Source: Lepidodermella squamata (taxonomy: Eukaryota > Animalia > Gastrotricha). Taken from it: a stretch of 64,000 nt of DNA. The stretch is from contig JBLDXI010000011.1 of the NCBI GenBank assembly GCA_047495785.1, forward strand, positions 1,550,001 to 1,614,000, in the 5' to 3' direction. Both the position numbers and the translations under genes were made by a program. Within the stretch, counting starts at the first letter, position 1. Each line of letters opens with the position of its first letter. The notes below the pieces were generated by a model. The model was given only the letters and a program-made list of their open reading frames with translations. It was not told where the DNA came from and searched no databases. Positions 1 to 64,000 of this stretch are shown one piece after another.

Positions 1-328
1 TTCACCATCCACGCCACTGCTCCCTTAAGTACAGTGGTTATTTAAAATAAACAACATATTCAAAGTAACAGATACAGTATTTGTCACTCTCCCTATTATA
101 TCGCAGCTGTACTTTATCATCTACATCACTGATGCTCCCTTTTATGAAGTGTTTTTTTACATTCTAAGCCGCGAGCGATGTAATTAATGCTATTGCCCGT
201 TATGAGGTAGTTTTGATTGTTTTAACTCAAAATAACGTTAGAGGTGTGGTAAATTGCTGCTACATCTTATTATAGGGTAATAAAACATGATATAAAGTTT
301 AACCGATTTTTCAATTTGCAATCTTTAT

Positions 329-548
329 CGTATCAACTCGAAAAGATGCCTACAACTGGCGGCCAAAGCGATCTTTTGATTCCCGGTCGAGCGAGAGTGA
401 CAGCTTCATTGGAGTATGTATAGCTAGCAGATTCTTCGAAGAGTTCGAATTATCGTGAGTTCGCGCCTTGAGATTCTGCATTCCAATCCTAGCTAAACCG
501 GTGAGGTCGAACCAGTCGCATTATACAGCCTAATTTTCCCTATAAAAG
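329..548 (+). promoter_or_regulatory. Conserved family promoter: CGTATCAACTCG box (329-340), GCATTC(C/G)AAT box (~478-487), TATAAAAG (541-548)
   Basis: Same motifs at the same spacing upstream of copies 2, 3, 5 and 6 (TATA at 2066, 4588, 8177, 12425). The first two boxes also precede copies 7 and 8. Confidence 0.7.
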
Positions 549-604
549 GAGTCAAATTTTCCATCTCCACATATTTCTGCCTTTCAACATTTCTTCACAG
601 AATA

Positions 605-1536
605 ATGATCATTGCTAATTTCGCCGTTTTCCTTGCCTTATTGATCAGGACCAGCGCTTGCCCAGCATCATCGACCACTGCAACAGCAACTTCAACGCCA
701 TGCCCGACTACAACAGCTGTTACCGCGGCAACCTGTCCAACTGGTACCAGCTGTGTTTCTACCGCCAACACATGCGCATCGCCGAATCAGTGTGTTAACG
801 GTGCCCAGGCTTGCACTGACCCACTAAAATCCTGCTCGGCCACTGTGAGTGATTGCACAACTGAAGTTTGCATAGTTCGAAATCTTGAATTTTGCAATGC
901 AGCCTAGCTACAACCTGTGCCAAATCGATACGTCCGGTGGTTCAGGCGTTGGTCAGACGGGGGTGAAATATTGCCTCGGCAACGCTGGAGCCTGCAACCT
1001 GTTGACTGGCGGCACGGTAGAATCTGTTGCATATATTTAGTTGGCACTGTTTATAATCAGACGTTACAACATAGACTGCTGTGGCGCCTGCCACCACTTT
1101 CTCTACGTTCGCGTTGTGCTGTGCAGCAACAGGCGCCAATGTCTTCTACGATATGGTTACTACTGCAGGATCACCTGCAACTTATGCGACGATCTGCGTC
1201 GGTTCATCGAGCGCAACCCCATACGTTATATCATCGTCTCAGCCTAGTGCTTCAGCTACAACTGGTACTTGTATTCGCTTCCCCTACACGGCTGGAACGT
1301 CAACTGATGCACTTGTCTCGAACGCTGGTTTGGTAATAGGATTTCAACCTGATTCATTTCCCATTATATTAAATTTCATTTACTTTACCTCACAGAACAA
1401 AAGAATTAATCAAGTTGCGTTTTCATCCTTTGCTGTCTGCTGCTATGCGCTTGGCGCCGGTCCAACCGCTGGAACGCCAGCAACTCCTCTTTCTGCCTAC
1501 GGACTGACCATTGAGAAATGCAGCGGTGGCAACTAG
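605..1536 (+). CDS. Secreted Cys/Thr-rich family, copy 1 (intact, 250 aa); exons 605-844, 903-1016, 1075-1332, 1396-1536
   Basis: Hydrophobic signal peptide ending SA|CP. Three phase-0 GT..AG introns (58, 58, 63 bp) give a stop-free frame ending YGLTIEKCSGGN*. Exon sizes match the paralogues. Confidence 0.9.
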
Positions 1537-2131
1537 AAAAAGCATCAATCAACGACTGGAGACTAATTGACTAATTTTAAACGCATTTTAAAGATAAATA
1601 TTAGCTGTATTGTTCCAGTGACATTGTTTATCGTTCATTCCGAACAATAGAATCCATTTTGTGCTGTTCATCATACGTTTATTATTCGTTAATTTCGAAT
1701 CATCGTTTAGATATAGTTGATAAATACTAAATACGTTTAAAGGAACACATATCCTTCGTTTTTTGTTTTTCTTTGGGCGTTACAGGGAAAGGAGTGGGTT
1801 AGCTACATAGTGTAATAAAACCTTATATCAAATTACCCATTTTTCAATCTTTTTTAACGTATCAACTCGTCAAAATGTGAACAAGTGGCGTCCAAAGCAT
1901 TCATTCACGGTCTGGCGAGAGGGAATTACTTCAATGGAGCATCTATTGCAAGCTGCTTCTTCCATGACTTCGAATGCGATTGAATTCCTGCCTTAAGATA
2001 CTGCATTCGAATCTTAGCTAAGCCGGTGAGGTTGAACCGATCGCAGCCAACGACCTATTTCACCGTATAAAAGACAGTGCACTTTTACCTTAACATTATT
2101 TCTGCTACTTGAAAATTTTCTTCGCTGGAGA

Positions 2132-3054
2132 ATGATCATCGCTACTTTCGCCGTTTTTCTTGCCTTAACGACAGCGGCCTGCGCTTGCCCAGCATCAACG
2201 ACTACGACGCCATGCCCGACTACAACAGCAGCTACCTCGTCGGCAACCTGTCCTAATGGAACCAGCTGTGTTTCTACGGCCAACGCTTGCACATCGCCGA
2301 GCCAATGCGTCATGCGTCACATCAGCCCAGGCTTGCACTGACCCGCTCGAGTCCTGCACGACTACAGTGAGTGACTGAACTTTGCATAGCTTGAAACTTG
2401 ACATCAATATTTTTTCATTGTAGCTTAGTTACAGCCAATGCCAAATTGATACACTCGGAAGTACAGATGTTGGCCAGGAGGGGTTGAAATATTGCCTCGG
2501 CAACGCTGGAGCCTGCAAACTGTTGACTGGCGGCAATGTAGAATCAGTTGCCTATAATTGCCACTGTTTTTAATTTGATGTTTCAACATATATAGGTAGC
2601 TGCGACGCCTACCAACACTTTCACTACGTTCGCGTTGTGCTGTGCGGCAACGGGCGCCAATGTCTTCTACGACATGGTTACGTTTACAGGATCGCCTGCA
2701 ACGTAATCGACGATTTGCGTCGGATCAACGAGCACAGCCCCATACCCGATATCATCGTCTCAATCTAGTGGTTCAGCTACATCTGGTAGCTGTTTACGCT
2801 TCCCACACACGGCTGCATCTGGAATCGATACTATTGTCACAAACGGTGGCATGGTACTATTAACTGATCTTTTCACACTGGATTCACCATAATTATTCCA
2901 AATTCCAACTCAGACTAGAAGAATTAATCTATTTGCGTTTTCATCCTTTGCTGTCTGCAGCTATGCGATTGGCGCCGGTGCAACAGGTAACACGCCAGTA
3001 GCTCCTTCTACTCTGTACGGGCTGACTATTGAGAAATGCAGCGTTGGCAACTAG
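2132..3054 (+). pseudogene. Secreted Cys/Thr-rich family, copy 2 (pseudogene)
   Basis: All four exons are present. A 7-bp tandem duplication ATGCGTC (2305-2318) frameshifts exon 1, TAT>TAA at 2704-2706 stops exon 3, and the exon-4 CC is changed to CS. Confidence 0.88.
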
Positions 3055-4059
3055 AAGAAGCATCGAACAACAGCTCGAGACTAATTGACTAATTATTCAT
3101 CGCACTTTGGAGATACATATTAGCTGCATTGTTTGACTGCTGACATTGTTTATTGTTTATCATGAACACCATTTGTTCTAATCGGATGACTTGCGTATCA
3201 TTTTTATTGCATTTATTAAAGAAGCGCAGATCCTTCGTTATTCTTCAGAATAAATTGATGAGCCATCAATGACCCCACTAACATATTGCTGCCAGTTTTT
3301 TAAGACATCGTTTTCGGCGTTCAAAGTTAGGCTAAGATAGTCTCATCTGACAGTCCTAAACGGCAGGGTGATTGGTCAACTGGGGAATTATAAAAAGCGA
3401 ATAGTAGCATAATGTTTCAAGTAGTAAGTTAATCTTCGACACGCGCGCTGATTGGTCAATTGAGTGTTGCTATGACTGCGAGATGAAACATTCCTGTCGT
3501 GCGATCCACTAATAAATAATTTAATATTTACGTAAATATTTACATTTTCAAAGACCTGCTCAGACCTTGTGGCCCCAAGTTTTGTGTCAAAAGAACCGCC
3601 GGGTCATGGCCTACATTTTGCCGTCAGGCATTTCGCCCTACGACGCATCGTTGACCAGACGGACGACTTTCGACAGACCCAGGAATTAGATCTAAATATC
3701 GGATCTCGCAGTCTATTTTTGGCAGTTAAAGTGTTATCTACTTCTGAAGAAAATGAAAATTTCTTGAACTTAATTAGGGCTTTAATTTACATTGTCAATT
3801 CTTCTCTCAAAGGAGTACGTCTATCTATTGGTAGAAAACATAACTAATTCAGAGAATTTAGCATCGGCATGATTATGACATAATTTGAAGGTGAAAACAA
3901 TGTTCCTCATTAGTCAGCGATTTTCTGAAGACAACAAATTAAATGTCTTTAATAAAATAAAATAATATAATATTCATATAATATTGGCTTGGCGGAATAA
4001 ACGTATTTCGTACCAGACAGCTCAAAATAGATGACCCGATTATTTTTCTTTTGCACTTT

Positions 4060-4232
4060 AAAAGAAACAGATACAGTATTTGTTACTATCACTATTATAT
4101 CGCTGCTGGGCTTCATAATCTACGCCACTGATGCTCCCTTTAGTAAAGTGGTTTTTTACATTAAAAGTAAACAAATTAAAGTAACAGAGACAGTATTTGT
4201 CACTCGCCTTATGATATCGCTGCTGTACACGT
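4060..4232 (+). repeat. ~110-115 bp tandem dimer (GTAACAGATACAGTATTTGT..ATATCGCTGCTG..GCTCCCTT) upstream of family copies; also at ~1-165, 7592-7790 and 11823-12045
   Basis: Direct sequence comparison shows two units upstream of copies 1, 3, 5 and 6, and none before copy 2. Confidence 0.75.
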
Positions 4233-4652
4233 TGTAATTAAAGCTAACAGGTTATGAGGTAATTTTCATTATTTTTACCTCAAAATAATAGCTGCTATAA
4301 GTATTATTATTATTATTACATATGAGGTAATAAAACATGATATCAGTTTAAACCAATTTTCAATCTATTTTAACGTATCAACTCGAAAAGATGACAACAA
4401 GTGGCTTCCAAAGCGAAGCATTGATTGTTGTTCGAGCGAGAGTGAATAACTTCATTGAAGCTTCTGTACCTAGCTGATCCTTCAAAGAGTTCGAATCGCC
4501 GTGTATTCATGCCTTGACATACTGCATTCAAATCGTAGCTGAGCCGGTAAGGTCGAACCGGTCGCCCTAAACAACATAAATTTTTCGTATAAAAGGAAGC
4601 ACATTTTCCTCTCTACTCTAATTCTGTGGCTTGAACATTTCTTCCAAGGAGA

Positions 4653-5580
4653 ATGATCATTGGTAGCTTCGCCGTTTTTCCGGCCATATTGACCAGGGCC
4701 AGCGCTTGCCCAGCATCATCGACCACTGCTACAGCAACTTCAACGCCATGCCCGACTACAACAGCTGTTACCTCATCGTCGGCAACCTGTCCAACTGGTA
4801 CCAGCTGTGTTTCTACATCCAATACTTGCGCATCGTCGAATCAATGTGTCACCTCGGCCCAGTCGTGCACGGACCCGCTTAAATCCTGCTCGACCACGGT
4901 GAGTGACTGTGCCTACAATTGAAGATAAAAAAATCAAATTATTCACTGCAGCCTAGCTACAACCTATGCCAAATCGATACGCTCGGTGGTTCAGGTGTTG
5001 GTCAGTTGGGGGTGAAATATTGTCTCGGCAACGCTGGAGCCTGCAACCTGTTAAATGGCGGCACGGTAGAATCAATTATAGTTCCCAGTTTGCACAGTTT
5101 TTATGATGTTACATTTACATAGGCAGCTGCGGCGCCCACCACCACTTTCACCACGTTCGCGTTGTGCTGTGCAGCAACGGGCGCCAATGTCTTCTATGAC
5201 ATGGTTACTACTATGTTTCCGCCTGTAACTTATACGACGATTTGCGTCGGATCATCTAGCTCAAACCCTTACCCCATATCATCGCCTCAACCTAGTGCCT
5301 CAGCTACAACTGGTACTTGCGTTCGCTTCCCGCACACGGCTATACTGTCAACCGCTGAACTTGTCTCGAACGCTGGTTTGGTTAGAGGATTGCAGCCTGA
5401 TATTTTGCCCGTTGTATTAACCAAAGTTTATTTTTACAGACCAGAAGAATTAATTCATTTGTGTTCACATCCTTTGCTGTCTGCTGCTATGCACTTGGTG
5501 CCGGTGCAACCGCTGGAACGCCATCAATTCTCCTTGCTGTCTACGGACTGATAGTTGAGAAATGCGTCGGAAGCAACTAG
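4653..5580 (+). CDS. Secreted Cys/Thr-rich family, copy 3 (intact, 252 aa); exons 4653-4898, 4952-5065, 5123-5380, 5440-5580
   Basis: Signal peptide, canonical splice sites, exon sizes 246/114/258/141, TATA at 4588. Confidence 0.9.
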
Positions 5581-6291
5581 AACTACGGAACTCATTGACT
5601 AAATAACTCATTGCATTATAGCTTCATTTTTATGAGTGACATATTGTTTATTGTTGGACCCATCAATTTTGTAGTTTTACCTTTTTCGACAGTAAATTTG
5701 TTTTTCGTTCTCTCACCGCATCGTCATTTTGAAAGCTACGTCAAAATCCTTTTAACCACCTAAACCTAGCGATTAGAGCTTTCGAATTCATGATCGAAAT
5801 CAACCATGGAAAAATTCGCCAAAATGAGCGAATGGCAGCAATTTATAATGTTGCAAAACGTTTTGGACACACTGTATAATATGGCCTAAAACACGAGTTA
5901 CCGACAGAGAATCGTAACTTTTCTCCGAACATAAGTCAGTGTGGGAAGAGAGTGGCGAGAGATGATCTGAAGCGCTTTTTACCAGCTATGTATGCCACCT
6001 GCAGCTATGTTTTGCGCCTACTCGCGACCCTCTCGGGTTTACGGTTATTGCGGGGTGGGTCGAGAATAGGGTCGTCACCGACGGAAAAAAAAAGTTTTCG
6101 CTGTTTTTAGCATTTTCTTGTAGCTAAATTTCTTAATCAGATATTGTTGTTAATCAGATAGCAGAATTTTTATTTACAAAACTTCGGAACAAGTCCAAGG
6201 AACAAATTCACAGAAGAAAAATGACGAATTTATTTAATATGAGACCATGGATGTTCAAAAACGGCGTCGCCGACAGAGGGGGTGAAAAAAT

Positions 6292-6395
6292 TGCTCCGCG
6301 GCGTGGGTTCAAACCCTCCTTTCGTTCTTAGCTATGCTTAGAGCTTTGGATGTGCTTCTAGAAAGTTTCTAGAAGCACATCCAAAGCCACTCGAC
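6292..6395 (-). repeat. tRNA-like (SINE head or pseudo-tRNA) sequence containing a perfect 22-bp inverted repeat (6343-6387)
   Basis: The minus strand has an A-box-like TGGTCGAGTGG and a B-box-like GGTTTGAACCC flanking GCTTTGGATGTGCTTCTAGAAA-N-TTTCTAGAAGCACATCCAAAGC. The acceptor stem does not pair. Confidence 0.4.
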
Positions 6396-6620
6396 CACTG
6401 AACGCAACATATCAGTAATAATTGAATTGAATATTTATGTATCATTTATAGCCCCACACCTGTGCCCCATCCGTGGGGCTATTCGGAATCGTGGTGCCAT
6501 TGGAATCAGGACCTTCTGAAACGTGTAAAAATGCAAAAAAATCAGGGGGTAATTTTTTTGGAACGGCGATCCGAACTGGGGTATCCGGATAACTGACGGT
6601 AATTTCGGCGTTTTTCGTAT

Positions 6621-7020
6621 GCCGTATTAGCCAGGGCCAGCGCTTGCCCAGCATCATCGACCACTGTTACAGCAACACAACAGGAATTGGTAAGACGGCG
6701 TTGAAATTTTGCCTGGGTAACGCTAGAGCCTGCAGCCAGTTAACCACCGGCACGGTAGAATCTATTGCCAATATATTGAGTTGGTATTGTTTATAATTTG
6801 ACGTTGCAATATAGTTGCGATATAGGTAATAGGGTTGCAACCTGTTTCCCATTGTATTAACCAAAATTTGCCTAATTAGACCCGAAGAATCAATTCATTT
6901 GAGTTTTCATCCTTTGCTGTCTGCTGCTATGCGATTGGCGCCGGTGCAACTGCTAACACGCCATCAAATGCTCTTGCTGTCTGCGGACTGTTAATTGAGA
7001 AATGCAGCGGTGGCAACTAG
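6621..7020 (+). pseudogene. Secreted Cys/Thr-rich family, copy 4 (deleted chimeric pseudogene)
   Basis: No promoter or ATG. An exon-1 remnant (6621-6676) is fused to mid exon 2 (6681), exon 3 is missing between intact introns 2 and 3, and exon 4 is intact to TAG 7020. Confidence 0.88.
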
Positions 7021-7149
7021 CATTGGGATCCATTGACTGATTGACTGATCGCATTAAAGATATTAGCTTTATTCTATGAGTGACGTTGTTTATTGCTTAT
7101 TACGAAAAATAAAACGCCATGTGTGCACATCGGCTGAGTTGTTCATCAT

Positions 7150-7345
7150 GGCGGAATTACTTGATATCGAATCGTTAACTCGGCCTTGAAACTTCCTGTC
7201 AGACAGATAATCTTCGAGCCAGTTGACTTCTTCCAGTTTGAACAGTGAGATGCTGATATGAACAACATTGATCGGTTTGACAAGTCCAAATCGACGCAAT
7301 CCTCCATTCCAATCCTACGAGCAAAGCAACAGCTGAAGTTCGCAA
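7150..7345 (-). mobile_element. Degraded non-LTR retrotransposon (LINE) reverse-transcriptase fragment
   Basis: Frameshifted DCVDLDLSK.(F/I)NVVH..SLFKL..NWLEDYLSDRKFQGRVNDSIS matches the LD.SKAFD.V.H..L..KL..W+..YL..R.Q.V.VN motif of non-LTR RTs. Confidence 0.7.
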
Positions 7346-8242
7346 TGTCGTATTGGCAAATTTGAATTTGAGATCGAAAATACGCGACTGCAAATCAAAA
7401 TTACCAAACCCAAAGCAGTTTAAATTTTGAGCTTCAAAAATGAAGCTCAAAATTGAATTCGAAAATTCGCTTGGGTGCAAAAGAATTCCGCCGTGAAAGG
7501 GTTAGGCAAAAATCCGTAATAAATATTTGATTAAATTATTTCGAACCAGCTAGCTCAAAATAGATGACCTGAATATTTTTTTTGCACTTTACAAGTAACA
7601 GATACAGTATTTGTTACTATCCTCATTATATCGCTGCTGTATACTTTGCCATCTACGTGGCTGCTCCCTTTGTTTTTCACATTAAAAGTGAACAAATTAA
7701 AAGTAACAGATACAGTATTTGTCGCTCTCCCTGTCATATCACTGCTGTACTTTGCTGATGATTCCTTTAGTATACAGCGGGGTTTTAGATATCAAGCCGC
7801 GAGCGATGTAATTAATGCTAGCCCGTTATGAGGTAATTTTGTTGTCATTGCCTAGAATAACGCGATATGGCGCGCTGAAATAGTTGACGTGGATGGTTGT
7901 TAATTGCTGCTAAATATAATTAGTGTAATAAAGCATGACATCAAGTTTAGCCAATATTCAATCGTATCAACTCGAAAAGATGACAAGAGGAGGCACCAAA
8001 GGTAATCATTGGTTCTTGGTTGGGCAAGAGAAAATCCCTTCATTAGAGCCCCTATAGCTTGCTGATTCTTCGAAGAGTTCGAATGCGAGTGATTTCATGC
8101 CTTGAGATACTGCATTCGAATCCTAAGGCTTAGCCGGTAAGGTCGAACCGGTCGCACTCAACAACCTAATTCACCCTATAAAAGGCAATGAATCTGCCAT
8201 CCTAAGATCATTTCTGCCACTTGAACTTTTCTTCACTCGAGA

Positions 8243-9167
8243 ATGATCTTCGCTTGCTTCGCCGTTTTCCTTGCCGTACTGACGACGGGCAGCGCTTGCC
8301 CAGCATCAACGACCCTTGCAACAGCGACTTCAACGCCATGCCCGACTACAACAGCTGTTACCGCGGCAACCTGTCCAACTGGTACTAGCTGTGTTTCTAC
8401 CGCCAACACATGCGCATCACCGAATCAGTGTGTTAACGGTGCCCAGGCTTGCACTGACCCGCTTAAATCGTGCACGACTTCAGTGAGTGATTGTAAAACT
8501 GAAAATTGCCTCGCTAGAAATCCTGAATTTTTCACTGCAGCCTATCTACAGCCTATGCCAAATCGATACGCTCGGTGGTTCAGGAATTGGTAAGACGGCG
8601 TTGAAATATTGCCTCGGCAACGCTGGAGCCTGCAGCCAGTTAACCACCGGCATGGTAGAATCTATTGCTAATATATTGGCTTGGCATTGCTCATAATTTG
8701 ACGTTGCAATATAGACAGCCTCGGCGCCAACCACCACTTTCTCTACGTTCGCGTTGTGCTGTGCGGCAACGGGCTCCAACGTCTTCTACGACATGATTAC
8801 TTTTATTGGGCCGCCTCTATCATATACGACGATTTGCGTCGGATCTTCAAGCTCAACTCCATACCCCATATCATCGTCTTCGCCCAGTGCCTCAGCTACA
8901 TCTAGTACTTGTGTTCGCTTCCCACACACGGGTTTACTATCAAGCGCTGAACTTGTCTCGAACGCTGCTCTGGTAATAGGGTTGCAACCTGTTTCCCATT
9001 GTATTAACCATAATTTGCCTAATTAGACCCGAAGAATTAATCTGTTTGAGTTTGCATCCTTCGCTGTCTGCTGCTATGCGATTGGCGCCGGTGCAACTGC
9101 TAACACGCCATCAAATGCTCTTGCTGTCTACGGACTGTTAATTGAGAAATGCAGCGGTGGCAACTAG
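8243..9167 (+). CDS. Secreted Cys/Thr-rich family, copy 5 (intact, 250 aa); exons 8243-8482, 8541-8654, 8715-8972, 9027-9167
   Basis: Signal peptide, canonical splice sites, exon sizes 240/114/258/141, TATA at 8177. Confidence 0.9.
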
Positions 9168-9319
9168 AGCTGCAGTTAGCATCGGGACTCATTTACTAAT
9201 TGACTGATCGCATTTAAGATATTACCTTCATTCTATTGCTTATTATTGACGTTGTTTATTGCTTATTACGAAAAATAAAGCGCCATGTGTGCACATTGCT
9301 GAGTTGTTCATCATGGCAC

Positions 9320-9535
9320 TTCGGAAATATTCGATATCGAATCGTTAACTCTCGGCCTTGAAACTTCCTGTCAGACAGATAATCTTCGAGCCAGTTGACT
9401 TCTTCCAGCTTGAACAGTGAGATGCTGATATGAACAACATTGAACGCTTCGACAGGTCCAAATCGACGCAATCGCCCCGTTCTATCGCAGCATTCCAATC
9501 CTACGAGCAAAGCAACAGCTGAAGTTCGCAATGTC
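9320..9535 (-). mobile_element. Second copy of the degraded LINE RT fragment, co-duplicated with the gene unit
   Basis: Near-identical to 7150-7345 and in the same position downstream of exon 4. Confidence 0.7.
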
Positions 9536-10314
9536 GTAGGCAATTCGAATTGAGATCGAAAATGTGATTACGCGACTGCAAATCAAAATTATCAAACGCA
9601 GTTTAAATTTTGAGCTTCAAAAATGAATTGCCATATCTGATATTAGGGACGGTTTATACTCGGTTTATATTGGTGGTTATCGGTACTACCGGTAGTTTTA
9701 CCTGCTATTTGATAAAACCGGTACATATGCAGCCCTGTTGGCCTTTTCACGGCGGGAAGGGCGAATTCGGAATTTCAACTGATAATTTACATAGTTTCAT
9801 CAATTTAACGAACTTTTCTATCCCATTGGCAAAATACTACTTTCGGATGTTGCCTACACGAATCTGAAACTAAAACTTTATCATCGTAAATTATCGTAAA
9901 TCAAGCTGCCATGAAGAGTCATGCGGCCAACTGGAGCCAAGGATCCAATCCTCGAGTGGGAAAGCTGCTGGTAATTCCCGCCAAGCAGTTCCTCCGAGAC
10001 TGCGGCTCCCTTCCTCCCGGTGTAGGACGCCATTCAGCGGCAATCAAGAGATATGGCTACTCGGTGCGAAAGCCTGGGGACCATGGATCGATCAACAATA
10101 ATCAGCTCATGTATAGATGGCTCCCAGGCCTCATATATGTGATGACATGTGATCCAAGTGCTAAATGTCGAAAGGCGAATTGCGCAATAAATTATGAGTA
10201 TGAGTATCGCTTCCCTTCTTTGCAATACGATCAATTTTAAAATTTCAAACCGTTGCACGTTTATCTTCTTTTTTTCAGTCGTGTGAAACGATGTTTTGGG
10301 TATTTTTCGGGTGG

Positions 10315-11465
10315 CTGAGCGAGCGTAGCAGAAAAGTGAGTTGCGCTGCAGAGTGAACGTAGCAGAAATCAAAACAGTGTAGCAACAACGCGTGTTTAGT
10401 AGCACTTAAACGTAATCCGTCGCGCATTCATCTAATCCGCTGCGTAAACGAGTGCTATGACGCGGCAGGCGGTGCGACGGTCGCAAAAATAAGGGTGAAC
10501 GTAGCAATTTGATCAAAACTGAATTTGGTAAAAAGTTGTTATATTATGGACGAAGCCGACAGAAATTTCTTATCTGGCATAGACAACACTGTAACAGATA
10601 GGAAGCAAACGATCTTTGTATAGTGACTTTATATTCGAGCTGAATTCGCAAAGATGCGACACGCGACCACTTTATGCCACCTAACGCCCGTTAAAAATTT
10701 AATTATTTAAAAAAAATCGACAGACGAAATAATCATTGTCAAATTTGTTGTGTTTTGGCGGATAAATACTAGATTTCTCGCGGTCTATCGAATGAGCCCA
10801 GCTAAATCTTGCAGGCTCTCATAATTAATTTTCTAGCATTTTTGAAAACAGCTGTCTTTGCTGGTTTACGACAACTTTGCCATTCTTCTTTGCCATTCTT
10901 TGCCATTCTTTTGAATTTTACAGGTGAGCGACTGCGTCGGATGAAAAGTCGCAACAGTATATAAATAATATTAATAGTAATCTTTTCATTTAGTCAATGT
11001 CTATACCGATAAACGGTTTTGAAGAGGGCGAAGGCTGGCGAAAAGATAGAAATCACCCACCCCCTCAGTTGAAGATCCTACTTTTTCCGAGAAATTCATA
11101 ATCATTAATTTTGTTAACAATCATGTGTTAACAAAAGTCGCAGGAGTATATAAAAATACCTAAAAATATCTACTAAAAATACCTTAGTTTTTCGAGCTCT
11201 ATCCGAAAAAAATGTTTCACGATGATCTGAAAACATGGGTTGGGTAGTCGGTCAAATTGACATGGAATTTCCCCAATTCAATTTTGCTTGAATTATTCAA
11301 ATAAATGTTTTAAATAATCTGTAATTATAACTTTTTCGACTTGCTACGTTCACTCAGATTTTTGCTACGGTACTTCAGATTTGCTACATAACACCGGGTG
11401 GTGCTACACTCGCACAGATTTTGAGCGCTCGTTGCGCTTCTCCTAATTCTGCTACACTCACTCAG
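10315..11465. mobile_element. Non-autonomous DNA transposon-like element with terminal inverted repeats and subterminal GTAGCA repeats
   Basis: The left end CTGAGCGAGCGTAGCAGAA matches the reverse complement of the right end (CTGAGTGAGTGTAGCAGAA). GTAGCA arrays lie on the left and TGCTAC arrays on the right. No ORF. It sits in a ~2-kb block absent from the paralogous unit. Confidence 0.6.
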
Positions 11466-12490
11466 GTTTACGCAGCGCTCACCATTTAACTCGTATTTTT
11501 CTTGCTCTATCTGACTTCACAGGCTTGTCCGGCAGGGACTAAATAATGATGAATCTATACTCGAAAAATAGCGTTATAGAAAATTTAAGTGAAATCAGAA
11601 TTTATTGAAATATGCGCCTCGGTCCATAGCAAAAGCATACGGTTGCCGATTTTCTGACTCATTTCTTAATTTGCGGGATTCAAAATTCGCTTGTCTGGAA
11701 AAAAATTCCACCGTGAAAGGGTTACGCAGAAATCCGTAATAAATATTTGACTAGGCAGGATACAATTATTTCGTACCAGATAGCTTAAAATAGATGACCT
11801 GCTTATTTTTTCTTGCACTTTACAAGTAACAGATACAGTATTTGTTACTATCCTCATTAAATCACTGCTGTATACTTCGCCATCTACGTGGCTGCTCCCT
11901 TTGTTCTTCACGTTAAAAGTAAAAACAAATTACATACAAAGTAACAGATACAGTATTTGTCGCTCTCCCTGTCATATCACTGCTGTACTTCATCATCTAC
12001 GTCGCTGATGATCTCTTTAGTATACAGTGGGTGTTTGGATATCAGCCGCCAGCGATGTAATTAATGCTAGCCCGTTATGAGGTAATTTTCATTTGTTATT
12101 GCCCAGAATAACGTGATTTGGCGCGCTGAAATAGTTGACGTGGATGGTTGTTAATTGCTGCTAAATATAATTAGTGTAATAAAGCATGATATCAAGTTTA
12201 GCCAATATTCAATCGTATCAACTCGAAAAGATGGCAAGAAGAGGCACCAAAGGGAATCATTGGTTCTCGGTTGGGCGAGAGAAAATCCCTTCATTAGAGC
12301 CCTATAGTCCTGATTCTTCGAAGGGTTTGAATTCGAGTGATTTCATGCCTTGAGATACTGCATTCGAATCCTAAGGCTAAGCCGGTGAGGTCGAACCGGT
12401 CGCACACAACAACGTAATTCACCCTATAAAAGGCAATGAATCTGCCATCCTAAGATCATTTCTGCCACTTGAACATTTCTTCACTTGAGA

Positions 12491-13414
12491 ATGATCTTCG
12501 CTAGTTTCGCCGTTTTCCTTGCCGTACTGACGACAGGCAGCGCTTGCCCAGCATCAACGACTCTTGCAACAGCGACTTCAACGCCATGCCCGACTACAAC
12601 AGCTGTTACCGCGGCAACCTGTCCAACTGGTACCAGCTGTGTTTCTACCGCCAACACATGCACGTCGCCAAGCCAATGCGTCCCTTCGGCCCAGGCTTGC
12701 ACTGATCCGCTTAAATCCTGCTCGACTACAGTGAGTGATTGCACAACTGAAGTTTGCATAGTTCGAAATCTTGAATTTTGCAATGCAGCCTATCTACAAC
12801 CTGTGCCAAATCGATACGTCCGGTGGTTCAGGCGTTGGTCAGACGGGGGTGAAATATTGCCTCAGCAACGCTGGAGCCTGCAACCAGTTGACTGGCGGCA
12901 CGGTAGAATCAATTATAGTTCCCAATTCGCTCAATTTATTTGTTGCATATACATAGACAGCAACGGCTCCAACCACCACTTTCTCTACGTTCGCGCTGTG
13001 CTGTGCGGCAACGAACGCCAATGTCTTCTACGACATGGTTACTTTTGCAGGATCGCCTGTAATTTATTCGACGATTTGCGTCGGATCAGCGAGCACAACC
13101 CCATACCCCATATCATCGTCTTCACCCAGTGCCTCAGCTACAACTGGTTCTTGTGTTCGCTTCCCACACACGGGTGGCACGTCAGCCGATGCACTCGTCT
13201 CGAACGGTGCTTTGGTAATAGGATTGCAACATGATATGTGTCCCATTTTTTTAACCAAAATGTACTCTTACAGACCAGAAGAATTAATTCATTTGTGTTC
13301 ACATCCTTTGCTGTCTGCTGCTATGCGCTTGGTGCCGGTCCAACCGCTGCAACGCCAGCAACTCCTGTATCTGTCTACGGACTGATTGTTGAGAAATGCA
13401 GCGGTGGCAACTAG
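12491..13414 (+). CDS. Secreted Cys/Thr-rich family, copy 6 (intact, 250 aa); exons 12491-12730, 12789-12902, 12957-13214, 13274-13414
   Basis: Signal peptide, canonical splice sites, exon sizes 240/114/258/141, TATA at 12425. Confidence 0.9.
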
Positions 13415-15239
13415 AACAAAAGTTTACATCGGGACTCATTGACTAATTAACTCATTGCAGTAGAGATAATAGCTTCATTTTATGATTGACGTATTGCTAA
13501 TGGTTTATTCCGAACAATAGAACACCTGTTGTGCAAATCACCCGCTGAGTTTCCCATCATTATTTATGCATTAATTATTGTCTTATTTCGAATTATAATT
13601 ATGATATAATTAATAAAAAACGTTTTGATGCGCAGATCCTTATTAATATTTCGCCAGAAAAAATTAATCATGGCCATGATGAAAAAGGACGAGGACCGGT
13701 TATAGGCTAATGTCGGCCTACGGAGCAAATTTGATGAAAATAATATATTGCTAGAAAGCCCGGGATGTGCTGAGTACAAATATATGGTCGATAGTTTGGT
13801 CAGGGCTACTTGGGCAGGTGAAACAATTCATCAAAAGTGACTGAAAACGCTAAAATGCCTCAGAAATGGTTATTTCGGACACTTTGATCAATTATTAGGG
13901 GCACAGCCGACTTTCAGTCCTCAATAATTTTTAGACCGATCGGCGCGTTTTGATGGGAAGAATCCAAAAATGCAAGAATTAAACAGGACTGGAAGTCGAC
14001 TGGGGGTCAAAAAGAGAAAAACCGAATTGCGAAAATCGGTTGTTTTCCGAGTCATTTGACCTTGGCATAAATTAATTTTTTTTATTTTTGAATTGGATTT
14101 CAAATTAGCTATATATTTCAGTCTACCTAATGGCATGCTGAAATTAATTAATATTTTGCCGCAGGAAAACGCTAATGAAATCCATGTGACCGGTTTTGAC
14201 GTCAAATAGTATCAACTTTGCCGAATTTTGTAGCCATTACCTGAGCGTTTCGCCGCACCCGGATTTTTTCTACGGTATATGACAGTCATTTCTTAATTAT
14301 TAAAATTAGTTTTAAACTATTTTAGACCTGGGGCGGATTTTACCTACTAACCGGCCCTCGTTCTTTCTCAAATTGTCTGATGAATCATCAATGACAGAAC
14401 AAAAATATTGTTAACCCCAGATTATTTTATGACATCGTGATCAGTGTAAAAGTTGGGCTCAGAGAGTCTCAACCCACAAGTGGTTGCTCACCTGGCGAAA
14501 CAAAAAGCTTGCGGCGTCCCAATTTCAGACAAATTCGATTTGCATAAAAAAAACAAATTTAATTTTGCTCGGCAAGGAGGGATTGCGCCTGAAATTTTCT
14601 GAAATTTTAAATTCCCACCTGAACTAGTTTCAGACACAGGTGAATTTCATCAGTTACGGCCTCCTCCGATTTCCGCAGAAAACATTGATAGCGTGTGCCG
14701 ACTTTAATTATACTCACCTCCAAGTTGATGATCAGTCGAGGTCAGAATAATCACAGCGCCCCGACCTACTTTTATGGCCTGCGCGTGCGCGGGGTCTCAC
14801 TCAAATTACAGCGTGACCTATATGTATTATCATTGCTATTATTGCACGTTTTTTCAAAAAATTCCAGCTCACTGATTTTTCATCAGATTTTCACCGGATA
14901 AAGATTTCCAGATTCAGCGTGACGAGGAGCATTACATCGAATAGTATCAAATTTTTCTAATGAAAAATATTGGAAATATTAAGATGTTAATATTTACCAC
15001 GTACTTACATGTTTGATGAATGACCTGGCACGGTGACCTCTTCTTGCTATAGCAATAATATCGGACACTAATAATATTATATGCGGCATGAAATAAGGAC
15101 AAGCTTGTCCCTATTGTCCCTATACTTTAAAATTAAAATTTAATTTTCTAAATTTCGTAAAAATTATGAAATTTGTTTTCGGAATTCAGCACTAATGAGG
15201 CCATTTTTTGTTATTCTAGATTTTAATATTTTGTGAAAA

Positions 15240-16223
15240 ATGAAGCGCGGTGCGAAATTGCAAGGCGCAAAGCCAGTGAAATGTCCGAAACAAGAGAACG
15301 TCTCGCCATTAATGCAACTACCAGACGATGTATGGTACACTATTTTCTTGAAACTGGACCTAGCTACCTGGAAAAAATGCTCCTCGCTCAGCAGACGATG
15401 GCACTCGCTAATTACTAGCAATGCGCTAATCACCGCTCGTTGTTTACAAGAATTCCCAGGCGCCGATTTCAGTTCGGAAAATCAGGAAAAATTCGGTCAG
15501 CTTGGTCAAATTCTTCGAACTGGCAAGTCGTTGTTCTCGAAAAATGGCCTATCTTTCACGCCGGCACAGTTGAAAAAGGACATTTTCAAACTATCAGGCC
15601 AAGGAACAGGGCCGAAAATGGACGTCGTTGCTGAGAAAATTGGCGGAGTTGCGGATAAAGTTTGGAAATCAAGGCGAGCTCCAAATTTTCAATTCAAGGG
15701 GTCCCATTTTACCTTAATCGATCTAAAGAAGCTCGTCCCGAAATGTCCGTTTCTAAACGATGTTTTGCCCCATTTCGGGTTCCCGTTGATTTTCGGGCCA
15801 TTCAAAGGTCCTAAGTGCGGTTATAGTCTACGATTTTTGGACTCGGATTTGCAGCATTTGGAGCAGAAAATTGATGATAGCTACGACGTGTTTTGCTGTG
15901 TTGACAAAATGCCGCCGAATTGCCGGTATATTTTGGTCGAAAATATGGCCTATTTTCAGACAATTCGAGCTGCTTGGCCGAGCCAGTTTCGAAAATTGAA
16001 ATTCAAGCTGATCGAACTGGGCTTGGAGCGATTGGAGGAAGAACGACGCCGCAATCGAGAGGACTATTATGATGATTCGAATTCGGACGATTTGGAATCG
16101 GATGAGGAGGAAGATGAGGACTATTATGAGCCGTACTATCGCAATTTCGATGAAATTTCGATCGATTCTGACAACGATCCGGGCCCATATTACCCGGGCT
16201 GTTTTGACTATTACGACTATTAA
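15240..16223 (+). CDS. F-box protein 1 (single coding exon, 327 aa), unknown C-terminal domain, acidic tail
   Basis: LMQLPDDVWYTIFLKLDLATWKKCSSLSRRWHSL is an F-box consensus match. The protein is homologous along its length to the two downstream paralogues. Confidence 0.85.
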   Translation: MKRGAKLQGAKPVKCPKQENVSPLMQLPDDVWYTIFLKLDLATWKKCSSLSRRWHSLITSNALITARCLQEFPGADFSSENQEKFGQLGQILRTGKSLFSKNGLSFTPAQLKKDIFKLSGQGTGPKMDVVAEKIGGVADKVWKSRRAPNFQFKGSHFTLIDLKKLVPKCPFLNDVLPHFGFPLIFGPFKGPKCGYSLRFLDSDLQHLEQKIDDSYDVFCCVDKMPPNCRYILVENMAYFQTIRAAWPSQFRKLKFKLIELGLERLEEERRRNREDYYDDSNSDDLESDEEEDEDYYEPYYRNFDEISIDSDNDPGPYYPGCFDYYDY

Positions 16224-16670
16224 ATGGGATTTTTCTATCGATCAACAAATTTGCTATTTGGTTGCACATTTTTGAGTTGATGACTTTCCTATAATTTTGA
16301 AAATGTGTATGTATTAAATAAAATTAAATAATTTTGCTATTTTTTGTTTCTGATGAATAAAACTGTACTATGCAATCAGAATATATGTTTAAGCGCTTCG
16401 AAATCTTGTAAATTTACTTAAAAACTCAGAAAATGTTCAGGATCGGAAGGCAAATTTTTAAATTCTTATACATTTCTTTTAAACAGGATTCAACAATTTT
16501 TCTCGCGTTCTCGAATCGCACTTTTAATGGGTAATCGGAGCGAGACTGTGATTTTTTCGTGAATTTTCTATAAATATTCGAAATATCTGAAAGGTGAAAC
16601 TCTAAAATTATGAGAGGCGAAATCATGTTCAGGTGTGGAAAATCTTGAAAATAATTTGTTTCGAGTCTAG

Positions 16671-16925
16671 TACAGGGTGTCCCACAATTTGCGCACCTAT
16701 TTTCCAATGCGGCAACTTTTTAGGTAGGAAATTAAAATAAGTTTAGTGTAATTTTCAATGTAACCTACTTGAAAACTTCCATTAGAAAAAAAAATTCACC
16801 GGAGAAAACCCGAAAAACTCCGATGGTAACTTGTTTGGTAATTTTCAGTTATTTAACCCGGTTTGATCAAATTTTTCCGGAGATTTTTTACCCAATTAAC
16901 AAGGGACATACAGGTTGTCCCATAA
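16671..16925 (+). mobile_element. Tc1/mariner-like terminal fragments
   Basis: TACAGGGTGTCCCA (16671) and TACAGGTTGTCCCA (~16908) resemble TA-flanked Tc1/mariner TIR starts. No matching opposite end was seen. Confidence 0.3.
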
Positions 16926-17752
16926 GTAACGCAAGCAAGGAAAATACCCAGAAAAGTGATCAGAAACTCTAGAATGAGAGACGAAGTCACATCGCAACGA
17001 GGTAAACGAGGTAAACGGCTAATTTTTCTAATTAAATCGCAAATGGACAAGAATGATTCTGCTGTTTGAATAAAAAAATGGTTTTATTTCTGCACAATTT
17101 AAAAAATTAAAAAATAATTACGAAACAAGAAATGGGTCGTGCTGCATACTATCAGATTGATCTCGGCTCAAGGTCGCCTTATAATATTGAGACCTAAATG
17201 GCTATGATTCTTAGCTTGACTGAGTTTCATCTCTATTTCAGTTCCAAGTTGGGAATTATGATTAGGATTTAGGATCGTTCATATCCCGAATTTCCATAAT
17301 TACCTTATACATGCAGTTTCATTATTACACAAAAAATACTCCTTAAAAATACATCTTCTTGGCGTTCTTCTCATATCAGCGAAACGCTAGGGTGTGACTG
17401 CGCAATGTGTCAGGCCAAAACAGCACGTGATAAGCCGAGGATGACTGATAAAAAATTCCAGGAATCACGGCAAGAAAAAGAGGCAAGGTTGCGCAAATAC
17501 AGAAGATCACCTCGACCTTCTAATACATCATTTTTACAGCTGTAGGCTACGTTATCTACATTTTGTTCAGGAATAATTCCGAGAAATGAATTGTGCTAAA
17601 TATCTATTTTCGATAAGCGTTATTTTGAGGTAATAGAATACTTTGTTTACACAATTTAGCCATACTTCAGATATCTTTTCATGTAAAAGTTCGAAGAGTT
17701 CGAGCATTGGACTATTAAATAAGAAAGGTTCAGCTTATAGGTTGAACTATAG

Positions 17753-19084
17753 ATGGCTCAGCCAACGTCTACTAGCGATCACGTTCCTCCTCAAAATCAA
17801 CAGTCGGGCCCACTCGCTGCCCAGCCTTTCCAACATGTTGTCCAGATGTCACCCTACAAAGGGACCAATCTCGCCAGCAGTAAGCGGATAGAACTGTTGA
17901 AATTCTCCGGAATTCGCGGATCGCCCATGTTCAGGAGCAGAATCCTCGCAATAACGACGAAGGTCCTCAATTGCGGATTCAGTCTTAGCAATACCTTTCT
18001 GATAGTCGGCGTTACTTTAACCTACTTCAACAATTCAGCCTGCTTGATTAACTGCGAAAAATACCGGGAAATAAACAATTATTTCTACTACAAAATATGC
18101 ATTACGGGTTGCTACGATTTGGTTACTCCGATGTGTTGGCCGATTTTCGCGAGTTTCGCCCACAGCTGTTTCGCCTTCGCTCTGGCGCTGAAAGATCGAT
18201 ACGAAACCGAGTCGCAAGTCGTCAACATTCGCAGACTTTACATTCTAGACTCGCTGATACAGATTTCTTCCTTTTTCACCTTTATCTACTTCTTCGTGAC
18301 CAGCGACGAGATCGGCAGGAGTAATGAGTACGATAACTTCTGGCCTGGTTATAGCAGGGACTACCGTGGCGCGTTCGCTCTGTTTGGCGTAGAAATCACC
18401 ATAATAGTGCTTTCAATCTTGTTGCTTGCCATCCATCTAATTGATATCCTCAATCACAAGTGGAAGTACGATAAACGCCGCGATCCGCAACTCCCGTTGA
18501 ATGACGATGTAGCTGTTTACTCCTGCACAATAATAAACGCTAGCTGGACAAAATTCGCACATGTCGTCTTCTGCTTTTTCACTATCGTATTCATGACATA
18601 CTGGGAAGTTTTCACTGATAATTACTACCCTTTCCAGTTTTTGGCAGTTGTACCGTTTCTAGTCTGGCACTTGTGTGTTGTTTTGCTGACAGTGGCTGGG
18701 ACGCAGCATTATCGAACGAATTGCCAATCGCAGACTTCGCTGGCTTTCTTCATCTTTGAAACTTGTGTCTTGATCGTCGTTCTCATTATCAGCTGGATAT
18801 TAGATTTTAATTATGAGGGGACATTGGTTGAACGGATTGTCATTATTCTAATGTTTTTATTCTGGGTATTGGATTTCTGCATGAGGCGCTTTCCCGGGCC
18901 TCGCTGCCGGTGTGTTTCAAGCGATGAGCATGTAAGTCTCGCAGCAGCCTCAACTGTGTTCTTCTCAACGACTGGCGAGCATCTTCAGCAACTATCACCG
19001 CCAACAACTTTGCCACAGGGGGTCCAGGTGGTCATGGGTCATTCTTCCCAGGCAGTTGATCAAGCTGGACCTAGGTCCACTTAG
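17753..19084 (+). CDS. Multi-pass membrane protein, 443 aa, ~8 TM in two similar 4-TM halves (MARVEL-like topology)
   Basis: Uninterrupted ORF with eight hydrophobic segments and P/Q-rich termini. Both halves show TK, H-x-C and (I/L)D motifs. Confidence 0.75.
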   Translation: MAQPTSTSDHVPPQNQQSGPLAAQPFQHVVQMSPYKGTNLASSKRIELLKFSGIRGSPMFRSRILAITTKVLNCGFSLSNTFLIVGVTLTYFNNSACLINCEKYREINNYFYYKICITGCYDLVTPMCWPIFASFAHSCFAFALALKDRYETESQVVNIRRLYILDSLIQISSFFTFIYFFVTSDEIGRSNEYDNFWPGYSRDYRGAFALFGVEITIIVLSILLLAIHLIDILNHKWKYDKRRDPQLPLNDDVAVYSCTIINASWTKFAHVVFCFFTIVFMTYWEVFTDNYYPFQFLAVVPFLVWHLCVVLLTVAGTQHYRTNCQSQTSLAFFIFETCVLIVVLIISWILDFNYEGTLVERIVIILMFLFWVLDFCMRRFPGPRCRCVSSDEHVSLAAASTVFFSTTGEHLQQLSPPTTLPQGVQVVMGHSSQAVDQAGPRST

Positions 19085-20391
19085 GTCCACCTATAATAAT
19101 TGTTCAAATAATCATTCATCAAAGAAATTATTTGGTGAATGGCAGGAGTACAACTAAAAATGGATTAAACAATATTTTGTGGCTTGGGACTATTTCGCAA
19201 ATAAATGAAGTCTGGGCACTTGCACGCACACATTTTAAAGGCGCCCAGTTACATGCCGGATGATCCATATCGCTCTATTTTGTTCGTAGCTTTAACAGCA
19301 TGAGACACACATAATCACACATAATTCATCTATCGAAACTGATCATGCTTTCGTTATCTGAATTTATGCCTTCGGTTCACGCTTAAAAACCGAAGTCCCA
19401 AGTGCAATTTTCCCTGAATTCGATCTTGAAACGGTTTCAAAATTCCGAATTTGGCTCAGGTTGAATCCAAACCTGCTTGGAAATCTTGCCTTCATGGTTC
19501 CAGAGAAAAATTAACAACAATATTCTACAATTTGAACTTGCTGATCTTTGGGTTTTTTAACGTACCTCTCGATTTCAAGCAGTTTCCGCCACGAAATTCG
19601 GCCGTTGATCGAGGCTGTGTTTTAGCGAGAATTCTCGATGGTTGCTGGTTTATTTTAGCCCCGATTTGGGTCATTGGCGAGCAAATTCGATCCGCATCGC
19701 CGAGTCATATCAGAAATTTTCCTTGGAAAAACAGTGTCATGACTTGAATCTATATTGTGCTTTCACGAAAAATGTTGCTGCTTTCGATGCAGGCGATGAA
19801 TTTGTGGATGAAATAAATAATAAACGTGCCGAATACGTTATATGGAATATGGAACTTGAGATGTGACACATTAATTTGTAAGTCTGTACGAGCTGTTATC
19901 GATTCCAAGTATCAATTTTTACAAATCAGTGGTTTTCACTTTAATCTACATCACGAACGAATGCGACGATTTCGAGTAATATTAATTTGAGAATTTTACT
20001 TTATTTTTTTTAATTTAAAATTTAAAATTTAAAACTGAAATAATTTCTCAGTTTTATCGATTTAAATTTTTTTGGAATTTTCAGATTTTTTTAGTACAAA
20101 CTGGAAGTTGAATTATTTCGATTTTCTACAATTTTTATCGATTTTATAGTAATTTTTTGTTATGAATGGGTAAAAATGACGAATGGGTGAAAAACGATTA
20201 GATTTTTTATTTATAATTTGTTCTATACCTCAATTCAAGTATTCATGATAGGTAATCAAGCTCTTTAAAAAATTTATTTAAGCATTTTACCCATTATTTC
20301 TCCGAACCTTCAAATATCCATTATCATAAATCATGAAACGTGGTTTATTTTTAGATTTTTCTTCAAATTTGGGACATTTACTTTGTGTTAA

Positions 20392-21306
20392 ATGAAACGA
20401 CCCTCTCAATCGGTTCGAAATTCTGGTCTAAAGCAGGCAAGACCCACCAGTCCAGCAGCATCCATCAACAATCTTCCGGACGAAATTTTGCTTGAAATTT
20501 TCAAATATCTGGACTTTGACGATTGGCCATTCTGCAATTTGGTCTGCAAAAAATGGCACAAATTGTTTGATGACGACGTGATTTGGATCAGATTTCTCAA
20601 CCACGAATTTCCACCCGAAAAAGTCAACAATTTTCTAGCCTCGAGTTCAACCGCTGTTTCAGACCTTCGAAACTACCTCAAATCGAACCCTCGAATTTTT
20701 TCGTCTTCGGGCATTCAGTTGGAAGAAAGGTCCGAATTCAAGGTCGAGTTAAAACATCGACCTGGCGGAGTCGAAAATATCGACGATTTTCTTCAAGCTC
20801 TTGAAACTTGCCCGAATCAAAGTTGGAGGCCAAAATCGATTGTTTATTTCAAGGAGAATCGAATCGCATATTACTGGCTGGTTGATTTGGCGAAAATTTT
20901 CCCGGAAACTTACGGAAAATTAAGCATTCCTCTTATGATCGGACCTCAACGTGATTGCTCACCTAGGAAAGAATACAAGGGACAATTTCGTTTTTTAGAC
21001 GAAAATTTCAACGATTTGGGGTACGAAGATTCGACGAAGGAACGCGATTTGTACTACTGCATTGGGGTTGGTGATTATTCGCCTGAAGCTCGTTATATCG
21101 TCGCGTGTCATAAGCCTTATTTCAGCCTGATGGCCGTATTTCCGTCGCAAATGATCGATGAAGAAGAGGTGGACGGAATTTATTGCCGTGAAGATTTAAA
21201 TTACTGTTCTGATTTGGAGGAATACTATTCTGAAGATGAAGACGAAGAAGATGAGGAAGAAGAAGAAGAAGAACCTGATGCCGAGGATTATGAAAGCGAA
21301 GAATGA
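20392..21306 (+). CDS. F-box protein 2 (single coding exon, 304 aa)
   Basis: INNLPDEILLEIFKYLDFDDWPFCNLVCKKWHKL is a canonical F-box. Basic N-terminus and poly-E/D tail. Confidence 0.9.
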   Translation: MKRPSQSVRNSGLKQARPTSPAASINNLPDEILLEIFKYLDFDDWPFCNLVCKKWHKLFDDDVIWIRFLNHEFPPEKVNNFLASSSTAVSDLRNYLKSNPRIFSSSGIQLEERSEFKVELKHRPGGVENIDDFLQALETCPNQSWRPKSIVYFKENRIAYYWLVDLAKIFPETYGKLSIPLMIGPQRDCSPRKEYKGQFRFLDENFNDLGYEDSTKERDLYYCIGVGDYSPEARYIVACHKPYFSLMAVFPSQMIDEEEVDGIYCREDLNYCSDLEEYYSEDEDEEDEEEEEEEPDAEDYESEE

Positions 21307-22273
21307 TCAAATATATCTGAATTGTGAATAAGCATGGTTAAAATTAAAATAAATCATTACGTGCAGTTATATATTGTTAAAACTTTGAACGAACCCTGTT
21401 TTTCGAAGCTTGGAAAAAACGAAAAGCTTTTTTTTGTGTCCTTTGTGGCTTGGAAATCAACCTTTGCTCAAATTTTGAGGTACTGAAATTCGACCCTAAT
21501 GCGGTGGAGGTGATATCTGATTTTCCTGCAATTTTTAGGAATTTTCCCATTTTTTCCTGATTTTTCGCAATTTATAACATGTGATGGGCTAAAATGGGAC
21601 ATTAATTAATTTCAAACGCCTGATGAATCATCCAGGCGCTCACCTATATTTTGACCACTGATTTTTTTTTACGGAATCTTGTTTAGTACATTCGAAACCC
21701 CATGGAGATCGATCTATTTCTATCCCTCTCTTGTACCTGTTGGCACATTTTTGAAATCTAATGAAAATGTCCCCGTTTTGGACAAACACCATTTTTTGAA
21801 TTTCTCTCAAAATTATTTTACATGGTTTTTTCGGGGTTTTTTCACATGACCTGATCCGCGTATATCCAGGGAGCAGTTTGACTCCACTCCCGCCGTACCA
21901 GCTCACCTAGTTGGCCAGGTAAATCAATTTGACCTAGTTTCGGACAAACCTATTTTGCGCGAGTTTCACATTTTTAATTTTCAATGTATTGGTATCATTG
22001 GATAGCCCGTGAAATTCTGAGTAATGTATGTCGATTTTCATTACCTGATGTTCCCTATTTTGATCGCAAAGCTGATGTACAACAGCCCTTCGAGTTTCCC
22101 GATTTTTAGATCTTGAAAAATTTGGTTCGAATTCTTCTCAAGTTAGGAACAGATGGCGTAACAGATACAGTTACGTAATGAAAAAACTCTGCATTTTGCA
22201 GTGATCTCTCGTTATTCCTAAATTTCAGTTAATTCAATTTTCCGGTGATTTTTACAAGTTTTGTTGCTTAAAT

Positions 22274-23182
22274 ATGAGGCGAGCTAGGGGCAATGTTGAT
22301 ACTTCGGCGACGGCTATAAAGCGAACCAGGCCGCTTCGTGGTGCAAATCTCATCAACAATCTACCAAACGACGTGCTGCGTTTGATTTTTCAATATGTCC
22401 AACTCAGCGATTGGTGCAGTTGCCTGCGAGCTTGCCGAAAATGGCACGAATTTTTCAGCGAAGACTCGATGCTAGTTAGTCTGTTACGACGCGAATTTAC
22501 GAAGAATCAAGTCGATTGTTTTCTAGCTTCCGGACCTTCGATTGTTTCGGATTTCAGGCAATTTCTACTGTCAACCCCGGATATATTTTCGCATTCTGGC
22601 ATTCAGCTCAATTTACGGCCTCAGTTCAAATTCCGCATTCTAAATCCGCACGAAAATGTTGACGATGGGCCTCGAGATTTGGACGAATTCGTTGACAGGC
22701 TGAAAACTTGGCCAAACCAAAACTGGCGGCATAAGCCGATCATTCGGCACTATCTTGACAAAGGTTGGCTTCTCTGGCTTATCGATTTGAAGCAATTGCT
22801 ACCGTTAACGTGGGGTAAGCTGAACTTCCCCGTAATGATTGGCCATTTGAAAAATTTGCCGCCCCACCGGCGTTGGGTCAACAACAACTCCTCAATTAGC
22901 CTGTATGATTCTAATCTCAATATTCTGGACGACTGTGGTACGTTTCTGTTCTATTGTTGGGGCATGGACGAGTATCCGGCTGAAGCTCGTTACATTGGGA
23001 TTTGTACGGGTTCGGATTACGGCTTGCAGGCAGTTTTCCCGTCCCAGTTTGTCGATGAGAAGCAGGAGACCGATTTGGATCGATCGAGCTGCGACGGCAG
23101 CGATACTGATCGTGAGATGGACAGTGAATCTTCTTCAAGTGACGCTTACAGCTACGCTAATGATCATCCTTACTCTGACTGA
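22274..23182 (+). CDS. F-box protein 3 (single coding exon, 302 aa)
   Basis: INNLPNDVLRLIFQYVQLSDWCSCLRACRKWHEF F-box. Shares IFS.SGIQL, WL+DL, P+MIG, EARYI and AVFPSQ with F-box 2. Confidence 0.9.
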   Translation: MRRARGNVDTSATAIKRTRPLRGANLINNLPNDVLRLIFQYVQLSDWCSCLRACRKWHEFFSEDSMLVSLLRREFTKNQVDCFLASGPSIVSDFRQFLLSTPDIFSHSGIQLNLRPQFKFRILNPHENVDDGPRDLDEFVDRLKTWPNQNWRHKPIIRHYLDKGWLLWLIDLKQLLPLTWGKLNFPVMIGHLKNLPPHRRWVNNNSSISLYDSNLNILDDCGTFLFYCWGMDEYPAEARYIGICTGSDYGLQAVFPSQFVDEKQETDLDRSSCDGSDTDREMDSESSSSDAYSYANDHPYSD

Positions 23183-23430
23183 TTTTGTACGAAGGATTTT
23201 CAGAAATAAAATTGAACAAAGTGCAATTTTTGTCGCTAGCTTTGAGATTCTATTATTTTCGCACTTCGATGGAAATCCATGGAAGTGATTTTGAAGCAGA
23301 ATCCAAAATGAAACATTTATTAATTTGTATTCAATCAGAGGCGGCGAAGATGAACGCCTTTGCCAACTTTAAATGTATCAATGGGAAAAATCGAACTCTT
23401 TTGAATACTGACGTAGCTGGTGATAGCACG

Positions 23431-24370
23431 TTAAAAAGGTCTGCCACTCGTGCAATAGTTGACTGTCAGTCCGTAGAGCGAAACACTTGAAGGATTTGAA
23501 GAAGGTCTATTTCCCCCGATGGAATAGCAGCAGGCTGCATAGCTGGCGAATGCGTTCCCTTTGGTCTTTTAAAATAATCCCGTTTAGACTTGGGAAATAC
23601 TATAGTACAAAGGCTTACATAAATGGAATTTGTGACAAGGCTATCACTCGATGCCGTAGCCGAATGCGGGAAGCGTACGCATGTAACAGTTACAGTAGTC
23701 GCACCAGGAGAAGTTGATGTTAAACGGTACGGCGCAGGGCTCGCCGTTCCGACACAAATCGTCGTATAAATACTAGGAGGCCCTTGAATAGCAGCCAGAT
23801 CATAGAAAACATTCGTCCCCGTTTGCGCACAGCAATCAGCAAACGTACTGAATGTGTTGGTGCCCACTGAAACTTGCTATATGTAACATAAAATAGAACA
23901 GCGTAAACTCTTTGATTTAAGCTCATACTGTCGCGCCGGTCAACAGGTCGCAGGCTCCGGCGTTGGCTAGACAAAATTTTGTTCCCGGCGTGCCAACATC
24001 TGACCCGCCGATAGTATCGATTTGGCACAGGTTATAAACAGGCTGCGTTAGATTGAAATTAGATATTAGATTGAAATGTTAGGCGCTGTAAGGATTTGTG
24101 GCCACTCACAGTTGTCGAGCAAGATTTCGTCGGATCACTGCAAACCTGGGTCGGTGCAATGCACACGCTAGATTGGCAAATGCTTGTTAAAGAAGCGCAG
24201 CTGGTACCAGTAGCACATGTTGGCGACGAGCTAACTGACGGGCATGGCGTTGGTGGGCAAGACGCTTTTGGGCATGGCGTTGAATTTGTTGTTAACGTCG
24301 ATATTGATGCCGGGCAAGCGTAGCCCGTAGTCAACGTGGCCAGAAAAACGGCACAGCTAAGGATGAGCAT
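23431..24370 (-). CDS. Secreted Cys/Thr-rich family, copy 7 (subfamily B); exons 24370-24110, 24042-23929, 23876-23619, 23565-23431
   Basis: Signal peptide ending YA|CP, the same three phase-0 introns with exons 2/3 of 114/258 bp, ending LYGLTVNYCTSGRPF*. The last acceptor (AAAAG) is weaker. Confidence 0.85.
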
Positions 24371-26164
24371 TCCGGAAAATAATTGAGAAGAAACAATATT
24401 AAGATGTTGATAAATGAAGTGTTGAGCCAGCTTTTAAAGGCGACGTACGCATGCTTTTTCAACAGCAACTAATCATTACCGTATTGCCTGCAGTTGGAAT
24501 GCTTTAAGTTGATGCGAAAAGGTTCATTCGCATGGCCTCATCAAAGGGGAACAGCTGAATCTGTTCCGAGGAAATGATCATCTGTCGCCTGGGCGGAAAT
24601 CATCGAGTTCTACGAGACGCTGCCCATACGGTCTTGTCGAGTTAATACGCTCATATAATTGGCGAACTTGCACCCAGCTAGCCAGCCAGACGAACAGCTA
24701 GACAGGAGGTTGTCACGCAGCATCATATTATAACATCAATGATAGAGCTCAATTATGAGAGTTTTTCCTTCACGCCCGCTACAATCAACGGCACTTCATG
24801 CTGTAGCACACATGCCGTGAATTTTGGTTGCCAACTCCAGTCAGCCGTTGCGTCATCAGTGTCAAAAGTCCGGCGTAGTAAAGTCTGAAACTGAAAAGTC
24901 GGACTGCTACAACGATTAATAACATCAAATAAGATAAAAATGGGGCGCTATTTTGTATTTAGGATGCATTCGAAATTTCTCTTGATTTTTAGCTCCGTCC
25001 TCTACGATTGCAATCGCAGCGATCGAACCACTAACAGCACTCTAATCCCTTATTCGTCCTCGAGACCAGAAGGGAAGATGTCACGGAAACAGAGAAATAC
25101 GCCAGAAGTGACAGCAAACAGTAAAAAGACAGGTCGAGCCAAATGACCAGCAGCTAGCATTTCATTAAAACAGATAAAACCGGAATATCGAGAATTGTTG
25201 TTGCTGTGTTTGTATCGATATTTAAATTTCAAAAGACTATCCAATATCTATTTTAGTTCAGTTTTACTTATATTTTGTCTATTTGATATTAAAAAGTGCA
25301 TTTAATCTCAAGCGCCGAGTTGTAGCCAGCTTTGTACACAAAGATGAAACAACGACATTTTGAGTAATTCTTGACTAACTTCGGCCGCACAATTCTCATC
25401 AGTTAGGCTTTTTATAATTCGCAAACAGCATTAAAATCTGCGATGAATGAAGATTTACAAGACAAAATCCGGCGGAATTCTACAGTTTCTAGTCCTAAAA
25501 TCCCGATATTGTTTTAAATAGGATAAAAGATAAAAGCCAAAGAACCCGAAGCTTCAGTTCGTCACCACTAGCGATAGATCGAAAATGGTTAAAGGTCAAA
25601 CTATAAAAGCGATTCGAATTTGATTTTTTTGTTTCATAACATTATTCATTTCGTGTATTTTATTTGTTAATCATCACCGAGGACGCAACGGCAGACTGGA
25701 GCTGGCAACCAACAGTCATGAAAAAGCCTGTGCTACAGCATGAAATGCCGTTGACTGTACGCGTGATGAGGAATATCTCATAATTGAGCTCTATTGATAT
25801 CACAACATGCTCAACATGCTAACCTCCTGCCCGTCTGTATGTCTGGCTGGCTAGCTGGGTGCAAGTTCGCCGATTTTATGAGCGTATTAACTCGACAAGA
25901 CCGTATGGGCACCGTCTAGTAGGGACCCGATGATTTCAGCACAGGCGACAGATGATCATTTCCACGGAACATATTCAGCTGGCCTTCTTTGATGAGGCCA
26001 TGCGAATGAACCTTTTCGCATCAATTTAAAGCATTCCAATTACAGGCAATACGGTAATGGCTGGCTGCAGTTGAGAAAGCATGCGTACGTCGCCTTTAAA
26101 AGCTGGCTCAACACTTCATTTATCAACATATCTTGATATTATTTCTTCTCAAGTATTTTCCGGA
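24371..26164. repeat. Inverted duplication of ~490-bp upstream regions (24371-~24860 vs ~25675-26164) around an ~800-bp unique spacer
   Basis: For example GATGCGAAAAGGTTCATTCGCATGGCCTCATCAAAG at ~24511 is the reverse complement of sequence at ~25987-26022. Similarity continues into exon 1 of copies 7 and 8. Confidence 0.9.
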
Positions 26165-27126
26165 ATGTTCATCATTAGCTGTGCCGTTTTTCTGGCCACG
26201 TTAGCTACGAGCTACGCTTGCCCAGCATCAATATCGACGTTAACAACAAATTCAACGCCATGCCCAAATGCGTCTTGCCCACCAACGCCATGCCCGTCAG
26301 TTAGCTCAACGCCAACATGTGCTACTGGCGAAAGTTGTATTTCTACAGCTGAAATTTGTTCATCTCCAAACGTCTGCGCTCCTCCAACTCAGGCTTGCAC
26401 TGATTCGACTAAAAGTTGCACGACCACAGTAAGTGAGAGTGAAACGCGGAGAGTTGAATTTTGCAGTGATTATATTCTGTATTTTACACAACACAGCTTG
26501 TTTATAACCTGTGCCAAATCGATACTATCGGCGGTACAGAAGTTGGGACGCCAGGACTCAAATTTTGTCTAGCTAACGCCGGAGCCTGCACCCAGTTGAC
26601 CGGCGCAACAGTAAACACATACCTCGTCCAGTTAGTTATAATATAATCTGTTTGATTTTCCCAGCAAGTTGCAGAGGGTACCACCAAATTCGCTACATTT
26701 GCTGATTGCTGTGCGCAAACCGGGGGAAATGTCTTCTACGATACGATTGTTTTCGAGGGGTCTCAAAGTATTACAACGTTCTGTTTTGGAACAGCGAGCT
26801 CGATGCCATACAAGATAACATCGACTCAACCTAGTACAACAGCTACAACTGGCACTTGCTTACGCTTCCCGTTCTCGGCTGAAACATCAGGCGAGAGCAA
26901 GTTAAAAAATCCCAATTTTGTAAGCTGGTTTTAACCTTGATACTTAATACTTACCTAATAATTGTAATGACTTTAACAGAAGAGATTCATTGGAGGATAT
27001 GAATTCGAAAGCTTTTCTTCCTGCTGCTACGCTATTGCTGCCACAAAGCCTTCTTCACCGATCTCAACTGTTTCATTATACGGACTGAAAGTCGACAGGT
27101 GCAGAAGTGGCTTCCCAAGGGTATGA
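26165..27126 (+). CDS. Secreted Cys/Thr-rich family, copy 8 (subfamily B); exons 26165-26428, 26497-26610, 26665-26919, 26980-27126
   Basis: Signal peptide, three phase-0 introns, FATFADCC, CLRFP, FESFSSCC and LYGLKVDRC motifs. Confidence 0.88.
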
Positions 27127-27630
27127 ATCTCGGCAAAACGTCTTTGGTGATCTTCCAAACTGACCAACGACCAGTACAAGATCTTCCTTTGATTTGCAAA
27201 TATTTCCGCGCAAATATCTTAACAGTTAACATTATAGGATCATGAATTAATAAATCTGGTCTTCTGAACAACAATTACGTCTTTTTTCTTGGGGTTCAAT
27301 TTCTATCCCAGATTCATCTTCGGGTGAGCCGAGGAATGTTGTGACTATTGACTATCAAAATTTATTTCAGTATCGTTTCATATGAGACACACCAACGACA
27401 GCAATCAATTCGTCTTTATTTGCAGCCATTTTTCCCAATTCAACACGAACATTAAAAAATCACAGAATTTGCGATGGGAGCAGGGCCCATCGTCGGAATT
27501 GGCATCTCAATACGGTATAAGAAGAAATAGCTAGGAATGCCCTGGTTTTGAGCTATTCTCAGTTACAAAAAGTGCCCACAAACATTGAGATGCCAAATAA
27601 ACTCTAAACATAGCTAATATAGAACGAATA

Positions 27631-30600
27631 TCATTGAAGCACAGATAGGACAAACATAACAATAGAAAGTAACCGCCAATCTGAAAATATCCTAAATCCA
27701 CCACAAGACGATGTAAGTTTTTTCGAGTCTTTTTTCTCTTGCTGCGTGGTAGTCCTCACTCGATTCATAGTCGATGATGATCTACTCGTTGTCGGTTCGT
27801 CATCTTCAATCAAAGCCCAGTCTTCAGTAGACTGAGTCAGAGGGGTTGTAAAAGGTGAAGCAATTTTGCCATACTCGCATAGCTCTGGAAGTTGGGAAAT
27901 CGCCTCTTCAGGCAACGCAACCCCATTCCATATCGCTAGACAAGCCAAGCAATCAACGGCATGTAACCGCCGCCCAATCGCCAGGGTGAAGTTCTTCTCA
28001 TCATAAAACTGGCTGAACGCGTTAGTAACTTTCCGCCGAGTTTTCACAATTGACGATGAAAAATTCGTGCTTTCATGTGTGTAAAACGTCGCGAGCAACG
28101 AATTTGCCTTACCAGGATCCCGTTCGAAGGTTAACGCAACTAGAACCCAGCCATTTTTCGTCGCTTTCACAGGGAAATCCCGCCTCTTCCAATTCGAGGT
28201 TTCGAATGAAATCACGCCATATGAATATTGAATTGATAGTATCGGGTTATTCGGATCGCCCTGTAAAATGCAGATAGCCTCGCCACCCGGGCTCTTTGGA
28301 TCGATGAAAAGGTAAAAGGCCATTGTCCACGAAAAAGCATCTGCTCGACCTAAGTTATACTCTATCAAACTTGTGTCCGATGCCATGCCAATCCCGAGGG
28401 AGTAGGAAGATTCGTATTGATCAAATGGCCCGTTTTCGATGGAATCCAACCTCGCGTCTCTCGATACAAAAGATGGCATCAGGCCTTTAACAGCCTCTGA
28501 AATGCCGAATTTCCGATTAAATGGCCAATAACCGATTAGCTTTGAAAAATCGTGAATTGCTGGTTCGAGGAGGTCAGGATGACGGTCGACCATCAGCGAA
28601 TCCGGGCAATGGCCTCGAGTCCTGCAGACGCAAGGAATTCTCGCGATTTCTGTCTCAGTCAGCCGTTTCCTCCAGAAAATTGAGCAGGAAATTCGATCAG
28701 AGGGTAAAATTGGCCCGAAAGAGAGCTCGAACGAATCTTGCTTCATACCATGCTCCAAGCCATCGCCAAACCTGACGATTTCGGAAATTGTGAAGTTTTT
28801 CAATTCTTCCACGATATCTCCGCTGGATCTATGCAGCGAAAGGATTTGTTTCTTTGAGCTGTAAGTAACGGCTAGGAACGTCCATTCTCGACTCATTATA
28901 TCTAAACCAGTTACATTGATTGATTTTGAAGTTTCGGGGGAGTCTAAGAACAGCGTTCCTGCGACGAATCGAACTTGAAGCTGAGAAATCTTTCGTCCAG
29001 GCAGAATTTGCCTCATCTGGAAAATCGTGCCATTAGTTTTGGTATCTCCTTTGAAGAAGTAAAAACCGATTGTAAATTCGCTCGGGATTCCGAAAGAAAA
29101 TCTGTAGGACGAAAGGCGATCTCCCCACTTTTTCAAAGGTGAGACTGAGTAAGAAGTGCCAAAAGCTCGGAATGGACCAGGCTCGTCCGCAATCAATTTT
29201 TCCGAAATTTGCCCGCCTGAATCTTCAACAGCATTCGCGATATCGTTCAGAGCGCTTATGTTATCGAAAGGCCAGAAAGCTGTAACGAAATCCAGTTTTG
29301 GCATACCGACTATCGGGGCGTCTGACTGACTACAGGACGATCCAGGGTCGACAACCGAGGTACAAGCGCATCGTAAACGGGCAGCGTCAGGCGATTTGAG
29401 GCTTTCGTTGAAAATCGAAAGGCAAGTCATGCCCATTTTCCGACGAGTTGGCCCTATGGCTAGCTCAATTGTTTGGTCGAGTTTATGAGACTCCTTGAAG
29501 ATTGGCAGGTCGATATTCGGAAATTTTCTGAGTTCGTCGCCGATTTCGTCGAAAAATCGAACCGTCCGAGTTGACGCGTCGTATGAAAGGGCGAGAAATT
29601 TCCAATTTCCAGCCGGTAAAATATTCGCAACGTTGATGATTGCGTTGAAGTTATCGCGCAACAGCATGATTAAATTGTCGCGGTCTGAAAAAGCAATACT
29701 CAGCCGGCCGAGTTTGAGCAGCGGGATCACAGTGTCGACTTTTTCAGCGAAATTCTGCAGATGGAAGAAGAAGGCTATGCTAAAGCTGGAATTTTCGTGA
29801 AGTTTGAACTTGTAAGTATCTATCACCCATTCGCCGTTATCTATTGGGCTGTTCAGCATTAGAGGCCTCTTGAAAGGACCTAAAAGCAAAAGTTCGTTAA
29901 TTAACGAAACTTTCCAGAAAATTGTAAGAAAATTATGAAAACCAGAACCTAGAAATTTGCAAAAAGCAAAAGAGTGCCCATTATTTTTCAAAACTAACCC
30001 TAACCCTAACCCTAACCTCCACCTTGAACTTTGAACCTGACACTGACCCTAACCCGAATCCCGAACCCTAACTCGAACCCAACCCTAAGCCCATACCCCA
30101 ACCCTAACATAACATTGAACCTAACCCTAAACTAAAACTGAGCCAGGAACAACCCCGAAAATTCCTAAAAAATTTTTTAAAAATTCTATACATAATACAT
30201 AATTAAATTCAAATTTTGCCGGATTTAGCCAAGTTGGAAACTGACCTGTTAGCGTGCTAGTTTTGTATCTCCTTGCTCGAAATATGTCAGAGGAAGGTCC
30301 ATTGCCTGAAGTCATTTCCGTCCCACCATATTCGTCATTCAACGGCCAAAATCCAATCAAACTCTCTGGCAACGGCCCGTTATAAGCCTGCCTCCGAAAG
30401 ACCAACCCATCCGGGCAGCGCCCACGTGTTTTGCAAACGCAGGGCAACCGCTGAACTTCAGCCGGCGATAAAACGTCCTTATAAATCGTTAAACACGACA
30501 AACGGTCCTTCTTTTCAATAGCGCCTATCGCCAGACCTTTGAGCCAACTTGGAATCGTCCGTGGTAAATGCGTTATCAACAGCGGCAAACCAGTTGCGTC

Positions 30601-31155
30601 GATAACTCGCAGTGAATTAGCCAAATGATCGTAACCAATCGAGACGAAAGTCCATTTCTTAGTCGTAAAAGCCGACCAATACGGCGTGGCGTTAACGTCA
30701 TTCGCCTTAACGTAGGGTAGGTCGAGAAATAAATTCTTGCCCATGTACCCAATAGCGAATTCATTGCCACGCCCCTCGCCAAACTTGAGTATTCTCTTGT
30801 AGTTCGAATTGTCCTTTTTAAAGCCACTGTAGAAGTAGAAACTTATTGTGAAACTAGGCGGAAAGACTGCATCTGGATAGCGGATGAGGTAGACTGAGGC
30901 ATTTGAAGTCGAATGTGAGGTCGCATTCAGGCCAAAAGGCCCTGCAGGGTCGTTGTAGATCAACTGTCCAGAGCTGGACTTTAAAGTCGTAGCGCCTAGG
31001 GCATTTCGGTCGCCAAACGCTTCCTGAACTCCCGATAGCGAATCGAAAGGCCAAAAGCCGAGGAGGCTCTGCGGCTTAGGGCCTTGGAACTCCTGAGCAT
31101 GGATTTTACTGGCCAAAATACACAATTGCAGAAATGAACCGAAAAACAGCCACAT
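27631..31155 (-). CDS. Cell-surface protein with four LamG/ConA-like (pentraxin-like) domains, S/T stalk and probable GPI signal (~1052 aa); exons 31155-30246, 29879-27631
   Basis: Signal peptide, four repeats of (G/A)(F/Y)WP(F/L)..FT(I)xF(Y/F)..W.F+A+.Y..IG..C+.I+...L...E+..L, a phase-1 intron joining the two ORFs in frame, and a hydrophobic C-terminus with no cytoplasmic tail. Confidence 0.8.
29994..30130 (+). repeat. Interstitial telomere-type (CCCTAA)n/(TTAGGG)n array, degenerate, intronic
   Basis: CTAACCCTAACCCTAACCCTAACC followed by ~110 bp of decayed hexamers. Confidence 0.8.
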
Positions 31156-32351
31156 TTCATTTAAAATGTATCTAAGGACAAAGTGAGGGGAAAGTAAAGA
31201 AAAATTTTAATAGCTGAGAAGTATTATTTCCGTTTTGCGTTCTTAAGAAAAAAAAGTATATTTTCACTCAATAAATAGTCGAGACTACATTATGTTGTAA
31301 TAATGATGAATGACGCACGTTGCCATTGTTATATCAGCCTTGTATCTATCTCCCTGTAGAGCTGGCACATGTTTGGTTACAAATTTTAACATGAGATGAT
31401 GATTATATATTACATGATGATAAAATTAATTTAAAAGATTTAACGTTTTTGTTTAGAGAGATTATATCTCGCTGTTTATTTTGGTTGCTGGTCAAAGATT
31501 ATAATACTCAAGTGACATTTTTGGTGATGACCATTACATATAGCTGCCTGTTATACGAAATAAATATAAACTAAATAATTTTCTTGAAAATGAGATTATT
31601 TTTTGTCTATAAGTTGGTAATGATGCCTACTGACCGGCGGCGCGGCGTGATGAAGGCGCGCCTCAAGAGACCTTGAATTTTATAGCGGCGGCGGCGCGGC
31701 GTGACAGATGGTTGCCGGCGGAATATTCCGCATATAATTTTTCATGACAGCGGCGGCAATAAGCTAGGTGTCAAAAAATGTCATAATCACCCGACGCCTA
31801 TAGAGTAAGTGAAAGCTACCAGTAACAACAGCGAGGCACAGTACAAATAACAGTAGTATACTAGTAACAATTTGCGGCAAATAATATACATCATTATTTC
31901 ACATGCGTGAATAGGACCGGCGTGTCAAAAGCGTGAAAGGACACGCGCGCACTCAGAAATATTATTTTTCCATTGTGAAAAAAGTGCATCTTAAAAATTC
32001 GAAAAAAAAGTTTCCGCAATTTTTTCTGGCATTGAGGCGTCGCGTCGTCGTGTCGCATCATCATGAAAAGTCATCAATCATCTCTCATCGATCTTATATA
32101 TGCATGCATACATATATTATGAGCGCAAGTTGAAAAAATTGCGGTGTTAAAAATTAAAAACGTGTTGTTGCTTGGGTACTCAACGGTCGCCCTACAAAAT
32201 CGCACTCTACGAACCAAATTTTGCAGCACATGCGCGCCTTAAAAATGACGATCCTTAAGCAAACAACGCAATTTTTCGATTAAATTTGTCCGTCGCGTAA
32301 TTACACCACTTGAGGTTAATCCCAAAAAAAGATTATAGAGAAATTCATAAT

Positions 32352-35300
32352 TTATTCAAATACCGACTTGAAAATAACAATAATAGCAAACGCATAGCCT
32401 AACGTTAACCGGCCGCTATGTGAGGCCAGTGGCACAATTTTGCCGATCATCGTAGTTCTAGAGCTAGCGTTGTGTTTACTCGGAATTTGCGGCCCGATAA
32501 CTGCTAAAGAATTCGGCTGGTAAACATTCGGTATGTTACAAAGACCATTTCTCCGGCAAACAAATGCTAGCCTCGTGAAGTCTTCCGCTGCCAGAATATC
32601 GGCGTAGATTGACAGACAGACAACACTATTTTGGCTCTGGCCACTTGACGTCGGCCCAATTCTGACGTAGTCCAAGGCTCCGGACGTCCATAAACGAGGG
32701 ACGCTATGCATTGAGATGTTTCGCCCAGTTTCGTCGTAAAACTTCATGACGGACTTCTCGTAACTTATTCCGACAAAGTTCCACTCAGTTTTTGGCGATA
32801 GGACTTTAGTTTTAGCGATTACGACCCTAGTTCCGCCTGATCTTGTCCCAATCACTACAATCCAGTCACCCTGAAACGCAATGGTGAGCATGAGAGGCGG
32901 GCCGAGAAATACCAGCCCGAATCTATCAGCTGTCGAGCCGAATTCTGACTGTTTTGAGAAAAGGTAGAACGCCACGGTGAATTGGTCTCCGACTGACTCG
33001 TATTGAACTTGAATGCCGTCGAGGCTTTGGCGGAAGCGTGGGTAGCAAACTATGAACGAATCATCGCCTATTATCGACATGACCGGCTGGCTTTCATTTC
33101 CGATTTTGAACGGACCGGCTTCGATGATTTTGATCTTCCGGGGCAGGCGAAATTCGACTACTTCACAGTCATTTCCGATATGGCCAGGTTTTACAGGCCA
33201 AAAGCCGATTAAAGCACCTAAAAACAAGTGTAATAGACTCAAGGGAGAAATGAATGCAAAGATATTACCTGGTTTTGGACCCATGTAATCCGGGTTTGTG
33301 ATGAGACTCTTCGGCCTAGCAGCGAATTGGCAGGCCCTTCTCATTTTCGAAATTTCCTGACCATCCAGACTTGCATTGAACATAGCTAGGCAAATCAAGG
33401 TACTGCCCTCAGGCCACGCCGGGCCTATTGATAGATCGATAGGCGATTCAACACTAACATCCAAAGGTCGTTGCTCGTAAACCAAACCGCCACTTTCGTT
33501 GTAAAGCCTCGCGGTTTTTGTTGGCCTGTCGTAGGTTAATGCGACGAAATTCCAGCCGTTATCGCTAGGAGTCAAAGTCAGAGCTTCCGAGCGGAGAATC
33601 ATCCGTTCAGTGCCTATAGCTGTGCCAGTATGAATCTCTAGGAAGTCACCCTCAGCTTTCAAAATCAGCTTATTCCAAGTGTGGATGAGTACAGAGCTAA
33701 TACTGCGATCAGCAGGCCGGTATAAATAGAAGGTTATCGTGAAACTTTTCGTTAGTCGAACCCCTGAGTAACTCGCTAGCCATTTTTGAAGCTCAGGATT
33801 GAAAGTTGCTGAATGAAGCCGTCGTGGCACCCCAGCGAAGGGAGGCCCTGATAGTAAAGACTGCCTAGGTAGGTGAAGTTGAACAGCGTCCACCTCAAAA
33901 GGCGCTAATCCGTCGATTGCTTCATTTAACCCACCCCCGACATCAGCCTCGTCCGAGGGTTGGTCAAACAACGGCCAGTAACCGATGAGATTTTCATGTT
34001 TAGGACCCCGGTAGATGAAATCCGTTGGTTTGTAAGGCGATCCGTCCGGGCAGTTGCCTCGTGTCTTGCAGACACATGGCAATCTCGCGATTTCAGCCTG
34101 TTGTAACGCGCTTTTGAATAAAGTAAAGCAGGCCAATCTATCACCGGGATTCAGCGTTCCTATAATAAGATTCTTCACAATCGGCATGCCCCAATCCCCG
34201 AAATTTTGAGTCGCTAGTATCGCCCCGGAGCTTGAGAAAAACTTCATGATTCTCTCGTTCGAGTCGAAAGTCAACGCGAAGAAATTCCATCGATTTGACG
34301 AGAAGTCCAAAGTTGGTCCTTTAATCGCGCTTTCGTTTTTGTTCCGGAATCTCACAACAGTGGAATAGGCAAAATTGTTCGAATAGCGGAGGGAAAATTC
34401 CGGCGAGAGTGACGCCCCGCTTCCGAAATGAAAGATGTTTGGGGTCGTCGCTAAAGCGGGTTGATAGGCGTATTGAGGTTCTTTTTCGTTCTTCTCAGGG
34501 CTTGAGTGGTACAGGTAGAAAGAAATGGTGAAATCTGGCGGTAGTTCGATGTTGTCGTAGGAAACTAGAGGCGTCACTGGGGAGGTTGTGACTAGACCGT
34601 AAGACAGCTGACCGGGGAACGGGCCTGGAATGCATGTGGTGACGTAGTACCAATCGGCGTAGAAGCTCGGCGAGTAGCGATAGCCGAACTCGTCTAGCTT
34701 TGTGTCATTATCGAACGGCCAAAAGCCGACGAGGTGCTCACCGGATGGGCCGTTGTACTCGGCGAAGACGGCGCCGCACTTGGACGGAAATACTGCGTAA
34801 AAATACATGGAAAAATATTAAGAAGCCGGTGAAAGCTGAAAACTGAGAATTTCGGGAATAATCATATTTTCGGAAATAGAGAAACTTCTTTACTATAATT
34901 TAGCCTTCCCCAGCAGTTTAGCTTAAAATATGATCAAATCATGATCAAATATGATCAAACAATGATCAAATTTGATCCATAAATCATGATCGAACTTGAT
35001 CATTGGGAACTGGGACTTTCTTGATCAAATTTGAACTAACTTTGAGCGACCAATTTGTTGAAACTGTGCAGCAGAACCATGCAGTAAATGTTATGATGAT
35101 TCATTCTATTCTAGGTGAATCAGTCCAACTATAGGCGAAATGTTTTAACTCAATTTGTTAGATACATAATCATGCGGTTTGCACTAAAAAACTTCTCCCC
35201 AGGGTAACCGGTATTTCTAACAGATTAGCACCGGTAGATTGAAATTCTATGGCTATCCCAGTGAGATGCTCTAATGATCGATTAAACTAAGGTGATGTCA

Positions 35301-35500
35301 GATTTTGTTGAAATTATAGTAGTTTCCCTGATTTAGTTGATAAATTGTTAAGGGAAATTTGTAATAATTATCCTAAATTTGTAAAGCAGACTTCGAAGAA
35401 TGGAGTTGAGAGTCTAGCGTGTTAATAAATCAAAATTTTAAATTTTCTTACCGTAAACATTGATTAAAAGGCCGATTGTTAGCGAAAGCCAGGGAAGCAT
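32352..35500 (-). CDS. Paralogous cell-surface protein with three LamG/ConA-like domains and probable GPI signal; exons 35500-35452, 34792-33269, 33217-32352
   Basis: The small upstream exon MLPWLSLTIGLLINVY|gtaag supplies a signal peptide in phase with the acceptor at 34793. A 51-bp in-frame intron lies at 33268-33218. Shares RLPCVCKTRGxCPDG with the neighbouring gene. Confidence 0.8.
34908..35032. repeat. ATGATCAAA(T) minisatellite largely bracketed by CCCAG..CTGGG (MITE-like), in intron 1
   Basis: About eight TGATC-core units with 10-11 bp spacing at the start of the array. Confidence 0.55.
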
Positions 35501-37121
35501 CGCTCTCAGGTATATTCCATGTGATTAAGAGAACAGCTATAACTACTATGCTAATCCTCTTCGTTATTATTCTCCGATTTATATGTAAGTAATATTTCTA
35601 GACTGAAGCCGAATCAAAGAATGTTTAATATTCTCGTTTATGCTCTACCGATATAGTTTTTCGCGATTTATGTTGCAATAATAAGTCGGTAACAGCAAGT
35701 GGCCTTCTAAACTTGTGTTATCTCTATGAATAAAAACAACAAGGTGGAGCCGGCCTGTCTTGTGCCGTTAATGATGTGCGCGTTGTTTCGTTAGTATAGA
35801 CCGCATGCTTTGGTTGTAATAACGCAAGGATATATATTTCGTATGAAGCGCGCGTTATCGAAATGTATCTACACCGGGTTGATATTTTTTGGCTGTTCTA
35901 TTCGTATGGTATAACTAGCACGCACTTGAAATCGAAACGGCATGCACCAGACGAACGATATCTCCTTCAAGAGTTTGGCAAACGATGGATGTTAAACCAG
36001 ACACAACAGCTCAAAATTGATCAGCGTGAAATGGTATCGCATCAAAATTTAGTTAGATGTTTTTACTACTTCGGTTTGTACTGCAGTGGTTTTTCGGTCT
36101 CACGCAAAAGGATAAGCACACTGAGTGATGAAGAGCAGTGTAAATCAATGCGAGTTTGCGAGATATCTTATTGGCGCTAAACTGTTTACAATTGATTGAT
36201 AAATAAAAGGGCGGGCTTGTTTTTGCGTGGCTTTATACTGACTTCTGCCACTACTTCCCGTTTTAAGAACGCGCTCTCATTATATTGGAAAAATGTCAGC
36301 AGCAGATGGAAGAGGCTTAATCATCTCAGCCTTTCGGCAGTATTCGTCTTGTTTTTTCATAAAAATTGATATATCACAGTTGCGACCAGACAATGGTGGA
36401 AAATGGTGGCTATCAGCTCTAATAGCGACGAAATGATCCTCGAAATAACAACCAGAAATGCTTGAGATTTCAGACTTTGGAAAACCATTATGTGAAAAAA
36501 TCTCTTGAACCGAATATTGATCACAAAGGATAAAGCAAATATTTGACCGGCTGACCGATGCGATTGCTAAGGAGCAAAATCGTTAGGCAGAACCAAGTTT
36601 TCGCAATTTTTTGTTACATGACGATTGAGTTGCGTTCTGAAATTGAGGATAAGGCCATATATTGAATAAACTAAAAAACGGTTGTGGATTTGAAAAATAT
36701 GAGGTAATATTGCATATAGGAAAACATTGTTTATGACTGGTAGAAATTTCATATCCTTAAATCAAATTTGAGATTTTCTGATCCGTTGACCCCGCCAATG
36801 ACTGCTATAAGCGGGATTCTTGATTTTTGAGGCTAGGTTATTTTTATTCTATAGAGGCCACAATAAACCTTCGTTTCCTACCAGAAAAGCCTGTTTTTCG
36901 TAATCTCCAATAATTTTTGTTTCATGGCTCGGCCCATCCAAATTTTCCATAAAATCCTGCATTGTAGAGTGGGCGTGTTTGTGTCGTGACTAGTAGCCTT
37001 CTAGCGCTTACCCGCGAAAAACATCATTAAATGATTAATCAGCTCATAAGATACGCACAAGTAGCCATTTTGCACTCCGCATCAGTTCAACTTCCAAAAT
37101 TTTCGACAATTTGTTTTTACC

Positions 37122-37865
37122 ATGAGAAGATTAATCGTAACTGGTAGCATTATTCTGGAGATTTTCGCCTGTATCGCGATAGCTTGCCCGTCTTCTACAA
37201 CCTTCACAGTGACCCCCACGCCAATTCGAACATGCCCATCGGGTCAGAATTGCCTTAATGCAACATGTCCAACTGGGCAATCATGCCTCGATGCAGTAAG
37301 TATTAATAGACATTAATTTGTGTAGAAACTGAATGAGACTCTCGACAGAAATCATTCGATTACTGTCAAGTGCAAACGAATGGAACAGGAACAGCCTCGA
37401 AGGCCATTAACTTTTGCCCGATGTCCGGGCGCTGTGTTTCTCCAGCTTCTGTAAGTCGATTCTATACCCGGTTTGTTCCGGTCTAATCAAGATTTTAAGG
37501 GGACTGGTCTACAATTTGGATCATTCGAACAATGTTGCGCATACGGAGGTTTTACGGCTTACGATACCACCTTCCGCCAGTATCCGCCATATTGCTACCT
37601 AAGCACGCTGAGATACAACGTTTGCGTCGATTCTAGCACTCGGCGATACTGCGTCCGCTTCCCCGAATCTTGTCTTGGCACGGATGCGCTAGCCGTAAGT
37701 TTTGAAAGCTTTCAAATTTCATCGGGTGAGAATTTCTCTCCTTCATAGGCTGGCTCGAGTCAATTTGCATCTTTCGGCGAGTGTTGCAGAGGTATAGCCG
37801 CAACTTTCACCCAGTCCGAAACTTCAACTCTATACGGACTGAAAATTGAGCGATGTTCGCAATAA
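37122..37865 (+). CDS. Secreted Cys-rich family, copy 9 (divergent short form, ~195 aa); exons 37122-37295, 37349-37450, 37500-37694, 37749-37865
   Basis: IA|CPSSTT start, the same three phase-0 introns, FGSFEQCC, CVRFP, FASFGECC and LYGLKIERC motifs. Confidence 0.85.
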
Positions 37866-37978
37866 CTGAACTAAATAATTTCGCCCGAACTCTAGAAGAA
37901 CCGTGTTGGTGCAATGAGAGAGGAAAAATACAATTGTCTAAGTTAGTCACGAATAGTCGACATTTTTTCCCGGTTTAG

Positions 37979-39128
37979 ATGCTTAAAAAATTGAAAATGC
38001 ATGGATTCGCTTTTTTGGCCGCTTTCCTTACTGGTACAATGTTCGGAATCGTGATTTGCTGCCCTGCTTCATCAACAATCACCCAGCTGCAGTATGTTCC
38101 ATTGTCTTGCCCAAGCAGCACTACATGCCTTAATACAACGTGCCCTAGTGGACAAACTTGCGCAACTTTGGTGAGTTGAGTTTCTCTGGCTGGAATGATT
38201 CGAAGCTAAAACCCTAATTCTAAGATAAAATCTATTAAATACTGGAGTTTATCTATTATTTTACCATTTTTAGAGCAAAGCTGTCATGTGCCAACTGTCA
38301 ACAAACGGTGGGGCGAATGTTGCTACGCCAATTACGGTTTGCGTCCAGGGCACAACCTGCCCCTTCACAACTTCCGTGATCGTCAATACCTACATATCGT
38401 TCGCGCAGTGTTGCTCCGACGTCGCTTCAATGGGCGACCAAAGCGCCTTAGTAGCTTATGATTCTGTGAACAACACAGCGTTCCCATTCTGTTTCGGTGG
38501 AAGTTTCAAATATGTGCGATGCAACGCCTCGCCTAATTACTGCCTCCGCTTTCCGAGCAGCTGTGCGGCCGGAGAAACGGATTTGGTAAAAAAAATGAGA
38601 AAATCCTAATTATAATAATTAAATTTTGGCATTTCCTTGAAATTTACAAATCAATTCTAAATTTTCAATTATCTTCAAATTAAATTTGAATTAAATTAAA
38701 TCCTCTCGAAAAGCTACTCCTGGGCAATTTTCTAGTGTTTTCTTCTATTCAGCAGAATATCGGTTCCGATTTCTTGATCCCTCTTAAAACTTTAATTTTT
38801 GCTCAAGTAGCATTTTTGGGACATTCATCACTAAAAGTCAGGATTCCAAAGGCTTCAGTCTACATTTCAGGACTACCCCATTTCTGATCTTTTGGTGATT
38901 TTCCTACTTTCCATGAAAATTTCGTACGAATTTTCCTGCTTAAAGCATAGTTTAGAAGTCCTTGAAATCGCCGAGCATATCATGCCGCTTACATTGTTTT
39001 TGTTTCTCTTTCAGAGTTCCGGATCATTACGATCGTTCGCAGCGTGTTGCGCGAACCTCGGCGCTACCATCAATTCATTTTCGACCGTTTCCCTGTATGG
39101 CCTAACAATCGATAGATGCTCGCTTTGA
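37979..39128 (+). CDS. Secreted Cys-rich family, copy 10 (divergent, lacks intron 2); exons 37979(or 37997)-38170, 38274-38585, 39015-39128
   Basis: C|CPASST start, SFAQCC, CLRFP, SFAACC and LYGLTIDRC motifs, phase-0 introns at homologous positions 1 and 3. Confidence 0.82.
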
Positions 39129-39434
39129 TTTCCAGAACAAAAACACTACGCAACATGAATGAATATAACCTGAGCTATGATGATTATGATGAGGGGCGGT
39201 TACCTATCTGTGTTTCACTAGTTCAATACAGAAGTAGCGAAAGAAACAGCCAATTCCAGTGCGCCATAGCTACATTTGCGTATTATCAACAAATTGAACG
39301 AGCGCGTACAGTGTAATCATGCTGTGAAGAAAAATGTAGCACATTATACGTAAAAATGCGCACGTGAGCGCTATAACAGGAAAACACTGCGCACGCGCCC
39401 GCGATTCAGTCGGCAGTTTTCATCTACTGACAAG

Positions 39435-40171
39435 ATGAGGAATATGTTTATTACCCGTGTTGCATCAACAATACTTGCTTACTTGGCTATCGCCGTTACA
39501 GGGCAGCAAGATGCTCCAGGCTGTGATATCGATGTTCTAAGGCGGTGTAGGCGGTTGACAAACCAAGTCATCCTACTTAGCCAGTTGAGTGAGACCTCAT
39601 CAACCACATTACCCCCTGTTGAAAGCGGCAACGATGGCCAGTACTACGATTCAGATTACTTTGAGCTGGAAGGGGCGAAGCAGAATGGCGCGTTATCCGG
39701 ATTTTTTTACTCAATTCAACGCATCAGCGCAACTTGCAGCCTAGCCCAGGGCGAATTAGCGACCTGCTGGAACCAAATCGAGCCTTTATCCTGCCCACAC
39801 GAATTAAGGGCCTACGAAACAAAAAAATTCGTAAGTCTGAAAGATGAAAACTTATTTTTCTTGAATTTCAACATTTTAAGGTTGAGATTCTGCTGTTGGA
39901 CCCGTGTGAAAACTGGATCTCGTTCGGCGTTTTGATTCTTATCATAGGTGTTGTGTTAACGTTAGCTTTAGTCCTACCCTTTATCATTCTAATCAATTAC
40001 ATTGCCCGTCGGAAAGCTCGTCTAGAGCGAAAACGGCGCTACAGCGGCCGGAAACGCGATGAACGGTCTTTTTCGGTCAGCCAATCAGCTATTGAGATTG
40101 AATTTCAACCGATATCTCCCACGCCTGCTACGGGTAGTGGATTTCAAATGCCGGCCTATCAATATAGATAA
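39435..40171 (+). CDS. Small type I membrane protein (228 aa), Cys-containing ectodomain; exons 39435-39830, 39881-40171
   Basis: Signal peptide, 50-bp GTAAGT..AAG intron, long hydrophobic TM followed by the basic stop-transfer ARRKARLERKRR. Confidence 0.8.
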
Positions 40172-40214
40172 TATATCGAATAAAATTAGCATTTCTATAC
40201 GTTTTATTCTGATT

Positions 40215-41751
40215 TTATTCTACGGGGATGAAGCCTTCGTCAACTTTAACAACGCTGATATTGAGGTAGGCGAACCAGTATACGACATTGAAAGTGATGA
40301 AGGCAGTAGGGAAGACAACACGCGAGTATTTTTCGATATCAGAAGCTTTTGTTATCGCCTTGGCGCACAATTTACAACAAGCCCGTTCTTGGGACTTCTT
40401 TTTCGGAGATCCGAAGTCTATTTCGTCGAAATCAAGTGAGAAAGTTAGCCGAATCCTTTCCCGTAAATAGGAAGATGTCGCACTGGTCTCGGTATTTGCG
40501 GCAGCTTCCTCCTGAGCCAATGCTTCAGCTTCTTTTTTCTTTTGAAGCATCTGAGTAAAACATGGAGAATAAATTGAGATTCATTCGTGCGTGAAGTTTT
40601 ACCTTGCATCTCTTCCCTGTATAAGTAACAGCCGCGTATTCGAGTAAAGCCGCGAAAACCATGATGAAACACGATACCAGGTAGATGTCAATAGCTTTAA
40701 GATACGAAATTTTCGGTAATGAAGCGTTTGTACTCGATATTAGGGTTGTCATTGTTAGGACTGTCGTAATTCCTAATGAAACCCTAGCCGGGGGTGATTC
40801 GCGGCTGATCCAAAACGAAACAAGGCTAAGCATTACTATAAGAGCTGAAGGGACATAGACCTGGATTACGTAGTAGCCTAAACTACGCTCGAAGTAGATA
40901 TCCAGGGTTAGCCGGGAGTAATTTCCAGTACTTAAGGCGGATTCACTTCTGACCTCGCGATGGCCTCGAATTCTGAATTGAGGCAGCATTTGAGCCTCCC
41001 TAGCAAATGTGACAGATTGCCGTTTTGCCGAGGACCAAACGTAGGAAATATCGCGGGTTGTATAGCCAAAACTTTCAACCTCAAGAGAACATCGTTGAGA
41101 ATCCATTGGGAAATAGGTGAAATCCATCGGGCATGAAGCCGTAACTGTCAATCTAAGGCTTTGCGTGACATTACCCTCGGGCGAGACCCTGATAAACGTG
41201 TTTAAGGTGGTTACAGGATGGAAAGAGGACTGTTTCGCGTTAACAAAAAACGTATCCGGTCGCCAGATTTCTCGCATGAATTCACCGCCAATTACTAGCT
41301 CCTCGGGCCATATCGCGCTGAAATCCATTCTAGGATCTCGCCAGTATTGACGGAAGTAGAAATCTAGGGTGACATCCATATTGACCTCAGAAACTTGGGA
41401 CACTCCAGCGATGAAGGCTGATACTGTAACATCAACAGGCCGGCCTTTGTAGTTAGGCCGGATTCGTTTGTCATAACCACGATTGCTTCGAATGTGCTGT
41501 AAAACCTGAGTGATATTCGCGTTGTAGTCGATTTCTTCAGCCTCCCTCTTCTGAAGATGGCGTCTTTCTGGCTGAGCTTGCGGCACGCTCTCATACGTGA
41601 ATTTCGTGAAATAAGCTGGTTCGAATAGGAATTCATCCGACGCGGTGGTTAGGACACTTTCCCGGCCTATAATATCCTTCGGAAAGATGAACAGCTCTTC
41701 CGCACTGCTGACCTTGATAATAGCTAGCACTAGAAAAAAGATTTGCTGCAT
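40215..41751 (-). CDS. Rdl: Cys-loop GABA-gated chloride channel subunit, RDL-like (~494 aa); exons 41751-40603, 40550-40215
   Basis: YDKRIRPNY, FYFRQYW, Cys-loop CPMDFTYFPMDSQRC, ESFGY, TGNYSRL, M2 PARVSLGITTVLTMTTLISSTNASLPKISY, and M4 in exon 2 after a 52-bp intron. Confidence 0.88.
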
Positions 41752-42276
41752 CCTTTTTTTGACAAAAGATGCGTACGATTTTCTGTTAGTGCGATGTGCA
41801 CTTTTTTGCGAGAGGCGAGCATCTGATCACACAGACAATCATCACGCGCGTGGCAGCAGCAGCAGCAATTATTTCCCAAAGGAGGCGCCATCATAAGCGC
41901 GAATAATCTCCGCTACTGATGATATTCGCATCTCAAGAGGCACAAAAATATGTGCATATATCTTGTTCTGACGCGTTGCGTTTTTTTGGCTAAATTAAAT
42001 AATTAGGCACGAAACCATTCGAGTATCGAAAAATAGTCGCAGCATTTATATATAGTTGTGGCGATTTACATGGTAATTTCTTCCCGTTGTTTTTGCTTAC
42101 TCAGCTGGGCGGAGACAAATAGATTTTTATTTATAAAAATAAAGATGCACAACAACATTGAAATTCATGCTTTCGGTCATCCTCGTACAATAACACAGAT
42201 AATTTACAGAATTGGCAAGACAGAACAGCAAAAATTACCCGTTATCACTTGACAAGCTATGGAAATGTATAGGCTA

Positions 42277-44918
42277 TCAAGTAAATTCTGGTGTTTGTGT
42301 CGTAACATCTTCCTGGGTTGTAATGGTTGTAGGATCGTCATCTAGAGGTGTTATCAAGGTCGTGAGGGTCGTGTAAGATGCCATGGCAGCTTTTAATAAC
42401 TCCGCCAGTTCAATCTGCCCGGTGTAACTCGCGACATCCAACGCAGTCTCCAGGTTACATTTATCGATGTAGTTAGGATCGGCCCCTCTCGCTAGCAACT
42501 CTTCAGCTATCGCCACAGTCTCTCGTTCCTTCACGTCCTCATCGTCACTGATACTATGCCTGTAGTAGCGATGAAGTTTTTTGTTAGCCATCGAGGCAAC
42601 TCGGTATAATGGAGCGTTACAGCCACGTAAATTCGAGCTATTAGGATCCGCGCCTCGACTTAGCAGGAAAAATATGACTTGACGGCGTTTCTTCAGGGCT
42701 AGAGCTGCATTCAATGGGGTCCGTTTGTTCACATCCCTCGCATCGATATAAGCGCCATGGTCGAGTAAGAAGCTCAAAACAGGCAGCTGAGGGTAGCAAC
42801 AGTCTGATTCAATCAAAAGACCGAGTGGGGTCAGCCCAGTTGTTGGTACAATCGCGTCGATTTCAGCGCCGTAGTCTAGCAATAGTTTCATGATTCGAAT
42901 ATTTTGCCTAGTCGCGGCGAGGTGGAGAAGAGATGGACTGTGGCCGCTAGCTGTTACATCGGCCCCTTTTTCCAGCAGAAATTCAACAGCTTCTGGTGAG
43001 TTGGCATGCATCACAGCGTAGACCAACGGAGTTCCTTCTGAGGCAACGGCCTCCAAATTTGCTCCATTTTCCAGGAGAAGTTCCATCATGTAGATGAACC
43101 CATTACGCGCAGCTAAATGCATGAAAATTAATTGAAAAATCGAAATTTGAAATGTAAAATTACCGAAATGAAGAGGAGTAGCCTCGTGATTATCCACAGC
43201 GTTAACATCTGCGCCCAAATGAAGCAGAACCCTCGCCACACTTAGGGATTTGTAACTCACAGCAATATGTAACGCAGTTTGGCCGAGATGGTCGACCGTT
43301 TTAACGAAGCTTAAATCCGGCGCAACAGTCGTAAATGTCCCCATTGTGGTTGTATCAGGCGAATCTGATGTCAAATTCTTCCCGGACTCAATGAAAGCCT
43401 TTGAGATGGGTTCAACTAAAAGTCTCGCAACTTGCTCCATATCGCCAGAAAAAATCGCTCGATGAAACGGTGGAATTGCGAATTTGTTGTAAAATTTATC
43501 CGGGACAAAAATTTGGCTTAGATTCCCCAGCGTAACTTTCCGATCTACTGTCAAAAGCCATAACAGGTCAGATAGGTTGAAATTACCATGGGTACGAGCT
43601 ACCAACACAGGATCATGCTCAGGGCATAAGGTTTTCGAAGAGTTCAACTCAGCCCCATAGGCCACCATAATTTTCGCGATGTATTCGTAGTCTTGGGATC
43701 CTCTAATCGCAAACCCAATCATGGGAGTCAGGCATTTCTTTGGCTTAATGATTTTCGGTGCCTCGGTAGTTGTTGTATGAAAAGGAAAATCACGTTCTAA
43801 CTCTTCGTCGTTCAAAAATGTCACGTCAATATTAGTATTATTCCTCCTAACGCCAGCATTAGGATTCGCACCGTGTTGTAACAACATCCGAATCACAGTG
43901 ACTTTGTTGTTTAGACCGCCCTGGCTCATCGACATATTCGTATCCTTATTATCGACAATCGCAGTGTAGAGGGGTGTTAGGCCCCTCGAATCCGCCGCCT
44001 CAACATCAGCCCCGTTTTTCAGCAAGTAATCGATAACAGCGATGTTCATACTCGCAACGGCGTTGTGGAGCGGGGTTCGCGCTGATCTTCGACACCTCGC
44101 CTCAATATCGGCCCCATATTCCAGTAGCAGGTCCATAATAGCGACCTGGGTGTGAGCCGTATTGTCCCTCGCGAAAATGTTCAACGGTGTACAGCCTTCA
44201 TTATCCTTCGCATCGACATTCGCGTGATGCTCAGCCAGTAAAATTTGAACATTCCTAACATTTTGATTCCGAACACTGACGTGAAGGGCAGATTCGTGGT
44301 AAGAATTAGTCGCGTCAACATCTGCACCATTTTCCAGCAAAAGTTTCAGCGCATCGCTCGAATAAATGTCGTATAAAGCCGCGTAAAGTAGAGGAGTACC
44401 GCCTGGGATTAAATCCGGTGATATTTGGGCGTTGACATTAGCTCCATGTTCTATAAGAGCTTCCATGATATTGATTGTCCCAGTTTTCGCGGCGAGATGT
44501 AAGGCAGTCTCTTCGTACTCAGGATTTGCTACGCTGTGATTCGCCCCGCGAATTAGAAGAGCTTTCGCACATTCAAATTGCTGGAACTTCGCGGCCATGT
44601 GCAAAGCTGTTTGTCCAAGCCTAAACAAATTCATCTAAAACTCGAAGGTCAAGACTAATTGTTCAATTACCAATCGACTTTATCGATATCGACCCCAGCA
44701 TCCAGCAGGCCTTCGACCTCGGACAATGCCCCGCTGCTAACCGCAAAGGTAAGGGGCGGTACGTCTTCATAGACATCATTCTTCTTAGGCATAGAATACG
44801 GCCACTTGTTGGCATGTTTAAGGGACGGATTAGGCGTCGTGCTTCGGATGAAAGATGATAGAGCTATTTGGAAGCAGAGCAGACTTCCGACATAAGGAAT
44901 CGTACAACACCTGCCCAT
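42277..44918 (-). CDS. Ankyrin-repeat protein (two ANK arrays) with N-terminal hydrophobic leader and Thr-rich linkers/tail; exons 44918-44671, 44620-43164, 43112-42277
   Basis: Many G.T(P/A)LH.A...LL..GAD+N repeats. Introns of 50 and 51 bp restore DKVDW-LGQTALH and TPLHF-AARNG. Confidence 0.88.
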
Positions 44919-45681
44919 CAACAACTGTTGCGTTTCTCGTGCTGACTTCCAAAAATCATTGCGCGCGCGCGAAAAAAAACTTGTTTTGCCGGACGTGGCG
45001 TTTGGCCCGTGTCACTTGTGCAAACATTGACCCGAGCGGCGAAAATAATAGCCAGGTAAATACGACCGGCCGCCGCATAAATATGACACTAAAATGTTTA
45101 TTCAAACGCTTTTTACAGCGGTGACGAGCCGCAAAAAATCGATTCTTCAGAACCGCACTTCAAAACAAGAAACTCGGATTGTATCTCTTTTAATTTCGTT
45201 TTATTTTTTCGACCGCTCGTTTTTATCATCAATCAAGCCGTAATAAACATAAATAAAGCGTAATTAAATATATGTATTAGTAAAATGTAACGTTAGCTCG
45301 ACATTCGTGGTATTAAGTTTTTCGCCGTGTAATGCATAGTGAATGAAGAGGATTATCCCGTAAGTAGTAAAAGAGATTTTTATTTGGCGATGATTTCATT
45401 CCAAAGGGGTGAAAATAGCGTAGAATAACTTTATTATTACAAACAGAGATGTGTGAATTTGAGGCCGACTGTCGGCCTCCGGACTGGTTTTTCAAGCGTA
45501 TTTTCAAGGCACAGATGATAGTAATAATGTAATATAACATGGGTTATACAAGTAAGAAAACATGCTGATTTGAATTGAAAGACCTTCGAGTGTCATACGC
45601 GATGGGACTTGCAGAGGTTGTGATTTTTTTTGTAAAGCTTTTTCTTGCGCGAAAAATTGAGAAGGAGGTGATACTTGTTTT

Positions 45682-47151
45682 CTAGTAATGCGTCAGGACA
45701 GTTTCCTCTTTCATCGCCTCGTCACTGGTGCCCCAGCCCATGCTTTCAACCGGCTGTAAAATGGGCGGTGGGTATGACTCCTCCTTCTCGATAATGTGCC
45801 GCTTAACAAGCAGCAAAATTATGGCGATGATAATGAACAGGGTTAAAATCGCCAGCCAAATGATGAGGCCGATAACAATCTCCCGCCTCAGCCATTTCGA
45901 CTCGCGAATGCTGAAACCTGATTGCGTGTTGGTCACCGCCAACGCAACTCCATCACGTCCCGAGCCACCCGAGGCCCCGCCACTGCCGCTAGACCCGCCC
46001 TGCAAAACCGCTGCAGATTGCGTTTGCAGTGAAATTGCGTTAAGTTGAGCTAGAACTGCGGAGCTGAGGGTTGGCGCCTGGTAAACGGTGCCTAGGCAGT
46101 AGTAAGTGCCGTAAGTGTTGACGCAAACATTTCCGCCGCAAATGCGCGGGTCTTTCGCGCACTCGTCAATGTCATTGCACCGATGCTTATCCGCTGAAAG
46201 CTCCAGGCCGATTGGGCAGTTGCAAATGTAAGATCCAACAGTGTCCTGGCAGTAATACTCGCAAACACCATTCGCAATGGCGCATTCGTTAACATCTAAA
46301 TTAATGTCGTAGTAAATGAAATTTTCGTGGTTTTAAGGTCTTACTTTCGCAGGAAGAATTGTCTGAGGATAGGAGTTTCCAGCCAGGCCTGCAACGGCAC
46401 TCTGGCAACCCATTTGACAGCCAACATTCGTGCTCGCAGTCCAGGGAGTTATCGCGGCACTTCTCCTCGTGGTAGGGCTCACCCTGAGGCCCACGCTCCC
46501 CAGAATCGCCCCGGTCGCCAGGCGGGCCTTGAGGGCCGGGCAGGCCACGAGGTCCAGGGGGTCCGGCGGGTCCAGAGTCACCCTTGACACCCTTCGCGCC
46601 GAACCCTGTTGGGCCCATGTTGCCCTTGTCACCCTTTCCGCCAGGCTGGCCGGGGTCGCCGCGGAGACCACGCTGACCTCGGTCGCCAGGGTAACCGGTG
46701 TCACCCGGGTCACCTTTCAGGCCCCGCTCACCTCGAGGGCCAGCTGGGCCTGCAGCGCCCGGAGGACCAATGTCACCCTTCCGACCAACACGGCCCGGTT
46801 CGCCAGGCTCGCCAGGTGGCCCGTTGACCCCAGGAGGTCCGACAGGTCCCGGGAGACCTTGAGGGCCCTTTTAAGAACACAATATATTAAGGTGGGTTTG
46901 CGAAGAATTTTTAGGATGCTTACCATAGGACCAGGAGGGCCTTCAATAGCGCCGACAGAGACGTTACCTGGAGAGTAACGAAAAAAGTAGCGTTGACAAT
47001 TGCCACCGTTATTTGACGAGCAAGGTTGATAGACATCGTTAACATAAACCGACGACCACGGCAGTTCGTAGCTACTCGATCTAGCCGAGCCGCTAAGAAC
47101 CTGCGCGCTACTGATCGCCGCCAATGCGACAACGATAGCAAGTCGCCGCAT
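45682..47151 (-). CDS. Type I transmembrane collagen-EGF protein (signal, ~45 Gly-X-Y triplets, EGF plus two Ca-binding-type EGF, TM); exons 47151-46924, 46867-46345, 46295-45682
   Basis: The spliced frame reads GPPGPM-GPQGLPG...[43 protein letters not shown], then the [27 protein letters not shown]. Confidence 0.88.
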
Positions 47152-47983
47152 TTTCCGAATTAAAAAAAACCGGCTACTATCTATCTAACTGTGACTTTTA
47201 TTCATGCAATGTAAGCGAGCTGACGATGAAGACTCACGCAAGAACGTAACATATTAAATATGGATGGCAAATATTGTGGCGCTATTGTTTATACGCAGCT
47301 TGTGTGTGTATGTATGGATGGATATCGTGCGCACGTCGTACGTGTCAACGCCACTAAATTGTCGCCTGCCGGCGAACAATGACCGTAAGATGCTTTTCTA
47401 CTATCATTACACATCATCAGCGTACAGGCACGTGGGCCGCTGCTGATACAAAGTAACAGTGCAACTTTTGTATCTAAGCAGATCAAGCAGATATAGGGAC
47501 CTACTGTATATGTGTTGTATGTACTCTCGGCGTCTTTTAGGCCCAAGTGTGGCGCCGCGCGTTTAGAAAGCGTGCCAAATGGATTCCCGGTGTCGCGAGG
47601 TATCTACTCTCTAGGCATATAGGTATACAGCGCCGGGCAAAATAATGAAGTCGCGACTGCTGAATTGAGACCGCACTTATACAGAGCGCATGCGTGAGAG
47701 ATTCGCGCGAGTAAACAAACAAACATATGGAAATCACGGGAACCAGTTACACGCCCAATTTCCTGAGGTCAACAACCCTATCCCACAGCCGAATTCCCGC
47801 TTTCCAGGCCAGTTTTTCTATAGGTGTGAAGTATAACCATCCTATACGCCAAAGTGCATATTTCCAACATTTTCAGCTCCCTTAAAGCACACAGTGATAT
47901 TTTCAACCTTTAAGTGAGTTTTCTACTCAAGTGATGTTTCTAGATTTTGCGAAAATAATAACCAAAGCAAACTACTAATACAG

Positions 47984-50891
47984 CTAGTTTCCGCATTCCC
48001 ATGCTGCAATACCTCTGTACTGGTAGTGATAAATCGGCTTCTGGCGATGTCGCCCGATTGCTGAGTGGTGAATGCTGGGATAATTATCCACAGCATCACC
48101 ACCAGGCGGCTTCTGATCAGCGGCACCTCGTGGTAAGGCGTTAACAACTGTTCTATGGGGAATTTCAGGACCTTTTGCGTTTGCTATAGGGTTTCGGGTG
48201 AGACCAAGCAAAAAACGATTAGCAAAGCCCCGTATTTAACTGAATTTACGCCTAGTTTCAAGACTTACCGGCATAGCTAGTATCCACCGTAATTGATAGC
48301 GAGTATTTTCTGTACAGCTTCAGATCATCGAATTGGTAAGACTCGCCAACGCTGATTTGTTGGCGTTGGTCGTAGAGCACGTAGTACATGAGGGCGAAAG
48401 CTGGGTCGCCAGATACCGGATCATAAGCGACCATATTATCGTCGGGTTCGTTCATAAAACCGAGGTAGTCGAAGTCAGAAACGTTGAAGCGCTCTTGTGG
48501 CGAGAGGTACAGCGTAACTGGGCCCTCTTTTACCGGAACATATGCCTTCTCAGCGATCAGTTCGAACAGGTTCTTCTTCTCACGGAATTGCTTCCGTCTC
48601 CACACCTAAAAATCAATTTGCATGTTGAATATTCACCCCTCATTAGCATATTCAAATTTCTAAAAAATTTGCATATTCAATAAATTGATCTAAATGGTCA
48701 ATAATTAGTAATCTAAATATTCCGGAGTATGCTAACTAGGCTAATTTATCCTAATTTACATATTCAACCCTCATTTGCATATTCAAAATTCCAATGCGTA
48801 TGCAAATGAATCTTTGCAAGGAATAAAAAATTCAAATTCGTCGAAAATAGTAAAATCAATGCTAATTTACATATTCAAATAATTTGTGTGCATAAATTTG
48901 CATATTCACGCAATTTTAGCATATTCAAGCGAAAATAGGGAAATATAGGGAAACCAACCTGGAATCGGACTCCTTTGCCATCGACGCCCGACCGGGTGAA
49001 ATAAGCGCTGAAAGCGAGGACAAGGCCGTGTTTAACGCGAACACTGTCCATCAGGTAGATGCGGCGATGCGAGCCGGCTTGTGAGCCATTTCGCTTCTCC
49101 ATACCGTTACCAATAGTCACGACACCTTCACGAGGGTCGAGGAATAAGGTTTCATTGGTTTCAGTCTCAGCATCCGGAACTGGGGTGGTCACAATAGCCA
49201 CAGATGGGATCTAAAACAAGCAATATAGGAAAGCTTTAAAAATCCCATAGAAAACGTTTTCAAAGCTTTTGATACTACTCGTCTACAGGCGTAATATTTA
49301 ACATTAAGGAAGATTAAACAAAATGTACTGTAAAAAAGTCCCCATTTTTTGAAAGGTCCATGCAATTACCAAAATGCTATGTATCCACGTATGTAACAAC
49401 AATACCAAAGCTGTTGTTGAACTACCCATCTAAAGGTGTTTTTGTCATGCGACATGTTTACTACCTACCTGTTTCGCAACGTGTGCTTTCTGTGAGAACC
49501 CATGGCTAATCGCCGATGGGTAGTTAAACTCCTCCACCTGGCTGACTTGCTGCTGATTTGTCTGTTGTGGTGTTAGGGATTTGGTGGCATGTGAGCTTTG
49601 AGCTGTTGCCAAAGCCTGATAATTTTTCCGTGAAGTTTTAGTAATGTATTCGAAATTTTTTGAAATTTTCAAAATTCATTAGGGGAGAAAATGGGCCAAA
49701 GCAAAAAACACGTGATGTTAATCTCAATGTGTGTAGAAAGTGTAGTAGGTCTCACGATGACTGAGATTAATCTGCATTTTTCATTTTAACTTCAAATTTG
49801 AAACAAACTTACGGTAGCGCATTTCTGACGTTCCAGGAGGGACTGGGCATTTGCTGAAAATAGGAAAAAAATAGTTGTTTAAAGTTTCTTTCCGATTTTT
49901 ATCGTTTTAGAAATTCCAGAAAATTTGTAAAAATTCAGAAAAAATTAAAAAATTATTTTCGGCATTGAAAATTATCAAGTCACATTTTTCTATCAATTTT
50001 CAAATTTTAGCTGAATTTTTCTCCCAATTTCCTGAATAATTTTTGGGATTTTTAGACAATTTTTAATGTTTTACTTACCTCGTTTTGTCTCAAGATCCGA
50101 GCTTGTATCAACAATCGCACCGATTGAAATATTGCTCGAAACTTGCAAATTGCCGAAACGACGCGATTCGTACATTTTCAACGAATTGCTCGTCACATAG
50201 TTGTCATAGATCGTAAATTCACGCTCATCAGCGCGCCGTTCCAGCATGCGGTCATCGAAAGACCACACCAAACTAGCGCCTGATTCAATGTAGACACCCA
50301 ACACGTCACCGTCTTCAACGTCGAAATTCTCTTCGGGGCGAAGGACAACAGTGTGGACGGCGGATTCGCAGCCTTCTTTCGAGCCTAGCATAGCTGGGTT
50401 GTACTGCTTGTTGAAGAGAAGCGTGTAAATTATGTTTGGGACATCATCTCGAGTCGACCCGGATGGGCGCCAGATTTGAAAGAAAAGCGACTCGGATTTA
50501 CCGGCATCGCGTAAGTAAGCCTGAAAATTTATAAAATTAATTTAAAAAATGTCACTGAAAAAAATTAAAAATTCAGATATTTTTTTTAAATCTCAGCGAA
50601 CATATAAAAAAATTATTTGGAATATTTAGAAAAATTCTAAAATTTTTTGAAAATTTTTGAAAAAATGAAAGAATTCATTTTTACCTGGAAAGCAGCGATT
50701 GTTCCGTTTCGAAGTTGGCAACTCGTGCATAAAATGACACGTTTTCCTTCCCAGTACGTATTAGGCCGGTCGATCAAGCCGCTGTTAACGAAATATAGCG
50801 ATCGAGGCGCATCGTAAAGCGTCTGAAGGCCGAACAACGATGGCACGCAACACGCCGTGACGAGAAAAACCGCGAAAATTGACAAATTCAT
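47984..50891 (-). CDS. Secreted protein (~492 aa) with two repeats of an uncharacterised 'G..AF.AY...FQ(I/V)WR' domain; exons 50891-50685, 50520-50079, 49853-49813, 49210-48959, 48605-48269, 48183-47984
   Basis: Signal peptide and consistent splice phases (0,1,0,0,1). The two repeats share FQIWRP/FQVWRR, L.PEE.F.V.D.D.LG and SI...VDTS. Confidence 0.78.
48615..48930. promoter_or_regulatory. Intronic cluster of octamer (ATTTGCAT/ATGCAAAT) motifs
   Basis: Five perfect octamers plus several ATTAGCAT/ATTTACAT variants, mostly followed by ATTCA, within ~320 bp. Confidence 0.45.
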
Positions 50892-53800
50892 ATCGCAAAA
50901 TTGCAACTTTTATTCCGATTGATTGCTTTTTTTGTTAAATTAAATAAAATTGACCAGACCGCGATTGCGCTGGAAAACCGCTGTCATTCCCAGCCCTAGA
51001 AAATTAAAAAAAAAAATTTAAATTTAAGAAAAATTGTCCAAAAATATTTTATGAAAAGCACAAAGAAAATGTTTCAGTTGTGTGCAATTTTTCATTTTTT
51101 CTTAGGTACAGTAATTTTATATAGAAACGCGCAGTTATTACGTTAACCTATAGCGAGCGCGGGCTATTGACTGTTGTTAGAAAATGTGAATGAGCGCGCG
51201 AGAGTTGGTGACTTGACAATTACTTAACTAGCAAAAGGCAATCCCACGCGCACTGCTATATTGTATGCTTTTTGAAACGCAAATAATTTATATGAAAAAT
51301 AATTTATATATATAAAATGAAACAATAACAACAAAATTGATGAAGTGGGTCGTGTTAATGACGAGGCCGGCTTTCACATTTCAGACCGCGGCCTTTTCTC
51401 ATTAATGAAAATTAAAACGTGATCGTGATTCAAGGCGTTTCGACTGTTTTTAAGATAGAGCCTGGTGGTGGTAATAATGCAAGGTGACTAAACAGGGCGG
51501 GGTCCTTCTTTTTTAGCCGGCCGGAGAAGAAAATGCCAATTATATGCGCCATAATTACGAACAATGGATGTTTATTTTTATACGCAAGGTTAGGAATTCG
51601 CGTGACGTTAATAATCAAAACAATGAATACGCGCATGATTTATCGTAATATGATACTATAAAAAAATCGCCTTAAATTATAGCACAGCATTACATAAATT
51701 CGTAAAAATTCGAAATAAGATGAGGAAATCATAAATTATTGTAAAATAAGGCGTAACCAGATTTATTAATAGAAAAATTAACGGAGCGCAAAAAAATAAA
51801 TGTTCGGAACTAATTTCAGGGTGTAGGTTTGAGCGGAAGTAAATTTGCCCATTTTGACGCCAAATTTTACTTCAACGGAAAAACTTTAAAGCTAATTGCC
51901 AATCTTATGTTAAAATAGTTTCACTTTAGGACTAATTTTTTTTTTAATTTTTTGAATAATTTTGATTACAGATGATCGGATCTTACTTATAATAGAAATC
52001 ACGGAGAATTTTGTAGTAATTAATTTGTATTTTTCTACAAATTTAGAAACGGGGGAATCAAGCTAATTCGGTTCCGCTGTCTTACTTACGACCATTGTAA
52101 TTTCAGGCAATATTTCTAAATTTTAGGAGAAAATACCAAGATAAAAATTGACTAAATAAACAATTATTCCTATTAAAAATCCTTATACTCGCACAGCAAC
52201 TAATTATTTGCGCTATTGTAATTCTTCTAGATTCTAAATTTTCCGAGTTATGGGAGAAAATTTGGGAGAACGGGTCGAATAACTCAAAAAAATGTGAAGT
52301 GAAGAAATAACGCCTGTAACCAATGAATTTCTCAGAATTGTGTGTATTCGCTTGCCGTTATGAAAAATCTAGAAAAATGTCCCCAAAAATCGAAAAAATA
52401 TGAAAATATTCCTATAAAATTGTGTAGCCGACGAGGGAAATTTGTGAAAAAAAATCATAGGAATATACTCCTAAGCAAAGGCTGATAGATCACCGTGCGA
52501 ATTCACCTCAACAGCTTTCCTAATTAAGGCGGCTTTTTACTAAAGCGTAGACCCATCTCGTAGCGAAATTGTACTGCGTACAAAGGATAGGAAAATGCGT
52601 GACCCTGAAATTCCGAAAAAATTGAAATGGGAAACAACCACGAAAATAAATGATTAAAAATCTTGAAAATTTAGTGATGAAAATATTTAATAGGCATTAG
52701 GTTTCCTAAGAGAAATACAATAGGCTATTGTAGAAAATGATAACAATAGGCAAAATCGGACACCGGAATTTTTCTACGCCCATTCCTGCTTGCGCGCTAG
52801 ACAGTCAAAGGCGGGCGGGCTAACTTCCGGCAGACCGACCGGTGGTAGCGGCGGCGGCGACGCGGCGGCCCCACTGCATAAGAAGATGAGGCCACCTTAA
52901 AAACGCAGGTAGGTAGCGAGCGCACTCGACTAGAGACGCGTACCCGTCAGGCGGGTGAACACACGCACAGTAATAGCGGCCGCCCTCTTTTTCTCATGTA
53001 ATTGGACTGCGGCGGATTGAAGCTGCTGCTCTATAAGGAATCTCTTGTCGTGTAGTCGAGTAGCCGTAGTCGAGTAATGGCCGGCCTCATCGTCTAGCAA
53101 ACAAGCTGGACGGACGGCGAAGAAGAACTGTCGCACGGCTCCGCCTGAGCTAAAATGGCGGCGCACTACTATATTCTCGAGTAATATAACGTCTTTAGAA
53201 TATACCTAAGCAGCAGCGGCCGCATACAAACAAGCCGCCGCCGTTGCTGCTGCTGCTGCTGAACTCGGCCGCTCTAATAATAGCTGGTTTCTTCATCGGG
53301 GACGATCACCGAGCGACAACTATTATTATTATTATTATTACTGTTATATATCTTGAGCTTTCGTGAGGTTTCGTTTGTTTATGCCAGGTAAACACATATA
53401 CAACCAGCATCAGTGTCCCCGTTTATTACTCGCCTGCCTTAATAATATTAGTTTCATCGCACTGTGTGTTAGATATGCGACGCGAAAACAGCCCCGGCTA
53501 GTGTGAATTCTTGCTTCACAGAGATTAATAAACAGGAAATTTTTGCTATGAAACGATAGTATAAAGCAAAGCGCGTGTTTGCCATGTGCGTATAATAACT
53601 TGATATTATTATTATTATTATACATTGCAAATAACAATACTATACACTAGTATTTTAAGGCGGATTTTCTTAAACAAATTTTCGACATTTTTGCGCTGTG
53701 TGTGTGTAATAAAAATTATTTTATTATTATTCAAGGAAGCGTTTTGTTGCAAAAACATGCGATTGCGGACAATTAAATATGCATTATATACCCTTTGTTT

Positions 53801-54781
53801 TGCTTTTCGGCTTCAAATTATCATTATTAAGACGGTACTTTGTTTGTGAAAAATTGAGCATTTTCAAGTGTTTCATCGAACAATGTAAACGAGTGGGCAA
53901 TTAAACCTCGGATATGTCAAGTGGGTGCTAGCAGCTTTTCACAAAAATTGATCACGCGATTTTAAGAGCGGAAAACAAGTCTCAGCAGGATTTCCATTAT
54001 TTGCTTATTCAGTTATTCATGAAAATTTACAAAAAATATCAAGAAATAATAGAAAATAGGGCACCGTTTAGAAAGTTGACTATAAAGCGTGTCCTATAAA
54101 CTGCGCAGCCATTTTCTCATTTTGCAGCATTTTTGGAAAAATTCAAAATGTATTCATTTTTAGGAAAATTTGGTTAGATGAAACAGACATAGACGAAAAA
54201 AACAATTTTACCCGGGAAAACCCGATGGTAACTGGTTCGGTATTTTCAGGTTTCACCCGGAAAATAAATTACTTTATTTTCATTTTTTATTTACGCTGAT
54301 TTTTTCAAAATAAGCTGACCCCATTTTCGCCAGTTTTTCCTCAAAAATCCAGCTCAAAAACTGTAAATCTGAGAGAATAAAATTTAACATATTTTGAAAC
54401 TCACCATTTTCTGTAACTCGATCTCCTCTTTCACATTCCTTCAGCTCGGTAATAAATAACTTCATGAAAAATAAATTAAATTAAATTAAAAAATAAAATT
54501 GAATAAAAAGCCATATTTTTGTAAGAAATCACTTGGTTTTTTTTTCGTTTATTCCAACTTGTTCATCACTCTAAATATCACGCAGTATAAAAAAGAACGA
54601 TCCAATAAACACAATCGACGACAAATTGGCGTTGGCGGCTATAATAATAAGATTATCAATATTACAAAGAAGAACCGGCGAAAAAATCACGCATGGCAGT
54701 CGGTGATTTTTTCAGCAGAATTTGAAAGAAGCCGAGGTTTCGAGAAAAAGAAAAAACAATTCACGCATAAAATGGCGACAA

Positions 54782-57700
54782 TCAACCGCGACGGGCTCTT
54801 TTAGGCGGTGATTTAAAATCAGAATCAACACTCATCGATTCGCTAGAACCATCGTCGCCGCTATTTTGCTCGTCACCAGATTCTTCATTTTCACTTGAAT
54901 TTGAACCATCATCAGAGTCGGAATTTGTTGAAGTTTCCTCCTCTTCTTCTTCTTCGCTTGATTCAACCTCAGGCTCGGCTGGCCGTTGCCGGGTTTGCCG
55001 CATTTGCCGCGGGTTGATTGGCGCGATTTCGGATGAATCATCGCTGGAAGACGCGTTTTCTTCTTCTTCCTCCATGAAAGTTGGCACCTTGATGCGGCGA
55101 TGTTTGACGGCTGATGAAGATGGACCGGGCGGGATCGGGGAGGCGACTTTAATGCTCGCCGAAGATTTTCCGCCACCCAGTTTCGGCACAGGCAACGATT
55201 TTCCGCCGACAGCCGGGCTATTTCGGGCTAAAATATCAACAAAAATAACAATTTTTAGAATTTTTCAAAAAATGAATTTTAGATGGCTGATTGCGGTGTC
55301 AATAATAAGTCGGTGACGCATGGCCGACTGTTGGACAGAATTGTTATGTGAAGTGGCCTGACGAACGAAATCTGCAATTCGAGTCGAAGTTGGTGCAAAC
55401 AGAATTACACGAAAACTCATCCAGAATAGTCGAAGGTCTATATTCCACGGGTCAATAATTGCCTCGAGAACATTCAATTCCCATCGGACAACGTCTACAA
55501 TCTGCTATCGGTCTTCAATCCCAAGTTCGGAGATTTACGAAAAATTTAATTAGCTTATTCGTTGTGGGCGTGTTTGCGCGTTTAGAGGACGATCTTTAGG
55601 CGCGAAGTGGGCAAAACTTTCCTAAATCTTTCCTAACTTATCCTAGGTTTTGATGCCTTTTCTAAGCCACCTCTCCTTGTCCTAACAGAGTTGGAGTTTA
55701 CAATGCTGAATCTTTTTAGGATAGATTTTTGCGCTCTATATTGATGGTAGCTGCTGCGACTCTTGAGGTCAAATGCCTTTAATCGATGCGGGGCCATTCG
55801 ATTTTGCGGCTAATTGGAGATTCGAAACCAGGACCTGTCTGTGGGGAAGTCGTTATCGACGGTAAAAGGACGAAGAAAACTATCGATTGCCCGGTCAAGA
55901 GGCCTGAATGTGAGGTCGATTTTCGCCGAACTCATTCCTATTTCCATCAGGTACTGTACTGCACTGGTCGAAGCCTCGGCAACATCATTCTCTGGTGTGA
56001 TGTGGATTGGATCGTCATTCAGGTACCTCGCGATGATCGAATATGGACAATGTGATCAATTTTTATTGGAAACACTATATTCCAGCCATGTTTGATGACA
56101 TCATCAAGTATTCATTTAACTATTTGTACTGATTGCTGCTCACGAAGCTCAATGTCATGATTTAAAATACTTTCTTATTTTTATGAAGCTCAATCTAATC
56201 TAATTTCTATGCAATTGTTATCATTTAATTTTTCTCGTTCAACTGATTTCGAAACGACAAATTTCTCAGTAACTGTTATTGCTTTTTTAACAGGCTCTGG
56301 CTTCAAACAATTGCTCGGAGAAGATCCTGAGAACCGGCGAACTAATTGCGCTAATTGTAAGAATCACAAGAAACGCGTCATGACGAAAACTACTGCGCTG
56401 TTTGTCTTGTTCCTCTGTGTATCAATTGCTACATCCACACCAAATTTCGTGAAGTTTTCGGAATTTTTTTTGTTGACTAATCTTGCTCTTTAAAAATATT
56501 GCAAGGATGTGAGGCGGTAGATTGAAACACGGCGAATTCAATGGTGAATCGGAGTTGCCAGAAAATCGATAACCAATAATCAATAATCGATAATCACTGA
56601 TTTTTTAGCTAATAAAGAGTTTTTCGCGATTTTTGACTCGAAATTCGTATTTTTCAGGTGCCAAATGACATAGATGACACGAAGTCATGAACTTTAGGCA
56701 TTCACTCAACGGGGAAAAAAATCGTAAAAAAGTGATACTTCTGCATACGCAAATACGCGTATAAGGTAAATTTCTGCAAATTTTTATTTACGCAAATGTG
56801 CGTATGTGGTACGTAGAGTGTTAATCATCGTTCAATGGATTTGAATGTAAATGTGAATGTGGCATATTGGATGGCGAATGTGTATGAAAAGATCTACAAA
56901 ACACCTGAAATAAATAAGGATATTAATAATAAATCAACTACCTAAATGAGAAATTATGACTAAGACAACGCTAAGGAGAGCTGAGTGGCGAGAATACGCA
57001 TTTAAAACAGTTCCCTATTCTAATGCCACCTTCGAACAGTGACAAGAATTAGTGAAAATCTTAAAGCCAAGATAATCTTCTATCTGAAGATATAAAAATC
57101 TCGCCAATGTGATGCAGGTTAGCGTCAAAATTGGCGGAATTTGGCGCCGTTTCTTAGGAAAGATTTTGCACAGGCGCGCCAATAGTCGACCTCAAGTTCA
57201 ATTAAATAAATAAATATTCAAATTGTGCAGAAAAAATACTGAATTTAAATTTAACAAATAAATTAAAATTAAGCAGCCGTCAGTGAGGAAATCGCAAAAA
57301 ATCGCGAGAAAGTGCCGAATTTAAAGGCTCCTGACAGCTTCAGCTTCTGATTAGTTTGAACTCATGGTTAACGATGTCGATTTTTAGGCCAAAGTGTGGA
57401 TGATATTATTATATATCTGGATCTCTCTAAGGCTTTTAATACTGTGTCCATAATTTTACTCGGGGAGATCAATATTTGCGATTTGTGTAATATTATCTCT
57501 CTGATAGGTGCTCTCGTGAAATAATTATTGAACATTTTCAAGCCTTTTCCTCGATTAAAAATGTCAAAATTAAAAAATCCAAGTGCTTTAATTCAACTTT
57601 TGAACATTTCTAATTCAAGTCCGGAATTTTTTTATTTTTAAATTTCACGCTAGCAACTTGGCAAAGGGTCTTAATTTTGGTGTAACCCAAATTAATTAAT

Positions 57701-60271
57701 GAATAAATTCATTTTGTTATATTTTGTGGAATTTTACGAATAATTAAAAAAATCGATTTAAAGTATTAAATTTAATTAAAGATATTCTGTTGAATAAAAG
57801 CAAGAATTTGTTGTTACCTCTTGATGGTTTCGCGGCACTAGCCACCTTAACAGCAGCCGGGCTCGCTTTCGCTCGTTTATTCCCAGCCGATCCGGGCGGA
57901 CTTTTCAGGTCGAATTCACTCTTTAACCGATCGAAAATCGACCCAGGCGTTTTCTCCTCAGTCCTCGCGCCCAATTTGATCTTCAACCTCGGCGCAGTTG
58001 GCGGTTTAACCGGCGACGCTACCGGAATTTGAGGCTGTTGCTGCGGCTCCTTTCGAGGTGAAACAATCGCAGCAGTCCGAGCTGATGGCGATTTCGCGAG
58101 TCTCAACCGGATTTTATTCAATTTCGGATTCAAAACCGGCTGTTCGGCTGGTTTGTTTTTCGACGGCGAAACTTCAGTAGTCACAACGCGGTTCACTTTA
58201 GGCACGCCACTCGACGCCGGGGTATTACTACTACTACCACCCTCAGTTTTCAACGCGTCTCTGAACTTTTTCCGCTGAGATGCAATCAACTTTTTATCAT
58301 CATCAGTCACAACTTTCGCCAACTTTTCGTCAGGCAGCGAAGGGTAGACGCTTTCTAGGCCGAAAATTAGCCGCAAATCTTCAACGCTAGGCGACGCTCC
58401 AATCGCTGGCATCGGATCGCCGTCCATAAATAACCGCCGCCATGAAGAATTTGCGTCTTGCTCGGGTAATTTCTCGTAAATATCAGCCTCAGTTCGTAGC
58501 AGGGACCGTTTTTGTTTCTCGCGTCTCACGAGTAGGTAACACAAATTCCTCGCGCGTTCTAGATCTTGCCGTAGGACGATGAATCGGCGTAACGCAGCTA
58601 GAACTGGGTTATCGACGACGAATGGCAGGCGTTCTTTGTCGACAACGCAAGCTCGAACTGCGGAGAGTAACGGCCGATTGCCTAAGGAGCGGCGTTTCAT
58701 TTTCCAATATGAGAAAACCCATTCGCCGACTGCAACCGGCGTTTTTAGCCGTTCTGAAATTGTCGTGGCACCACTTGTTAGCTGGAAAAAATTCGCCTCA
58801 GCTTCTTCCGCTCTAAATAAAAATAAATATAATAATTTAAAATTTAAATTTAATTTTATTCTATTTTAATTTATTTTTCTCAAAATTTAAATAAAAAAGT
58901 CAAATTTCAAAACTCGTAAGAAATTACTTTGTTGCTTTAGCATTTAGCCCAGAAGCTAGGGCTGATCGATTTGCCTCGCGGCTAGCTTGAGTAGACCGGC
59001 CTTTTTCCGGAACGAGCTGATTGCCCTTATTCGGCGCATCTCCCCTAATTTGAGCTGTATGTTTCCGGCAATAAGCCTTCAACGTAACATCAGCACCGTC
59101 ATCACTGAGCAACTCTTGCATTTCGAGGTTGGTTTCAAACGCGCACGTGACGTGGAAAGCGGTTTTACAAGCACCAACTGCGCACTGAATAGCAGCGCCG
59201 TTTGATTGTTTGCAAATAGAACAGACTAAACTCCAACGAGATTCTGGAATTTTCGCGATGTTAATGATAGGCTCCATTTTATCTGGATCTCCAAATCCGA
59301 CCTCAGGCACCCAAATTGCACAGTTCACATGCGCCCATCTTGTTCCACTCCTATAAAATTCAAATTAACCGAAAAACAGCGAAAAATGTAAATTCTATAC
59401 TTTGTAGGCTTCAACGCTCCACTTTTCTTGTTGCAAAGGCAACAAACAGGTTGCAGCCCCAATGAACAGGGTCTGCAAAGCCAGGAGCTGTCTGGGATTT
59501 TCGGAATGCCGTAACAAGCCTGGTGAACGCAAATATCGCATCGATCGCAGAAAACCATTTCGTTATCTTCCTCGCCTTCGGGTGACCAACAAACATCGCA
59601 GACAATATCGTCTTCATCAGGGCTTGGCCCGTTTCCCAACCGTTTTGACATGTTTTGAAAGCACTCGATTTCCCACGCTTCGATGAAACGTTCGAAGGTA
59701 GCTATGTCCAACGGTTGTAAGCCGCATTCAACCATTTTAACGTTAAATAACCGCAACCACGCTGCATCTTGCTCATCGGCGTCATACTTGCAGGTATTCG
59801 TGTCTTCTGTGACTAGATGTTGCGTTAATTGGTGAACGATCGTGTCAAAACGCTCGTCTGCTTTGAAGTGGAGAAGTTTATCACGCGGTAGGGTGAAAGA
59901 TTGAGAGTGTAAAGCAAGAGAGAGATGGACAGGTTCGACAATAGGCACTGGAACGTCGTCCAGATTGACGGGAACTTGAACAGGTCGCTGCCATTCTTCC
60001 TTCCATTGATCTGTGACTTCGAAGTAATCTTCACGATCGACGTATTCACTGTCAGGCAGCTTCATCGCCGATATTAAATCCATCCTAAATAACTACATAT
60101 AGCGAAATTAATCATATTGATAACAATGTAGCTAATTCATACCTCCGCGGGCCGATCTTTGTCGCCCTGTTTGTCGGAAAACACAGCAGCTCGATATTCT
60201 GACTTCACCGGGTGGCTGTCATCGTCACAGCCGCCGCCACGACTTCGACTTGATTTTCCTTGTCTAGGCAT
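54782..60271 (-). CDS. JADE: JADE / rhinoceros family PZP (PHD-Zn knuckle-PHD) chromatin scaffold; exons 60271-60143, 60092-59401, 59350-58928, 58812-57818, 55227-54782
   Basis: FRMDLISAMKLPDS..WKEEWQRPVQVPV, PHD1 CDVC..EEDNEMVFCDRCDICVHQACYG, PHD2 WAHVNCAIWVPEV..MEPI..FHVTCAF, LRQDLERARNLCYL+.RREK. The last exon joins in frame across a 2.6-kb intron. Confidence 0.9.
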
Positions 60272-61267
60272 TATGTCATAAAGTAATTCAGCTATAGGAG
60301 GGAATAAAGCATAGGTAGAGGTTGAGCGAATTGAGCGAATTCCCGGAATGAGGGGCATGGCATAAATCATAAATCGACAAGCACCTTTAAGACTCTGGCC
60401 TATGAGATGGGTACAGAAAAAATGGTCCCAAACCTTACCTAAACAGCATTCGCTGTAGCCAATTGTCTAATAAGCTACGTCTGAACTTTTAGACAAGTTA
60501 TGGGCATTAAAATACCCTAGATGTTTCCGATGCATTTTTGAAATTGAATTCCCAAGGCTATTACAAGGTCGCAGCAATCATCCAATGAGAACGGGATAAA
60601 GAATAAAGAACGCGGTGCGGGCGGCGCTGGAGTTAACTGATACACCTGCAGCAACTGATACATCAGAATAAACATTAAGATCAACTAATCGGCGTGGCGA
60701 TCATTTACGGGTAGGACCTAGCGCCTGCTGCCGCCTGCTGTTGGCTGTAGCGAACTTGGAGCTGGCGGAAAGAATCAAACTTCAAACCCAAATTGAGTCT
60801 TGAGTCATGAAGATAACGACGGCTTTGCACCCAGTTCAGAGTTTAGCCGCTTCACAAAGCCCCAAATCAGCTTTCTTTGGGCTAAGAGAGAGGCACAAAG
60901 CCTTTCAAAAAGGTCACGTCAACGGGTAACTGATACCTTGTCTTGCCAGCTATCTCAAAAGTTGGTGGTTTTTTTCAAACTTCGCGATGATTGAAAACTT
61001 CGCGCCAAAACTATATTTCATTAAGTTTTCAACTATTTTTCTAATCGGAAATTGCTGAATGAAAAAATGTAACAAGTTGCTATAGATTAGAGCTGTTGAA
61101 CAAATATTTCATAAAATATGTTTTTTACAGTTTTGCTGTCCCTCACCTGACCAGTTCGCCGGCTTGGAGGTTTTGCCAAAAGCCAAGTTCTAACTCAGAA
61201 AATTCGAGATCTTGCGAGTAGCTTCGTCTATATTTAAAGTTCCGGTGACCCATTCGAAGCAACATAG

Positions 61268-61980
61268 ATGGACGTCGATTTGCAGCCAACAAATAAGCTC
61301 GTAGGTGAGATGAAAGAAATGATGGAGAAGAAGTTGCTGATGGAATCGCAGATCAAGCAGCTCATTGGAGTACTCGAAAACGTTCGTTGTTAATGTCGCT
61401 TGCCTATCCATAAGCTCATGCTTTTTCTCATCAGGAGAAGGGCGTTGGTATGAACGAACCTCTGGTTGATTCAGAAGGCTACCCGAGAGCCGATGTTGAC
61501 GTCGTTGCCGTTCGCCATGCTCGCCACGATTTAATTTGTCTTCAGAACGACCACAAACATCTGATGCGTGAAATGGAGGACAAATTGTATGAAATCCACG
61601 AACGTGCTCGCCTCGAAGGTAAAGACGCCGTTGAGCAATTACTGCAAGCACCTCTCGCTCCAAGACGCCCTTTCATGAAAGTTCGTCGAGTTGAACCGGA
61701 ATCGCCTGCCCAGCGTGACGGAATCTTAGTCGATGACGTCCTCGTTCAGTTCGGCCGTGTTACTTGCGTCAACTACACCCAGGAGTTGCTCTCGTCTGTT
61801 GTAACGACAAATCTCAACGTAATTTCATAACTGAAATGTCCGCATCATTATCAGTGTTTGCTATTTCAGAAACCACTTACGGTGGTCGTTCTTCGTCATG
61901 GCGTCGAAGTTGCTCTCACCCTTACTCCTCGTGTATGGAATGGTCGCGGTTATTTGGGCTGCGAGCTAATTCCTTATTGA
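61268..61980 (+). CDS. PSMD9: 26S proteasome assembly chaperone PSMD9/p27/Nas2; exons 61268-61381, 61435-61818, 61870-61980
   Basis: GVGMNEPLVDSEGYPRADVD..VRHARH..ICLQNDHK, PDZ-like PF..V..V..ESPA..G+, and C-terminal LTPRVWNGRGYLGC. Confidence 0.93.
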
Positions 61981-62102
61981 TCCGGTCAACGAAAAACCCT
62001 TTCAGATGTCACTTTTGTGATCTTTGTAATAGATATAGGATGCATTCATATATTTATCCATGACAAATTATTCATTTTTTTCTTGCGTAGATTTATTAAA
62101 GA

Positions 62103-62806
62103 ATGTTGCCTAATCTACAACAAGCGCCAGCTGTTCCGTTGTACCGGAAAAGGCCGCATTGTTTACTCGGTCTTGGATTCAGTGCGGATGATGGCTTACT
62201 GCTCGAAGATGGCATTGAGCTTCAACCTGACCAGAAGCACCCTCGAGTCGAGATCAGCGATTCGTTGCAGAAAATGACAATCGGAGCGCAAGAATTCGCT
62301 GCAAATCCGGCAGATCATTTCAAAAATCCAGAAGCGACTGCGACGCCATCAAACTCGCCGGAAGATGTCGAAATGCTGCCAATATCCGATGAAGATACGA
62401 AGACCGCTCAAAATACTATTGCTACTGCTATTGATGATGACGATTTGGAAGATCTGCCTTCAACTAGCTCAGAGCCGGGTGGAATTATTTTCAAAGTACC
62501 TCTTTACCAACTCATCTCCTCGCCTCCTCAAGACAAATTTTTGAAAGAAAATCCGTAAGTACTAGCTAATATTGTTGGATTTTTTTTAGCTTCGTTGTTT
62601 AAAGGTGGATTCAGGCTAATGCTGGTGATAAGGCACTTGTGGTGTGGCAGCCATCTCCTTTCAGGGCAGCAGAGTCAAATCGAGTGCCATCAAATTGCAG
62701 TACGACATCATCTTCGAGCGCCTCAGATGCAATGCCAACTGATAGCGATGACGATCGCGATTCAGGTCATATCGATGAAGAGCCACTCGACCCTGATTAT
62801 GACTAG
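62103..62806 (+). CDS. Disordered acidic protein, CCDC117-like; exons 62103-62554, 62605-62806
   Basis: A 50-bp intron to the AAAG at 62604 gives an open frame with KALVVWQP, recalled as similar to the CCDC117 ELVLWKP motif. AATAAA at ~62880. The nearer AG (62589) would instead stop after three codons. Confidence 0.55.
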
Positions 62807-63342
62807 TAGGCGTTGTCTTGACTCGATAATTTCATATTCATGTCTTTCATCTGCGTGTGTAAATAATACTTATTGTTATAATAAATAAGTAGTAAATCGG
62901 TGGTTCAATAATTCGCTGCTGATCTATGATCTCTCTCGCGTATGTATCAGGTTCATTTGATTCGACGCGTTGTTTTGTTGATGATTATAACAAACCTGTC
63001 GCCTCCCGCCCGCCGCGAAAGCCGAAGCGTGTGGACGCATCTCACGACGAAAGGGCGCGCCTTATTTACGACATCTATTGTTGTGTTATTAATGCGCGCG
63101 CGCACCGTGCCGTTTTATTAAGTAGACATCGTACACACCTAGTCGTTTGTTTGCGATACTACGCCACACGCAACTGCCAAAGACCTGTAAATTATACTGT
63201 CAATTCGGTGCGAAATGTGACCGCCAAAAACACGCGTCCATTTTATTATTATACAATTAATTTTCATGACATATCACCCTTCTGCCTTAATTTTTTTAGA
63301 TTTTTTCTGAACAAAATTATTCGAAAAAATGACGTGACTATA

Positions 63343-63744
63343 ATGATTTTATACTTGCTGCTCATCGCATTTTCGACTTGCGAAGCATTCGAACGGCCGG
63401 TTTCTGTAATTTTCGATGGATCCAGCCCGTCGGCAGTTTGCGGCGCCTCGTATACCGGCTATTCGTTTCAAATGTCAATGTCGTGTCTACGACCGGCGGC
63501 AAATGCTGTGATTTTGGCGTCTTCAAACTTCAGCAATTCCATCCCTCGTTCGTCATGCTCGGCTAATTTTGTGACGCCCTGGACGCCTGCGTTGCCGAGA
63601 ATGTTTTTCATTGTGAAAATCACGCGTTTGCGGGTTCCGGCCGGTTCGAGGCTGCGAATCATTTCAGTCAATTCGAACGGTTCGCCGGTCGGAAATGCTG
63701 ATGTCGATGTTCGAAGTGGAAATCTCGATAATTTCAGAGAACAG
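63343..63744 (+). CDS. First coding exon of a secreted or surface protein (possibly CUB-like); the gene continues beyond the window
   Basis: Signal peptide MILYLLLIAFSTCEA, beta-rich Cys-containing sequence, donor CAG|GTACGC at 63745. Confidence 0.6.
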
Positions 63745-64000
63745 GTACGCTTTAAATCTCAAGAAATTAGCTGAGCACTTAATTTTTCGGAATCATGTTG
63801 TATTATTTTGCGAATTTTCCCTCATCTCAAATTAAATTGAAAAAATAATTGAAATTTAATTTAATTTCAAATATTAAAAAATTAATTTTAAGCGCACTTG
63901 ATCGTAAGAATTCCTGAAATTGAAGAAGCGGGACGCGCAAATTGAAAGCTTTCAGCGTTAATTAACGATGATGTTAGCACTTGAGTTCGCTTCCCTCGGC

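Follow-up and report, generated by a model that had tools for sequence, protein, structure and literature searches.

A large family of secreted cysteine-rich proteins in the gastrotrich Lepidodermella squamata, with a predicted role in an extracellular coat or matrix

A 64,000-nucleotide stretch of the Lepidodermella squamata genome (contig JBLDXI010000011.1, positions 1,550,001 to 1,614,000; hereafter, the window) contains a cluster that was initially annotated as a ten-member family of secreted, cysteine-rich proteins with an unrecognised domain. This locus raises the questions of whether these are genuine genes, how far the family extends, and what its products are likely to do. A tblastn search with the four exon peptides of one copy, g1, as queries detected exactly ten loci of one family within positions 605-39128 (E-values from 1e-52 to 1e-5), the same eight intact and two dead copies (g2 and g4) that had been annotated. 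The count of ten is accurate for the window and falls short for the family, which includes a further copy 2.2 kb upstream of the cluster and hundreds of copies genome-wide.

The proposed division into three subfamilies is borne out by exon 3 identity to g1, which is 72-81% for g3, g5 and g6 (subfamily A), 53-54% for g7 and g8 (subfamily B), and 28-37% for g9 and g10 (subfamily C). The intact subfamily A genes, all on the forward strand and interrupted by phase 0 introns, are g1 (605-1536; 250 aa; exons 605-844, 903-1016, 1075-1332 and 1396-1536; introns of 58, 58 and 63 bp), g3 (4653-5580; 252 aa; exons 4653-4898, 4952-5065, 5123-5380 and 5440-5580; introns of 53, 57 and 59 bp), g5 (8243-9167; 250 aa; exons 8243-8482, 8541-8654, 8715-8972 and 9027-9167; introns of 58, 60 and 54 bp) and g6 (12491-13414; 250 aa; exons 12491-12730, 12789-12902, 12957-13214 and 13274-13414; introns of 58, 54 and 59 bp). 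Subfamily B, likewise with phase 0 introns, consists of g7 on the reverse strand (24370-23431; 255 aa; exons 24370-24110, 24042-23929, 23876-23619 and 23565-23431; introns of 67, 52 and 53 bp) and g8 on the forward strand (26165-27126; 259 aa; exons 26165-26428, 26497-26610, 26665-26919 and 26980-27126; introns of 68, 54 and 60 bp). In subfamily C, both members of which lie on the forward strand, g9 (37122-37862; 194 aa) retains the common structure (exons 37122-37295, 37349-37450, 37500-37694 and 37749-37862; phase 0 introns of 53, 49 and 54 bp), and g10 (37979-39128; 205 aa) has three exons (37979-38170; 38274-38585, a fusion of exons 2 and 3; and 39015-39128), with a first intron of 103 bp and a last one of about 429 bp, for which the candidate acceptor nearest the exon 4 homology was taken. 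The two dead copies are also on the forward strand. In the subfamily A pseudogene g2 (2132-3054), which retains its TATA box, exon 1 is frameshifted near 2311, exon 3 contains an in-frame TAA at about 2704, and the CC of exon 4 has become CS; g4 (about 6612-7020) is a remnant akin to g5 in which exons 1 and 2 persist as fragments, exon 3 is lost, and exon 4 is complete, with CGL in place of the YGL motif.

Splice-site enumeration yielded one consistent model per gene, with GT..AG boundaries, phase 0 and four exons, g10 being the exception. The homologous introns, previously put at about 55 bp, measure 49-68 bp in the four-exon genes, and the spliced products, previously put at about 195-256 aa, span about 194-259 aa. 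Several intron loss events have occurred across the family, and among the loci fetched there was no member in which exons 2-4 are all joined in one exon. A TATA box lies at position -64 in g1 and is conserved at about -65 across subfamily A. RNA support for the annotated junctions extends to intron 3 of g1: one X1 contig, which has a depth of 4.3, extends 21 nt past the joint on one side and comes from a run whose RNA status is a guess, lacks 63 nt bounded by GT..AG that correspond exactly to positions 1333-1395. This low-depth, RNA-like contig is the sole expression evidence for any gene in the window; the protein collections searched held no transcript-derived protein of L. squamata. Searches for the nematode spliced leader SL1 and for cellulose synthase detected neither, and those for a spliced leader of the Oikopleura type gave no credible match.

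Searches of the same genome identified 261-324 candidate loci, that is, roughly 300. Some form tandem arrays of nearly identical units (2,514-bp units at 99.9% identity and 3,383-bp units at 99.7%), and at the other extreme, paralogues diverge to about 25-30% identity. Together with the two pseudogenes and the repeated intron losses, these arrays make evident the gene birth and death envisaged in the initial annotation, and patches of exchange between copies are visible as well. Between intact copies, dS is 0.2-1.0 and dN/dS is 0.40-0.61; no pair exceeds 1 over the whole gene, and recent paralogues come close to 1 in exon 4. These ratios indicate relaxed purifying selection; an arms-race effector would be expected to show pervasive positive selection instead.

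All products share the same order of parts: a cleavable signal peptide, a Cys-Pro start, a stretch rich in Thr, Ser, Pro and Ala, a cysteine ladder, and a C-terminal head. Cys-Pro directly follows the signal peptide, as had been noted, in all 24 copies examined, the preceding hydrophobic N-termini ending in small residues ('...A'). By analogy with Hedgehog/Spitz-type N-palmitoylation and the bacterial lipobox, the mature N-terminal cysteine may be a candidate lipidation site; alternatively, because the total number of cysteines is even (18-20) in most members, it may simply be disulfide-bonded, the mature g9 protein having an odd number, 17. The Thr/Ser/Pro/Ala-rich segment of about 20-40 residues is shorter than a classical mucin domain, and the ladder, with one cysteine per 6-7 residues, is probably O-glycosylated and disulfide-stapled. 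The head, encoded by exons 2-4, is about 165 residues long, contains 10-12 cysteines, and is beta-rich and almost uncharged. Overall, Thr, Ser, Ala, Gly and Pro make up 46-62% of the proteins and charged residues about 5-13%, with 17-20 cysteines and 0-3 N-glycosylation sequons. The chain ends 1-5 residues past the last cysteine in all 44 C-termini, with one exception at 14, which indicates a released rather than an anchored protein; every copy lacks a membrane anchor, transmembrane helix or GPI signal, as well as a SEA module.

The previously described combination of fixed cysteines with variable loops was evident throughout, the conserved positions being the cysteines and a few aromatics. 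Across 41 exon 3 sequences, F12, C15, C16, C41, C66 and P70 never vary, and conservation of Y25, Y50, R68 and F69 reaches at least 90%; in exon 4, the CC, G and last C are invariant. The motifs quoted for exons 3 and 4 therefore hold, and the 'C..C' of exon 2 is really C-x6-C. We accordingly adopted a working definition of the family: a signal peptide, Cys-Pro and a cysteine ladder; C...C-x6-C in exon 2; F-x2-F-x2-CC...Y...C...C-x-R-F-P in exon 3; F-x2-CC...Y-G...C in exon 4; and the chain end. This arrangement was found in all eight intact genes of the window, in 38 loci fetched from elsewhere in the genome, and in one protein from another organism, P0001. A short internal repeat, F-x-x-F-x-x-C-C, opens both exons 3 and 4 (hhalign probability 90%, E = 1.7e-6); there was no support for a third copy in exon 2.

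The domain remained as unrecognised as first described. Searches of Pfam-A with ten exon translations at E <= 1 returned noise only, at least 9 bits under the cut-offs, and P0001 and the long pieces L002, L012, L033 and L035 had no relevant match in Pfam at E <= 10. There was no match in a PDB sequence profile search, no usable match in a search of the ESM Atlas by features, and none in a word-indexed search of 5.8 billion proteins with window positions 1081-1536 as the query; the same search with P0001 retrieved P0001 itself only. For the exhaustive profile search of 1.84 billion protein representatives, exon 3 alone was used because MAFFT placed exon 4 pieces on the start of exon 3, owing to the internal repeat. 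This search produced one true relative, P0001, a full-length member of 227 aa whose sequence spans all four exon-homologous parts uninterrupted, encoded by an mRNA-like, intronless 929-nt contig with AATAAA. Two further candidates, P0002 and P0003, are long charged proteins without signal peptides, in which repeats resembling F-x-F-R-x-K-x-Y-x-S-F-x-x-C-C-x-x-Y-G-L matched profile positions 1-28 only, and were set aside as a motif-level coincidence. Literature searches for rotifer cysteine-rich families returned nothing relevant. Judged by sequence comparison, then, the family appears in none of the libraries or literature searched, with the exception of one transcript from another organism. 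Given the consistent phase 0 models, dN/dS below 1, the conserved TATA box, the contig that lacks g1 intron 3, and the P0001 contig, the loci in the window represent real genes that encode small secreted proteins and belong to a lineage-restricted family.

Structure prediction retrieved no known fold. The AlphaFold model of the head has a mean pLDDT of 73; block means, taken over ten residues each, lie at 77-96 for the first 90 residues, and values for exon 4 are weak (40-66). Exon 4 pieces were left out of the folding alignment. Foldseek against the PDB and BFVD, VIA-align against 48,161 representative chains, and an Atlas shape search gave no match above noise (best Z 2.5), which for the head could partly stem from error in the model itself. 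A folded solenoid was considered for the ladder and rejected, since its model (pLDDT 49.5) has no fixed fold and contains neither helix nor solenoid. Across the Pfam, PDB sequence and Foldseek/VIA/Atlas searches, the family matched no toxin, lectin or immune fold and no catalytic family.

What, then, might be the function of such proteins? The initial annotation proposed a secreted effector and listed defence or toxin, pheromone, adhesive, cuticle and egg-coat proteins as candidates. We favor, with a little less than even confidence, a role as abundant extracellular coat or matrix glycoproteins. A bulk structural role is suggested by the 261-324 loci, the near-identical arrays, the composition, and the lack of a matching catalytic family or fold; in particular, an arms-race effector would be a poorer match than a bulk coat or matrix protein for near-identical high-copy arrays and an uncharged composition rich in Thr, Ser, Ala and Gly. 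Under this model, non-enzymatic extracellular proteins would be produced in quantity from amplified gene arrays and would build or coat an external layer, be it a surface glycocalyx or mucus, an egg envelope, or a gland secretion; the disulfide-locked head would mediate interactions or self-assembly, and the glycosylated ladder would act as a spacer. The near-identical arrays could also be very young duplications that carry no dosage meaning. Mucin-type, O-glycosylated stalk-plus-head surface proteins show a comparable juxtaposition of a Thr/Ser/Pro-rich linker with a globular, cysteine-rich module, passage through the secretory pathway, and tandem arrays. Here, however, a short linker of about 20-40 residues stands at the N-terminus, the head is C-terminal and matches no lectin fold, and the SEA module, transmembrane helix and GPI signal are all missing.

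The main rival, credible but unlikely, is a diversified family for extracellular binding or defence, in which variable loops on a disulfide scaffold would recognise or attack microbes, parasites or prey, the repertoire being generated by birth and death. Fixation of the cysteines and few aromatics amid varying loops, hundreds of paralogues with identity down to about 25%, two pseudogenes among the ten window copies, exchange patches, and dN/dS values that are high for structural proteins, near 1 in exon 4 of recent paralogues, would all be compatible with diversified recognition. Nevertheless, dN/dS never exceeds 1 over the whole gene, 99.9% identical arrays bring dosage rather than diversity, the nearly uncharged Thr/Ser/Ala-rich composition is unlike that of most antimicrobial or pore-forming effectors, and no similarity to toxin, lectin or immune folds was detected. 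Expanded secreted cysteine-rich families of other invertebrates share with this one the signal peptide, fixed cysteine scaffold, variable loops, tandem birth and death, and narrow lineage; no sequence, profile or fold link to them emerged, and about 300 loci with 99.9% identical arrays place the present family at the upper end of the scale.

We regard as doubtful the possibility that the proteins form an interface-active or stress-protective coat that self-assembles at surfaces, or binds ice or dry surfaces, and gives eggs or the body protection against freezing or drying, in analogy to hydrophobins or insect antifreeze proteins. Fungal hydrophobins (Pfam PF01185 and PF06766) are likewise small, secreted, multigene proteins of low charge, and their cysteine order, C-CC-C-C-CC-C, coincides with that of the last eight cysteines of the head. 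This resemblance is one of pattern only: the present family is from an animal, its head has about 165 aa and 10-12 cysteines compared to about 100 aa and 8, two more cysteines lie upstream in the head, spacings of about 20-40 residues are two to five times longer and outside hydrophobin ranges, and the N-terminal ladder is an extra module. Beetle (Tenebrio-type) antifreeze proteins, which are Thr/Cys-rich, disulfide-bonded beta-helices (PF02420), share with the ladder the cysteine spacing of 6-7, the Thr/Ser/Ala-rich composition and the near absence of charge, and in one paralogue elsewhere in the genome, L033, a two-cysteine unit of about 13 residues recurs about 20 times; by contrast, TxT ice-binding arrays are absent here, and the ladder, predicted to be without a fixed fold, is a short prefix to a larger head. 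The extremely low charge and high-copy arrays would suit such a coat, but the Pfam hydrophobin and insect-antifreeze models were unmatched even at E <= 10, and neither type of protein appeared among the Foldseek or VIA matches. A bolder version, in which the head is a new disulfide-locked fold and the family an animal, hydrophobin- or antifreeze-like 'surface armour' that is nearly uncharged, is produced in mass from amplified arrays, self-assembles on the body or eggs, is perhaps tethered via the N-terminal cysteine, and aids survival of drying or freezing, seems comparably improbable.

Still less likely are fast-diversifying secreted signals, such as pheromones or cues for mate, kin or species recognition; the proteins are small, secreted, glycoprotein-like, fast-evolving and lineage-restricted, but about 300 genes with identical-copy arrays far exceed known recognition systems, and there are no processing sites and no link to a receptor. 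That the loci are decayed coding remnants of a repeat or mobile element, or an artefact of the assembly, is already disfavoured and highly improbable despite the high copy number, near-identical tandem units and sparse expression evidence, given that intact ORFs, splice sites, phases and promoters are conserved across copies at dS 0.2-1.0, dN/dS is below 1, another organism yielded a spliced, mRNA-like contig that encodes P0001 in full, and the units are accompanied by neither a transposase nor terminal repeats.

If the coat or matrix reading is correct, roughly 300 genes in a 121-Mb animal genome, likely one of its largest families, would encode a domain that has no counterpart in Pfam, the PDB or the ESM Atlas, and would supply both a candidate new fold and a family of markers for an animal lineage that has been poorly sampled. 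These genes would also be concrete candidates for the bulk secretion of the animal, that is, its surface coat, egg envelope, adhesive or protective layer. With 99.9% identical arrays, old paralogues, pseudogenes and repeated intron loss side by side, the family is a compact natural case of both birth-and-death and concerted evolution. Invertebrates often show lineage-specific expansions of secreted cysteine-rich orphans, however, and on present evidence, the family is noteworthy rather than startling. Its scale of roughly 300 loci, two-module build and short internal repeat did not figure in the initial annotation.

The gene family occupies ten loci (g1-g10) between positions 605 and 39128, and tblastn with the four g1 exon peptides yielded no comparable match elsewhere in the window. 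Gene models were derived by six-frame reading and enumeration of frame-keeping GT..AG pairs, which gave one homologous model per gene. The usual layout consists of four exons separated by introns of 49-68 bp, all in phase 0, the exception being g10, which has a single exon in place of exons 2 and 3 and introns of 103 and about 429 bp. Intact copies number eight (g1, g3, g5, g6, g7, g8, g9 and g10), and their products have 194-259 amino acids. The other two are dead: the reading frame of g2 (2132-3054) shifts near 2311 and is interrupted by a TAA in exon 3, and its exon-4 CC has become CS, and g4 (about 6612-7020) is a remnant that lacks exon 3 and retains exons 1 and 2 only as fragments. Three subfamilies, A (g1, g3, g5, g6 and the pseudogene g2), B (g7 and g8) and C (g9 and g10), are separated by exon-3 identity to g1 (72-81%, 53-54% and 28-37%). 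The initial annotation had described eight intact and two dead members, three subfamilies and homologous phase-0 introns of about 55 bp, and was right in substance, because the loci, models, dead copies and subfamilies were all recovered.

In every copy, roughly the first 17-27 residues form a hydrophobic signal peptide with small residues at its end, and the mature chain starts with an invariant Cys-Pro (24 of 24 copies), as had been proposed. A Thr/Ser/Pro/Ala-rich stretch follows and then a ladder of cysteines spaced by 6-7 residues, to which AlphaFold assigns no defined fold (pLDDT 49.5). This ladder is enlarged to about 20 units of ~13 residues each, 'N-P-C-P-x-G-Q-S-C', in one copy outside the window (L033; G000:C54:1733400-1736200, 167-1048, + strand). 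Exons 2-4 encode the C-terminal module of about 165 residues, which we refer to as the head. Exon 2 contributes three invariant cysteines, exon 3 the scaffold F-x2-F-x2-CC ... Y ... C ... C-x-R-F-P, and exon 4 the scaffold F-x2-CC ... Y-G ... C. The fixed cysteine and aromatic scaffold recognized at the outset holds across 41 exon-3 sequences, with six invariant columns and four more conserved at 90% or above. Exons 3 and 4 open with a common 15-column motif (hhalign probability 90%, E 1.7e-6), and exon 2 has no detectable relationship to either. The chain ends 1-5 residues past the last cysteine in the C-termini examined (n=44; one at 14), so that a transmembrane or GPI signal is absent. Composition, counted on joined codon alignments, is dominated by Thr, Ser, Ala, Gly and Pro (46-62% of the mature protein); charged residues make up about 5-13%, cysteines number 17-20 and N-glycosylation sequons are nearly absent. 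The cysteine count of the mature g9 product (37122-37862) is odd, at 17, against 18-20 in the others; either one cysteine is free or intermolecularly bonded, or the exon boundaries are slightly off.

Relatives were sought with the window models exon by exon. An exhaustive exon-3 profile search of 1.84 billion representatives returned a single true match, the 227-residue protein P0001 (E 3.6e-13), which then served as a natural full-length query. It is encoded by a 929-nt Logan contig (run SRR30674226) that resembles an mRNA in having 45 nt of leader, an unbroken ORF and AATAAA near its end. The alignment is unbroken across the parts homologous to exons 2, 3 and 4, and inspection by eye shows, towards the N-terminus, the Cys-Pro start and the ladder of cysteines seen in the window proteins. 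No DNA match to the contig exists in this genome, and P0001 shares just 35-49% identity with the closest genomic copies; P0001 therefore comes from another organism. Two further profile matches, P0002 and P0003, were rejected as unrelated repeat proteins matched in the F-x-x-C-C motif region only. These long, charged proteins from public metagenomes lack a signal peptide and contain many tandem repeats of F-x-F-R-x-K-x-Y-x-S-F-x-x-C-C-x-x-Y-G-L; their resemblance to the family motif is superficial, and the repeats probably serve phage or bacterial proteins as DNA-binding modules.

The domain, unrecognized in the initial annotation, indeed matched nothing characterized. Pfam gave no match even at E <= 10 for P0001 and long natural family pieces, PDB sequences and ESM-Atlas features gave none, and in a word-indexed search of 5.8 billion proteins a window piece had no match and P0001 retrieved itself alone. 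The AlphaFold and Foldseek analysis suggested earlier was run on the head (P0001 residues 52-227, 65 exon-wise family rows). The model has a mean pLDDT of 73 and a pTM of 0.66, with ten-residue block means of 77-96 within its first 90 residues; in the part from exon 4, for which the alignment has little depth, they are 40-66. It matched no known fold in Foldseek against PDB (best E 0.9), VIA-align against 48,161 chains (best Z 2.5; unmatched models typically reach 7-8), the Atlas structure search (TM <= 0.34) or BFVD. The head would therefore be either a new fold or a known fold modelled too imperfectly to be recognized.

Several observations bear on whether the loci are functional genes. The dN/dS comparison proposed at the outset, run on joined codon alignments across the window paralogues, gave pairwise values of 0.40-0.61 over whole genes. 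Subfamily A, g2 included, retains a TATA box near -65 together with a conserved upstream block. This block of ~20 nt, GGT(G/A)AGGT(C/T)GAACC(G/A)(G/A)TCGC, precedes the TATA box by about 30-35 nt in every subfamily-A copy (window 500-604 and the equivalent positions in front of g2, g3, g5 and g6). Subfamily B has a conserved upstream block of its own, GCATGCGTACGTCGCC, and both blocks are candidate shared regulatory sites. The junction check advised earlier was answered for one intron: a contig of sequencing run X1, which we guess to be RNA, lacks 63 nt, bounded by GT..AG, that coincide exactly with g1 intron 3. With a depth of 4.3 and a shorter side of 21 nt, this contig backs the intron weakly, and the P0001 contig is stronger support for the reality of the genes.

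The window holds a small sample of the whole family. In the 121-Mb assembly, first-look candidates numbered 261 with exon 3, 277 with a natural exon-3+4 piece and 324 with P0001; 150 matches were scored per genome search. Nematode SL1 and a cellulose synthase gene are both missing from this genome. One further copy (L037) lies 2.2 kb upstream of the window, and tandem arrays with units of 2,514 bp at 99.9% and 3,383 bp at 99.7% identity are found elsewhere on the same contig. All 38 loci fetched have the same exon plan. Intron losses have fused exons 1 and 2 (L004/L005), exons 2 and 3 (L003, L008, L011, L014, L020 and g10) or exons 3 and 4 (L012). In L002 and L013, exons 2 and 3 share one frame with 14 and 25 additional residues between them, which may therefore be intron read-through. 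Among window copies, dS varies strongly between exons of one gene pair; for g1 and g6 it is 0 in exon 2 and 0.33-0.36 in exons 1 and 3.

The family proteins are secreted, unanchored, disulfide-rich and almost uncharged, and have no enzyme signature; their genes are very numerous, and some of them stand in arrays of identical copies. We tentatively favor abundant extracellular proteins that would build or coat an egg envelope, a gland secretion or a surface layer; in these proteins the head would make the interactions and the ladder would serve as a glycosylated spacer. A diversified binding or defense repertoire, the main rival, appears distinctly less probable: variable loops on a fixed scaffold, the pseudogenes and dN/dS near 0.5 are compatible with it, but whole-gene dN/dS exceeds 1 in no pair and identical-copy arrays provide dosage rather than diversity. 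The cysteine order C-CC-C-C-CC-C and the ladder in a Thr-rich, uncharged context recall hydrophobins and antifreeze proteins; membership in either family is rejected because neither matches in sequence or in fold, and what is left is functional analogy, a protective role that we regard as a long shot. Signalling is improbable, and a non-functional repeat extremely so.

The interval 3284-3805, between g2 and g3, is a high-copy repeat, probably a satellite or mobile element: in the DNA run X2 the depth of contigs climbs there from about 50-150 to 2,000-13,000, and loose ends and internal joints are numerous. The gap between subfamilies A and B contains three paralogous F-box genes of one exon each (15240-16223, 20392-21306 and 22274-23182, + strand; Pfam F-box/F-box-like), which encode 302-327 amino acids with an acidic C-terminal tail. 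A multi-pass membrane protein of 443 residues is encoded at 17753-19084 (+ strand) and has no Pfam match at E <= 0.01. On the minus strand, three large ORFs of 342-818 amino acids (27631-29991, 30127-31155 and 32352-34808) contain, by weak Pfam matches, repeated concanavalin-A-like/LamG_3 modules separated by an 'FWPF' motif and 'C-x-C-K/R-T-R-G-x-C-P-D' linkers; a hydrophobic tail terminates the 786- and 818-residue products. The three ORFs look like a further lineage-specific surface family. Downstream of the cluster, ORF translations read by eye indicate a single-ORF Cys-loop ligand-gated channel subunit (40525-41751, - strand), a 785-residue ankyrin-repeat protein (42277-44634, - strand) and a GC-rich (51%) collagen-like stretch (46300-47150).
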